This document shows positions 1 through 64,000 of a stretch of DNA of 64,000 bases, one piece after another. Made by a program: the position numbers and the translations under genes. Where the stretch lies: positions 115,568,001 to 115,632,000 of the forward strand of contig NC_090325.1 of assembly GCF_035084215.1 (NCBI RefSeq), in the 5' to 3' direction. The notes under the pieces were generated by a model, which saw only the letters and a program-made list of their open reading frames with translations, was not told the origin of the DNA and searched no databases. Every line of letters starts with the position of its first letter. Positions within the stretch are counted from its first letter, which is position 1. Source of the DNA: Heptranchias perlo. Its lineage: Eukaryota.

Positions 1-330
1 CAATGGCAGAAGGGTCACTAACCAGAGGTCACGTATTTAAGGTGATTGGCAAAAGAACCAGAGGAGACATGAGGAAAAAAATATTTAAGCAGCGAGTTGT
101 TATGATCTAGAATGCAATGCCTGAAAGGGTGGTGGAAGTAGATTCAATAATGGAATTTGATAATTTCAAAAGGGAATTGGATAAATACTTGAAAGGGGAA
201 AATCTGTAGGGCTATGGGGAAAGAGCAGGGGGAGTGGAACTAATTGGATAGCTCTTACCAAGAGCCGGCACAGGCACAATGGGCCGAATGGCCTCCTTTT
301 ATACTGTATAATTTTATGATTCTATGATAG
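1..330 (+). mobile_element. CR1 LINE 3' end
   Basis: TRGH / RV..IWN.LP-type coding remnant, GGGCCGAATGGCCTCCT hairpin and TATGATTC tail. Confidence 0.85.
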
Positions 331-900
331 CGCCTTTAATGTAGTAAAACTTCCCACAGTGCCTCACAGGAGCGTTATCGAACAAAAATTGACAATGAGC
401 CACATAAAGAGATATTAGAGGCAAAATGCTGCAGATGCTGGAAATCTAAAGGGTCATCGACCTGAAACATTAACTGTTTCTTTCTCCATAGATGCTGCCT
501 GACTTGCTGAGTACTTCCAGCATTTTCTGTTCTTATTAAAAAGGTATTAGGACAGATGAACAAAGGCTTGGTTAAAGAGTTAGGTTTTAAGGAGCATCTT
601 AAAGGAGGAGAGACAGGAAAAGAGGCGGAGAGGTTTAGGAAGGGAATTCTGGAACTTAGGGCCTTGGGCAGCTGAAGGCCAATGCGGGGCGACAGAAGTC
701 AGGCATGTGCGAGGGGCCAGAATTGGAGGAGCGCAAAGATCTCGGAGGGTTGTAGGACTGGAGGAGGTTGCAGAGATAGGGAGGGGGGAGGCCATAGAGG
801 GATTTGAGCACAAGGATGAGAATTTTAAATTCAAGACGTTGCCAGACTGGGAGCCAATGTAGGTCAGCGAGCACAGGGGTGATGGGTGAACAGGATCTAA
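331..900 (-). mobile_element. L2-type LINE 3' fragment
   Basis: LADLHWLPVWQRLEFKILILVLKSLYGLPPPYLCNLLQSYNPPRSLRSS is a typical L2 ORF2 C-terminus. Confidence 0.85.
417..540 (+). mobile_element. Penelope-like family 2 short terminal remnant inside an L2
   Basis: GGTCATCGACCTGAAACATTAACT...GATGCTGCCTGACTTGCTGAGTACTTCCAGCATTTTCTG matches the reverse complement of 41230-41312. Confidence 0.7.
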
Positions 901-2639
901 TTTTTCAGAATGCATCAATGCCAGTCAGCTGTACTGATAGAATATTGTTCATTAGCCCGAGCAGTTTCTACTCAAAAATTGTTAAAAATTATTTGAAGAA
1001 AATCTTTATTTGGGAAAAATTATATTGAGAAAAAAATGACACACCTATTGCAGCTTTTGTTTTGTGTTTTATGAAGTGTTACAGTGAGGGGATGGGGAAG
1101 GAGGGAAAATATGAATGGCTTTTTTTCCCCATTTATTGCTGCTTCAATTTCCAAAAAAGTTGAATTTTGAAGCTGTGTTCTGTTGACAGTTCGAAAAGGT
1201 AATTGCTAATCACTTACAGCTGTGAGACAAATTCTAATTTCTAACATCTATTAGATTGAGGGGAAGAGACAGTGAGAAACACACACAAAGATACAAATAG
1301 AAAGAAAGGCAGATTCTTTCCTCATTCTAATTTGATTTTTTTTTTAAAAACCAGTTGAATTTCAAAAGCAAACAATACCTCTGAGGGAAACAGAAGGGGG
1401 GAGGGAAGGGGGAAAAGGGGAGGAGAAAACTGATTGAGGGTGTGGGGGCCTCTGACCTCTCATTCCTATCTGTTAATCTGTTCAAAAGAACTGGGATTTG
1501 TAAAACATCAAATAGTATTGCATCCAGCATATGTTCAAACGGTATAAGGAATGGATTTGAAACCACTGAAGCAATCCAAATTGGAGACATCAGGACCATT
1601 AAGAATGTCTGTGCATAGAAATGAAAGGGGCTATCTCTACATGTAAGGCCATAAACAGGGAGAGTAAAGGAGCCTTTTACGTTCCATGGTTCAAGCACAT
1701 GGTCTTTTCTACATCAAAGGGTCTCCAGTCACATGATCAAAGCCTTCCATTCTCTCTAGCATTTTGCTGCTTTTGCTTTTCTCCTGTTCCTGGTTTCCAC
1801 TTCACTCAGAACATACTTCTCAGCTTGACTCTTCCATCTCATTTCTATATCTTCAGCTCTCTCTGACTGTTACCAGTATGAGAGACAAACTTGATGTAGA
1901 GCACAATGTTATATTAGGATCTTAAATAAAAAAGATCGATGGATATTTGGACACTAAGGGAATCAAGGGATATGGGGATAGGGCAGGAAAGTGGAGTTGA
2001 GATTGAAGATCAGCCATGATCTTACTGAATGGTGGAGCAGGCTCGAGGGGCCATATGGCCTACTCATGTTCCTATTTCTTATTACTTATTATTACTAAAC
2101 TGTCAATCATTGAGGTACATTAGTGAATGAGGCATAGCAACAGGGAGCGATTGGACAAAAAGAATGGCACTCCTCAATCCTACTGGTAAAAACAATACAT
2201 AAGGAAGACTTTGAGAGAAGAACGGCCTCTTCACCACATGGCAGTCACAAGGAACGTACACTGCAGTCGGACATCATGCAAGAAGAGGACCTCGAGACAC
2301 AAGAAGCTGATCGCTTCTGAGCTGCCTCGACGAGTAAAATCCTTGGTTTAAAGGTTGTATACATTACATGATTTGCCTGATGTGTGTATGAATTGTTAAG
2401 TCATTACATAATAGCATTACAAATTATTAAGCGTATAACAGGATTTTATGGAGGAAAGTCATATGCATGGTTTGATTTTGCTTCATGGATGCTCATATGA
2501 ATAACATCATTAAAAAATTACTTTTGATGAACAAAACTAGCGTGAGTGAGGGTGACTTTCTTTGCTTGGCTATTTGTCCAGTTCCAAGAATCACTGGAAA
2601 TAAGGCATACCCTACATAATAGGACCCAATTGTCTAGGC

Positions 2640-3140
2640 TTCGAAGGCTGGATTGCCAGAGCTTGAAGGTCAAATGTTGCTACAGTTGGACATCCGAAAT
2701 TCTGATGGCGCTCGTGCCACAAGAAGTGAGGCGGGAAGTGACTTCCAGCTGCCGTAAACTCGCAGCACTGACCTTGCCATAAATGGCAGGATCAGATCAT
2801 TTTAAATACTGAGAAGTGTGAAGGCTGTATAAATATAACCCGCAAGGTCTCAGATACGTCGGCAGCGGAGGTGGATAAGAGAACACATAAGTTCCCTAAT
2901 GCACCCATAATTGTTGGCAGATGGGGATGGGGAACGTAACAGTTGTGTGAGCCAGCCTTCACTGTTACAATGATGTCTTCTTCTCTTCGCTCTTACAGGA
3001 ATCTCTGGTAACGGGTGGTGGTTCCCACGACACTAGACCGCTTACCCCTCACGAGGTAGAAGCTTTGAAAATCTTGAGGAGTCATGCGGTCAAACCTGTT
3101 GGAAACAGAGATGTTGGAGGGCCAGTAGCAGCTGTAGGTT
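2640..3140 (+). mobile_element. Decayed Harbinger-type Myb/SANT-like gene relic
   Basis: Remnant motifs (EVTS...R...C..KW.D and, after a TTACAG acceptor, TGGG) resembling PIF/Harbinger Myb-like proteins; heavily disrupted. Confidence 0.35.
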
Positions 3141-3496
3141 TGTTTGAACTATCGGCAGTTTCCCTATATAATGATTTAGGGGTGCAAACACACTAGCAAG
3201 CAACATAATCGGGAACATATCAAAAGATGCAGAGGAACTGTCATCGTAGCCACTTAATGTTATAACATTTTTTCATTTTCTTTTCCTCTAGATAATCTAA
3301 AGCAAAATACCACTGAGGGCAAGGAAAAAAAAAGAGGGAAGTGGGCTTCCAGCACTGGCCTACCGACCATATCCTCACCCACGTCGCCATTCACCCTTTC
3401 TCAGTCACCAGCCCAGACAAATCCACCCAGGAGCCTTGTAGATAGTTCCAATGAGGGTTTTTAATTTGATGAGACATAAGGCTGAGGGTGCTGGAG

Positions 3497-3973
3497 ACAT
3501 AGATGACATAGATTTTACAGCACAGAAACAGGCCATTCGGCCCAACTAGTCTGTGCTGGTGTTTATGCTCCACACGAGCCTCCTCCTTGCTTCATCTCAC
3601 CCTATCAGCGTTTCCTTCTATTCCTTTCTCCCTCATGTGCTTTTCTAGCTTCCCCTTAAATGCATCTGTACTATTTACCTCAACCACTCCTTGTGGGAGC
3701 GAGTTCCACATTCTCACCACTCTCTGGGTAAAGAAGTTTCTCCTGAATTCCCTAATGGATTTATTAGTGACTGTCTTATATTTATGGCCCCTAGTTTTGG
3801 ACTTCCCCACAAGTGGAATCATCTTCTCTCCGTCTACCCTCTCAAACCCTGTCAGAATTTTAAAGACCTCCATTAGATCACCCCACACCCATCTCTTTTC
3901 TAGAGAAAAAAGCCCCAGGCTGGTCGGTCTTTCCTGATAGTTAGAACCTTTCAGTTCTGGTATCATTCTTGTT
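3497..3973 (-). mobile_element. CR1 LINE 3' fragment
   Basis: LGLFSLEKR...GDLMEVFKI...TRGHKYK...RRNFFTQRVVRMWNSLP. Confidence 0.9.
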
Positions 3974-4069
3974 AAGGCCAGAGGGTTGTAAAGTGCCTCA
4001 TAGAAAGATGAGGGTCTGTTCCAAAAGGTGCCTAGACCAGTCATTGCATCCAACATGCATTCTTTTACT

Positions 4070-4164
4070 TCACCTTCACCTGACGAAGGAGAAAGCCTCC
4101 GCAAGCTTGTGATTTTCAAATAAAACTGTTGGGACTATAACCTGGTGTTGTAAGATTCCTTACA
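4070..4164 (+). mobile_element. Penelope-like family 1, short 3'-end copy A (hammerhead motif 4076-4112, GAAA mutated to GCAA)
   Basis: TCACCTGACGAAGGAGAAAGCCTCCGCAAGCTTGTGA...AATAAA...CCTTACA; near-identical to the 3' end of GIY-YIG-coding copies at 36038 and 42812. Confidence 0.85.
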
Positions 4165-4443
4165 TCTTACATTAGAGCTAAAAGTGGGATCTGATCATGG
4201 AGAACAGAGCCCTGGCTCCCGAGCTGTGGACTTTGATCTTAGGATCCTGCTCTAAAAAGGGCACTGAGGACCATCTTGGAGGACTCGAGAAAGGTGGCAA
4301 GGAACACAGCAGAGTCCAATGCCATCTTTTACACAAGCAACACTACCTGGAGCAAGTGGAGGCATCACAAACAACTGCATCTGTCTCTCCCTGACAAAGA
4401 GGTGCCCAGACCAGTCATTGCATCCAACATGCATTCTTTTACT

Positions 4444-4538
4444 TCACCTTCACCTGACGAAGGAGAAAGCCTCCGCAAGCTTGTGATTTTCAAATAAAAC
4501 TGTTGGGACTATATCCTGGTGTTGTAAGATTCCTTACA
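4444..4538 (+). mobile_element. Penelope-like family 1, short copy B (hammerhead motif 4450-4486, GCAA mutant)
   Basis: Same sequence as copy A; flanked by 9-bp direct repeat TCTTTTACT (4435-4443, 4539-4547). Confidence 0.87.
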
Positions 4539-4907
4539 TCTTTTACTATTGGCCTTCAGGCTTTGGGGAATATGGTGGCAACCAGCTTCTCAGAGCTCTG
4601 GAGCGCAATCTCACAAGTTCTGCAGAATTTAACTAATAACATCAGGCCAGCCCTCCCACAGATCAGTGAGCATTCAGATCCTGGACCCAGCACAAGTTGC
4701 TTGGTCAGAGTCTGTCGTTAGGCCATCCAATCGTCCTGTGACAGATCATGTGACCTTTTCAGCCCGGTCCCTCAGACGCCTGGATACAGGTCCAAGGTGT
4801 CCGTACCTGAAGTGGTGTCATTGCCTGCCGAAGGGACTGAGACAAGAACCACCTCGCTCCAAGAGATATCATTGGAATTTCAGCCCCTCCCCCGCCCACT
4901 TTAAAGG

Positions 4908-5077
4908 GCCACGATGTGGAGATGCCGGTGATGGACTGGGGTGGACAAATGTAAGGAGTCGCACAACACCAGGTTATAGTCCAACAGCTTTATTTGAAAT
5001 CACAAGCTTTCGGAGCTTGGCTCCTTCGTCAGGTGAAGCTGTTGGGACTATAACCTGGTGTTGTGCGACTCCTTACA
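4908..5077 (-). mobile_element. Penelope-like family 1, copy C: tail + 3' end + inverted terminal arm
   Basis: Inverted arms 4950-4989 / 5037-5077; 42-bp tail 4908-4949; CTTTAAAG direct repeat at 4899-4906 and 5078-5085. Confidence 0.87.
5000..5036 (-). ncRNA. Minimal Type I hammerhead ribozyme motif, intact core
   Basis: Minus strand reads TCAC CTGACGA A GGAG CCAAG CTCC GAAA GC TT GTGA: stem I TCAC/GTGA, stem II GGAG/CTCC, palindromic AGCT in place of stem III. Confidence 0.78.
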
Positions 5078-5249
5078 CTTTAAAGCCGATAGCATGCCAC
5101 AGATTTAATTGGGGTCTGCAACTGGGAATCACTTTATGAAATTATAAAGTTTACTGCTAACAATTGCTCAACGCTGACAGCCCCTTTAATAAATAACGGC
5201 CTGATTCAAGTTGATAAGAGCTACAGAAAGTGTAACTTTCAAAACGTGC

Positions 5250-5600
5250 CTTGGCAACGACTGCAGCGGTCGCTGGGAAAGTCGGCCTTGCACTGAGCTC
5301 ATCCCAGTAACAAGTGGGTGGAAACAGGACAACCCGGGGGGGGGGGGCCGGGCGTCACTCACCTCCTCGGTGTAAGAGCGCGGGTCCCTTTTAATGAGGT
5401 TCTGGAGCTGCGGTAAGTTACTGGGCAACTTGTTGTTGTTCCTCGCCGACATTGTCGATTCTTGATCCGATTGTTCCGATTAGAACCTGAGACAACGTGC
5501 CTCTCACTGGGGCCACCGCTCCTACCGTTACCGTGCGGGGACAAAAAGAAGCGCAGCGCGAAGCAAAAAGCAAACGATTTCGAAATCACAAGCTAAAAAA
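5250..5600. promoter_or_regulatory. CpG-rich promoter/first-exon region of SDAD1
   Basis: Local CpG enrichment around the SDAD1 start codon compared with CpG-poor flanks. Confidence 0.6.
5363..5452 (-). CDS. SDAD1: SDA1 domain-containing protein 1, coding exon 1 (gene continues beyond left edge)
   Basis: Translates [30 protein letters not shown], matching the conserved SDAD1 N-terminus; followed by GTGAGT donor at 5362 on the minus strand; lies in a CpG-rich patch. Exon 2 was not found in the window. Confidence 0.95.
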
Positions 5601-6844
5601 GAAAAATGAAGTGCAAATGCTGGAATTCAAATAGCTGTCATTGCACTCTCATATTTTTCAAAATCGGTTATTATCATGAGCAGATCCCAGTGGAACTTTT
5701 AGTTCGAACTTTGTTCTGGTTTTGACTTTTATTGGAGTGAGTTTGTGACCTTTTTTCTTTTTGGAATGTTGAATTACATAACAAAAGACACAACATGTGA
5801 GGAGAAAAGTCTAAACAAGTCAACATCTCGCTCTACACAGCAAATTCAAAGTACAAGTTTGTCGTGAGATCCATGCTACCTGTTAGGGTATATTGGCTTG
5901 CAGAATTATCTGGAGCCGGATGGGAAAAATCCCAGCTCCCAATGACAAATCTGTTCCTCCCAGAAGGGAGTAGGATATATACTTGAAAAGGAAAAAATTG
6001 CTGGGCTATGGGTAAAGAGCAGGGCAGCGGGACTAATTCGATAGTGCTTTCAAAAAGCCGGCACAGGCACGATTGGCTGAATGGCCTCCCTTCTATGCTG
6101 TACGATTCTGTGATAATGAGCCAGGCTGATAGGTCAATCATCGACAATGCCCTGGAGTATTGCAGGCCTGCCTCCCTCAGTTATTGGATTGCTTAAGATG
6201 CCATAGAGGCTCCAATTTTCCATTGCCAGGTGTGTAATCATGGAACCTCTCAGTCCCACAAGAAAATAGTCATTAGCTGGTCATCAGACAACTGATAAAC
6301 ACGGCTTGAGCACTAACAAGGTTGACAGTAGGTATCAGGAACTCCTCATGAGCTGCATGATAAGCAACACAACTCAATGTAACTGTTTGAATGCATTGCT
6401 ACTATCATTCTAATCATAGCATGGATGCATACCATACTCCATCCATCAGTTGAAGATACAGAAATTCAGCAGGGGCTGTTTATCTCTCTGCAACTCAATT
6501 ATGGAATCCAAGGATATACGACAATGTAATCATGCCCAGCCTTCAGTTAACACCTTTTGGCAATTGTTGTCTCAATGTTTCCCATCCGCTATACCACAGA
6601 TATCTGTATTCAGTGTGGTGGAAGGTCCTGCGTCAGACAAGTTTCAATGTACTTGTCATCTTGACATTCCAGATGTTCAAGGCCAACTGCTGAATTGCTT
6701 AACTGGGGTCATTAATTGGCAAAAAAGTGTGCCCGCCACGAGGCTGACTCTCTACCCCCACCCCCCTCACCCTGGGGCTCAGGACTAGATCAAAAGCAAC
6801 ATCAAAATATCATAGAAATTGAACAACAATTGTGATACACAGTT

Positions 6845-9800
6845 TGTGATGGAGGCCAATGTTCAGCTAGAGGAAATTGCGGCTCATCCAAGATTGGCTG
6901 TTCGACAAGTAGTCTGACATCACTGTGGCAGTGGATGGATCGAGAGAGGTAGTAGAGAGATAAAGATGGGTGTCATCAGCGTACACGTTTGCAGATGATA
7001 TTGCCAAGGGGCAACATGCCGATGAGGAAGAGGAGGGGTTAGATCCGGGGACTTCGGAGGTAACGGTATAAGGACGGGAAGAAAAGCCATTGCTGGAGAT
7101 GCTGTGACAGCAATCGGATACGTAAGGGTGAAACCAAACAAGGGTAGTCCTACTGAGCTGGACTACAGAGGAGAGGCATTGAAGGAGGATATTGTGGTCA
7201 ACCGCATGCAATTAAGGGAGACAAAAACAGCCATAAGATTAGCCAAGAGATCTCTGGAAAAGAAGAAAAGAATGAGGAAAAACTTTTTTACTCAGAGGAT
7301 GGTGGGTGTATGGAATTCACTGCCCGAATTGGTGGTAGAGGCAGGGACTCTCAACTCTTTTAAAAAGTACTTGGACCTGCGCCTAAAGTGCTGTAAGCTG
7401 TAGGGCTACGGACCGGGTGCTGGAAGGTGGTATTAGAATGGGCACCTGGTTGTTCTTCGAGCCGGCGCGGACACCATGGGCCGAATGGCTCCCTTCTGTG
7501 CTGTATCTTTTCTATGGTTCTATGGTTCTAAGATGGTGTGTAATTGTGGCAGTAATAACAAAAGCTTTTTTAGCTACGTCCGTAGTCAGAAGACCATAAA
7601 GGACCATATAGGGCCACAAAAGAATACTGTAGAGCAGACTCAAACTGATTCTCAGGTTGTGGCAGAGTTGCTAAATGACTATTTTGCATCGCTCTATGCT
7701 CCTGTAGATGATGCTTATGTTCCAGATGAGGGGTGCTCAGTATTGAATAGTATTATTAATATTAAAATAGATAGTAATGGCATCTTGGCTAGATTAGGAA
7801 AGCTCAAAATTGATAGGGCTCCAGGTCTGGATAATATTCATCCAAGGGTGATTAAAGAGATGGGACATCTGCTCTGTGATCCCCCCACCCCCACCCCCTT
7901 GCCCGTATCTTTAGTAGTTCAGTAGAGTCAGGGATAGTTCCCTTAGACTGGAAGCTAGCTCATGTAGTTCCTACTTTCAAAAAAGGGGTCAAATCAGAGC
8001 CAGAGAACCACAGGCCTATAAGCCTGACGTCCATTATTGGGAAGATGCTAAAAGGGATCATAAGAGATGCCCTTTATGATCACTGGGAAAGGGAAGGGGC
8101 CATTAGAAATACACAACATGGCTTCTGAAAAAATAGGTCGTGCCTAACAAATTTGATAGAGTTTTTTGAGGAAGTCACTAGGGTAGTGGATGAAGGTAAT
8201 CCGGTAGACATTGTCTATCTGGACTTTCAGAAAGCCTTTGATAAGGTACCTTACACTAGATTACTTCACAAGATAGAATCTTGTGGTATCAGTAGAAATT
8301 TGACAAGCTGGATTAGGAATTGGCTCCGATCCTACAGCCAAAAAGTTGTAGTTAACGGATGTAGTTCAACTTAGAGACATGTTACTAATGGTGTCCCTCA
8401 GGGTTTGGTCCTAGGCCTGTTACTCTTCATGGTCTTTATTAATGACCTGGACACTGGTGTTGGGAATATGTTAAGTAAGTTTACAGATGCCACCAAAATT
8501 ACTGCAAGGGTTAAGATGAGAGGAGTGCAATCAAATCCAAAAAGATTTAGATGTGCTAGGGGAATAGGCCACACATTGGCAAATGGTATTTAATGTGGAT
8601 AAATGTAGTGTCATGCATGTTGGTGGGTATCATTTGCAGGGAACAATACTGAAAGAGGTTGAGAGAGAAAAAGATCTTGGTGTTATTGTGCACAGATCAC
8701 TAAAGGTTCATGACCAATGTAGAGAAACTGTAGCTAAAGCTAACAAGGTATTGGTATAACCATTCAGTATAAATCAAAGGACACCATTTTGACACTATAC
8801 AGGTCGCTGGTCAGACCACATCTAGAGTACCGTGCTCTGTTTTGGTGCCCCCACATGGTGGGTGATATAACGGCCTTGGAAAAGTTCCAGAGGAGAGCTA
8901 CAAGAATGTCTCCTAGCTTAAAGAACCTCAGCTTCTCAGATAGGCTCAAGGACCTTGGGTCTATTTACTGTAGAGTAGACTTAGACGTGACTTGATAGAG
9001 GTCTATAAAATAATTAAAGGGTTCCTATTGATAGATCATTCCAGTTTAACAGGTTGGGAGGACAAGGGGACAAGAGTTTAAAATATGGAGGAGTAGGAAT
9101 AGACTGGATATTAGGTGGTTCTTCTTTTCTCAGAGAACTGTGAGCCTCTGGAATACATTGTCGGCTGGTGAGGTGGGTGCTGACTCCCTGCCTTCAAGAC
9201 AGAGCTGGACCGTCCTGACTGGGGCAGAGATCACACCATATAGAAGGTGATCTCCTGGACTGGTTTTGATCACCTGAGGGGGTCAGAGAGGAATTTTACA
9301 GAGTATTTTTTCCCTTATTGGCCCTGGGTTTTTTCTGTATTTTGCCTCTCCCAAGAGATTACATGGCTCCCAGGATGGGTGTGAGGTGGGTGAGGGGGTG
9401 GGGCGGGGCAGGAGAGGGAAGAAGTGTTTAGCCATGGTGGTTCAGTCACCATGGTGTGGGGCAGACTTGATGGACCAGCTAGTCTTTTCCTGCCCATTAA
9501 TTTCGTAAAGGCCACAGAGAGGTTGAGGAGGACGAGGAGGGATAGTGCAGCATGGTCACCGTCACAGAGGGTGTCATTTGTGACTTTGGTTAGGGCTGTT
9601 TCAGTACTGTGGTAGGGCGGAAACCTGATTGGAGCAATTCAGACATATAGTTGTGGAAAAGATGGACACGGATTTGGGAGGTGACAACACGTTCAAGGAC
9701 TTTGGAGAGTAAAGGGAGATTGCAAGGACAGAGGGGTCAAGGGAGAATTTTTTGAGGAGGGGCTGATGATGGTAGTTTTGAAAGAGAGGAGAACAGTACT

Positions 9801-9860
9801 TGAGAAGAGGGAACCATTTGCAATGTCAGTTGGAATGGGGGCCAGGAGGGAAATTGGGTG
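6845..9860 (-). mobile_element. L2-type LINE (-) split by a CR1 (+, about 7206-9500) that itself contains a CR1 3' fragment (about 7268-7530)
   Basis: L2 RT motifs (VDHNILLQ, YADDTHLY) at 6845-7205 resume at about 9505; the intervening + strand has CR1 RT motifs (VDIVYLDFQKAFDKVP, LVRPHLEY). Confidence 0.8.
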
Positions 9861-9862
9861 TT

Positions 9863-11010
9863 CATAAGAACATAAGAAATAGGAGCAGGAGTCAGCCAGA
9901 TGGCCCCTCAAGCCTGCTCTGCCATTCAATAAGATCATGGCTGATCTTCAACCTCAACTCCACTTTCCTGCCTGATCCCCATATCCCTTGATTCCCCTAG
10001 AGTCCAAAAATCTATCCACCTCAGCCTTGAATATACTCAAAGACTCCGCATCCCCAGCCCTCTGGGGTAGAGAATTCCAAAGATTCACAACCCTCTGAGT
10101 GAAGAAATTCCTCCTCATCTCAGTCTTAAATGGCTGACCCCTTATCCTGCAACTAAGCCCCCTAGTTCTAGACTCTCCAGCCATGGGAAACAACCTCTCA
10201 GCACCTACCCTGTCAAGCCCTCACAGAATCTTATATGTTTCAATGAGATCACCTCTCATTCTTCTAAACTCCAGAGAGTATAGGCCCATTCTACTCAATC
10301 TCTCCTCATGGGACAGCCCTCTTATCCCAGGAATCAATCTAGTGAACCTTCGTTGCACAGCCTCTAAGGCAAGTATATCCTTCCTCAGATAAGGAGACCA
10401 AGACTGTACACAGGACTGCAGTTGTGGTCTCACCAAAGCCCTGTACAATTGTAATAGGACTTCCTTACTCTTGTACTCCAACTCCCTTGCAATAAAACCC
10501 AACATACCATTTGCCTTCCTGATTGCTTGCTGTACCTGCATGCTAACCTTTATTGTACGAGGACGCCCAAATTTCTCTGAACACCAACATTTAATACTTT
10601 CTCACCATTTAAAAAATATTCTGTTTTTCTATTCTTCCTACCAAAATGAATAATCTCACATTTCCCCAAATATACTCCATCTGCCACCTTCTTGCCCACT
10701 CACTTAACCAGTCTATATCCCTTTGTAGGCTCTTTGTGTCCTCCTCACAGCTTACTTTCCCACCTAGCTTTGTATTGTCAGCAAACTTTACACTCTGTCC
10801 CTTCATCTAAGTCATTAATATAGATTGTAAATAGCTGAGTCCCAAGCACTTGCAGCACCCCATTAGTTACAGCCTGCCAATCTGAAAATGACCTGTTTAT
10901 CCCTACTCTCTGTTTTCTGTTTGTTAACCTATCCTCTATCCATGCTAATATATTACCCCCAACCCAATGAGCCCTTATCTTGCGTAACAACCTTTTATGT
11001 GGCACCTTAT
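9863..11010 (-). mobile_element. CR1 LINE 3' half
   Basis: KFADNTKLGG, LYRALVRPQL, RRNFFTQRVVNLWNSLP; CATAAGAA tail repeat. Confidence 0.9.
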
Positions 11011-11630
11011 CAAATTCAGCAGCTTATTGGGAATGGGCTCAAGGGAGCAAGCTCCAGTGGTCTGCGAGTCTGGTGGAAGAATAAAATGAGCATTGCAACA
11101 CCAATGGTGTAGACCTCCCCGCTCGTAGTGTTCTGACAGGGAGGTCTCCACCCCAAATACTGACCCATTTCCTCCCCCTATCCCGGGAAATGCTCACACC
11201 CATCCCACATTGCCAGCACCTACTGCCAGAGAGAAAATGGGAGCAGTAGTTAAGATGTGAAGTTGTTAAAGTCAATGTTAAGGTTAGAAGACAAAGTGTC
11301 TAATAGAGCCTTGTTGAACTAGAAACATACTGATCTCAGAAGCATTGTTAAGATGGCTCCACATGCTTGACCAGATTGTGTAAAAATTGCATTGGATTCT
11401 GATCCATCTGTTAACAGCTAAATCAAGTTTCCTTCATCAGCAATGTGTTAAATCATTGTTGTAAACAGAAATTTCATCCTTGTGACTTTGTTATTTGTGG
11501 AGATTTTTATCGCATCACATGGATAGCTGTGACAGATTTTATACTTTAACATTAAACACTTTTCATGTGATTTACTTTTTACAGCAATCACATCCCTGTA
11601 ATCTAAAATGTTCTGTGACTATATCAAAAT

Positions 11631-14600
11631 CATAGAATCATAGAATGGTTACAGCATGGAAGGAGGCCATTCGGCCAGTCGAGTCCGTGCTGGCTCTCTG
11701 CAAGAGCAATCCAGCTAGTCCCACTCTCCCACCCTATCCCCGTAGCCTTGCAAAATTTTTCCCCTTCAAGTACTTATCCAATTCCATTTTGAAAGTCACG
11801 ATTGAATCTGCCTCCACCACCCCCACGGGCAGAGCATTCCAATTCACAACCACACACTGTGTAAAAAGGTTTTTCCTCATGTCACCTTTGGTTCTTTTGC
11901 CAATCACATTAAATCTATGCCCTCTGATTCATGACCCCTCCGCCAATCACAACAGTTTCTCTCTGTCAACTCTGTCCAGACCCTTCATGATTTTGAATAC
12001 CTGTCAAATCTACTTGCAACCTTCTCTGCTCTAAGGAGAACAATCCCAGCTTCTCCAGTCTATGCACGTAACTGAAATCCCTCATCCCTGGAATCATTCC
12101 AGTAAATCTTTTCTGCACCCTCTCTAAGGCCTTCACATCCTTCCTAAAGTGCGGTGCCCTGGACTGGACACAATATTCCAGTTATGGCCGAACCAGTGTT
12201 TTATAAAGGTTCATCATAACTTCCTTACTTTTTTTTTATTCGTTCATGGGATGTGGACGTCGCTGGCAAGCCCAGCATTTATTGCCCATCCCTAATTGCC
12301 CTTGAGAAGGTGGTGGTGAGCCGCCTTCTTGAACCGCTGCAGTCCGTGTGGTGAAGGTTCTCCCACAGTGCTGTTAGGAAGGGAGTTCCAGGATTTTGAC
12401 TCAGTGACGATGAAGGAACGACGATATATTTCCAAGTCGGGATGGTGTGTAACTTGGAGGGAAACATGCAGATGCTGTTGTTCCCATGTACCTGCTGCCC
12501 TTGTCCTTCTAGGTGGTAGAGGTCGCGGGTTTGGGAGGTGCTGTCGAAGAAGCCTTGGCGAGTTGCTGCAGTGCATCCTGTGGATGGTACACACTGCAGC
12601 CACGGTGCGCCGGTGGTGAAGGGAGTGAATGTTTAGGGTGATGGATGGGGTGCCAATCAAGCAGGCTGCTTTGTCCTGGATGGTGTCGAGCTTCTTGAGT
12701 GTTGTTGGAGATGCACTCATCCAGGCAAGTGGAGAGTATTCCATCACATTCCTGACTTGTGCCTTGTAGATGGTAGGAAGGCTTTGGGGAGTCAGGAGGT
12801 GAGTTACTCGCTGCAGAATACCCAGCCACTGATCTGTTCTTGTAGCCACAGTATTTATGTGGCCGGTCCAGTTAAGTTTCTGGTCAATGGTGACCCCCAG
12901 GATGTTGATGGTGGGGGATTCGGTGATGTTAATGCCGTTGAATGTCAAGGGGAGGTGGTTAGACTCTCTCTTGTTGGAGATGCTCATTGTCTGGCACGAA
13001 TGTTCCTTGCCACTTATGAGCCCAAGCCTGGATGTTGTCCAGTTCTTGCTGCATGCGGGCAGGGACTGCTTCATTATCTGAGGCGTTGCGAATGGAACTG
13101 AACACTCTGCAATCATCAGCAAACATGCCCATTTCTGACCTTCTGATGGAGGGAAGGTCATTGATGAAGCAGCTGAAGATAGTTGGGCCTAGGACACTGC
13201 CCTGAGGAACTCCTGCAGCAATGTCCTGGGGCTGAGATGATTGGCCTCCATCGATCACTACCATCTTCCTTTGTGCTAGGTATGACTCCAGCCACTGGAG
13301 AGTTTTCCCCCTGATTCCCATTGACTTCAATTTTACTAGGGCTCCTTGGTGCCACACTCGGTCAAATGCTGCCTTGATGTCAAGGGCAGTCACTCTCACC
13401 TCACCTCTGGAATTCAGCTCTTTTGTCCATGTTTGGACCAAGGCTGTAATGAGCTCTGGAGCTGAGTGGTCCTGGCGGAACTCAAATTGAGCATCGGTGT
13501 GTAGGTTATTGGTGAGTAAGTGCCGCTTGATAGCACTGTCGACGACACCTTCCATCACTTTGCTGATGATTGAGAGTAGACTGATGGGATGGTAATTGGC
13601 CGGATTGGATTTGTCCCGCTTTTTGTGGACAGGACATACTGGGGCAATTTTCCACATTGTCAGGTAGATGCCAGTGTTGGAGCTGTACTGGAACAGTTTG
13701 GCTAGAGGTGCGGCTAGTTCTGGAGCACAAGTCTTCAGCACTACAGCCGGGATGTTGTCGGGGCCCATAGCCTTTGTTGTATCCAGTGCACTCAGCCGTT
13801 CCTTGATATCACGTGGAGTGAATCGAATTGGCTGAAGACTGGCTTCTGTGATGGTGGGAATATCGGGAGGAGGCCGAGATGGATCATCCACTCGGCACTT
13901 CTGGCTGAGGATGGTTGCAAACACTTCAGCCTTGTCTTTATCATTGAGGATGGGGATGTTCACAGAGCCTCCTCCTCCCGTTAGTTATTTAATTGTCCAC
14001 CACCATTCAGCCTGAATGTGGCAGGACTGCAGATCTTTGATCTGATCCATTGGTTGTGGAATTGCTTAGCTCTGTCTATAGCATGCTGTTTCCGCTGTTT
14101 AGCATGCATGTCGTCCTGCGTTGTAGCTTCACCAGGTTGGCACCTCATTTTTATGTACGCATGGTGCTGCTGCTGGCATGATCTTCTACGCTCCTCATTG
14201 AACCAGGGTTGATCCCCTGGCTTGTCGGTAATGGTAGAGTGAGGAATATGCCGGGCCATGAGGTTACAGATTGTGCTGGAATACAATTCTGCTTCTGCTG
14301 ATGGCCCACAGCACCTCATGGATGCCTAGTTTTGAGCTGCTAGATCTGTTCTGAATCTATCCCATTTAGCACGGTGGTAGTGCCACACAACATGTTGGTT
14401 GGTGTCCTTAGTGTAAAGACGAGACTTCGTCTCCACAAGAACTGTGCGGTGGTCACTCCTACCAATACTGTCATGGACAGATGCATCTGCGACAGGTAGA
14501 TTGGTGAGGATGAGGTCAAGTCGGTTTTTCCCTCGTGTTGGTTTTCTCACTACCTGCTGCAGGCCCAGTCTGGCAGCTATGTCCTTCAGGACTTGGCTAG

Positions 14601-15463
14601 CTCGGTCTGTAATGGTGCTACCGAGTCACTCATGGTGATGGACATTGAAGTCCCTCACCCAGAGTACATTCTGTGCCTTTGCTACCCTCAGTGCTTCTTC
14701 CAAGTGGTGTTCAACATGGAGGAGGACTGATTCATCAGCTGAGCGAGGGTTGTAGATGGTAATCAGCAGAAGGTTTCCTTGCCCATGTTTGACCTGATGC
14801 CATGAGATTTCATGGGGTCCGGAGTCAATGTTGAGGACTACCAGGGCCACTCCCTCCTGACTATATATCACTGTACCGCCACCTCTGGTCGGTCTGTCCT
14901 GCCTCTATTTATAAAGCCCAGGATCCCGTATGCTTTTTTAATTGCTTTCTCGACCTGCCCTGCCACCTTCAACGATTTGTGCACATATACCCCCAGATCT
15001 CTCTGTTCCTGCACCCCTTTTAGAATTGTACCATTTAGTTTGTATTGCCTCTCCTCATTCTTCCTTGTATCCCTTCACATTTTTCTGCATTGAGTTTCAT
15101 CTGGCACATGTCCGCCCATTCCACCAGCCTGACTATGCCCTTTTGAAGTCTATCACTATCCTCCTCACTGTTCACTACCCTTCCAAGTTTTGTGTCACCT
15201 GCAAATTTTGAAATTGTGCCCTGTACACCCAAGTCAAAGTCATTAATATATATCCAAAAAAGTAATGGTCGTAGTACCGATCCCTGCGGAACACCACTGT
15301 ATACCTCCCTCCAGTCCGAAAAACAACGTTCACCACTACTCTCTGTTTTCTATTACTTAGCCAATTTCGTATCCAAGCTGCCACTGCCCCCTTTATCCCA
15401 TGGGCTTCAACTTTGATGACAAGCCTATTATGCGGCACCTTATCAAATGCCTTTTGGAAGTCA
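11631..15463 (-). mobile_element. CR1 LINE (11631-12227 and 14901-15463) interrupted by a different LINE
   Basis: The two halves join into the sequence seen uninterrupted in the CR1 at 57665-59429. Confidence 0.87.
12228..14900 (-). mobile_element. Poly(A)-tailed Jockey-group (CR1/L2/Crack-like) LINE, APE + RT, 5'-truncated and frameshifted
   Basis: DFNVHH, PTRGKNRLDLILTN, SDH (APE); GPDNIP, ALDIKAAFDRVWH, GVPQGSVLGP, FADD (RT); AATAAA + A-tail at the 12228 end. Confidence 0.88.
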
Positions 15464-16009
15464 TAAACTTCTTCCGATATATAATTTAGGTGATCAGATG
15501 CAAAATTCCTTGAAAGTGTGAATGCAGGTAGATTAAGCCATTAAGAAGGACAATAGAATTTGGGGTTTTTAACATAGGTCTCAGGAATAAAGAGGTTATG
15601 AAAAATGTGTACAAAACATTGGTTAGGTCACAGTTAGAGGACACTGTGCAGTTTTGGATGGCCATTATGGAAAGGGCATTAAAGGCTTTGAGAACTTACA
15701 GTACAGATTCACCAGGATGATGCCAGGGATGGGAAACTACATTTATGAGGAGAGATTTAAGATACTGGACTATTTCCACACATCAGAAAAGGCTTTAAGG
15801 AGATTTAATTGAGGTTTTTAAAATTGTAATGGGTTTTTATAGTGAATAGGGAAAGATTATTTTTTATGCAGAGGGCTGTTGGAGAATGAAATGATTTGCC
15901 ACAGGTGGAGAGCATTGTATATTTTAGGGAAAATTAGATAAATATTTGAGCAATAGTTGATAAATGGCAATGGGGAAAGAGAATGCCAGTGGGATTAGTT
16001 TTCTCGCCC

Positions 16010-16300
16010 AACACCTCAGAGCAGTACTGAGGGAGTGCTGCACTGTTGGGGATACTATCTTTCCATGAGCCCTTAAACTGAGAACCTGTCAGCTCTCTCA
16101 GGTGGAAGGAAAAGATCCCATGGCACTTGTCGAAAAAGAGCAGGGGAGCTCTGGCCAATATTTATCCCTCAAACAACTTATCTCCTCATTATCTGATTGT
16201 TGTTTGTGAAACTTTGCTGTGTTCAAATTGGCTGCTGTGTTTCCTACATTATAACAGTTGTCAACAGTGACAACACTTCAAAAGTAATTCAAAGGTTGCA
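16010..16300 (+). mobile_element. DeuSINE (SacSINE1/AmnSINE1-like) fragment
   Basis: GCAGTACTGAGGGAGTGCTGCA...CTCTCAGGTGGA..AAAGATCCCATGGCAC...GGCCAATATTTATCCCTCAA Deu-domain-like sequence, shared with copies at 30022 and 56196. Confidence 0.75.
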
Positions 16301-16609
16301 AAGCTGATAGAGTTAGTTGAAGTCGGGTGGGAGGAGGCTTGTGGTGAAGCACAAACATCGGCACAGACCAGTTGGGTCGAATGGCCTGTGGTTGTGAAAC
16401 GCACTATATAATTTCTGTAAACATCAATGATTCACATCCTCGGAGTACTGTGCCTTTAACCAAATCCTGTGACGGAAAAATGTGTTATTGTATGTAACTT
16501 AAATATAAATGTACCATTGTGAAATTGTACCCATCAGCATGCTTTCTGCAGGGTTGTATCTGCGTGCCTTGTCTAGCTGATTATAATTTCCAGTTTGTTA
16601 CTTAAATGT

Positions 16610-16842
16610 TCTTTTGGGGCAGGCGTTTACAGAAATTCCAGAGTTCCTTTTATGGTGTGGGATGGAGGCTAGAGGGCTGGGCTCAACCATCCGGAAACAG
16701 CGCTGTTTGTGTAATAACAAAAAAAAACTGAGACACTGATTTCCCAACACGTCGCACACAACTTTGACAAAATTAACCATTCACAAACAGCAGCACTCCA
16801 GGGAGAACAACTGCGCTACGACTTATTTTTCATAAAGTGAGT
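16610..16842 (+). promoter_or_regulatory. Candidate promoter / non-coding first exon of the BLVRB-like gene
   Basis: Non-repeat, CpG-retaining patch with CCGGAA (ETS-like) motif ending in AAA|GTGAGT donor consensus at 16837. Confidence 0.35.
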
Positions 16843-17284
16843 ATATTCTGTCAAATTGTGTTGTCTAGTGTTTCACGTTGGGGAATTTTACTACACGTAC
16901 CTACATAAGGAATGTTGCGTTTGTAGTTTGAACATTGTGAATGAAAACACAGTTCGTAACCGGTTCTGGAGTAAAACCAAGTAACAACATTGGTTGTGCA
17001 CTATTACTATTTCTTGCTAGTGTTGATGAAATCCACATTCTTATTTTGTTAAACCGAAAAAACCACAGATTCTGAAACCAAAGTAGGAAAGGTTGTAAAA
17101 CAGGTTAGTCAGGATCTGTGGAGAAAGTATTCACCACACCTGGAACCTCGACGTGTCTATTCTGGAGTATCTCCAGCATTTTCTGTTTTTGTTCATAATT
17201 TGTTAATTGACTGCTGTCTTGCATTTGCCCACATTACAACAGTTTGAAAGTAATTAATTGGCTATGAAGTGTTACACCCAGTTA

Positions 17285-18140
17285 CATCTAAACTGCAGCA
17301 CAGAAACGGCCATTAGGCCCAATTGGTCTATGCCGGCATTAATGCTCCCCACACCAGCCTCCTCCCTCCCTACTTCATCTAACCCTATCAGGATACCCCT
17401 CTGTACCTTTCTCCCCCATGTGCTTATCTAGCTTCCCCTTAAATACATCTATGCTATTTGTCTCAACTACTCCTTGTGGTAGTGTAATCCACATTCTTAC
17501 CACTCTTTGGGTAAAGAAGTTTCTCCTGAATTCCCTATTGGATTTATTAGTGACTATTTTATATTTATGACCTCTAGTTTTGGACAAGTGGAAAAATTTT
17601 CTCCACGTCTACCCTATCATTATCTTAAAGACCTTTATCAGGTCACCCCTCAGCCTTCTCTTTTCTAGAGAAAAGAGCACCAGCCTGTTCAGCCTTTCCT
17701 GATAAGGATATCCTCTCAGTTCTGGTAGCATCCTTGTGAATCTTTTTTGCACCCTCTCCAATGCCTCTAAAATCCTTTCTATAATATGGAGAATAGAACT
17801 GTGCACAATACTCCAAGTGTGGCCTAACCAAAGTTCTACACAAGTTTAACATAACTTCTTTGCTTTTCAATTCTGTCCCTCTAGAAATGAACCCTAGTGC
17901 TTGATTTGCCTTTTTTATGGCCTTATTAACCTGTGTTGCTACTTTTAGTGATTTGTGTATCTGTATCCCTAGATCTCTTTGCTCCTCTATCCCATTTAGA
18001 CTTATTATTCAAGCAGTATGTGACCTCTTTATTCTTCCTACCAAAATGTGCCACCTCACACTTATTTATATTGAAATTCATTTGCCAATTACATGCCCAC
18101 TCTGCAAGTTTATTAATATTCTCTTGCATTTTAACGCATT
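17285..18140 (-). mobile_element. CR1 LINE 3' part
   Basis: LVRPHLEYCAQF, LFSLEKRRLRGDLI, TRGHKYK, RRNFFTQRVV. Confidence 0.88.
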
Positions 18141-21100
18141 CTTCCTTTTGTATGAGACATCCTGAGGATGTGAAAGGTGCTTTATAAATGCAAGCTTTTC
18201 TTCCAGTGGATAGTTCTGATTTACTGAGCAGAGGTTAAACCTTACGCTCAGCATGAAATTCCAAACCTGCTAAGTGCCACTTATTAGAACTAACAGTCCT
18301 TCACTTCTTTTGTTCATAAACATTGTCTCTATACTGTTATGTGTTCAAATAGCTAATAAACTAAATTTGAGATTTTTTTTGTTTGCTTAACAATGTGAGC
18401 TGTTTTAGCATATGTTACTTAAAATGAACAAGATTTAAACTATTTAGCAGTATGTTCCACTCTTGCTTATGATAAATGTTGTTCCTAAAATTTCTCCTAA
18501 TGTTGCCAGCTCAGTGCTCCCAATTGAAAATCAGGGGCAAATATAAAATAACAAAATTGACTTAGCATGCAATTACACAACGTTTAGCCTCTGTTCAAAG
18601 CAGTTTTAGCATTGCACCAACGCTAAGCTTGTGCAATGTAAATCTGGTGTTAAGGCACAAACTAACTCCAAAGTGAAGCTCTGGTGTCAGGTTGGGCCCT
18701 GATTCCAGTTTCAGGGTGTATTTATATTAAGTTGTAGTGCACTCTTAAAGGCATTTTTGTTGTATTGGTGAGTTTTGTCTCAGGCTCATTATCTGGAACA
18801 GGTTGCCAACTGTGACCACTCTAAATGCTGCCTATCTGGGGATGTTTGTTCTGTCACAGATGGCAGATCTATCACAAATCAAACTATTGTAATGCAGTTC
18901 AGGGAACTAAGCAGGGTCTTTCTGAGATTGAATTGGCTACAAGATAACAAGCCTGGTGAAGGGAGATTACAACAAAGTCAACCCTTCATTGGTAATCTGG
19001 TACCTGAGCTAGCCATGTGTGCACTACCCCAGGGCATTTTTGATGATTGACCAGCAAGCCTGTTGTATTAATGGAATCTGGAGGGGTAGATATGTAAATT
19101 GGGTTTGGGAATCTTCCACTCTGCTCCTGCAAGCCTGTACCCTAACTGATAGGGTGGTCCTAGCTGGACGAGTTCACCAGGTCACAGTGCTGGTAATCTA
19201 AATGGTTTTAGCTGGTTAAATTCTAGCATTATCTAATGTATATGTGGGTGTCTGTAAGCCTTGGTCCTTGTCAACCTGCATCTAAGCTCTCTGGACTTAG
19301 GTTAGTGGAATTTACAGACTATATTGAGCAACTGCTTGGATTTCTCAGTAGCTTGATTTGGAGACTCTTAAGCATACAGCTGACCGTAAGAAATGATGCA
19401 GCCATAAGCAATTTATTTCTCTCCTCACTTGTCAAGGGGTGCAGAAGTACTTTGTAGCACCCCCACCACTGCCCTGAATAAAATCCACTAACTTAGTACA
19501 GACCAGGATTAAACCTGGGACCTCCATGCTTTATATGGTTCACTATTGCACCATGTACATTTATCCATGGAATAGATCATACTCAATTAATACAGGCTCT
19601 TATGTAAAAAAAAACCCACAGAATCTTAGAATTACTTCATTTTATTATTATAGTTTTTCTATGCTGCTATTGGAATCTTCTTGTACTTATTTTTTAGGTG
19701 AGGTATGACACTATGTGAATGTACTTTTACCGAGATGCAAACAGAATTTAAATCTTAATCGTTAATATTTCTTTTGTTATGAAGTCTCTTTCTAGTTTGT
19801 GAAAACTGGATTGGTGTCAAGCACAAATAATTAACTATGATGAATTCTGATCTATTTGTTGGTTTGGGATTGATTATAGACAGCTTCAGGATTATAGCAT
19901 GTTGGGAACTGGATCTTTTGACGTCTAAAGAAAATCAAACTCTCACTATGATTCGTGATCCAGAGAAGAACATTAGCCAACATTTGGGTTGAATGTTCAT
20001 GTGTGCAAACTAGGAAAAAAGGCCCACAGTTTGTGCATTGAATACTGGTAACAACAATAGTGCATGTGATGCTATCTCCAATGGAATTTTGGCTTTTGGC
20101 AGTTACTGATAAAAGCTTGTTTTTGTCTGGGGAAAGGAATGGGGAAGTGTGTTGGAAAAATGCATTAAAACAAATTGATTTTATTGTAACAGAAAATATG
20201 AAAATTGTTTTCTGAAACATATCTTGGCATTATCAAAATTGGAAAGGGACACAATAACACAGTTGTAGTGTCTTTTTGAAAGCACTGCATGGATGAGAGC
20301 AGGTGATAAGTATTTGCATTCAATTAGAAAAGCTACTTTAGGGATGTATTACCAAAATAATGTGTTCATTAAGTCTATTCCACAAAGTGCATCAATCATA
20401 CAGGATGTTCTAAAATCCAGTTTTGATCACAGAGAGAACATTAACGCCCTTTATATCACAAAATATTTATTTGACCAACATTTATTCTTTGCCATCATTC
20501 AGTAGTTACTGTGGGACCAAAGTTCCCCAATCCCACTCTGCCGCCAAATCTATGGTGGACTGGATTCGCTCACCACCAATAAGAGGAAAACCTGAGCAGC
20601 CAGAGTTTCCAGGGACAGGCTGTTTACATAAGAGGCGGGTGCCAGTGTGGGCCATCTTGGGCATCAGCTGGGTAGGGTGGGGATGCAAAATACAGTGCTT
20701 GGGAAGAAGCTGGTAAGCCTGGCTGAAAATGGCAACAACTGTGGAAATCAGATTCCTTTTATAAGGTCGACTTCAGTGTGTCAGCTTTTAACCTTCTGGG
20801 GTTTTGCAGTCCAAGGTCATGGTCTGGAACACCTTTGTCGGCCCCAATTATGCTCCTCCATTGACCTAGATGCTGGTTTCTTGCCAGTGTCCAAGTCGCT
20901 TAAGACAAAGGAGGTGAGAGCAGCAGTAATTCTGGCAGGTGATGCCATTCAGCCTCCCTGCCTCCTTCTTGATGTCAAGCCTTCAATGGGGTGACCAGAA
21001 ATTCTGCCTACCCTCACCCTCCAGGAAATCCTGTAAAAGGTGGAAACTTGGCATTTTTGGGTCCTGCTTGCTTTTCAACCCTTTCATCATCTTCTTCCCT

Positions 21101-22674
21101 TTTACAGCAGTACCCCACCCTAATCCCCAAAGAAATTCAGGGATTGTATCTTCTCAGACACATTAATAGGTTGTCTGAAGACTCCTTTTTTTTTTCTCCT
21201 GCCCTTCTCCTGAAGGTGAATGTAGAAATACAGTTTCATGGGTGCTGGTAACCCTCCAATCTCTAATCTAAGTGGCCATTCCTCATTTATGAGCCTAGAT
21301 AGTGAGTGTTGGGAGATTTCCATGTTGTAACTTCTATGATTCTATGATTCTATGATTCTATTTCATAGCTGAGTCCAATCCTATCCTCACCCAACACCCC
21401 GAAGTGTAATTTCCAGCTGAGTCTATGCTGTACAGTCCAGGATAGAAGCCAATTGTAGTGCTAACTAAGCATGGACCAGGGATTGAATCTGGGACCTCCT
21501 AGTCTGTATGATCCAGTGCTACATTACTCTATTTAGCCAGCAAAGGAACCTGGAGACCCCTTTTTTTTTTAAATACAGCCTATTCAGGTACATCTTTTGG
21601 CCTACCTTTTTAAGTACCACGGAAATATTTTTTTCATCAAAATGGGAAAATAGTGTGGTACATATTGTATTTTAGCGAAGTAAGGAGGGAGGAGGCTCGT
21701 GTGAAGCATAAACATGGAAGGAGGCCATTCGGCCCATCGAGTCCGTGACGGCTCTCTGCAAGTGCAATCCAGCTAGTCTCCAGCCCTATCCCTCCAGATC
21801 ACAACCACTCGCAGTGTAAAAATGTTTTTTCTCATGTCGCCTTTGGTTCTTTTGCCAATCACCTCAAATCTATGTCCATTGGTTCTTGACCCTCCTTGAA
21901 GACGCTCCTTAAAACCTACCTTTTACCTGTCCCAATACCTCCTTATGTAGTTCGGTGTCATATTCTGTTTGATAATGCTCCTGTGAAGCGCCTTGGGACG
22001 TTTTACCAAGTTAAAGGTGCCATATAAATGCAAGTTGTTGTTGTAGTGAGCAACAACAAAATAGGTAATGAATCCTTAATTGCATTTGTTAATGCAAATT
22101 TTAAAACGTTGATTATCAGTTATGAAGTAGAAAAAACAAATTACAAAAAATTACACTGTTGCAAATGTGACATCTGCTATAGAATAAACTAAACCAACAG
22201 AGAACATCTAGAATTTGAGTTGAGTTCTTAGGGGAATACTGTGAAACCCATTTCCCACACCACTCATCTTTGGCAATCTCACCCAGAGCTGTGAAGCATA
22301 GTCAGAGTTTTATGCCATGGACCCACACTAGCATGAACTGAGTTAAGACTGCCTAAAGTCGTTTCACTTAGAATACTTGCAGCCAACAGCAAGAGCCTTT
22401 GCTTCTGTCGGTCTGGCCTGTTTTCAAAGCCAAGGTCCAGAAGTGAAAGGAAAGTGTTTTAGAGCACTGCACCATCCAGCTCCTACCCCACTTCTGACAA
22501 TTTATGCATTGATTGAACAGAAAGTATGAGTTCTTACAGTAAGTACTAGAGTGTGACTATGTTAGAAATTTACATGGAAATTATTATTACATTTAAAACC
22601 ACATTTCAAATTATAAACATGACCATCTGCTGATAGTCTGTGTAACTTCTTGACTGCTACTTTCAGAACGAAGA

Positions 22675-22809
22675 ATGAAGCTCTTGGTGCTTGGGGCCAC
22701 AGGACAAACTGGCCAGTTTCTAGTGAGACAAGCCCTCGGCCAGGGCCATGTGGTGAAAGCTGTTGTGAGAACTCCCAGCAAGCTTACCATTCAGCATGAC
22801 AACCTGAAG
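22675..22809 (+). CDS. BLVRB-like flavin reductase / NAD(P)-binding atypical SDR, coding exon 1
   Basis: MKLLVLGATGQTGQFLVRQAL...HDNLK with Rossmann GATGxTG motif; acceptor TTTCAG ends 22666 (so an upstream non-coding exon exists); donor GTAATT at 22810. Confidence 0.92.
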
Positions 22810-22994
22810 GTAATTACTGGCATCATAGAATTCTTTTGTGTACTACACACTGAAGCACACTTACTTACAAATGTAGATTCCCCAACAGAGTGAATTGTAC
22901 TAAATCAAGAATGTTACTGGGTTTCCAACTTTCAATATAGATGACACCTCAACCCAATTTAATTGTTCCTTATATATTATTGCCTTTTTTGCAG

Positions 22995-23196
22995 GTGGTG
23001 GAAGCAAACATCTTCTCAGCTGACAGCCTTGCGGAGCACTTTGATGAGCAGGATGCCGTCATGTCCTGTCTTGGGTTTCCAGTGAGCATATTTTCTGCAG
23101 TTACTGGATATACGGAATCAGTGAAAGCTGTAGTTGCTGCTATGCGTAAGGCAAAAGTGAATCGAGTTATAGCAATGACGTCCTGGTATACTAAAC
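22995..23196 (+). CDS. BLVRB-like, coding exon 2
   Basis: TTTTTTGCAG acceptor; VVEANIFSADSLAEHFDEQDAVMSCLG...NRVIAMTSWYTK; phase-1 donor GTGAGT at 23197. Confidence 0.92.
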
Positions 23197-23734
23197 GTGA
23201 GTCCTTTTTAGACTAACATTTGGACTTAAAAGAGGCGATATTCAATTCGGGCAGACATCGGATGGGTGGGGCCCACCTGATGCCGTCGGCAGGAGGCCCT
23301 ATCGATTTTGTGGATCGGGCCTGCTATTACTAAATGAACACTGACAGGCAGCTTGCTGATTGATGGGGAAGGCCATCAGTATAGATGAGGTATTGCAGGT
23401 CTATCAGTGGCTGTAGATGTAAACCTCAGTGTGACTCATTGCCTTTACAAGAGGAAGGGGAAAAAATCCAATATTGCTATTCAGTGATAGTGTGTTCGAT
23501 TTTACGTTTCCATCCAATTTACTATTTTTACCCATTTATAACATTTTTAAGACTAAATGGCAGATTATTTTCCTAGCCCTTGGGCACCGTCCTTGGATGT
23601 CGTATAAAGTCATATACCTCATATACCCCATAACTCAAAGTATCTTCTGAAAAGTACACACCTTCAGTAGTGAGAAGACCTTTTTAAGCAAGAGTATTGA
23701 AACCAACTGTATGAATTCTATACATAAAAAGAAA

Positions 23735-23945
23735 ATCCACAAATGCTGGAAATTTGAAAGAAAAGCAGAAAACTCTGGAACTGCAAAGCAAGTTGGTCAG
23801 TATTTGAAAGAGAAAGATCGCTTAACATTTCAGTTGGAATCCTTCATGAGAACCATTCTGATGAAGGGTCCTACTCACAACATTGACCTACCTTTCTCTT
23901 TCCAATGCTACTATGGTGTATTTTCAGCATTTTCTGTTGTCATAG
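23735..23945. mobile_element. Old inverted pair of Penelope family-2-like termini
   Basis: CAGAAAACTCTGGAA...TTCATGAGAAC / TTCTGATGAAGGGTC...TTCAGCATTTTCTG: degenerate head-to-head arms. Confidence 0.5.
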
Positions 23946-24600
23946 ACAACATATAATATTGCAATTGCAACTGCAATGTACTTTGTTTCATCTGTTTCTT
24001 TTATTTAAAAGAAAACCCCACATTTTTAAATGCTGAGTGTTGATTAGTTTTATAATCCATTTTATGTAAGTCGATGAAATGGATCTGGAAGATAATATTT
24101 TCAGTGGCACCATTGTGCCTCTGGAAGCGTGGTGGAGCAGGACTTCCGCCCACTGCCTTGCTCCCACCGTGACCTATCCCAAATCCCATATTAACATATT
24201 TTGGACACGTACCTGTGCCTGTAGCAACACAATAGAGGTGCCTATCTAGTGAGGGAGTTGGAATCTCGGAGCAGCAAAGTGCGCTCAGAGAGGGGGAACC
24301 GCAGGCCTGTTGGGATGACGATCTTAAAGCAGGAGATTTTCTAAAAGTTTTCTCTCTGTTAGGCCCAGAACTGAACAACTATCAGTACTTTTGGGATTGA
24401 TTACTGTTACACTCCTGCCCAGAGGCACGTTTGCAGACCTGAACAGAGTTGTGACTATACAGATCCTTGGTCCAGTTTGCACCAATGATGCCACAAGCAA
24501 AGGAGTACATTTAAACTTGACAGCTCTGCCCTTTTAGGGAGATTATGTGAAGGAAATATTGTAGTCCTTTTGGAATAAAAGCAGTGTATTTATTTTACAG

Positions 24601-24768
24601 CTGAAACTGCTCATAATTCTTCTTGGATGGTGAGGTGGTTCTTGATTCCCATGATCCGCAACATACTGAACAATATGCAAGAGATGGAAAATTATTTAAA
24701 CAAGGAATGCGAGGATCTCAACTGGACTGTAATAAGACCACCAGAGCTTCAGAATGCACCGGAAACAG
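24601..24768 (+). CDS. BLVRB-like, coding exon 3
   Basis: Not in the ORF track. TTTTACAG acceptor, phase 1-1, 168 nt: (P)ETAHNSSWMVRWFLIPMIRNILNNMQEMENYLNKECEDLNWTVIRPPELQNAPET with the family WTVxRP motif; GT donor at 24769. Confidence 0.9.
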
Positions 24769-25249
24769 GTTAAAATCTTGTTTTTTTTTCAATTCCACCT
24801 CCCCACATTCTATGCACCTCTCTAAGAAGGGTTTCCTGTAATGCACAGCTGCTTCTCATCCAGGGACGGGCATCCTGTTGCAAATTCATATTTTTTTTCA
24901 GCATTTCAGCATAAAAAGTTGAAATTGTGCTTTTACGATGATGTAGTTTGCAGGCCATTTCCTGGATTTGAAAATGGCACCGGGCCACGCAGTTCTAGTG
25001 GGAGTAGGAGATTGCAGTGTAAGACTTGCACTTTGGCAGCAGAATTTTTAAAAAGCAGATCCAGTCCAGCTTCATTTCTGCTGCTGCCAACTCTTCTCAC
25101 CCCACATCCTTTACCAATCTCTAGTCGAGGTTGTTCCCTTTTTATTTTCATTATTCCTTTTCTAGGTTCCTTGCTTCCTTTTTATTTTTCCAGGCTGCCC
25201 AAGTTTATTTTTGATTTTTTTTTTCAAACTGCTTCTGCTCACACTTACT

Positions 25250-25417
25250 GCAGGTAATTGTGACTTTGGTTGATGGTGTAAAACGATATTGATTCAGCTG
25301 CCCGTTATACACCTCACCTGATTTTCATTTCAAATAAAAATTGAGAGAGGTGTGTAACAGGCAGCGGAATCGATAGCGCCTGTTTTACACTATCACCCAA
25401 ATTCAAAATTACCCCCC
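25250..25417. mobile_element. Palindromic MITE remnant
   Basis: GGTAATTGTGACTTTGGTTGATGGTGTAAAAC ... GTTTTACACTATCACCCAAATTCAAAATTACC inverted arms. Confidence 0.65.
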
Positions 25418-26432
25418 AGTGTTTTTTTTCTCCCACAGGCTGCTCCTGCTTCTGTTTTGTTTTTCCAGGCTGCTCCTGTCTTGCACTCAGGTTTTCTCTC
25501 CTGATGCTTGGCTGTTGATTTGCTCTTGCTTTCTCTCCAGGTCCCCATCCGCCCACTTTACCCTCACTCCTCTTTTACTCACCTTTGCACATTCTTTCCA
25601 CAGTGATCAGTATAAAGATCTCCAAGGTGACATCTACAGATATAAATGAAAATTCCAAAGTGAAATAAATTAACCATCAGATTGGATTATGCTTGAAACA
25701 GAGGAAAATTATTAGTTAAGATAGCATTTTACTTGTACCCCAACCTGACGGTTAATTTTGTTTTGTGTGCGCTACAGTGCATTGTAACTCCACTGAATAA
25801 TCCACTGCAAGTAAAGTATTTTTCCTCAATTGTTTATTTCTTAATTTTGCCCATTAAGAGCAATAACTAGACTTAAAAAGTGATCTACTGCACATTTTAC
25901 AGCAAAGGCATTTTAATATAGTGAAACAGAAGTTGTTAAGAGTACCCAGATGGAGTGAAAACTGGAGCTGCTAGCTGAGATAGGATAAGTGGGTGGGTAG
26001 GCAATAGTTCAATGTGATGTGTGAGGATATGCCTGTGCGTCACTGTGAAATGTCAATGTGAGTCACTGTCAACCTCATCCAACGTGTAGAAACATCATGT
26101 AACCCAGAAAGGGGTGTTGTATTCTTTTAGTTAGTTGAAAATCCTTTATCTGGTATGATGTAGTATTTTTTGAACAGAGGGTTGGATCCTGTCAACACCC
26201 TAGTTGACATTATCCAGGGCAGCTTGGCTTTTAAACTGATTTCCCTAAAGCAGTTATAGTTCTATTTTCACTTTGCAAACATGCTTTATTTTTTAATTTA
26301 GTTCAATCAACTTTATTATTCAGATGAACTGTGTGGCAACTTGACCTGATTCATCACAAGAGCTTGACTAGCACAAAACCTGTTTTGTGCTAACAATTCA
26401 TAAAATTTCTGACTGACTCCTTTAAAACAAGT

Positions 26433-26611
26433 AGGATTCATTTTAATCTAACCCACCCGGCAGGAAACTGACTGGATCGGATCGGCTGCTTGATTTATAC
26501 CCTGCCCGGTTTTACGTTCTATTGTTATCAGTGGAAACTAAAATTGGGCAGAGTATAAAACAGGTGGCGAATCCGATCTCATCATTTTCCGTTGGGTTAA
26601 AATTACCTCTC
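26433..26611. mobile_element. Palindromic MITE remnant
   Basis: TTTTAATCTAACC..GATCGGAT..TTTATACCCTGCCC / GGGCAGAGTATAAA..ATCCGATC..GGGTTAAAA inverted arms. Confidence 0.6.
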
Positions 26612-28272
26612 TTGGGGCAACAGGCTGAAGTGTTGGTGTATTGTCCTTTGGAGAAGGACTCTGAGGTGCCTGATTCTGCTATGTGAAAATGTCCTTCTTC
26701 TGAGACTCAAACCTTCATCAATGACTTTCACATTTTGTAGGAAATGTCAGTTAGATAGTTTTGTCACATTTACTGTGAAGGTTGATATGTTGCATGAGCA
26801 AGCCACAAGCAAAAGTGGGCTTAAAAATATAAAATTATATAATTTTGCTCTAGACCTAAGGATTTTGCTCCAGCATAATTATGCACACCACTTTCATCCA
26901 ACTAAAGTCCATCCGTAATTAGTTTAACTAAATGGTGCATAACGTTAACGAACTGGGAATTAGACTTTCTTCATGCATAATTGTGAGGAAAAGGGGGAAC
27001 ATGTCTCTTATCTGTTTAGGTAACAATCCAAGGTCCAACAAATTTGGCATGTATAAATTTACCTAAATCTCCGAGGACCAGAGAACTTAAGTCCAGTTTT
27101 ATTTGTTCTAGTGATCTGTTATTGGCTGGTCAACATTGCAAATCAAAACTGACTTAAATTTCCTAGTAGCAAGAATAAATGTACAACACTTCTGGAAGGA
27201 AATCGGTCAGCTTAAACTCACTTAAGGGTTTAATTTGTTCTTTATGCTATTGTTAATGCATTGGCTAACATATCTGCAATAGATTTTGATCTACAATATT
27301 TCAATTGATTTATTTTAAACTTAATGACCCTCAGACTATTTTAGAAAGGGATGCGCTCTCTTCATATTGCAACTAGTCTCTTAAAAATTAGTCTTTTGGC
27401 ACATATGGGGATTAAACAACACCACAGTACCACAGTGGTTAAGACTGGCTCTGACATTTTCTTGGTGGCCTGACTGTACATACATAATGCTGTGCTTTTG
27501 GATATACTTGACGGTGAAATCTCTAATGTTCATTTTCCATAATGTTCATTTAATACAATGACTTGGAATTTTTTTTAAACCTTTAAATGAAATGATCATC
27601 CTAGCTATACCACTCTATTTATTGCTGATGCTTTTGGCCACTATTTCCCTCAAACCTTTTTTTTGACACGGATTAGCAGACCATTACATTACTCTGAAAT
27701 GGAAGGACGTGCTAAATTTTCTTTTTAAGTACTTACACCTACAGGGGAGGGAACTCCTCAAATCATTATTCCTGCTACTAGGCTGCAAATCTATGTGCTG
27801 TTGGTCTGATGGAACATTAATCCAGGTCAAAGTGTGGGGGTGGAAGAGAAGCCATTTCTGGAGATGCTATGGCTACGACTGGATAATTAAGAGTAGAACC
27901 AAGTGAAGACGTAATAGAAAATAAGGCCTAAGGGAACATTAGCTATACAGATGAAAAAAAGTCCAGGAAAAAAATGACAAAAAACATGTAGAAAGAAATT
28001 ATAGTAATGAATTGAAAGGCTGAACAAGCTGGGGCTCTTTTCTATAGTAGGTGCTAATATTTACAGTTAATCAATGGAATTCTCTGTTGTCTTTATGTAG
28101 AAAAGTGAAAAATGTACCTTGCAAACTTGTAGTTTTATTAAATCTTCCTAATTCCTTATGATGATACATATTAATTGACTTGCTTTCTATTCCAATGATA
28201 CAATGCTTATGAGTGACTTAAGACCATACATGTTATAAACATTTCTCACTTATTCCTTTTAATTTTCTATAG

Positions 28273-28430
28273 ATAAAGAATTATTAACTCATGAAGGGTA
28301 CTTTGTTCCGGATACTGATGGAATTCCCATTACAAATTCAGTGACACGAGGAGATGTTGCTCGCTTTATGCTCTCACTCCTTAACGTTGATTTGTGGAAT
28401 AAGAAGGCTGTAGCCATGGTAACAAAGTGA
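28273..28430 (+). CDS. BLVRB-like, terminal coding exon
   Basis: Not in the ORF track. TTTTCTATAG acceptor, phase 1: (D)KELLTHEGYFVPDTDGIPITNSVTRGDVARFMLSLLNVDLWNKKAVAMVTK* containing the SVxRxDVA motif. The four exons sum to 663 nt (220 aa + stop). Confidence 0.9.
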
Positions 28431-30021
28431 AACTTAAATTCCAGCACTGGAGTGGGAGCCTCTTTTCATTATTCCTAATTTCCCAGCCAAATCCTGTAAG
28501 TGGATCTATATAAACAAAATAAGTGAAACTACAAGAACAGAGAAGCAGAGATATAGGGTAAGGAAGTAAAAACAAAGACATAAAATATAATAGAAATGTT
28601 ACCAAATGAGTTACTAGGATTTAAAGGATTAACCCAAGATTAATGCGATTAATTCAATGTTATTAAGAAACTGTACTACAACTTGAAACTGTTATGATAT
28701 AAAACTACATGATATTACAAACTGTTTTGAGTAATATACTGTATTAGTGATGTGAATTAAATTAGTTTGAAAACTAGCTGCATGCAGGGATCTGGATTAG
28801 TTTAGAGAACACGGGGGTTAAAAAAATCCAAAGTAATGGTGAAGTAAGTAATGGCAAGAATACTACACCTGTGTCTGAATGCATAATCAATATCAAAGTC
28901 AAAGTATTTTTTGTAAACTTGGGATTGACTCTATGTTCAGTGCACTGCCCAACCTATAATAACAAAAATAATTGCAAATAATTCACAACGAATGATAATA
29001 GTAATGTACTGTACTATGGGGTTTGTTTATATGCTAATTTCAAAATTAAAGTTTTTTACGTACTCAGGCTGGAGGCTGTTTCAAATGTGCCTTATTTCCA
29101 ATATATTTGTTTGCTAAGATATAAATATTTCTGTAATATGCCTTTTTATGCACAAGATTTGTTTTGACATCCAATGTAAAGTTGTTTTATAACATGCATG
29201 TTATATTAAACAGTAGAAAAACATTAATTAATATTGGTTAATGATTCATCATAATCCATCATTAAGATTTGAACATTCATCAGATATTAAAGAAAAGCAA
29301 ACTAAATAGGCCTTAAATATTAAAACCTAGGGTTTATTCATACTCCACAATTTTAGCATTGTTGCGAAGTGGAAACTGTTCAACACTGATGCTAAATTTG
29401 TCGTAATAAGTTGGGTGCAAAGGCACAAACTGACTCGCACCTCCAGGGAATCTCATTCAGCTTCCTTCCAGGACCAAGTCGAGTCATGATGATGGACTGC
29501 AGCATCAGTACAAAAGCAAACCACTTTTGTGCCACGTACAGTTGGAGTGTGAATGCACCCATAGTGTAGCATAAAAAGTTTCAAATGGCAGAATATGCAG
29601 AGTCATATCATTTAACTGGATCAATAGATTAAATAAATGATTTATCTCACTAATTGCAGTGTTAAACCAATACTGCAATTGGTAGAGCGAACTTAACCTC
29701 AATAAAAATATTCTTACCAATTAAGATGCAAAATGCTGTTTGGCAGTAAAATTTGTGACAATCTGAATATTTGCCCCTGGACATTTGTGAATACATCACT
29801 TAAAAACAGAACGTGAAACTCAGTTTAAAATTAGTATGGCAAAACACTTAACTTTGTATTCTTTATTTCATTGTATGAATTCTCCTGTGGCCAGATGTAA
29901 TTATATGGAAATAATGTTGCAAATTAAGCATTAACCTGCATTGTTAGGAGCGTACAAGGTAATAAACAATCTTTGGGATTGTTAAATGCAGAGATTGCTG
30001 GAGCTTTTTGGCTGAAGATAT

Positions 30022-30283
30022 TCTTTCGGATGAGACATTAAACCAAGGCCCATGAAGAAGATCAGGGGAGTTCTCCCCAGTGTCCTGGCCAATATTTATC
30101 CTTCAAACAACATCATTATCTGGTCATTATCATATTGCTGTTTGTGGGATCTTGCTGTGCAGAAATTGGCTGCCGTGTTTCTTACAACAGTGACTACACT
30201 TCAAAAGTACTTAAATGGCTGTAAAGCATTTTGGGATGTTCTGAGGTTGTGAAAGGCGCTATATAAATGCAAGTCTATCTTTC
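30022..30283 (+). mobile_element. DeuSINE fragment
   Basis: TTTCGGATGAGACATTAAACC...GAAAGGCGCTATATAAATGCAAGTCT. Confidence 0.78.
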
Positions 30284-32699
30284 ATAACACACATAATCTG
30301 GGAGATGGTGGAGAGCTTCCACAAAGAGCGGGTCATTCTAAGATTGCTTCTGCCGTAAAAATGCAGCACTACTTCAGCTAAAGACGCAATTACAAAAAAC
30401 AAATTCTGTTCATTTTTACAAATGTCTTCAGTGTTAGGACAAGTGATGAGTTGCAATGCAACAACTCATAACAAATTCCATGAACTATTACACTTACCAC
30501 ATGTAGTGTGATTTGCTGCCCCACTAGCACAATTTTGCATAAAAACCTCCTGAGACCGTGAAAATGAATGTTTGTGAGCAGGTTTAACTGATAACAAATT
30601 ACTTTCCCAACTCATTGTCAATGATGTGGATAATTTGGAGCATGTGTGTGTGGAGGGGGCCCATTTTAGAACAACCACCAACAGTAGATGTCTTTGGGAA
30701 GGAAAGGATTTTTTTTTGAGATGGCTGGCAAGTTTTAAAATGACTCAGTCATGAAAGGGGGAGACAACAGCGGTGTCAGTGAAGCTGTTGCAATAGAAAA
30801 TAAACTCTGAACAATTTACAGCTGCCACCCGATCTCCTTGGTTACAGCCTTGAAATCAATGATGTATTATTTTGTAATACATAATATGGAATTTAAAAAG
30901 GAATGTTTTATTCAGTTTTGTAACTGACAGTCAATGTCATGAAACGGGAAGGAAACAACCAGTGAGATTTGTATTAAGCATGAAGGCCAAGGACCAAATT
31001 TAGGAATGCAGGCTCCCACAGGGGAGCTTGGTCCACCAGGAGCGCATATCTGGAAATCGAAGGTATGCTGCCTAAACTTTTATGACCATTAAAATTAGTG
31101 GACAGAAAATTGTGGGATGCATTGTCACACAATGGATGAAAAATTTTGGGGAATGTGGAAACGATTTCCCCACATATATTTCCAACAGGCTACAGTCCAC
31201 ACCAGGAATGTGATTTTGTAGAATTCGCCCTTCTGACTGAAGGACTGATCATAGAATCATAGAAAATCTACGGCACAGAAGGAGGCCATTCGGCCCATCG
31301 TGTCCGTGCCAACCGAAAATGAGCCACCCAGCCTAATCCCACTTTTCAGCACTTGGTCCGTAGCCTTGTAGGTCACGGCACTTCAGGTGCACAATAGAAT
31401 CATGATTATGATATGTGAAATGCAAGTTTAATGAGTGATAATTAATACTTAATTAGATCATATGGAATAATATTGTTATTCACGTGGGGGAAATACTGAA
31501 CTTGCATAGTGTTACAATCATTTATATTAAAATAATTTATGGCATTTAGAACACCTATGAAACTTATACCAGCACTATAAGGGTTTAGATGAGTCATCTT
31601 GTCTAACAATTGTATTTTCTTTTAGCTGGTCAAGTAGAAACGTTAGAAGGATCCTTATCAACTGGGCCAAGAAAACTTGTCCAAAGTTTGAGAAACCCCA
31701 AAAGGACTTGGATTTATATTACTCATTAAATGGTTACTTAATTTAAATGGTTACTTAATTGGATTTTATGGCAGTCAGAAAGTAATCATGTTAATTAACC
31801 ATGTTAAAACCAGATAGGCTGTTTGATTTTGTTATTATGACATCAGGTAGGGGCAGGACCTAAATAACAAAAGTTGGAATTTGCAATGCAATTTTAATTA
31901 TTCACTTATACTAAACATTCTCCACTTGTGCTTTGTTGTTTAACAATGCACTCAGATGTGAAGAACTTTTTTCCGACAACAGTGCAGGCAATTTCCATCC
32001 TTCATCAACTATCTAATGGCTACAGAAGAAAACAGTGGAGATTTTAGCGGTGCCAGGTTTATTAGCTACAAAGATTTGTATGGATCGTAGCAGGCAGAAG
32101 ACACTTTGACCTTTCCCAAGGACATTTGAATTGTCGCATCAAAGGAACAGATGGATCGATTACTCACTGTCCCTGGAAAATGCCAGAACTTCACTTGAAC
32201 TCATTTGTTTAACATTTTGAAGTTGCATATTTTGTTGTACCACTTTTATTGTACTCATTGTAATATTTTGCTTTTGCTATTAAGCAACTGGAGATAGTTT
32301 ATTTATGTGTCGTATAATGCCTTCAAGTGAACTGGCAGTTAATGGGAAACTTTTACAAGCGTCGTTGTGTATTTTTAACAGCGATAGTTTTTCTCTTCTT
32401 TGAGCATTGAGAACCACAATGTTTACACAAGAACCATTCAGGTTGAAAGTTGCAATATCAGCACAAATAATTAACCACATAAATCTTACGCCAATATTTC
32501 CCACACCTTATGCAGTTTGTGTACAGTACATTAATTCCTTTTATACTCACTGCTTTCGAGTTCCTTCGGCATCTGTTGTAAGTCAGCAACAAGCTGGAGG
32601 ATTCAACAGTTATCAAATCAGCCTGAAGGTAATAGTGAAATATCTAGAAGATAAAGAGCAGTTAGCTGCAGCTTTTGCAAGAGAGAGAGCGAGCGCTGG

Positions 32700-34644
32700 C
32701 AGGGAGCGGGGAATGCGTGCCCTGTGCCGGCGGGCGGGGAATGCGTGCCCTGTGCGGGCGGGGAGCGGGGAATGCGTGCGCTGTGCGGGCGGGGAGCGGG
32801 GAATGCGTGCCCTGTGCAGGCGGGCGGGGAGCGGGGAATGCGTACCCTGTGTGGGCGGGGAGCGGGGAATGCGTGCGCTGTGCGGGGAACGGGGAATGCG
32901 TGCCCTGTGCGGGCGGGGAGCGGGGAATGCGAGCCATGTGCGGGCGGGGAGCGGGGAATGCGTGCCCTGTGCGGGCGGGGAGCGGGAATGCGAGCCCTGT
33001 GCGGGCGGGCGGGGACTGCGAGCCCTGGGCGGGCGGGCGGGGACTGCGAGCCCTGTGCGGGCGGGCGGGGAGCGGGGACTGCGAGCCCTGTGCGGGCGGG
33101 GAGCGGGGAATGCGAGCCCTGTGCAGGCGGGCGGGGACTGCGAGCCCTGGGCGGGCGGGCGGGGAGCGGGGACTGCGAGCCCTGTGCGGGCGGGGAGCGG
33201 GGAATGCGAGCCCTGTGCGGGCGGGGAGCGGGGAATGCGAGCCCTGTGCGGGCGGGCGGGGAGCGGGGAATGCGAGCCCTGTGCGGGCGGGGAGCGGGGA
33301 ATGCGAGCCCTGTGCGGGCGGGCGGGCGGGGAGCGGGGAATGCGAGTCCTGTGCGGGCGGGCGGGCGGGGAGCGCGGAATGCGAGCCCTGTGCGGGCGGG
33401 CGGGGAGCGGGGAATGCGAGCCCTGTGTGGGCGGGGAGCGGGGAATGCGAGCCCTGTGCGGGCGGGCGGGGAATGCGAGCCCTGTGCGGGCGGGGAGCGG
33501 GGAATGCGAGCCCTGGGCGGGCGGGGAGCGGGGAATGCGAGCCCTGTGCGGGCGGGCGGGGAGCGGGGAATGCGAGCCCTGTGCGGGCGGGCGGGGAGCG
33601 GGGAATGCGAGCCCTGTGCGGGCGGGCGGGGAGCGGGGAATGCGAGCCCTGTGCGGGCGGGCGGGGAGCGCGGAATGCAAGCCCTGTGCGGGCGGGGAGC
33701 GGGGAATGCGAGCCCTGGGCGGGCGGGCGGGGAGCGGGGAATGCGAGCCCAGTGCGGGCGGGCGAGGAGTGCGGGCGGGCGGGGAGCGGGGACTGCGAGC
33801 CCTGGGCGGGCGGGTGGGGAGCGGGGAATGCGAGTCCTGTGCGGGCGGGGAGCGCGGAATGTGAGCCCTGTGCGGGCGGGGAGCGGGGAATGCGAGCCCC
33901 GGGCGGGCGGGGAGCGGGGAATGCGAGCCCCGGGCGGGCGGGGAGCGGGGAATGCGAGCCCCGGGCGGGGAGCGGGGAATGCGAGCCCCGGGCGGGCGGG
34001 GAGCGGGGAATGCGAGCCCCAGGCGGGGAGCGGGGAATGCGAGCCCTGTGCGGGCGGGCGGGCGGGGAGCGGGGAATGCGAGCCCTGTGCGGGCGGGCGG
34101 GGAGCGGGGAATGCGAGTCCTGTGCGGGCGGGCCGGCGGGGAGCGCGGAATGCGAGCACTGTGCGGGCGGGCGGGGAGCGGGGAATGCGAGCCCTGTGTG
34201 GGCGGGGAGCGGGGAATGCGAGCCCTGTGCGGGCGGGCGGGGAATGCGAGCCCTGTGCGGGCGGGGAGCGGGGAATGCGAGCCCTGTGCGGGCGGGCGGG
34301 GAGCGGGGAATGCGAGCCCTGGGCGGGCGGGCGGGGAGCGGGGAATGCGAGCCCAGTGCGGGCGGGCGAGGAGTGCGGGCGGGCGGGCGGGGAGCGGGGA
34401 ATGCGAGCCCAGTGCGGGCGGGCGGGGAGCGGGGAATGCGAGCCCTGGGCGGGGAGCGGGGAATGCGAGCCCTGTGCGGGCGGGCGGGGAGCGGGGAATG
34501 CGAGCCCTGGGCGGGGAGCGGGGAATGCGAGCCCTGGGCGGGCGGGGGGCGGGGGGCGGGGAGCGGGGAATGCGAGCCCTGTGCGGGCGGGCGGGGAGCG
34601 GGGAATGCGAGCCCTGGGCGGGCGGGCGGGCGGGGAGCGGGGAA
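32700..34644 (+). repeat. G-rich minisatellite, unit about 27-39 bp: (GCGG)n GGAGCGGGGAATGCGAGCCCTGT
   Basis: Directly visible tandem array of about 1.95 kb; extreme G skew; CpG-rich; abuts the KLHL8 first exon. Confidence 0.98.
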
Positions 34645-34879
34645 AGTCCCGCGCCGCAGACAGGCGGTCGGATCGCGGAGTCTGGGCTCCCCGGGATACC
34701 GAGCGCCCGGCCAACCCGGAAGTGTTCGCGGTGGTTCGGGCTGTGGTGAGCGAGGGGAAGCGATCGTGTGTTTGCGGAGAGAGTCAGGGAGCGGAGCGGA
34801 GAGGGGGAGGGAGCGGGGGAGGAGAGGGAGCTGCTGCTGCTCCTTCGGTTCGTGCCCTGAGTTGCCCGCTCTGCCCACC
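34641..34879 (+). promoter_or_regulatory. KLHL8 CpG-island core promoter / 5' UTR with NF-kB and ETS motifs
   Basis: GGAAAGTCCC (reverse complement GGGACTTTCC) at 34641-34650; CCGGAAGT at 34716-34723; GC boxes in the adjacent repeat; CpG-rich through about 35400. Confidence 0.65.
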
Positions 34880-34906
34880 ATGGCTCTGGAGACACAACAG
34901 AAAAAG
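34880..34906 (+). other. KLHL8: 3' end of KLHL8 first exon carrying an upstream AUG (MALETQQKK)
   Basis: CCCACCATGG Kozak context at 34880; AAG|GTAAGT consensus donor at 34907; the only CpG island upstream of KLHL8 coding exons. Confidence 0.7.
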
Positions 34907-36037
34907 GTAAGTCTGAGAATTTAAGGACTCTTTTTGGTTCCAGAGAAGTAGTTTTAAGTTCGGCTTTTTAAAAAAAATTCAACGAACAAACTCGAGCGTT
35001 GTATAATTTCTAACGAAATGCAACTTGACTAAATTGTAATTATTTTCGGCTTCAGGATTAGAGTTGGTTGATGTCTGCTAAATATTCATCTGAACAAAGA
35101 GTAAACTCGCAGGCTCTACACCTGAACTAGGGTCGGTTTTATTTTTGAACACATTTGTTTTGATATATTTTCAGTGCATGTGTTGTTTTTTGACGTGTTT
35201 TGTAAAGTGCCCACCTCCTCGGGGTTGGGGGGAAATGTTCCTTCTCCAATGACTTTTCCGACTGTTTGTATCAAGGCAGCATCGGACTTCAGTCATAGTC
35301 CTCGCTAATTAGGTAACGAACAGCGTGCGGAGCAATGTGGCGGGTCCATATGTTGTAAGGTTTTTTTTTCCCTCTATCAAATTGCCGAGCACACACACAC
35401 AACAAAGCTCATTGAACACGTTTGTTTCTACCGACGGTGTGATTCTTCCCACCAAGAAGAGTAACGAACAGGAAAGGCAAAATGATGCACTACTTTTTTG
35501 TAAGGTTATAAATCCCTCTACCTTCTCTTCGGTTCATCTGGCTTGTGCGGGTCACTAACCACTGGGAATCGAGAGGGCAGGCGACTGGTTTCAGGCCTTC
35601 CTCCAAACACTTCTTCAGAGAGCTGCTGATCTCTTAATGACTCTTGTCAACTTCCCGCCCGTATGGCCTCCGTACAGCACCTTGCCAAACATCAAGGGAC
35701 GTGGAGCACAGGCAGGTTGAGGATCAGCCATGATCTAATTGAATATTGGAACAGGCTCAAGGGGATGAATGGCCTACTCCTGTTCCTATGATGGGGGGGG
35801 GGGGGAGAGAATGTGGAACTCACCAACATAGGAGAATTAATCTTAGCTTATTTTTAAAGGGCACTGACTTAGTTACCACAGAGTGAGAATGGCCAGAAAA
35901 GATTGTGCTGGTAAAGGGATTTCTCCAGACAAAGCCTTAGTCTTATCACCTGCGACCAAAAGCTTTAATAGCGATTAGTGTTTTCTTTCCTGGTTTTGTA
36001 TTTAGTCTGGCCAAGGTACTTAGCCTATCCTGGGAGA

Positions 36038-36541
36038 TGTAAACAATCTTACAACACCAGGTTATAGTCCAACAATTTTATTTGAAAATCACAAGCTTTC
36101 AGAGGCTTCCTCCTTTGTCAGGTGAATGTGGAAATCCTTGAACGTTTCGCATTTATATTCAGAGAACAATACCTGGTGATTACAGATAATCTTTCCAACT
36201 GCCCGTTGTCAAGGCAATCAAAGTGTTCAGACAGAGAGGTGTTACCTACAGGACCACCGAATATACAAACGGCCAGAACACAAAACAGGGAGAGAGAGGG
36301 AGAAACATCCAAAAGGAAGAGAAAGACAGAAAATGACCCGTTGAATTAAAGACAGATAACTTTTATTCGCTGGTGGGGTTACGTGTAGCGTGACATGAAC
36401 CCAAGATCCCGGTTGAGGCCGTCCTCATGGGTGCGGGGAACTTGGCTATCAATTTCTGCTCGACGATTTTGCGTTGTCGTGTGTCTCGAAGGCTGCCTTG
36501 GAGTATGCTTACCCGGAGATCAGTGGCTGAATGTCCTTGAC
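36038..36541 (-). mobile_element. Penelope-like family 1, 5'-truncated copy D (decayed hammerhead motif 36089-36125)
   Basis: Minus strand encodes the GIY-YIG C-terminus (QGHSATDLRVSILQG...EQKLIAKF / THEDGLNRDLGFMSRYT*); 11-bp TSD ATCCTGGGAGA at 36027-36037 and 36542-36552. Confidence 0.9.
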
Positions 36542-38149
36542 ATCCTGGGAGAGGGGGAGTGAGTATTCCATGACAATTGCAGTGCAGCCTGTCATGCCTG
36601 TTCTTCAGCTTCTCAATTCAGCAAGCTTAATAGGGTGCACAGAATTCCCACGTGGCTTTTCCAAATGGTGAGTTTTGATGCAGCTATGTGGGATTGAGGT
36701 GGTTCCCGGAACACACACCCGGTAACACAAGCTTGGAACCAAATCAACCCTCTGTGATAGATTCAGTCATCACTGAAGTAGGCAGGTCTTGTCGTACTCA
36801 CTAATGGAACCTGGATGGATAGACCATCAGTGGGGGCTGGGATTCTTCTCACTGCTCCAGATAATTCTGCAAGTCAGTGCCTCAGTGCTCCGAGCTGAAT
36901 GAGCAGCTGGAAATTGCCCTGGTAAGCTTAATGGTTTTAGTGGATTAAACTTCAAAAGTAACTCTGCACACTTGAATCTGTGCCTAAGCTCTCTGGACTT
37001 GTTATGTGGGATGTGTCCCTTTGGGAAGACTGTGTACATTCCATATGAGGCAAACCCTACAGATAGATTGCTCAGTCGCTTGATTTGGAGATTCTTCAGA
37101 GTGGTGATGGGTTTCTGTCAGTGTCAGATACTGGGCTGACCAAGAATGCAGAACTAGATACCTTGGTCTGTTTGTTGTAGGAATGTCCTGGGTTACTTCT
37201 TTCTGGAGTTACAAAGATTCTTAAAGACTTGGCTTGAAGGCATGTTTCCCCATTCTTGTACTGCTTATTCTGGGGATCTGTGTCCTCTCCTGAAATTTGA
37301 CCATTGGTTTTGGTCACTTTGGCAGTTTTGTAATAAGTTAGTTTCTGTTGTGCTGGGGAAAAATAAACAGACAAGCACAGCTGCTGGTTTTTGCTTTAAC
37401 ATGTAGCTAATCTGAACACTTGTCTCAAGGTTAAAATAGATTTGGCAAAAACCCTTTTGACTTGTTTGGTTGTGTACCAGTCTCCACTCTGTCCTCTCCT
37501 CCTTGGTAACCTTCGTCGCTTTCCTGAGACAATCCAATTCTGAATCTTATACTCTGCTACTCCCATTCTTATCCCCTTCTCTTCCATCACCTGTTATTTG
37601 TTGCTATCTTTTTATGAGTGGTTCTGTTTGGTAACTGGTTTGTTTTTTCACTGTTTGTACTGATTTTTTCTTCTGAGCGATGCTTATAATTACTTATGTA
37701 CTGAGGTGTTCCTGCTTTTTTGTGGAAATGTAAAACTTTAAATAAAACAATTGCCAAAAACTTTTCAATAAAGCTGATGCCAATTTAATGGACTATTATA
37801 TCATTGTGATAGCACATCATTCATAGATTTTTTTTTTACTTTCTAAGCTGCACATCTATTCATTTCCTTATTTCTACCCCTGACTGACAGACTTTCATTT
37901 ATGTTTTCATGGTTTCTGCTAAATGTTGGTGTATTTTATGTGCTGTACTTCATCAGCATAACTAAAAGCACTTGTGGGCCTGTTTCAGTTGTACGAATAA
38001 CTAAGAATAGTGTATACAGGAGCATAGGGAACATAGTTTTAACATAGTATACAAGGAATTTAGGGATTTTGCAGAATGATAATCATGGAGATGGCTGTGA
38101 TAATGTCACTCAGGTATCTATGGAGTCTGAACCTGGCCCACAGTGTGCA

Positions 38150-38690
38150 ACAACTTACATTTATGTGATATCTTTAATGTAGAAAATGTCCCAAAGCATT
38201 TCACAGGGGTATAATCAAAAAATGGACCGCCAGCCAAAGAAGGAGATTTTAGGAGAGGTGACCAAAAGCTTGGTCAAAGAGATGGGTTTTAATTAGTGTC
38301 TTAAAGGAGGAGCAAGAGGGAATTCCAGAGCATAGGCATGGCAGCTGAGGGCATGGACGCCAATGATGGAGCGACGGGGTGGGGGTGATTCATAGGTCAG
38401 AGGAAGAAATAGTTCAGGGAAGAGGTTGTAGGGCTGGAGGGTCAAGGTATTAGGGATTTTAACACAATGAGAATTTTAAATTTGAGATATAGGGGCAACG
38501 AGGATGGGGGATGATGGGTGAGCGGGACTTGGTGCGGGTTAGGATACGGGCAGCAGAGTATTGGTTGAGCTGAAGTTTATGGAGGATCGAGAATGGGTGG
38601 CCGGCCAAGAGAGCATTAGAATAGTCGGTTTCAGCAGCAGATTGACTGAGGTGGGGCCTGTGGTGGACGATGTTACAAAGGTAGAAGTAG
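38150..38690 (-). mobile_element. L2-type LINE 3' fragment
   Basis: Similar to 331-900 (CAAAAGCTTGGTCAAAGAG, TCTTAAAGGAGGAG, ATGAGAATTTTAAATT). Confidence 0.7.
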
Positions 38691-39131
38691 GTGTTCCAGT
38701 ATCATTTAATATTAAACAGTGGAATTTGTCAACAATGAATTTTGGGGATGGATTTTCTTGTGAGTATCAATGTTAACTCCCTTCAGCTTGCCAAATTTTG
38801 CAATGAAAGTTGGACAGTTATATTTTAAAGTGGTCTTCTCCACTTGGTATTGGTTGAAGGTCTGTAGCAGGACAAGGCTCCAGCTGTGTGTTCACTGTGA
38901 TATTTGGGATTTAAAAAAAAAAGTTTTCCCTTTGGCACTTGGCCTGTTGCTCACCCTCAGCTTCCTGCCTACTGGCAACCTCTTTTCCTGATGTTAAAAT
39001 GGCACTATACTGCTGGAGGGATATTTAAAAAGGAGGGGAGGGACTTGCTGCAAACAATAATAAATGTTTGGTGTGAGAAAATTAACTCTTTACTGCCTCA
39101 AGTGCGTCCTTACAGTTTGCAATGACATAAT

Positions 39132-39374
39132 GGGGGTGATTTTAAACCTAAAGAACGGGTGGGTTGGGGGTGGGTGGGAGTTGAAAATAGTTTTATTTTT
39201 GGGTCACAACTGCAAAATTTTCGGTCTTTGCATTCCCAGTGGGAAGCCTGTGCTTTTACACGCCGACGTTATACCCAGAAATAAAGCCGGCTTGCGGTCG
39301 TGACCCAAAAAACAACTATTTTCAACTCGCACCCACCCCTAACCCACCCGTTCTTGGGGTTTAAAATCACCCTC
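39132..39374. mobile_element. MITE with about 80-bp TIRs and 3-bp AAT TSD (PIF/Harbinger-related superfamily)
   Basis: GGGGGTGATTTTAAACC...GGGTCACAACTGCAA / TTGCGGTCGTGACCC...GGTTTAAAATCACCCTC; AAT at 39129-39131 and 39375-39377. Confidence 0.85.
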
Positions 39375-41204
39375 AATATGTCTTTTAAAATAATGACCTC
39401 ACTTTTTTGGTTTCAGGAGCTGAGAGTCAGGAAGGTGCATTTTAAAAAAAAATTATAAAGCATGTTTCGCAAAGTAATTAGGGTCAGTAACCAGGAATCA
39501 AAAACTAGATTGTTGGCAGAACACACATTACCTGCCTTCATTTTCTGCCTTGACTGCAAGGTCATGCTCCATTTTGCATTGCAATCCCTATCAGCTCCTG
39601 ATCCATCTGCCTCAGTGTACACAGACACAGCAGCCTCTTTATTTTTCAACATGTTGGCTGTTTGATCCTTGCCTGTTTTGGCATTTGGTGCCAAAAAGTG
39701 ATGCATCACCAGCTACTCGAGGTGACATTTTCACGGTTTTATATAAAAGGGCTAACTGCTGTTCCCATGTTGTTGGAAAAATTAGACTAAGATATCACTG
39801 GCTACTTGTAGGGATTATTTTGTTCAGGGCTGCATAAATTGTGCACTCAGATTCCCAGTGCAAATAAAAATTTTCGTTGTCCTCATATTTTCTGGAGACA
39901 TCTCAGGAGCACCACCAGTTTCTAGTATATTCTGAAGCATTTTTCTTTCAGGTCGAGCTTGGATAGCCAATAGCTTTCAGTAGCTGTCTATAGTTTCTCT
40001 CATCCACAGTTCTCTCAATTTCCACTCCGGTTCATAAAACGATAAACATTTGCAGTCTGTTGTTACATCATAAGTTAAGCATTTCCTTAATAATGTCCAG
40101 GCCGGTGAATCGTTACTTTGTCTATCTCTCCTATCAAACTTTTATAGGGAGATACTTCATCTGTTACCATCACTTGGCATAGTGAGAAACCTCTAGTCTA
40201 GATACTGCAATTAATCAGCAAATTAGACTCGTACAGCTCTTTTTAAAAGGATACTGCTCTGGCACAGGCATGGCATTTTAACACTGTTAAATTAAGCTGC
40301 ACTCTGTGTACTTGTTTTCCTTTCTCCTGGTTCTTCCCTTAGGTCATTTAAAACAAAAAGGCAGCTGCACAGAACTTGGAAAGCATGTTCTCCCCAGTCC
40401 CCTTAAATCCCAGGAATTTTCAGTTCTGACGAAAATTCTTTTTCTTTTTACAGATAGTGACTAACCTGTGTATTTCCAGCATTTTCTGTTCCTGTTTTTG
40501 TTCCAGATTTCCAGCATTTGTGTTTTTTTACTTGAAGTGTAATACACCATTTAGTTATCTCCCAACACAAGCATGCCAATAAAATAATCATTCTCTTAAC
40601 AGACTTGCTAAAAGTCCTTTAACCTTATGCATGCACAAAATGTTTCTTAAAACTCTTGCTTGGGCAACCTTTTGTAAAACTCAACAGTCCATTTATAAAT
40701 TTCCATCTGGACCTTTGCTAGTGGAGAAATGCAGCCTATGGTTCTAAGTAATGTGAACTGTTTATGTGGCAAATAGAATCGGACCCAATGGTAAATGGAA
40801 GAATTTGGAATGATAGTAGTTCAGCAAAGGGGCCCCGGCGCTTCCAGGTTAATTTTCCTTTGTACAAGTGGGGATAGGGAATGAACTTAAAGTGTGTGGT
40901 AAACTTTAAAAAGGTGGAGTGTGGAAGTATTACATTCCTTTTTTACATCAGATGTAGACTTCATGTAGTCACTACGGTGTTAAGCACTGGGTGTAATTAT
41001 TTTCCACCATGGAAAACTTTGCAGTAAACCTTTGAGGTATAGCAGACCTTGCTTTTTGGAGTGGCTACTTCAGGTTCTTTTGCTCATTGAAGCCACTGCA
41101 ATCCTTTGCTACTGGTGTGACAAGGAATTGCCAAAAATTTGCAATAAATGACTTTCTAGGAGGAGTGAGATGTGGAAACCAATCACCGCTGGTACAATTG
41201 TCTG

Positions 41205-41965
41205 AACGCTGAAGCTGCTGGGAATCTAAAATAAAAACAAAGTTCTGGAAATACTCAGCTGATCAGGCAGCATCTATGGAGAGAGAAACAGATAACGTTT
41301 CAGGTCGATGACTTCATCAGAACTGGAAGAAGTAAAGATTTAACAGCTTTTGAGCAAGTTCAGAGCCTGGGAAAGGGTGGGAGGGTGGTGCGAAGGGGAG
41401 GAAAGGGTAGAAGGCAAGAGTGATTAAATGACAAAAGGGATGATGGTGCAAGGCAAAGTGGGTGGTAATGGACAAGTAAAGAAACAAAAGATGGATCTAG
41501 AGCTGTAAATGGCAACAGCAAAACCATTAACAGCACCTGCTGGCCGAAAAAATGGTTGCAGTGGTTATGACCTGAAGCTATTGAAATCAATGTTGAGTCT
41601 GGAAGGTTGTAAAGTGCCTAATCGAAAGATGAGGTGCTGTTCCTCAAGCCTCTGTCGCGCTTCATTGGAACAGTGTAAGAGGCTGAGGACAGAGGTCAGA
41701 GTGGGATGGAGAATTAAAATGGCAAGGGACAGGCAGGTCAGGATCACACTTGCAGACTGAACGGATGTGTTTGGTCTCCCCAATGTAGAGGAGATCGCAT
41801 CGTAAGCAGCGAATACAGTATGTTAAATTCAAAGAAGTACAAATAAATTGCTGTTTCACCTGGAAAGGAATGTTTGGGGCCTTGGATGGTGAGAAGGGAG
41901 GAGGTGAAAGGGCATGTGTTGAATCTTCTGCGCTCGCACAGGAAGGTGCTGTGGGAAGGAAACCG
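41205..41965 (-). mobile_element. Penelope-like family 2, decayed 3' part (GIY-YIG endonuclease + hammerhead remnant 41290-41324)
   Basis: Frameshifted ORFs give FICTSLNLTYCIRCLRCDLLYIGETK, CHFNSPSHS, RLEEQHLIFRLGTLQPSRLN, typical of PLE GIY-YIG domains. Confidence 0.88.
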
Positions 41966-42811
41966 AGTGTTAATTTGCCGTTGCTGTTTTATATGCAAAT
42001 TGTTCCCTTGATTGGTGTGTAATGAACAGGGTTGATATATATATGAACTTTAAAAGGCTTGATAAAGTACCATATAATAGACTTGTTAGCAAAATTAAAG
42101 CCCATGGGATTAAAGGGACAGTGGCAGCATGGATACAAAATTGCCTAGGGGACAGAAAGCAGAGAGTAGTGGTTGGTTGTTTTTCAGACTGGAGGGAAGG
42201 ATACAGTGGTGTTCCCCAGGGGTCAGTATTAGCACCATTGCTGTTTTTGATATATTAATGACCTGGACTTGAGTATAGAGGGTATAATTTCAAAGTTTCC
42301 AGATGAGACAAAATGCAGAAATGTAGTAAACAATGTGGAGGATAGTAACAGACTTCAGGAGGACATAGACAGACTGGTGAAATGGGCAGACACATGGCAG
42401 ATAAAATTTAATGCAGAGAAATGTGAAGTGATGCATTTTGATAGGAAGAATGAGGAGAGGCAATATAAACTAAATGGTACAATTTTAAAGGGGGTGCAGG
42501 AAAAGAGAGACCTGGGGGTGCACATACAAAAATATTTGAAGGTGGCAGGACAAGTTGAGAAGGCTATTAAAGAAGCATATAGGATCCTGGGCTTTGGTAA
42601 TAGAGGCGTAGAGTACAAAAGCAAGGAAGTTATGCTAAACCTTTATAAAACACTGGTTAGGCCTTAGCTGGAGTACTGTGTTCAATTCTGCGCACCACAC
42701 TTTAGGAAGGATGTCAAGGACTTAGCGAGGGTACAGAAGAGATTTACTAGAATGGTACCAGGGATGAGAGACTTCAGTTATATGGAGACGCTCGGGTTGT
42801 TCTCCTTAGTA

Positions 42812-43650
42812 TGTAAGGAATCTTACAACACCAGGTTATAGTCCAACTGTTTTATTTGAAAATCACAAGCTGTCGGAGGCTTTCTCCTTCGTCAGGTGAG
42901 TGTGGGATTCCATGGAAGGTTACCGCATTTATAGTCAGAGAACAATACCTGGTGATTACAGATAATCTTTCCAACTGCCCGTTGTCAAGGCAATCAAAGT
43001 GTTCAGACAGAGAGATGTTACCTACAGGACCACCGAATATTCAAACAGCCAGAACAAAAGACAGAGAGAGAGAGAAACATCCGAAAGGAAGAGAAAGGCA
43101 GAGAATGACCTGTTGTATTAAAAACAGATAACTTTTTTTCGCTGGTGGGGTTACGTGTAGTGTGACATGAACCCAAGATCCCGGTTGAGGCCGTCCTAAT
43201 GGGTGCGGAACTTGGCTATCAATTTCTGCTCGACGATTTTGCGTTGTGTGTCTCGAAGGCCGCCTTGGAGTACGCTTACCCGAAGATCGGTGGCTGAATA
43301 CCCTTGACTGCTGAAGTGTTCCCCAACTGGGAGGGAACCCTCCTGTCTGGCGATTGTTCAACCGGGATCTTGGGTTTGTATATTCGGTGGTCCTGTAGGT
43401 AACATCTCTCTGTCTGAACACTTTGATTGCCTTGACAACGGGCAGTTGGAAAGATTATCTGTAATCACCAGGTATTGTTCTCTGACTATAAATGCGGTAA
43501 CCTTCCATGGAATCCCACACTCACCTGACGAAGGAGAAAGCCTCCGAAAGCTTGTGATTTTCAAATAAAACAGTTGGACTATAACCTGGTATTGTAAGAT
43601 TCCTTACATTTGTCAACCCCAGTCCATCACTGGCATCTCCACATCATGGC
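42812..43650. mobile_element. Penelope-like family 1, inverted composite copy E, inserted in a CR1
   Basis: Left arm (-) 42812-43357 encodes TIARQEGSLPVGEHFSSQGYSATDLRVSVLQGGLRDT...GLNRDLGF; right arm (+) 43358-43608 plus 42-bp tail; TSD TCCTTAGTA at 42803-42811 and 43651-43659. Confidence 0.92.
43521..43557 (+). ncRNA. Minimal Type I hammerhead ribozyme motif, intact core
   Basis: TCAC CTGACGA A GGAG AAAGC CTCC GAAA GC TT GTGA. Confidence 0.78.
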
Positions 43651-45012
43651 TCCTTAGTATAGAGAAGGTTATGGGGAGATTTGATAGAGATGTTCAAGTT
43701 CATGAACAATTGTGATAGTGAATAAAGACAAACTGTTACCATTGGCAGAAGGATCAGTAACCAGAGGACACAGATTTAAGGTGATCGGCAAAAGAGCCAG
43801 AGGCGACATGAGGAAATTTTTTTTTTACGCAGCAAGTTGTAATGATCTGGAATGGGCTGCCTGAAAGGGTGGTGGAAGCAGATTCAGTAGTAACTTTCAA
43901 AAAGGAATTGGATAAATACTTGATGGGGAAAAAATTTACATGGCTACGGGAAAAGAGCAGGGGAATGGGACTAATTGGAAGTTCTTTCAAAGACCCGGTA
44001 CAGGCACGATGGGCTGAATGGCCTCTTCCTGTGCTGTACATACTATGATAGCCTACATTTTCCCCCCTTGAGCAGTAATGAGGTACCCAATCTGAAAAAT
44101 GGAAATTTGCAGACATTTGTGCAAAAACAGAATGAACAGGGGTGTAACTGTATTTGCCAGTACTACGTTCCTCTTCCCACCACCCCTGCCTGTTCTATTT
44201 GTTGTGGAATTTTTACCATGCCATTTAATGTGAGTCCTATTAGACAAATCCATGTAAACACTGTTTGCCTGCCACTTTTTCTACACAAGATCAATGTTGT
44301 AGTGACTTTATCAATTTAATTGATGTGACTCAGTAATTGTTTACAATAAATGTATATTGGTACACAAAAAGCTATTGAGTTTTGTACCCTGTGTTCTTCA
44401 ACAGTGTGTTTTCTTAATTGAATGTTATATGGTGCTCTGCTTTTGAATAGTTTAGATATAATTTATGCAAAATGCACAAGATAATCATACATTTTCAAAA
44501 AGCATAGCAGCAGTGCAAAATGTTTTGGGGCTACAGATTGGCTGCTTTTGATTTGTGTGATCAAAGTGCAACTACTTGGGTGAACACATGGGTTCAATCT
44601 TAAAGATCCTTGTTTAGAAGGAGGCCCATTGCACTTGTGCCAGTGCTTGGTCTCAAAGTGGAGCCATCAACTTTAATTCAACTTCCCTGTCCTTTCCCCA
44701 TATCCTTTTACATTTTATATTATTGAAGTTATAATTGTGAAGTAAGGCTCAAAACGTTTTTTTTTAACACTGGAACAGAGAAAGTTAAGGGGCAATCTAA
44801 AAGTTTTTCAAAATTATGTAAGACATTGTAAGGGTAAATACTGGAAAGTTGTTTCTGCTGGTTGGGAAACTGCAGCTAGCATTGAAGCCAACTCAGAGAC
44901 TCGCTAGATTGGGGAATCTTATTTCAAAATGAAATATTTTTGATATAGGTGCAGAAGGAAAGAGTGTATGTTAGTTCTTTATAGTTTTTTTAAAGCCTTG
45001 TTTCTCAAACTA

Positions 45013-45109
45013 TGTAAGGAATCTTACAACACCAGGTTATAGTCCAACTGTTTTATTTGAAAATCACAAGCTTTCGGAGGCTTTCTCCTTCGTCAGGTGA
45101 GCGAGTGTG
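45013..45109 (-). mobile_element. Penelope-like family 1, short copy F
   Basis: Starts TGTAAGGAATCTTACAACACCAGG like the other copies; no TSD recognised. Confidence 0.85.
45064..45100 (-). ncRNA. Minimal Type I hammerhead ribozyme motif, intact core
   Basis: Reverse complement is identical to the motif at 43521-43557. Confidence 0.78.
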
Positions 45110-45639
45110 ACATTTCCAGTCTTAATTTCTAAAAGACAACATCAGCTACCTGAAGGAAGAACAGTTTTTATTGCAGACAATATTTATTACAGTTTATATA
45201 TTGCAATTGAAATAACAATGTAGTAAATCCAATGATCTCACAGATCCCTGATGGATTCCCTTGGATCTGGAAACCCCAGTTTCAAAACTTGATTTTAGAG
45301 GATGATTACAGCATATAAAATATTTTTTTGGAATATTGAGTGCACCTAATGAAACAAATGTCACTGCTATCAAATCATTTAAAAAATAACCCACATTATT
45401 TGTTGTTAATATAAAAACTAGGAGCTTGTATTCTGTGTTTTTTTCAGCTAGGATTCAGCTAACAGATACAGCATAGTGTTGATGTGGGAATGAGTTTGTG
45501 AAATTACTAATTAATTGGTGTTGTTTTTACCCAGGAAGGAATACATTTGCAGATACTACCGAGATGTTTGATCCACAAAGGGTAATGTTTTGAAGATCTC
45601 AATTAGGTACTTACAGCGGAAAGCATAATATTTGAAGAA

Positions 45640-45837
45640 ATGGCTTCAGGTGATATGATTCCAGAACATTTGAAGCATCATCAACTAAAGAACAGGAAGC
45701 TTCCCAATAGGTCCTTTGACCGTGACATCGAAGCAGATGGTTGTTTTCTTTTTGAAGCAGATGAAGCTTGGAAGGAATATCACCATGCTCTCTATCAGTT
45801 CTATGAAGCCAAAGAACTATGTGATGTAACATTGAAG
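45640..45837 (+). CDS. KLHL8: Kelch-like protein 8, first coding exon (exon probably starts 45535)
   Basis: MASGD...FLFEADEAWKEYHHALYQFYEAKELCDVTLK resembles the KLHL8 N-terminus/BTB start; acceptor TTTTTACCCAG ends 45534; donor GTGAGA at 45838. Confidence 0.93.
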
Positions 45838-48258
45838 GTGAGAGGAATACCAGTCCCCCTGTCTTTGAGCATTTATCCTACACTCTCATTTCTCTCATCA
45901 AAATACTCACTCCTGAAGGCATGTGATAGAAAGTAAATTAGCATATGAAAATTGATCATAATATCAAGTTTGTCCTCGTTAGGAGACTTTTTTGATTAAA
46001 CAGTCATTTAGAGCAAAGGATTAAGTTATTTTGTTTTTTGGGGCTGACTGTCAGAGGGATTCACTTAACAAGAACATACGTTGACGAGTGTATAAAATGC
46101 TGAGCAGTAGGGATGCTCCAGTGTCTTAATGCACTAGTGTGACTCAAACATTTCTGAATTCTTGCTCATCCGAAGCAAGATTTGTAGCAGTTGCACTTCA
46201 TTGTTGTGTTTAAATCCTTCTAGATTACTAGTGGCAGAATTTTATACACTACTTTTGCTGCTTACGGAACTCTTCCTGGTGGTGTCATCACCTATCCCTT
46301 GTATGTAAAAGTGTTGGCAACTATGCCATCACTTGCTTAGTCAGGATTTTTGGAGCATGTTTTGACACAGGGAAATTTCTGACTTGCATGTTGGATTCTT
46401 GAAAACCACCAGAGTTAATTCTCTGACACATCTGTCGTTAATACACTTGCCTCTGAGTCTATTTAATTGTTTGGCCAACAAAGCCAAACAGAGTTATATT
46501 CCAGGTTGTGGGTCACTGGGTCTTGCACTGAGCTTAGCCAGGGAAAAGCTCGTGTAAGCACATACACAAAGCTCTGATCCCTGGCCCATAAATTTTTTAT
46601 GTTTTGAGAGAATGGACAACAGCATCCACATTCTCATCATAGCATTGAAAGGACTCTACAGTAAGTTTTATAAAGTGACCAGGCTGTCCAACATGCGACC
46701 TGAGTTATACTACACCTGGTGCAAAGCTAGAGAGCTGTGAAGCCACCTACTGGAGGTGGTTTTACCACTTGGCCAAAATGTGCTTGCAAGTCAGAATACC
46801 AGTTATGTTCCTGATTTTGTTAATACCTCTTTGCAGAAACTCACTTGAAGTATAAAGGCAGTCTAAATATCCTCTGAACAGCCTTTATTCGAATAATATA
46901 GGCAATTGTCCCAGTGACAGCTAACAATAAATTTTTACTTGGCCTGCTGTATTTTTGCATGTCCCAAACAGGGTAGTAGGTGGTTAGCCTAGTCCCTGTC
47001 AGAAATATATTGGAGATTCTTTAGTGCTTGCAGATTGTATTAGATTTTCTGGTCACTAACACATAAATAACTGTTAATGTGGTTAACTGATCAATGTTCA
47101 GGCCATAATGGTGTTTAAAGATCTACTATTTTTTTTAAAAATTGGAATAAGCGTTAATAAATAACCATTTTATTTATTACCTTTCAATTCAAATGTTTGT
47201 TTTTTTTAAAAAAATACTTAGTGTAGAAACCCAGTTTGCTCAAGTAGCTATACAATGCCAACAAGCCTAGTTTGTTTTCAAAATTGTGAGTGTTGTTGAA
47301 AAACATTGAATTATGCATAATTACTACAGTATTATCTTTGCCATTAGCTGGTTTAGGGAAAGTACTGATAAATTAGTACATTGCTAAAAAATAAAAAAAT
47401 TGGTGTGGTAGTAAAATTGTACAGTTGCATAACAGATTCCTGTGAGTTTTGAGGTGCTAAAATCCTCCCCACTGCTAATCTTCTAGTGAAGAGAGAGTGA
47501 AATATTCTTTTGAGAGGTCTTCTGTGAAATAATCGGGCTACTACAAGTAATAACGGTAATGGCTCTCATTATATTAGCATACATTAAATGTGTCACACTG
47601 GACCACTTGTTATTTCTCACTTACTGTTTAGGGAGGACACGTGCTGATCCCAGCAATAATCTCACTGGATGGCTTGTAACTGGCATACTGCAAGTGAACT
47701 GCAAATTACTAGCTTTCCAACCTAGAGATTAGCTGTTTCTGATATCATTAATAATGGATCAACTTAATTCTAATAAGGTTTTTTTAAGTTTTCCCATTCC
47801 TTTCTTCAAGTAATAGCAGTAATTGCCTATATTGTGTGTCATCACAAATCACAGTCACTCAACTTTTGGTGTTGCTAGTAATCTCTGCCTTGTAAATGTT
47901 AATTTTTGCATTTGTTTTGTATAATGAATAAAATTATTAGAATTAATGTTTTGACTTTTGAGGAGCTAGATTTCCCACCTTATGTGTTAATGTATTTTGT
48001 TCACGTACAAATCAATTTATATGATTAGTTATAGTCAAAACTGCAAAATCAGTTAGTTGATCAGAAACATTCAAAATATTCATGTTAACCTGTTAGAAGT
48101 ATACTTTGCCGTTCACTGCATATTGTGGTTTTGTAAGGGAAGTAATCTGTTGTAGCTAAAATTCCCAGTTTGTGAATACACTCAAAGCCCCCACTGGATT
48201 TAGCTCAATTTTAAAATGAGTTACTAAAGTGATATTCTATGCTCCCTTTTCCCAACAG

Positions 48259-48807
48259 GTTGGGCCCAAGTTAATCCCATGCCACAAATTGGTGCTAGCG
48301 TGTGTGATTCCATACTTCAGAGCAATGTTTCTTTCTGAAATGGCTGAAGCCAAGCAGGACCTGATAGAGATTAAAGATTTTGATGGCGATGCAATGGATG
48401 ACCTTATCAAGTTTGCTTATTGCTCCAGGATTACACTTACTGTAGACAACGTGCAACCTCTTCTCTATGCAGCTTGCATTCTGCAGGTAGAGCTTGTGGC
48501 CAAGGCATGCTGTGAATACATGAAAGCCCATTTTCACCCATCAAACTGCTTAGCAGTCCGGTCGTTTGCTGAGAGTCACAACCGGGTTGACTTGATGGGC
48601 ATGGCTGATAAGTATGCCTGTGAACATTTTAATGAAGTAGTAGAATGTGAAGACTTTGTCAATGTTTCACCGAAGCACCTCATTGCACTCCTTTCATCCA
48701 GCGATTTGAATGTGGAAAAAGAAAAGCAAGTGTATAATGCTGCTATGAAGTGGCTACACACAAATCCACATCATCACACCAAGTGGTTGGATCAAGTTGT
48801 TGCTCAG
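48259..48807 (+). CDS. KLHL8: KLHL8 exon, BTB and BACK domains
   Basis: VGPKLIPCHKLVLACVIPYFRAMFLSEMAEAKQ...WLDQVVAQ; 549 nt, phase 0-0, AG/GT boundaries. Confidence 0.97.
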
Positions 48808-51631
48808 GTAGGTTGACACTAATTTTTAGCTGGCGATTGGAGATTTAGTTGGAAGTTGCAGATAACTCCTTTTGGTTCAAGAGGTTTAATTACTTTTTTT
48901 TAAGGTGGAATGAAGAGTTATTAACTTATTGCACTGTAGATCAATCTTCAGGGCCATTGTGGCATACTGTAAACATTATTGGATGCAATGGATTTTAGTG
49001 CTGTAGATAAAGTCTTTTAGGTGATTTCTGATCACTGTTGCTCGACATGGTTCTATTTTTAAAATGAGAAGCTTAATGAACAGGTGTACACTAGCAGCAT
49101 GTGGAGGATCTCAATTGAGGAGGTAAGAGTTATATTGCAGTTAATTAAAAGGCTAGACAGACAGATGAGTAACAAAATTGCAAGGGTGCTATAATCTGTA
49201 TCTAGGCCATTGCTACTCCGATGAAGTCTAGTTTACTGGTGGTCCTGTCTCTCCCGGATGCCCTTGCCTCCTGTATATGCTTGACTCCTTTTGGTCACGG
49301 TTTGTTTTACCTTTCATCCATGTCTGTTCATTGTAAATGTAATTACTGGACGACCAGGCGTGGTGCTACTAACTGATTGTGACTTTGATTCACAGGCTTG
49401 ACTTTGCATTTGCTTTGCCTTTAGAGAGTTTAGAGAAACTCGCTGGTTTCCAATAGGACATTAAGACCCTGAAATTCCTGTTGGGGACACTGCAGCTGTG
49501 TAAACCAGGCGGAAGGGTTGGAATTCGGGGCAGGACATGTTTCCGACAGGTCGCCGCCTCTTTTTTGCACGTCATAAAATTCCAACGGAAGTGGGGGCAG
49601 GCGTGGTTGAGGTCCTCCCCATGCTGATATCAGAAAAGGAGGTGAGATTGACAGGATGGTGTCACCCACCATAAATCCCACCAGTCATGCTTCCTTTGCC
49701 CTGAAAGCAAAGTATTGCTAGGATATCACACCACCAGGATACCTGGTGGAAGTGGAACTCACAACGTCATTAGGAAAGTGTGAACAGAAAAATACCACCT
49801 TTTTCATTTTTATATAAAAAATATCCTGAATCTTCAGCTAGAATGGCCCAGCCTCCATTCCCCAACCCTCCCCCCCCCCCCCTTCCCCCCAGCAGAGTGG
49901 AAAGGTACCACCCTGAAGCCTAGGAAGCACCATGGTGCATCCGCCTGCTCCCGTTATGGAGTTTGGGACAGGGTCAAGAATGGGATAGACTGGCGGCTGG
50001 AAGTCCTGCCATCGCCCCCCCTGTCCACACTTCCACCAGCAAAATAGGTAGCCAGGAATTTCGGGCCTTAAAATTACAACCCGGATATGTTCTTTTCACG
50101 CAGTTTTATTTCAAATCACAGAATTGTCTACAGTGGTGCTAGATAGAGTTATCCTGGACAATGAAAATAGAATACATGCATGATAGACTGTAGCACTATG
50201 ATGCTTTTCCCTCCACACAGCACACATTGCTTTCCAAGCATGCAAAGGAATCTAATTTTTTTTTCAAAAAGCAGAACTGTGAAGACCCAAAATAAATTGG
50301 CAAGACAATTTTATCAAAAGCATCCATTTGTTTCACAATTCTTTTTAGGAGATTGCCTACCAACTCTGAGGCACTAAGCTTTTACTCTTGACATTCAAAT
50401 CATGACTATTCTGCAACAGGATTTTAAGTCATCCATCTAGCAGTTGATGTGTAACTCTTTATTTCAGCTCTGTGTGAAAGGATTCATCAGTTTGAAATTC
50501 TTTTGTGCTAAGCAAAAAAATTTGAATGTTGTTCATATTGCCATTCATGCCCTGTCTCTAATGTGCACATCTACTTGAATTAAAAAGGTTGCCACACAGT
50601 TATAGTATTTGATGCCAGCAGTAAGCTGAACAATGTAACTGTGTCATTTTGTTTTATACGACAGAGGATTCTGTTAACTGAATTTATGTCATGCTGGCTT
50701 CTAGGTTAAAAAAATGAATATTCAGTTTCTCTGATGTGATCTTAAAGTATGCTTACTTGAATCGTTTAATAGGTTTATAGTTGAAATTTTGCACTTAGTT
50801 TTTACACATCTGTTTTGATCCTTGTTTCTTTAGTAGGAGAGAGTAAATTCAGGTGAGGCTATCTTCCCGGAGCGGAGCCATGCTAGATTGGAGTGCGAGT
50901 TGCAGATGGGGCAAACCATGCAATCTTGGTACAATGCTAGCAGGACTGCTCCTGTTAGGATGTTGTGCACACCTGAAGTGCAATGAGCTGACCTTGTGTC
51001 ATATTGTGAGGTCAGATCTCACATTCTTGGTGCATAGTCCATTATGCTGTGGGAACACACCAGGGTTGAGGGGCCGGGTATCTGATGCCAGCAACTAGTC
51101 GCCTTTTGAGCTATGTTATTATTGAAGGTGGTTAAAATGGCGGAGTACGGACATACGCCTCATTCAATTAAGGAGCTTTTGAAGCAGAGGTCGTCCTTCA
51201 GTCAAGAAGAGCCTAGATGGAGATGGCTGAAACAGTGACTATTGTCTCGGCTCTGCCCTGAACCTGTGAGCAGGAAGAATGCACAGTGCTCTGGCAACTA
51301 TTCACATACTTTACAAAAGCACAAGCCCATCCATGTTTCACCAAGGCACTCTATCGCAGACACATCGATGCACTAATTAATTCTATAAATCAACGTTTTA
51401 ATGGGGAACGTGGTCCTGGCAGGACAGGCAGCGAGAAGCTTACCAGTACCCTGTGCTGTTCAGGTTCAGCTAATTAAACATTAGCAATAACCATGTGCAT
51501 AGTTGGGCACACAAGGTGGAGGTCCCTAATCCTTAGCCATCCTGCATCTTAGTCTCTGAACTTGGGTAAGTGGCATATGTCTATACATGGAGATAATGTG
51601 CACCCCACATCGGGCAGACAGAAACTACCTG

Positions 51632-54600
51632 AGCAGGCCATTCAGCCGCTTGAGCCTGTTCCGCCATTCACTTAGATCATGGCTGATCTGTACCTTAACT
51701 CCATCTACCCCCATTGATTCTGAAACCCTTAATATCCTTGCTTAATAAAAAAAACTATCAATCTCAGTTTTGAAATTTTCAATTGACCTAGCCTCAACAG
51801 CTTGTTGGAGGAGAGTTCCAGATTTCCACTACCCTTTATGTTTAGAACTACTTTCTGACATCATCCCTGAACGGCCGAGCTCTAATTTTAAGGTTATGCC
51901 TCGTTCTGGACTCAAACCAGAGGAAATAGTTTCTCTTTTTCTACCCCATCAAATCCTTTAATCATCTTAAACGTTTCAATAGTTCATCCCTTAATCTTCT
52001 ATATTCAAGGGAATACAGGCATAGTCTATGCATCCTATCCTCAATTTAACCCTTTTAGCCCTGGTATCATTCTGGTGAATCTGCACTGTAACCCCCTCCA
52101 AGGGTGGGGGTGCAATGAACTTCTTCGAAGTGTGGTGCCCAGTACTGAATGCAGTACTCCAGATGGGGTCTAAACAGAGCTCTGTACAGCTGCAACATAA
52201 CTTCCATCCCTTTGTATTCCAGCCCCCTTCCATTAGCCTTTTTAATTATTTTTTGTACCTGTCTGCTAGCTTTTAGTGATATCCATACTTGGACCCCTAA
52301 ATCTCTCTGCTCGTCCACAGTTCCTAGCTTTACGCCATTTATAAAATGCTCTGATCTATCATCCTTAGGTCCAAAGTGGATGACCTCACTCTTTCCCACA
52401 TTGAACTCCATTTGCCACAGTTTTGCCCACTCACTTAATCTATCAATGTTCTGTTGCAACTTTCTGCTCCCATCTACACTATTTACTGTGCCATCTAACA
52501 ATGCCATCAGCAAACTTAGATATACGTCGCTTTTTCTTCATCCAAGTCATTTATAAATAGCGCAAAACTGTGGCCCCGGTACAGATCCCTGGAGGACACC
52601 ATTAGTCACATCCTGCCAATTTGAGTACATACCCATTATCCTTATTCTCTGTCCCTAATAACAGATTCTAGTAACTTCCCCACTGATATTAGGCCTATAA
52701 TTTCCTAGTTTATCTCTCTTACCTATCTTAACTATTGCAGTGACATTGGCAATTTTCCAATCCAAGGGAACCATTCCTGAATCGAGAGTTTTGGAAGATC
52801 ATGATTAATGCATCAACAATTGCCTCACCTACTTCTTTTAATATCCTGGGGTGGAAACCATCGGGTCCTGGAGATTTACATTAAATCTAGTTAGTTCCTC
52901 CCCTTGATTTATTTTTAGCTTCCCTTGTATCTCTGGTACTTTATCTGCATTCTCTACTGTTGAAGATCGTAGCTTTTTAGTGCATAAGAACATAAGAAAT
53001 GGGAGTAGGCCTTTCAGCCCCTCTGCCATTCAATAAGATCATGGCTGATCTTCTACCTCAACTACACATTCCCACCCTATCCCCATATCCCTTGATTCCC
53101 TTAGTGTCCAAATATCTATCGATCTCAGTCTTGAATATACTCAACAACTGAGTATCCACAGTCTTCTCGGGTAGAGAATTCCAAAGATTCACAACCCTCT
53201 GAGTGAAGAAATTTTTCTTCATCTTGGTCCTAAATGACCGACCCTTTATCTTGAGACTATGCCCCCTAGTTCTGGACTTTTTAGCTAGGGGAAACAGCCT
53301 CTCAGCATTTACCCTGTCAAGCCCTCTAAGAATTTTATATGTTTCAATGAGATCACCTTTTATTCTTCTAAACGCCAGAGAATATAGGCCCATTCTACTC
53401 AATCCCTCCTCAGGACAACCCTCTCATCGCAAGTATATCCTTCCTTAGGTAAGGAGACCAAAACTGTACACAGTATTCCAGGTGTGGTCTCATCAGAGCC
53501 CTATATAATTGCAGCAAGACCTCCTTACTCTTATATTCCAACCCCCTTGCAATAAAGGCTAACTTAACATTTGCCTTCCTAATTGCTTTCTGTACCTGCA
53601 TGTTAACTTTCTGTGATTCATGTACAAGGACACTCAAATCCCTCTGACTACCAACATTTCTTAGTCTCTCATCTTTTAAAAAATATTCTGCTTTTCTATT
53701 CTTTCTACCATAGTGGATAATTTCACATTTCCCCACAACTCCATCTGCCACCACCTCGCCTACTCACTTAACCTGTCTATATCCCTTTGCAGCCTCTTTA
53801 CGTCCTCCTTACTTTCCCATCTAGCTTTGTATCGTCAGCAAACTTGGATGCATTACACTTGGTCCCCTCAGCTAAGTCATTGATACAGATTGTAAATAGC
53901 TGAGGCCCAAACTCTGTTCCTTGTGGCACCCCACTAGTTACAACCTGCCAACCCGAAAATGACCCGTTTATTCCTATTCTGTTTTCTGCCCATTAACCAA
54001 TTCTCAAACCACGCTAATATATTACCCCCAATCCCATGAGCCCTAATCTTGTGTATCAACCTCTTGTGTGGCATCTTATTGAATGCCTTTTGAAAATCCA
54101 AATATACTACATCCACTGGTTCCTCCTTATCTACCCTGCTAGTTACATCCTCAAAAAATTCTAGTACATTTGTCAAACACGATTTCCCTTTCATAAAACC
54201 GTGTTGACTTTGCTTCATCATATTATGATTTTCTAAGTGCCCTGTTACTACGTCCTTAACAATAGATTCTAGCATTTTCCCTACACTGATGTCAGGCTAA
54301 CTGGCCTATAGTTCCCTGTTTTATCTCTCCCTCCTTTCTTGATTAGCGGGGTTAGGGTAACATTTGCTACCTTCCAATCCACAGGGATTGCTCTAGAATC
54401 TAGATCAGTCTGCCATTTCCTGATTTCCAATTTCAATATCACCTGCGTTTGTCATTTAGGGTCCCACATTACTTTTAGCCACCCTCTTTCTCTTAATATA
54501 TTCGTAAAAATCTTTAGTGTTGTCCTTGATATTCTTTGCAAGCTTTTTCTTGTATTCCCCTTTTGTGGCTCTTGCCACTTTGTACCCCTTTGCATTTTTT

Positions 54601-55900
54601 TCTATTTCTCGCAGTTCGCGGGATCTCTACTGTTATTTGCTTTCGTATAAGCCCTTTTGTTTAGCTTCATACTATCTCTCACTTCCCTTGTTGATCAAGG
54701 TTGTTTAATTACACGTGTAGAGCTCTTGTCCTTCAGTTTTCCTTGTATCTCTGGTATTTTATCCTCATCCTCTACTGTGAAGACCAATACAAAAGTAACT
54801 ATTTAGTAAGTCTGCCATTTCCCGATTTCTAATGACAATATCTCCAGTGTCTGTCATTAAAGGGCCCATATTACCCTTGGTCACCCTCTTTCTTTTAATA
54901 TATATGTAAAAAAAACTTGTGTTGTTCTTGATATCCCTCGCAAGCTTTTTCTCAGATTTCCTTTTTGTAGCTCTTGCCACTCTTCGTATCCCTTTGCTGT
55001 TCATTATATCTCTCCCAGTTGGTGGGATCTCTACCGTTCTTTGCCTTCGTATAAGCCCTCTTAGTTGTATTCTATCTCACAGTTCCCTTGTTGACCGTGG
55101 TTGTTTAATTACACAAGTAGAGCTCTTGCCCTTTAGGAGTACAGGTCTTGTATTCTCCCAAATACTTTTTTGAACACCTCCCACTGTTTATCCATCATTT
55201 TATCTGTTAATAGTTCTGCCCAATCTATTGTGCTCAATTTCTGCCTCCATCCCTCCAAAGTTGGCCGTACCTAAATTTAAAACCTTGGTTCGTGACTCGC
55301 CCTTCTCCCTCTCAAACCTAATAAATCGAATTCTATCATATTATGGTCACTATTAGCTAGGTGTTCCCTTACTGTTAGATTGACTAGTTCAGGCTCATTA
55401 CTAATTACTAAATCGAAGATGGCCTGTTCTCTTGTTGGTTCAAGGACATATTGTTCCAGAAAACTGTCCCGAATACACTTTGGAACTCGAGCAGTTCTGC
55501 TTCTCCCAGTCTATATGAAAATTAAAGTCTCCCATTATAACTACTCTGTTTTTGTAACAAGCTTCTCTGCTCTCCCCGTTTATGTATCCCGCTACTTTAT
55601 CACTGCTATCTGGAGGACTATAAACAACTCCCACCAAAGTCTTGCATCCTTTTCTATTCCTCAATTCACTCCGTAGCGTTTCTACTGCCTGCTCACCCTT
55701 ACTGATATCCCCTCTTTCCACTGCTGTTATGTTGTCCCATATCAATATTGCTCCTACTTTTCCAATTTCCTGGTCCTTTCTAAAGACTTTATGACCTGGA
55801 ATATTTATCTCCCAGTCATGCCCAGCTTGTAGCCAGGTCTCAGTAGTGGCTGCTACGTCATACTCTTTTAGCTGAATTTGCACTTCTAATCACTTGTTTT
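51632..55900 (-). mobile_element. Cluster of nested/tandem CR1 copies (younger copy about 52983-54400 inside an older one)
   Basis: RT motifs (YLDFQKAF, RPHLEYC), APE motifs (TETWL, MGDFN); two separate 3' ends at about 51632 and 52983. Confidence 0.85.
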
Positions 55901-56195
55901 ATTTCTTATGCTATGTGCATTAGTGTATAGAACTTTTAATTTGGCAATAGATCCTGTTCTGCCTTTATGCCCTGATGTTTTTAATACATGTTTTAACTTA
56001 CCACATTCCTTGTTTTTTTTACCACTTCTGTTGTATTTTGATCAGTTATTTTGTTGTTATTTCCTATATTTTTTTCTGAACCTGAAGTATTTATAATACC
56101 TTTAACACTATTGGTAACCTGGACTTCGTTCTCATCCCTTTTTTAATCTTTAGGCTATTTTTATTTTTGTTTCTGTCTGAGTCTCCCTTGAACAT

Positions 56196-57235
56196 ATAGT
56201 CCAGGCTGACACTTCAGTGCAGTACTAAGGGAGTGCTGCCTTTCGGGTGAGATGTTAAACCGCGGCCCCGTCTACCCTCTCAGGTGGACGTAAAAGATCC
56301 CATGACACTATTTGAAGAAGAGCATGGGAGTTCTCCCCACTGTCCTGGACAATATTTATCCCTCAACTAACTAACAATTAGGCTTAAAAGAAAAACAATT
56401 ATGAAAATATTCTAATGAAATTCTGCATAACTGCCTTTGTAGCAGTGGGAGGATTAAAAAAAATCCAACTTAAACACAGATGTAAAGTAAAAGGAAACTA
56501 AACAAGAGAACATAAATAAGATAGTCACTAATAAATCCAATAGGGAATTCAGGAGAAACTTCTTTACCCAGAGAGTGGTAAGAATGTGGAACGTGCTACC
56601 TCAAGGAGTGGTTGAGGTGAATATCATAGATGCATTTAAGGGGAAGCTTGATAAGCACACTAAGGTGAAAGGAATAGAAGGATATGCCGATAGGGTTAGA
56701 TGAAGTAGGGAGGGAGGAGGCTCATGTGAAGCATAAATGCCAGCATAGACCAGTTGGGCCAAATGGCCTGTTTCTATGCTGTAGACTCGATTATAAGATT
56801 AAAAAGCTGAAATTTAAACACTGAAAATCTAAAATAACAGAAAATGCTGGAAGTACAAAGCAGTCAGCCAGCATCTGAAAGCTAAATTAACATTGATTGG
56901 GACCCTTTTACAGGGCTAACAGTTCTCTTTTTTATATAAAGCATGAAGGTTCTCGGATGACAGCTTCCACAATGCCGCCATTTTGACCCTTCAACAATTA
57001 CACAGCTTGAAAGACAACCAGCTGCTGGCACCAGATAATCTCAACTAACACCATTAAAACAGATCATCTGGTCATTATCACATTGCTGTTTGTGGGAGCT
57101 TGCTGTGTGCAAATTGGCTGCCGCATTTCCTACAATACAACAGTGACTACACTTCAAAAGTACTTCATTGGTTGTAAAGCGCTTTGGGACATCCTGAGGT
57201 TGTGAAAGGCACTTATAAATGCAAGTCTTTCTTTT
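56196..57235 (+). mobile_element. DeuSINE split by a 668-bp insertion (56372-57039)
   Basis: SINE 5' half ends CTCAACTAAC (56362-56371); 3' half restarts CTCAACTAAC (57040-57049). Confidence 0.85.
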
Positions 57236-57664
57236 TGATCAAATAGTATAGCAGCGTCAATAGTGATTCAGCCAGTTGCAATTAGGTGGTTCTTCCCAAC
57301 AGGAATGTGAAACTGGAGAACCATGAATCACTTATATGAATCACTATAAACTTTTATTTTCAAATGACCAGATGTTTATACTTCCTTGTTATATAGAATT
57401 GGAGAAATAGTGGCTGAGAAATGATGCTGTCATTAGAAATAAATCTTCACAAGTTAAATCTTTCACAACATTAATATATTTTAAGAAGGTATATGCTATA
57501 AAAGGAGGAGGAAGAAACAGCTTGATGGCAACGAGTAAAATGTTAAGGAGGAGGTATAGCAGATATGTTCTCACGCCATGGAACTCTCGTGAAACTCTAC
57601 TATCGAACACTTTACAATATTCTCATAGGAGTGAGAGCAATCTGGAAGCTATCATCCGAGAACC

Positions 57665-59429
57665 TAGAATCATAGAAAGGTTACAGCACGGAAGGAGGCC
57701 TTTCGGCCCATTGCGTCCGCGGCGGCTCTATGCAAGAGCAATGCAGCTAGTCCCATTCCCTGTCCCCGTAGCCCTGCAAATTTTTTCCTTTCAAGTACTT
57801 ATCCAGTTCCCTTTTGAAGGCCATGATTGAATCTGCCTCCACCACCCCCTCGGGCAGTGCATTCCAGATCCTAACCACTCACTGTGTGTAAAAAAAAAAG
57901 TTTTTCCTCATGTCACCTTTGGTTCTTTTGCCGATCATCTTAAATCTGTGTCCTCTTGACCCTTCCGCCAATGGGAACAGATTCTCTCTATCTATTCTGT
58001 CTAGACCCTTCATGATTTTGAATTTCTCTATCAAATCTCCTCGCAACCATCTCTGTTCCAAGGAGAACAACCCCAGCTTCTCCAGTCTATCCACATAACT
58101 GAAGTCCCTCATCCCTGGAATCATTCTAGTAAATCTCTTCTGCACCCTTTTTAAGGCCTTCACATCTTTCCTGAAGTGCAGTGCCCAGGACTGGGCACAA
58201 TACTCCAGTTGTGGCCGAACCAGTGTTTTATAAAGGTTCATGATGACTTCCATACTTTTGTACTCTATGCCTCTATTTATAAAGCCCAGGATCCCGTATA
58301 CGTAACTGCTTTCTCAACCTGCCCAGCCACCTTCAATGATTTGTGCACACCTATCACCAGATCTCTGTTCCTGTACCTCTTTTAGAGTTGTGCCCTCTAG
58401 TTTATATTGCCTCTCCTCGTTCTTCCTACCGAAATGTATCACTTTGCATTTTTCTGCGTTAAATTTCATCTGCCAAGCGACTGCCCGTGCCACCAGCTTG
58501 TCAATATCCTCTTGAAGTCTATCACTATCCTCCTCACTGTTTACTACCCTTCCAAGTTTTGTCATCTGAAAATTTTGAAATTACGCCCTGTACACCCAAA
58601 TCCAAGTCATTAATATATATGAAGAAAAGCAGTGGTCCCAGCACTGACCCCTGGGGAACACCACTGTACACCTCCCTCCATTCCAAAAAACAACCATTCA
58701 CCACTACTCTCTCTTTCCTGTCACTTAGCCAATTCTGTATCCATGTTTCTACTGCCCCCTTTATTCCATGGGCTGCAATCTTGATGATAAATCTACAGTG
58801 CGGCACTTTATCAAATGCCTTTTGAAAAATCCATGTACACCACATCAACTGCACTGCCCTCATCTACCCTCTCTGTTATCTCATCAAAAAAACTCTTATC
58901 AGGTTAGTTAAACACGATTTGCCTTTAACAAATCTGTGCTGGCTTTCCCTAATCAATCCACCCTCGTTCAAGTGACTGTTAATTTTGTCCCTGATTATCG
59001 TTTCTAAAAGTTTCCCCACCACTGAGGTTAAGCAGATTGGCCTATAGTTACTGGGTTTATCCTTACACCCTTTTTTGAACAAGGGTGTAACATTTGCAAT
59101 TCTCCAGTCCTCTGGCACCACCCCCGTATCTATGGATGTTTGGAAGATTATGGCCAGTACCTCCGCAATTTCCACCCTTACTTCCCTCAGCAACCTAGGA
59201 TGCATCCCATCCGGACCGGGTGACTTATCTACTTTAAGTATAGCTAGCCTTTCAAGTACCTCTTCTTTATCAATTTTTAGCCCATCTAGTATCTCAACTA
59301 TATCTTCCTTTACTGAGACTGCGGCAGCATCTTCTTCCTTGGTAAAGACAGATGCAAAGTACTCATTTAGTACCTCAGCCATCCCCTCTGCCTCCATGAG
59401 TAGATCTCCTTTATGGTCCCTAATCGGCC
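57665..59429 (-). mobile_element. CR1 LINE, 5'-truncated, about 1.77 kb
   Basis: KSPGPDGMHPRLLRE, NYRPICLTSVVGK, GVPQGSVLGP, FSDD; TAGAATCA tail at 57665. Confidence 0.92.
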
Positions 59430-60326
59430 CCTTTATGCTTTATAAAAAGAGAACTGTTAGCCCTGTTAAAGGATCCCAATCAATGTTAATTTCTCTTTCA
59501 GATGCTGGCCGACTGCTTTGTACTTCCAACATTTTCTGTTATTTTAGATTTTCAGTATTTAAAGTTCTGCTTTTTATCTTCATTTTACTTTACATTTGTG
59601 TTTGGATTTTTTTTTAATCTGCCCACTGCTACAAAGGCAGTTATGTAGAATTTCATTAGAATATTTTCATAATTTTCTTTTCTTTTGTTGATGATGCCAA
59701 ATCAAGCTGGAGCATAGGATTCCTTTTGACTATTTTCAGAAAGAGGGAAATCCGTTGTACCTTTTGCAATTTTACAAAAGAATTCTTTTTGGTTTCTGCA
59801 GCTCCATACAAAATCTACTTGTGATTTAAATGGATCACCATTCATTCAAAATCCAAACGCAAAGAGTGGTAGAAGTTTGGAACATTCTTCCGCAAACGTT
59901 AGTTGATGTTGGCTTAATTGTTAATTTTAAATCTGAGATTGATAGATTTTTGTTAACCAAAGGTATTAAGGGATATGGGGTTAAGACGGGTATATGGGGT
60001 TAGGTCGCATTTCAGCCATGATCTCGTTGAATGGCGGAACAGGCTCAATGGGCTAAATGGCCTACTCCCGTTCCTATGGAAGGAAAACTGAATTAAAAAC
60101 AGTTGCAGTTGCAACAGCTGCACAAACTTGTACCAATTTGGAAGTAATATAACCTAATAGTGCTTTGTCATATTGTCAATGTCACACACCTTTCACACAT
60201 TGAATTACTTTTGAAGTGTAGTAACTGTTGTTATGTAGGCGAGCATAGATTGAAATACTTTAACAACTATATGAACAAAGAGAAATATGCAGATAAAAAT
60301 TATAAACTTCTGTGCTTTGCTGACAG

Positions 60327-60513
60327 GTTCGATTGCCTTTGTTGACTGTTGATTTTCTCATGGGGGTTGTGGCCAAAGAAAACATAATCAAACAGAATCT
60401 GAAGTGCAGGGACCTGTTGGATGAAGCTAGAAACTACCATCTTCAGTTGAGCAACAACCCAGTACCAGACTTTGAATATTCCATACGCACAACACCAAGA
60501 AAACACACTGCTG
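60327..60513 (+). CDS. KLHL8: KLHL8 exon, end of BACK domain
   Basis: VRLPLLTVDFLMGVVAKENIIKQNLKCRDLLDEARNYHL...TTPRKHTA; 187 nt, phase 0-1. Confidence 0.96.
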
Positions 60514-62272
60514 GTAAAAAAAAAACTTTTATTTATTTATTCTAATGCAATTTTTATTTTTTTTTAAAAAAGAGATGGGAAACATTTCCAAATAGGCAAA
60601 AGCGGTTTCTTACGTCATATATTGACAGGAGCTGTAGTGATTAATCTCACCTTTTGAGTAATAGAGTAGCTGCTATTGTGATCCTACTTGTTTAAACTTT
60701 TCAAAAAATATCTAACTCTCATCTCACATACACATTCCACCTCCCCGGCGGCTGGCAGTGGTAAAGCTCCAGATTCAGGCCTGTAGACAAATGAGGTAGC
60801 ATGTTCGGTGAGTGGTAAGTGGGCTGCAGTGACCTCTTGGCTAGGCTATATTATGAGTACTACTGCCAAACCTTCCATGTTTTTTTTTGTTTTGCTTTAT
60901 TTTGGTCTTCAAGTATGACATCCACACACAGCAACTGGGATTGCAAACATGGTGCAAATGTGGAATCTTGTTCCACCGTATTAACTGATGAATACATAGC
61001 AAGATGACATTGTGAACAATAATAGATCAACTGGTTCAGACAAAGATAGGAAGGCTCCAATTGTAAATTGCCTCAAAAGAAATCAGAAGTACTGTACCCT
61101 GGAAGGTGGGGGTGGGGGGGGGGGGGTTTAAGTGGCTGTAAGCTGTGCTGTAATTGGGAGGGGATGTGGTTGGAATCACATTTATGGCTGAGTTTGAGGG
61201 TTTATTGTGATGTTTTTGTTAAGCAAGTTAGGAGTGTATACTGTATGAGAAGAATGTATGTAATGAGCAAAGCTTGTGGAAGTTCACATCTATAGACAAT
61301 GGTGAAATAGACCACGGACACTTTTTATCCAGGCTAAAGAAAGGTCACTTGGGTAGGAAGGGTGAAAGGGATCAAATCAGACCCGTGTATGTAGGCAGAG
61401 GAAGAAAATTAATAGTAAAATGAAATAATGGAGATCTTTATAAAAGTTGTTGTGGCAAAAATGCATTTTTCTACTCTATATGAGCAAGATTAAATCTTAC
61501 TAGAAAATCATTGTCCTTCTTACAAACATAGAGAAATCTACAGGCTTTTTTGTGTTTTCCTCCTCTGGAAGTTTGGTTCTCGCCAAATGAAATTTGAGGT
61601 TTTTTTTAATCAGCCGTTCTCATATTGTAGTACTGTCCAAAGTTTCTTATAAAACTTGTTCTGGAGGCATTGTTCTCTTAAAAATTTTAAAAATATTTAT
61701 ATTGGTTGGATTGACTGTAGGTGCAGCACTAGAATTCTAATGTAGTTTACCTTGAAGATGGGTACTGTAATTTTATGCTGTCCCTGAGAAGGATGGTAAT
61801 TATTTCTACCAGTTAATTTCTTCATGTTCATTTGAAGTTAAGCCTGTAACCTGTACAAACTGAGTTTACGCCAGACTAGGGTTATTGACTTTTAAAAATC
61901 AATTTCTTGATCAGATTTCTGAGGGTATTATCTGTGAAATATAGTATGCAAGAAATTGCAACATCAAGGTGACTGCTGGCAGTAAATATTTACTTGTCCC
62001 AACATATTTCTGCTTGACCTGGGCTGGTAGGTAATTTTACTATTATACACCATGCACATAACTGTAGAAGTACCAATAAAGTAAAAGGGAAACTTGATCT
62101 GAATGTGAATCTGTTTGCAGCCCTTATAATTTGCTCAATTTTGTATTCGAATTGATGGTAGAAATTTCTTCTCATTTTATGTTCTACTAAAAGGTGAAAT
62201 TCTTTTTAAAAGTCTTGTATCAAACTGAGAGAAAATTTGGTACCTATCTTTACTCTACTTGCTTTTGTACAG

Positions 62273-62416
62273 GTGTCTTGTTCTGTGTTGGTGGTAGAGG
62301 AGGAGCAGGTGACCCATTCCGTAGTATTGAGTGTTACTCAATTAGCAAAAACAGCTGGTTCTTTGGGCCTGAAATGAACAGCCGGAGGCGACATGTTGGA
62401 GTAATCTCAGTGGATG
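62273..62416 (+). CDS. KLHL8: KLHL8 exon, Kelch repeat 1
   Basis: GVLFCVGGRGGAGDPFRSIECYSISKNSWFFGPEMNSRRRHVGVISVD; 144 nt, phase 1-1. Confidence 0.97.
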
Positions 62417-62499
62417 GTGAATAATATTTCAAATAATATTCCATTTATGTTTGATAAATTCATAACATTTCTAATAGTTCTTGCTCTGGTGAACCACAG

Positions 62500-62611
62500 G
62501 AAAAATCTATGCAGTTGGAGGGCATGATGGAAATGAGCATTTGGGCAGCATGGAAGTATTTGATCCGCTGACAAACAAATGGATGATGAAAGCGTCCATG
62601 AACACTAAAAG
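62500..62611 (+). CDS. KLHL8: KLHL8 exon, Kelch repeat 2 (gene continues beyond right edge)
   Basis: Not in the ORF track. GKIYAVGGHDGNEHLGSMEVFDPLTNKWMMKASMNTK; 112 nt after an 83-nt intron; donor GTAGGC at 62612. Confidence 0.96.
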
Positions 62612-62937
62612 GTAGGCTTATCTTTAAATAGATGCATCTAAACTCTGGGTGCTTAGGCTTGTTTTGAGTACAATGAGATATAAATCTCTGACTCGTACAG
62701 TAAAATGCTTGCCCCCCTCCAACAACAAGACTTGACACCGTATTTATTGTCGTTATCACAACTTGAAGCTGTGCACACTCCAGCAATTTAGAAGAGGAAA
62801 CAAGGAGACAGGGGATGAGCCCATTCCCGCATGTGTGGAAAGGATCTGGTGGCAGTTTGAGAACACCCAGCTTGTTCCAGTGTATCTGCTGCCTGTATCC
62901 TATCCTGCACTAAGTCCTGCTCACTTATTGGGGCTGT

Positions 62938-63310
62938 CCTTGCTGACCTACATTTGGCTCCTAGTCCCCCATTGCCTCAAATTTAATATTTTTTTTATCC
63001 TTGTCTTTAAATTCCCTATATGCAATCACCTGCAGACCTACAACCCCCTCTCTTCAAACTCTCCATTTCTCTGACTCTGACCTTTCCCTTCCTTCACCCC
63101 ATCATTGGCGGCTGTGCCTTCAGCTGCCTAGATCACACACTCTGGAATTCCCTGCCTTAACCTGTCTGCCTCTTCACCTCCCTCTCCTCTTTTTAAGACC
63201 CTCTTTTAAAAGTCCCTTCCTAATCACTTCTTTGAGCTTGCATTCATTTTCCTCACATCTCTGTGAAGCAGCTTGGGACTTTCTTCTACGGTGAAGGCGC
63301 TATATAAATT
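62938..63310 (+). mobile_element. L2-type LINE 3' fragment
   Basis: CTTGCTGACCTACATTGGCTCC (LADLHWL)...GGCGCTATATAAAT end. Confidence 0.7.
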
Positions 63311-63701
63311 ATTCTACCACGACTACAACAACTGTAAGGTGTCTTAACACCACCTTTAATGTGGGAATCGTGAACACAACGTGGGTTGGAAGGCAAACAT
63401 CTAAATTTGCAAGTTTTCTGTTTATTGGTGCTTCACTAGCTTAAAAAAAAGTTCCAGCCTGGCTATGCATTAATGTACATCAAACTAAGATAGTCCCAGG
63501 AGGAATTTTGGGAGCAAAAGCAAAAATTAGCAAGCACCTCTTTAATGCTAACCTACAGAATTACTGCACTTTCGGCAAATGTCAAATTGTAAAGCATGGA
63601 GGAATTTTACTCCCTTGGTGTCAAACACGTTTCAGACTCAAATGCCAAGTCATGATATTACAGCTGTTCAGAGTGATTCGCATGGCAGCAAGTGAAACTG
63701 C

Positions 63702-63775
63702 AATATTTTACTATATCTTTAACACGTTTACTGTATCATGATACAGTAAACGTGTTAAAGATATAGTGAAATATT
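63702..63775. repeat. Spacerless palindrome (perfect over 63710-63767)
   Basis: ACTATATCTTTAACACGTTTACTGTATCA|TGATACAGTAAACGTGTTAAAGATATAGT, checked base by base. Confidence 0.95.
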
Positions 63776-64000
63776 CAGAAATTCAGGAAATTATAGGTTC
63801 TGATGAAAGAAAAGTCCTTTCCATCAGGATTGTATTCTGTTTTGCCCTTTCACATTTGTTTTAAAACAGACTTTTTCTGCAAAATTATAATTTGGGGTTT
63901 TTGGGTTTCACAATTTAAATTTCTTCAGTTGCACCGTATGTGTTCACATGCCTCCTGATGGACAGGCTTCTAGTGCTGGAGAATGAAATAATTTAACATT

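Follow-up and report, generated by a model that had tools for sequence, protein, structure and literature searches.

The data point to a minimal type I hammerhead ribozyme, likely carried in the pseudo-LTR (pLTR) of a young Penelope-like element that has a linker of Neptune/Nematis type. This hammerhead probably cuts slowly and is predicted to be aided by dimer formation or protein. In the 64-kb window, the whole stretch of DNA that was analysed, it is represented by seven truncated copies from five insertions, which are likely to be largely inert.

Hammerhead copies in the window

The motifs and their neighbouring features are as follows.

4023-4168: locally duplicated block containing motif 4076
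4076..4112, +: hammerhead, broken (GCAA replaces GAAA); element end 4076-4165, 90 nt
4450..4486, +: hammerhead, broken (GCAA); element end 4450-4539
~4913-5078: insertion around motif 5000, with tail, short inverted arm and 10-bp target duplication
5000..5036, -: hammerhead, intact; as many as 5 bp in stem II
34907..45616, +: BTB-BACK-Kelch gene, predicted intron 1 (splice signals, CpG island, Pfam)
36037-36541: 505-nt 5′-truncated copy around motif 36089; it has a GIY-YIG C-terminus and a target duplication of 11 bp
36089..36125, -: hammerhead, broken (G8 to A, CTGACAA; one stem II wobble)
41290..41324, -: second-family hammerhead, broken; different stems, palindrome ACGU
42811 to ~43366: long arm of the inverted-pair insertion, carrying motif 42863
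42863..42899, -: hammerhead, broken (GACA), in that long arm
43151..43357, -: GIY-YIG endonuclease, last 68 codons, one in-frame stop
43487..43493, +: TATA-like box (TATAAAT), putative promoter element, 38 nt upstream of hammerhead C3
43521..43557, +: hammerhead, intact, in the shorter of the two inverted arms; stem I UCAC/GUGA, CUGACGA, extra A, stem II GGAG/CUCC, GAAA, palindrome AGCU
after 43553, +: predicted cut of hammerhead 43521
43558..43650, +: element 3′ segment with AATAAA, conserved anchor, terminal hairpin, 3′ end and tail; main 3′ end at ~43609, then a 40-nt tail reaching the ATG of the ORF
45064..45100, -: hammerhead, intact; the copy is 98 nt long (45012 to ~45109)

An earlier note on this DNA had listed seven 37-nt motifs, and all seven are found with the coordinates and strands it gave: GCAA stands at 4076 and 4450, GACA at 42863 and CTGACAA at 36089, and sequence and descriptor agree that the cores at 5000, 43521 and 45064 are intact. 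Its count of seven copies holds for motifs, but these derive from only five insertions. The motifs at 4076 and 4450 represent a single 146-bp block duplicated locally (98% identity, common GCAA and non-element flank); the copy at 4450 is the likely original insertion, because a 9-bp direct repeat lies on its flanks. Those at 42863 and 43521 occupy the two arms of one insertion, with 236-nt arms at 99% identity and a common 11-bp target duplication. Stem II at 5000 can be extended to 5 bp, leaving a 3-nt loop. The 5′ end of the copy at 45064 lies ~30 nt past the TATA-like box of its subfamily. AATAAA is found downstream of every motif in the window, and the two long copies have a GIY-YIG C-terminal frame ~250 nt upstream of the motif, the arrangement already described for them. 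The frame at 43151..43357 is uninterrupted in full-length copies.

A broken eighth motif (41290-41324), which belongs to the second family, was absent from the earlier list; the frame upstream of it resembles another GIY-YIG C-terminus, as judged by eye.

The predicted intron 34907..45616 lies in a gene that we take to be KLHL8-like, and contains the copies at 36089, 41290, 42863, 43521 and 45064. The proposed seeding of motifs into introns stands in part: four of the seven copies are intronic on the sequence-predicted gene model, but just one is both intact and sense.

The relaxed type I search that had been suggested was carried out with a structural descriptor (stem I of at least 4, CUGANGA, stem II of at least 4, GAAA, palindrome, UH). 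It picks out exactly these 3 intact copies within the window and none in 10 shuffles. Genome-wide, the exact motif pattern has 22,895 matches against 0 for the reversed control, and intact motifs total 72,821 over 3.25 Gb, or ~1.4 per 64 kb as compared to 3 in the window; the motif density here is ordinary for the genome. Membership of a canonical Rfam hammerhead family was rejected, as the curated models gave no match: there was no hammerhead among the 9 Rfam matches at E≤10.

The element and the constraint on its hammerhead

In full-length copies the motif lies at each end of an intact 891-902-aa RT and GIY-YIG frame, which bears out the earlier view of a minimal type I hammerhead in a Penelope-like pLTR. 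Of 20 fetched long-frame loci, 9 have the exact motif on both sides of the intact frame and 3 more have variants of it. The order of the element is: ORF stop; ~250 nt; TATA-like box; 37-46 nt; hammerhead; AATAAA; main 3′ end; 40-nt tail; ATG; and frame, the repeat recurring 3.04-3.06 kb on (tandem period 3,041-3,063 nt). The 40-nt tail begins in 51 of 100 copies. Recent activity and a chondrichthyan family, both claimed in the earlier note, agree with the data: intact frames are 0.1-0.9% apart (3-25 of 2,670 nt), and the nearest named proteins come from sharks. The element is likely a young, very abundant Penelope-like element of a shark.

Motifs in the protein include DKG, YIDD, a C-X4-C-X2-C linker, VY..YIG, conserved C/C/H/H, R, E and N. 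RVT_1, above cut-off, is the sole domain found with Pfam, and the endonuclease is recognised from its motifs. The linker reads CHGNLCKTC at residue 753 and is kept in a turtle relative. As in endonuclease-bearing Penelope-like elements, a single frame holds RT, DKG and, at its C-terminus, GIY-YIG with CCHH, and there are partial tandems, inverted truncated copies and a tail. The CX2-5CxxC linker motif, the one feature used for this assignment, suggests the Neptune/Nematis type and not Penelope/Poseidon.

Selection between subfamilies obeys hammerhead rules. Among 14 haplotypes, each present in at least 2 of 93 independent events, none of the 11 core columns is variable; variation is found at N7, at 4 of 5 loop positions, and at 5 of 8 and 3 of 8 columns of stems I and II. 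All 112 stem cells in these haplotypes pair, including changes from U-A to C-G and from A-U to G-C. The core is intact in 138 of 152 sampled motifs, which lack helix III and have the unpaired A between 9 and 10.1 (151), G10.1 (150), C11.1 (146) and GC at palindromic 15.2-16.2 (150). Across 55 distinct motifs, 97% of stem cells pair, and covariation is 0.240 versus 0.194 shuffled (0/500), measures that are inflated by relatedness; one of the five groups of measures, pairs with two-sided changes (3), is not above shuffles (217/500). The second family has the same core and extra A with different stems and the palindrome ACGU, in which CG was built into the search pattern. Core and stems, whose conservation the earlier note proposed to check, are constrained between subfamilies, but the tail and anchor downstream are conserved about equally, so conservation of the motif alone is not specific.

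The hammerhead is predicted to cut itself only slowly. Isolated motifs are predicted to form stems I and II, with weak z-scores for the intact copies (-1.6 to -1.9); in a 145-nt context, the stem probabilities of motif 43521 are only 0.16-0.21. In the predicted two-strand fold, the palindromes are paired and the stems swapped. Pairing of the 6-nt AAGCUU (-4.3 kcal/mol) can be more stable than that of the 4-nt active form (-2.5 kcal/mol).

The template of the short copies

In 100 consecutive copies, with both arms of pairs and local repeats each counted separately, 36 of the 82 copies at risk have their 5′ end 0-20 nt upstream of C3 (0.021 per nt), versus a background of 0.002-0.003 per nt both within the motif and 41-75 nt upstream. 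Fifteen of 42 end 28-32 nt after the TATA T, and 0 end at the cut site. Genome-wide, 1,131 ends fall at an initiator-like A versus 42 five nt upstream, a control that leaves out junctions preceded by G; the start-site loci that were fetched have true junctions in 40 of 40. At the cut site there are 110 ends, as compared to 101 and 153 two nt either side. The ends pile up upstream of the hammerhead and not at the cut site, so uncut RNA is the likely template for short copies, many of which were probably made from it.

We lean towards a reading in which the tens of thousands of young copies serve as a fossil 5′-end map of the template for retrotransposition: a TATA-initiator start precedes the hammerhead, uncut self-primed RNA gives at least a third of insertions, and linear products are seldom copied. 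Transcription would start ~30 nt past the TATA-like box, 7-17 nt upstream of the hammerhead, and one transcript would therefore hold two hammerheads, which could pair via their AGCU palindromes and form helix III. Reverse transcription would begin internally at two 3′ ends that lie 60-100 nt behind the cut site. According to the accessible text of Frangieh 2024 (PMC11167929), an internal start was shown in vitro for the anole element; RT started internally at two places, the substrate was mainly uncut RNA, and cleavage was assisted by protein. In the shark element, reverse transcription would often run off the uncut 5′ end, giving 90-140-nt copies, many of which would fold back into head-to-head pairs. 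Longer copies would need a template that extends upstream of the start, either read-through or a ligated circle, and cleavage may act there. If this is true, selection would keep the ribozyme for a different step, for example to produce the long-copy template. It would also give genome-scale support to a mechanism so far described in vitro for a single lizard element, and the youth of this family makes it suitable for tests.

The pile-up could instead reflect fold-back priming at short self-complementary words and not a transcription start, which we consider doubtful. In a second subfamily, the one with AAACATTT, 21 of 30 junctions fold back at that mini-hairpin, with the control nearly as high, and many first-subfamily junctions use 2-3 nt of microhomology. 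Second-subfamily counts are 1,626 at the start site versus 1,218 at the control, where inverted junctions make up 25 of 30 loci and for the most part represent the opposite arm of these same fold-backs; among non-inverted copies, 9/30 are at the start site versus 5/30 at the control. The mini-hairpin of the second subfamily could favour fold-back without a start site. However, the first 72 start-site junctions listed include at least 15 that are non-inverted, and several of them have target duplications of 10-15 bp; these alone extrapolate above the 42 of the control, which has the same ATTTC word. Further, the ends move with the TATA-like box as its spacing changes (37-46 nt), and the palindrome AAGCTT within the motif attracts only 2 of 100 ends.

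An unlikely alternative is efficient, obligatory cleavage as proposed by Cervera: after cutting by both hammerheads, the unit RNA would be ligated to a circle, which would normally serve as template. Consistent with this, intact elements have two in-register motifs 3.04-3.06 kb apart, the core is strictly conserved, and 37 of 100 copies extend at least 76 nt upstream of C3, needing a junction-spanning template. A ligated circle would also leave no ends at the cut site. Yet 36 of 100 copies have an intact motif and end 0-20 nt upstream of it, which a circle would not predict, and the 1,131 versus 42 ends at the predicted start argue against it; long copies would also come from read-through past AATAAA. 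In the anole element, catalytic mutants left insertion in vitro unimpaired (Frangieh 2024, PMC11167929, accessible text).

Less probable still is a motif that persists for its role as a DNA or RNA signal, either a downstream promoter element or a protein-binding fold, with no cleavage in vivo. Its place 7-17 nt behind the putative start is usual for downstream promoter elements, and genomic ends have no excess at the cut site. The accessible texts add Anolis RNA-seq without ends at the site (Frangieh 2024, PMC11167929) and weak activity of minimal hammerheads (min-HHRs) in vitro (Cervera 2014, PMC4209133). Against this, variation avoids exactly the catalytic bases, frees N7 and loop II, and includes wobble and compensatory stem changes; the second family has a common core yet wholly different stems. 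Such variation is unlike that of a DNA signal, but a binding fold might show it.

Finally, it is highly improbable that copy 43521, despite its intact core, sense strand and position in predicted intron 1, is a domesticated ribozyme acting on the host Kelch pre-mRNA: its 99% inverted partner, 327 nt away, is predicted to occupy all its bases (hammerhead pair probabilities 0.0), locking it up on the sense strand by pairing with 42863-42899; it is one among 72,821 like motifs, with an ordinary target duplication; and the window contains no intact same-strand partner.

Comparison with known systems

The comparisons here draw on the accessible portions of each source. Like Neptune/Nematis (Craig 2021, PMC8557442), the element has a single frame, DKG, a C-terminal GIY-YIG with CCHH, a CX2-5CxxC linker, partial tandems, an inverted truncated copy, a 30-40-bp tail and a pLTR hammerhead; unlike them, it has no apparent microsatellite-target bias at the printed loci, by eye. 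The C-X4-C-X2-C linker is present here, whereas Penelope/Poseidon are described without it. With PAc, the Anolis carolinensis Poseidon (Frangieh 2024, PMC11167929), it shares pLTR-ORF-pLTR tandems, two 3′ ends bounding the tail, a terminal stem-loop, ATT-like microhomology at 3′ junctions and a cut site without an end signal. The motif here lies wholly in the 5′ UTR, ~95 nt upstream of the ATG, whereas in PAc the frame begins within stem II.

A reduced palindromic stem III and a Penelope-like link are also features of the small dimer-cleaving variants of Lunse, Weinberg and Breaker (via PMC6765202). Non-LTR retrozymes, which are reported from one chondrichthyan genome as well, likewise have pLTR-derived type I hammerheads (Li, Clavereau and Pollet, bioRxiv 10.64898/2026.07.22.740005, as excerpted). 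They are non-coding head-to-tail arrays, whereas those in the window are ends of an autonomous element, either dispersed or head-to-head. Identity with a retrozyme was rejected: in place of head-to-tail repeats there are dispersed and inverted copies and a single local duplicate whose cores are broken.

The role of the hammerhead in Penelope-like elements is called open in the accessible text of Craig 2021 and Frangieh 2024. The present family is useful for this question: its intact frames are <1% apart, it has natural wobble and compensatory variants, and it offers more than 100,000 3′ ends with countable 5′ junctions, whose counts favour uncut RNA as the short-copy template. The literature search found no shark report and no report of this 5′-end pattern, Repbase and Dfam being outside its scope.

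The closest match to the motif is the min-HHRs of Cervera 2014 (PMC4209133), which occur in fish Xena, Poseidon and Neptune elements. Both are type I with a helix I of 4-5 bp and no helix III, and share a base between 9 and 10.1, G10.1-C11.1 and palindromic 15.2-16.2. Both have one motif per pLTR ~3 kb apart, opposite-strand pairs and mostly dispersed truncated copies. Helix II is 4-5 bp here versus 7-8 bp in the Schistosoma families, and the 72,821 intact motifs compare with ~4,000 in coelacanth and ~9,000 in Xenopus, counted by another method; the accessible text names no shark. The extra A, which the earlier note thought possibly undescribed, is already listed there as conserved in metazoan min-HHRs. 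Class, extra A and palindrome have thus been in print since 2014, and the class is therefore known, with this family new within it.

Hammerhead motifs and host genes of the window

The seven 37-nt hammerhead motifs of the earlier note, named here by their start coordinates, match the sequence in both claimed positions and claimed core departures. A structural descriptor recovers the three intact window copies and finds no match in 10 shuffles; an Rfam scan of the window returned no hammerhead model among 9 matches at E<=10. The seven motifs represent five insertions: 4076 and 4450 lie within a 146-bp block duplicated at 98%, including the flank and the GCAA, and 42863 and 43521 are the two arms of one head-to-head insertion (arms of 236 nt, 99% alike; target duplication of 11 bp). 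Target duplications of 10 bp and 11 bp are found at copies 5000 and 36089, respectively. An unusual motif density was ruled out, with three intact copies per 64 kb versus ~1.4 expected from the genome count.

Two host genes and one further motif are placed as follows.

22650-28420 (+): NAD(P)H-binding protein gene, four coding exons, Pfam NAD_binding_10
34700-62420 (+): BTB-BACK-Kelch gene, Pfam domains from 45.6 kb on
41290-41324 (-): broken eighth motif, of a second family, with two stem II bases lost

The Pfam scan covered 149 of 280 window frames; we take the first gene to be flavin-reductase-like and the second to be KLHL8-like. Splice signals at 34906 (donor) and 45616 (acceptor), together with a CpG island, predict an intron that would contain four of the seven copies. 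The proposal that such motifs are seeded into introns would fit these four on the predicted gene model, but just 43521 among them is intact and sense. In the predicted fold, its inverted partner pairs with every base of the 43521 hammerhead. Copies 4076, 4450 and 5000 are ~18 kb ahead of the first coding exon seen.

Other features accompany these. In the predicted exon 1 of the Kelch gene, a good-context ATG begins a short reading frame ahead of the main start codon at 45640, and just upstream of this exon, within the CpG island, lies a ~2 kb G+C-rich minisatellite (32690-34640; units of 24-39 nt). LINE fragments with reverse transcriptase (RT) and endonuclease remnants are abundant (e.g. 12295-13984, 53021-54296 and 58004-59439), and the insertion at 42811-43650 splits one of them. 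Two near-perfect hairpins (25296-25368 and 63699-63778), with weak microRNA matches far under Rfam thresholds, are probably small inverted repeats.

The second-family copy spans 41290-41620 (-) and has related loci elsewhere (L190-L200). Its hammerhead has stem I AGUU/AACU, stem II AGGUC/GACCU and palindrome ACGU; despite these different stems, the core and extra A are common to both families. A genome search with the loop fixed at 4 nt found 11 copies, which is no measure of family size.

The element family and the hammerhead fold

Across the 3.25-Gb genome, the exact pattern of the earlier note has 22,895 matches, the pattern widened to subfamily variants 72,821, and the 20-nt anchor behind the motif 105,826; reversed control patterns have none. 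Full-length copies were reached with the RT fragment of one locus, L004, as query. Nine of the 20 long-frame loci fetched contain an intact frame with the exact motif on both sides and three further loci have variant motifs; the tandem period of full-length copies is 3,041-3,063 nt. At L004 itself (1796-3033), the RT part is inverted relative to the endonuclease part within one insertion. In two other loci, L065 and L066 (contig C42, 10.567-10.585 Mb), the element frame continues in register into a long minisatellite that encodes peptide repeats, and the open frames there run to 1,669 and 2,677 codons.

The endonuclease was assigned from sequence motifs, the Pfam set being used without families specific to Penelope-like elements. 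Searching PDB by sequence with the complete frame as query gave no match at E<=0.1. The linker indicates the Neptune/Nematis type and not Penelope/Poseidon, an assignment judged by linker and not by tree under the definitions in the accessible text of Craig 2021 (PMC8557442).

Sharks supply the closest named proteins (Heptranchias, 95-97%; Scyliorhinus and Mustelus, 81-86%), with turtle proteins next at ~45%, which supports a chondrichthyan family. Recent activity is likewise supported: 11 intact frames of the youngest subfamily are only 3-25 differences apart per 2,670 nt, and two frame copies at one locus have none. Judged from sequence, the family is young; its frame, with 58 synonymous versus 42 replacement codon differences between subfamilies, is judged to be under purifying selection.

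The repeat consists, in order, of: the ORF stop; ~250 nt; a TATA-like box; 37-46 nt; the hammerhead; AATAAA; a hairpin; a tail; and the ATG. With this order the hammerhead belongs both to the 3' UTR of a unit and to the 5' UTR of the unit that follows, ~95 nt upstream of the start codon. The hairpin terminates at the main 3' end, which closes its 6 bp (window 43591-43609; 100-copy sample), and a 40-nt tail then leads to the ATG. A compensatory change separates subfamilies, with UGUAAA/UUUACA in 60 of 100 copies and UGUAAG/CUUACA in 20. By analogy, this hairpin may be the counterpart of the stem-loop where RT starts in an anole element.

Selection on the fold was assessed in the first 100 anchor matches on contig C1, picked blind to the motif, together with RT-selected loci. 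This sample holds 152 complete motifs from 93 events, and two more copies off the fixed layout (one with a 6-nt loop, one truncated). Fourteen of 55 haplotypes were seen again in independent events. Among these 14, none of 11 core columns varies, and the extra A, the palindrome and H17 are also invariant; variation falls at N7, in 4/5 loop columns, 5/8 columns of stem I and 3/8 of stem II. All 112 stem cells nonetheless pair, via wobbles and two compensatory changes, whereas just half of random transitions keep a pair; a natural variant has the stems CCGC/GUGG and GGGG/CCCC. Recurrent CpG decay probably accounts for one of the wobbles. Departures from the core are all private (18 among 14 copies, 7 of CpG type).

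Over all 55 motifs, 97% of stem cells pair and the covariation score, a measure inflated by kinship, exceeds 500 of 500 shuffles. However, the two-sided pair count does not exceed shuffles, and conservation of the tail is about equal to that of the motif. Fold z-scores are weak, and in context folding the hammerhead stems reach a probability of only 0.16-0.21.

Positions of 5' ends

The 5' ends of copies crowd just upstream of the intact motif, not at the cut site. In the 100-copy sample, 10 ends lie behind the cut site, none at it and eight within the motif; upstream of C3, 36 lie at 0-20 nt, six at 21-40 and three at 41-75, and 37 copies extend farther than 75 nt. Among the near ends, 15 of 42 fall 28-32 nt past the T that opens the TATA-like box, in subfamilies of differing spacing, and window copy 45064 starts ~30 nt past the box of its subfamily. 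In one subfamily the end peak is the A of TCATTTC, an initiator-like word.

Junctions were counted genome-wide as an exact stretch preceded by two mismatching bases, giving 1,131 at this A versus 42 five nt upstream. Forty were fetched, chosen from the first 72 listed with the AA-preceded class omitted; all 40 are true junctions, which rules out a subfamily with different upstream sequence. Fifteen are non-inverted, and several of these carry 10-15-bp duplications.

In a second subfamily the corresponding counts are closer (1,626 versus 1,218), the control being made up largely of opposite arms from the same mini-hairpin fold-backs. These counts would fit either a start site or an explanation that we consider unlikely overall, in which the pile-up stems from fold-back priming at self-complementary words, not from transcription start. 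Non-inverted copies of this subfamily number 9/30 at the start site and 5/30 at the control. Copying of cleaved 3' products is ruled out: junctions at the cut site number 110, and the positions 2 nt to each side of it have 101 and 153, the 153 being inflated by a subfamily variant.

A G precedes the junction in 46 of the first 100 listed (by eye), the majority from the inverted arm. Seven fold-back junctions at the predicted start (L155-L157, L160, L166, L170 and L173) have an added G or CG unexplained by either arm, possibly the trace of a copied cap.

Most likely, the repeat acts as both promoter and terminator. The transcript would begin just before the first hammerhead and contain a second 3 kb on, and both could build helix III via AGCU. 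By analogy with the accessible text of Cervera 2014 (PMC4209133) and Frangieh 2024 (PMC11167929), cleavage would be slow, or occur only with protein bound. The end counts suggest that the protein primes within the RNA at two 3' ends and that reverse transcription frequently continues off the 5' terminus of uncut RNA; the short copies left by this may then form inverted pairs by folding back. Long copies would require read-through or a ligated circle, and cleavage may serve in making them.

Comparison with known hammerhead elements

This kind of hammerhead is already published. As far as its accessible text goes, Cervera 2014 (PMC4209133) covers fish Neptune and Poseidon elements and lists among hammerhead features a base between 9 and 10.1, which rules out the extra A as a new variant, as well as G10.1-C11.1, the palindrome and opposite-strand pairs; the accessible part of its supplement table names no shark. 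The 2026 preprint of Li, Clavereau and Pollet (bioRxiv 10.64898/2026.07.22.740005) describes, in its accessible part, hammerhead arrays in one chondrichthyan. A literature search that did not extend to Repbase, Dfam or Lunse 2017 returned no report from a shark, and the 5'-end pattern is without an earlier report in the literature searched. In the accessible text of Arkhipova 2013, a rotifer pLTR has TATA- and initiator-like words. The promoter of Drosophila Penelope is TATA-less according to the accessible text of Schostak 2008.

Follow-up and report, generated by a model that had tools for sequence, protein, structure and literature searches.

A relic of a minimal hammerhead ribozyme in a truncated Penelope-like element of Heptranchias perlo, and Harbinger-type insertions at the predicted cut site of its family

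The motif analysed here has its closest described relatives in the minimal hammerhead ribozymes of Penelope-like elements (PLEs), with which, to go by the available text of PMC4209133, it shares a CUGANGA/GAAA core, an extra nucleotide after position 9, a short helix I, the lack of any real helix III and a palindrome at positions 15.2-16.2. As here, several families are found per genome, which differ by compensatory changes and consist mostly of single truncated copies. That source already states covariation across several families, the extra nucleotide as well as the palindrome, and it also reports a low activity and a requirement for dimers. It gives about 4,000 matches for the coelacanth and about 9,000 for Xenopus, as compared with about 94,000 pattern matches here, the descriptors being different; the words 'shark' and 'Callorhinchus' are absent from its supplementary text, as far as this was searched. 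Family 2, to which our copy belongs, departs from these ribozymes in having A10.1-U11.1 as its majority closing pair of stem II.

The element PAc of Anolis carolinensis (PMC11167929, in part) is alike in its pLTR hammerhead, its tail lying between two 3' ends and its tandem pLTR-ORF arrangement. Its ORF starts in stem II, whereas ours begins about 170 nt further downstream, and PAc belongs to the Poseidon clade, whereas both families considered here carry the CX2-5CxxC linker that is attributed to Neptune and Nematis (PMC8557442, in part). The same work on PAc reports that cleavage is assisted by protein, that uncut RNA is the dominant template and that the tail reflects two starts of reverse transcription. 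The EN+ PLEs Neptune and Nematis resemble ours in their C-terminal GIY-YIG domain, Zn-finger linker, pLTR, inverted 5'-truncated partner and tail, and the Naiad PLEs thrive without canonical hammerheads (PMC8557442, in part). Non-LTR retrozymes (bioRxiv 10.64898/2026.07.22.740005, in part) likewise have type-I hammerheads and kinship with PLEs and are present in a cartilaginous fish; they are tandem, non-coding units, whereas our copy is dispersed and joined to an endonuclease remnant.

The window that we analysed is a stretch of 64,000 nt (H. perlo, contig NC_090325.1, positions 115,568,001 to 115,632,000). In an initial annotation, a Penelope-type hammerhead had been placed at 41290-41324 (minus) and a related remnant at 448-475 (plus). 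The bases quoted for both read as given, and the motif is, as was stated, a Penelope-type minimal hammerhead with the geometry of family 1. It lies about 240 nt past the stop of the broken endonuclease frame, in a 5'-truncated element made up of a broken C-terminal endonuclease region, the 3' UTR/pLTR, the hammerhead and the tail (Table 1). The CUGANGA and GAAA...UH core is exact. The stems, which had been taken as fully compensated, are damaged: in an alignment of 38 rows, made with the 37 homologs of highest score, no row but the window copy has lost 2 nt from the 5' strand of stem II, the 3' strand of its stem I reads ATCT instead of AACT, and it folds as an unrelated hairpin (z +0.41). As the helices of this copy are broken and those of the family majority are paired, the window copy is a relic of a decayed minimal hammerhead, of a kind already described in 2014 (PMC4209133, in part), and its family is a member of the PLE minimal hammerheads. 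An Rfam scan of the window, taken up to an E of 5, gave no match to a hammerhead family; minimal motifs have no helix III. Pfam has no match for the endonuclease fragment of the window; the homologous stretch of locus L266 matches GIY-YIG at E 6.8e-4, which stays under the curated cut-off. The putative TATA-like box is 2 bases off the TTAAAAA-type heptamer of the family.

Table 1. Hammerhead-related features of the window, numbered from its first nucleotide.
Feature	Position	Strand	Basis or remark
Truncated family-2 Penelope-like element	41209..41971	minus	blastn, 75-81% identity over about 760 nt with RT-anchored family-2 loci
Remnant of linker and GIY-YIG endonuclease frame	41565..41971	minus	translation broken by stops and frameshifts
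Position of TATA-like box, decayed	41347..41353	minus	33 nt upstream of core
Stem I, 5' strand	41321..41324	minus	sequence
CUGANGA core and extra A between positions 9 and 10.1	41313..41320	minus	sequence
Stem II and 3-nt loop	41302..41312	minus	alignment; 2 nt missing from 5' strand
GAAA, ACGT palindrome, U16.1, U17	41294..41301	minus	predicted cleavage after 41294
Stem I, 3' strand	41290..41293	minus	broken in the window copy
Optional PLE tail past the short 3' end	41209..41229	minus	two family 3' ends about 35 nt apart
Family-2 inversion stub	425..537	both arms	inverted tail arm 425-450 (minus); plus arm 448-537, starting at stem II
Two older-type termini of family 2 in inverted orientation, their hammerheads degenerate	23744..23943	inverted pair	nhmmer E 1.4e-10 and 8.8e-6
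Family-2 terminus with stem I 5' strand and CUGANGA, remaining motif deleted	40418..40516	plus	nhmmer E 6e-10
Two weakly matching family-2 tails in inverted orientation, core absent	17070..17193	inverted pair	nhmmer E about 0.001
Family-1 hammerhead, comparator	43521..43557	plus	4-bp stem I, 4 paired stem II positions, AGCT palindrome

The plus-strand remnant is the junction of an inversion: it has neither the CUGANGA nor the 5' strand of stem I, its palindrome has decayed to ACAT, and the A's with which it begins are shared with the inverted arm of the tail. The structure first proposed was pieced together from these two broken copies, yet it comes close to the family majority. The three further degenerate termini that had been listed are all present, that at 17070 as tails only. 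Other old family-2 tails are seen at 56821-56893 (minus) and 59482-59556 (plus), within a 133-nt inverted duplication. A young insertion of family 1 occupies 42811-43609; its arms, of 236 nt and 99% complementary, flank a fragment of the endonuclease.

The majority structure of family 2 was derived from copies that were not picked on the motif. From 55 tail-anchored matches in 1.52 Mb of unselected stretches, 30 were kept (score at least 44), three older-type rows were set aside and 22 matches from 25 RT-anchored loci were added; 34 of the resulting 52 copies span the motif. Stem I, of 4 bp, stem II and the palindrome all occur in their consensus, as had been anticipated, along with C at N7, the extra A between 9 and 10.1, a CG centre in the 15.2-16.2 palindrome, which reads ACGT, and U17. 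Stem II is not the GGTC/GACC helix initially read but one of 5 bp, AGGTC/GACCT, with a 3-nt loop. Its closing pair 10.1-11.1 is A-U in 25 copies and G-U in 5 of the 34, and A-U in about 93 of 100 among the genome matches listed (G at 10.1 in 7 of 100); G10.1-C11.1, which is described as highly conserved yet falls outside the descriptor and is thus typical of PLE minimal hammerheads rather than defining for them, is not the pair of the majority. When an intact natural copy (L270:2803-2839) is folded, its lowest-energy structure (z -1.7) keeps the 5-bp stem II, but stem I does not form, the core being paired to the palindrome in its place. In this copy, which has C at N7, the 5-bp alternative helix between core and palindrome is the lowest-energy monomer fold, possibly a built-in off state.

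The inserted copies are under no detectable selection and decay neutrally, as motif and flanks diverge alike: with CpG and diagnostic columns excluded, 40 of 938 ribozyme positions differ (4.3%), as against 110 of 2236 in the flanks (4.9%; Fisher p 0.46). Genomic copies as such do not, after insertion, bear out the selection that had been read from them. Frequent second alleles inside the motif are found at N7, in loop II and at CpG sites only, and 8 of the 34 copies are intact.

The motif was rightly held not to be a chance match. The core+spacer+S-S-T-T pattern occurs 94,078 times in the genome (3.25 Gb, rich in LINE fragments), as compared with 182 times for its reversed control; these are pattern matches, of which the stems are not part, and not counts of intact ribozymes. 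In 0.94 Mb of unselected stretches, the 14-nt spacer is present in 60 of 100 core matches, as against 1 of 30 in the control. As both controls are far exceeded, chance is excluded. The 3' half of the family-2 motif has 12,378 exact matches in the genome. About 94,000 motifs in many subfamilies amount to a natural mutation scan and to a record of reverse transcription stops.

Families 1 and 2, which had been presented as unrelated, are kin in their proteins, their natural ORFs being 30-34% identical across 238-439 residues (E 1e-36 to 1e-51); it is their pLTR DNA that has no above-chance similarity, and cannot be aligned, outside the motif. Family copies have the YxDD of the RT followed by a downstream endonuclease motif, as in one-ORF elements with RT and GIY-YIG. 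A CX4CxxC linker is common to both families (by regular expression in family 1, by eye in the alignments of family 2) and falls within the CX2-5CxxC pattern of Neptune and Nematis; a CCHH motif is seen by eye. To judge from these domain and linker features, both families encode proteins of Neptune/Nematis type.

The motif sits in the pLTR and is non-coding: two tandem pLTR-ORF copies (L270, L271) have it about 170 nt ahead of the point where the ORF begins, and in 3' repeats it lies past the ORF stop. Coding constraint on the motif is rejected, as the ORF begins downstream and a short upstream frame stops after 26 codons, and so is a splice acceptor with an ATG 20 nt past the cut site as the start of the ORF. 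As a separate observation, each of two pyrimidine tracts on the minus strand ends in CAG and looks like a splice acceptor: 41321-41335, where stem I begins, and 41273-41293, some 20 nt past the cut site. In D. virilis an intron is reported to end at helix I (PMC4209133, in part).

Selection on RNA structure had been argued from covariation within the window, where every helix was said to differ between the two families. A change on both sides is indeed seen in eight of the nine pairs, the families having the remaining G-C pair in common, and 97% of the cells are paired. This difference is one contrast and no covariation test; that the fold has been selected in active lineages nevertheless holds, on other evidence. 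Among 10 recurrent haplotypes of family 1, three pairs have double changes, and the covariation score, which relatedness inflates, is reached in 2 of 500 shuffles; taken as a count, pairs with double changes do not exceed the shuffles (218/500). These haplotypes are 89% paired, as compared with 25-50% for slid controls; in 3 of the 10, the fifth pair of stem II, next to the loop, is open. None of the four recurrent changed states of stem I breaks pairing, as against 8 of 13 singletons, and in stem II 4 of 6 recurrent states pair.

In family 2, the genome counts at 10.1-11.1 are 32 for G-C, 122 for A-C and 8,943 for R-U. Within the younger type there is no covariation at this pair, 8 G-C being observed and 7.5 expected under independence. 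As 23 or 24 of the 32 G-C matches belong to an older type with a 4-bp stem II, the sequences indicate that the lineage switched its closing pair from G-C to A-U between the older and the younger type. Together with the pair-preserving changes of family 1, this switch argues for selection on RNA structure in the active lineages. Compensation is visible only between subfamilies, not among inserted copies.

The 5' ends of family 2 were mapped on 53 copies, chosen without regard to upstream length and with two older-type rows set aside; 21 of them reach at least 60 nt upstream. Ten of 30 younger-type breakpoints between -59 and +16 fall within -7..-1 (p 2e-4, for an interval chosen post hoc), and short copies tend to start within the opening bases of stem I, roughly 30 nt downstream of the TATA-like box. 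Of 58 family-2 copies, 33 have a TTAAAAA-type heptamer, placed at -31 to -34, and the TATA boxes of family 1 lie mostly at -36 to -42. Contigs from four runs of one sample, whose RNA status is a guess, have, among the rows shown, 5' ends loosely placed at -4 to -2, as well as 3' ends at each of the two termini; all of these are junctions of passenger copies and uninformative on expression.

The best explanation, with a probability of roughly 80%, is that a truncated PLE carries in its pLTR a minimal hammerhead of type I, now decayed, the ancestral fold of which was likely selected and the cleavage of which is predicted to depend on a dimer or on a protein. To cut after U17, its active ancestors would have to pair as dimers through the palindrome or to be helped by the protein of the element. 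The clustering of 5' ends, the TATA-like boxes and the internal start of reverse transcription within the tail (PMC11167929, in part) suggest that transcription would start at the first bases of stem I, some 30 nt below the box, a TATA-based reading that is not general since the internal promoter of D. virilis Penelope has no TATA (PMC2377424). Reverse transcription, primed in the tail, would mostly copy uncut RNA up to its 5' end and leave short stubs. Cleavage, when it occurred, would strip the capped first 33 nt, and because of this removal the motif could be an off-switch or a processing step rather than a signal defining the template. One tentative possibility, with the odds against it, is that the first-transcribed hammerhead is a concentration-sensing self-decapping switch, in which a dimer or the ORF protein cuts the cap off, and that the same palindrome is a shared landing pad for Harbinger elements. 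The genome set points to a motif that stands at the 5' end of the RNA and is copied uncut.

The model proposed in PMC4209133 (available text), in which hammerhead cleavage defines the template of reverse transcription with its 5' end at the cut site, seems to us unlikely. Single junctions at the cut site do exist (L220), and 5 of 60 family-1 junction rows begin at N1.1, but the neighbouring positions have 4, 2, 2 and 5 rows (by eye), which is no clear pile-up in these 60 rows, even if a small, 2- to 3-fold excess is possible. The 60 rows are what is left of 100 after 40 from a subfamily 1 nt shorter were dropped; an initial mapping of family-1 5' ends, confounded by subfamily-specific upstream sequence, is excluded from these counts. 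Moreover, the uncut motif is kept in nearly all copies, and mutations of the core left insertion in vitro unchanged (PMC11167929, in part).

No more probable is the idea that the family-2 motif is a non-catalytic relic, retained as a promoter, protein-binding or dimerisation element, in which the A-U closure marks lost catalysis. Speaking against catalysis are this A-U closure of stem II in place of the conserved G-C, H17 being U, and the competing fold. In the standard numbering, hammerheads with U17 cleave more slowly than those with C17. The motif also overlaps the likely start site, where constraint could act at the level of DNA. On the other side, the invariant core positions are all kept in both families, 10 of the 15 invariant columns falling in the core, the change at 10.1-11.1 is compensated, and Fig. 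S3 (PMC4209133, in part) also has A-U at this pair for Latimeria (2) and for D. willistoni.

Besides the clustering of 5' ends, our analysis adds to the known picture that many unrelated DNA transposons, of at least 13 groups, have inserted precisely at the cut site predicted for family 2. In the 1.52 Mb of unselected stretches, 4 family-2 sites are split at one base, 27 are intact and 20 end otherwise, a split share of 4/31 (95% interval 4-30%). Genome-wide, the left-junction pattern has 341 rows, as against 0 for its control; 4 of 30 fetched rows being duplicates, these correspond to about 300 sites, or 2-3% of exact sites, as a lower bound, and the split share of family-2 sites lies between 2% and roughly 13%. 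The duplicated triplet, G16.2-U16.1-U17 (41294-41296 in the window copy), is a hotspot for Harbinger-type insertions; by eye, no credible recurrent junction was found at other pLTR positions of the sample. Like PIF/Harbinger elements, the inserts have TIRs and a 3-bp target duplication. An element of the same TIR type outside hammerheads (L190) matches DDE_Tnp_4 (E 7.9e-37) and Myb_DNA-bind_5 (E 3.4e-10), that is, a transposase and a Myb-like protein; four ORF fragments of the L089 insert have no Pfam match.

The element Harbinger3_DR (PMC3016246, in part) also makes a 3-bp duplication within a loose palindromic target of 15-17 bp; it differs in that here the ribozyme motif of a retrotransposon provides tens of thousands of matching sites. 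The target derived from 12 elements, one of which itself sits in a hammerhead site, is a loose palindrome, which the site fits at 6 of 7 positions per side. The hotspot is thus likely coincidental, the site happening to match the Harbinger target palindrome. It is very improbable that Harbinger elements target Penelope hammerheads specifically, or that a single composite copy was amplified. About 300 junctions against none in the control, and 4 interrupted against 27 intact sites, would suit either, but by their first 400 nt the 26 distinct loci sort into 13 sequence groups, which argues against one amplified composite, and for one TIR type 0 of 100 ends lie in the site among the matches listed (by eye). 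The hotspot is a clean example of one element family providing the target sites of another. It also carries a practical warning: a copy split by Harbinger looks as if it started 3-4 nt ahead of the cut site, and could be mistaken for a footprint of cleavage. The literature that we searched, which did not extend to subscription papers and Repbase, holds no description of Harbinger insertions in PLE hammerheads and no paper on shark PLE hammerheads.

The left target duplication of Harbinger-split copies is ATT in 23 of 29, while uninterrupted sites read GTT in 34 of 40 and ATT in 6. A preference of Harbinger for the decayed ATT triplet is unsupported, as three elements (L062, L161, L173) have ATT on the left and GTT on the right. 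Candidate causes of the left ATT are CpG deamination in a single-stranded gap, or stronger methylation beside the insert.

That the window copy is a ribozyme exapted by the host, or a chance match, can practically be dismissed: its exact core is still present, but both its stems are damaged, its strand is opposite to that of the nearby BTB-BACK gene, and chance is excluded by the reversed-pattern and spacer controls.

Exon-like frames of this BTB-BACK (kelch-like) gene lie at 45607-45936 and 48220-48816 (plus), the second being confirmed by Pfam. At 32660-34920 there is a GC-rich minisatellite with units of 24-39 nt, adjoining a GC-rich stretch that is possibly a promoter island. Long hairpins at 25256-25409 and 63699-63778, with weak matches to miRNA models far under the gathering scores, are likely MITEs or fold-backs. 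Finally, stubs of family 1 often open with the first 4-6 bases of stem I repeated in short runs, as slippage at an RNA 5' end would leave them; examples are found in the window at 4060-4085 and 4440-4460 and at loci L237, L209 and L085.
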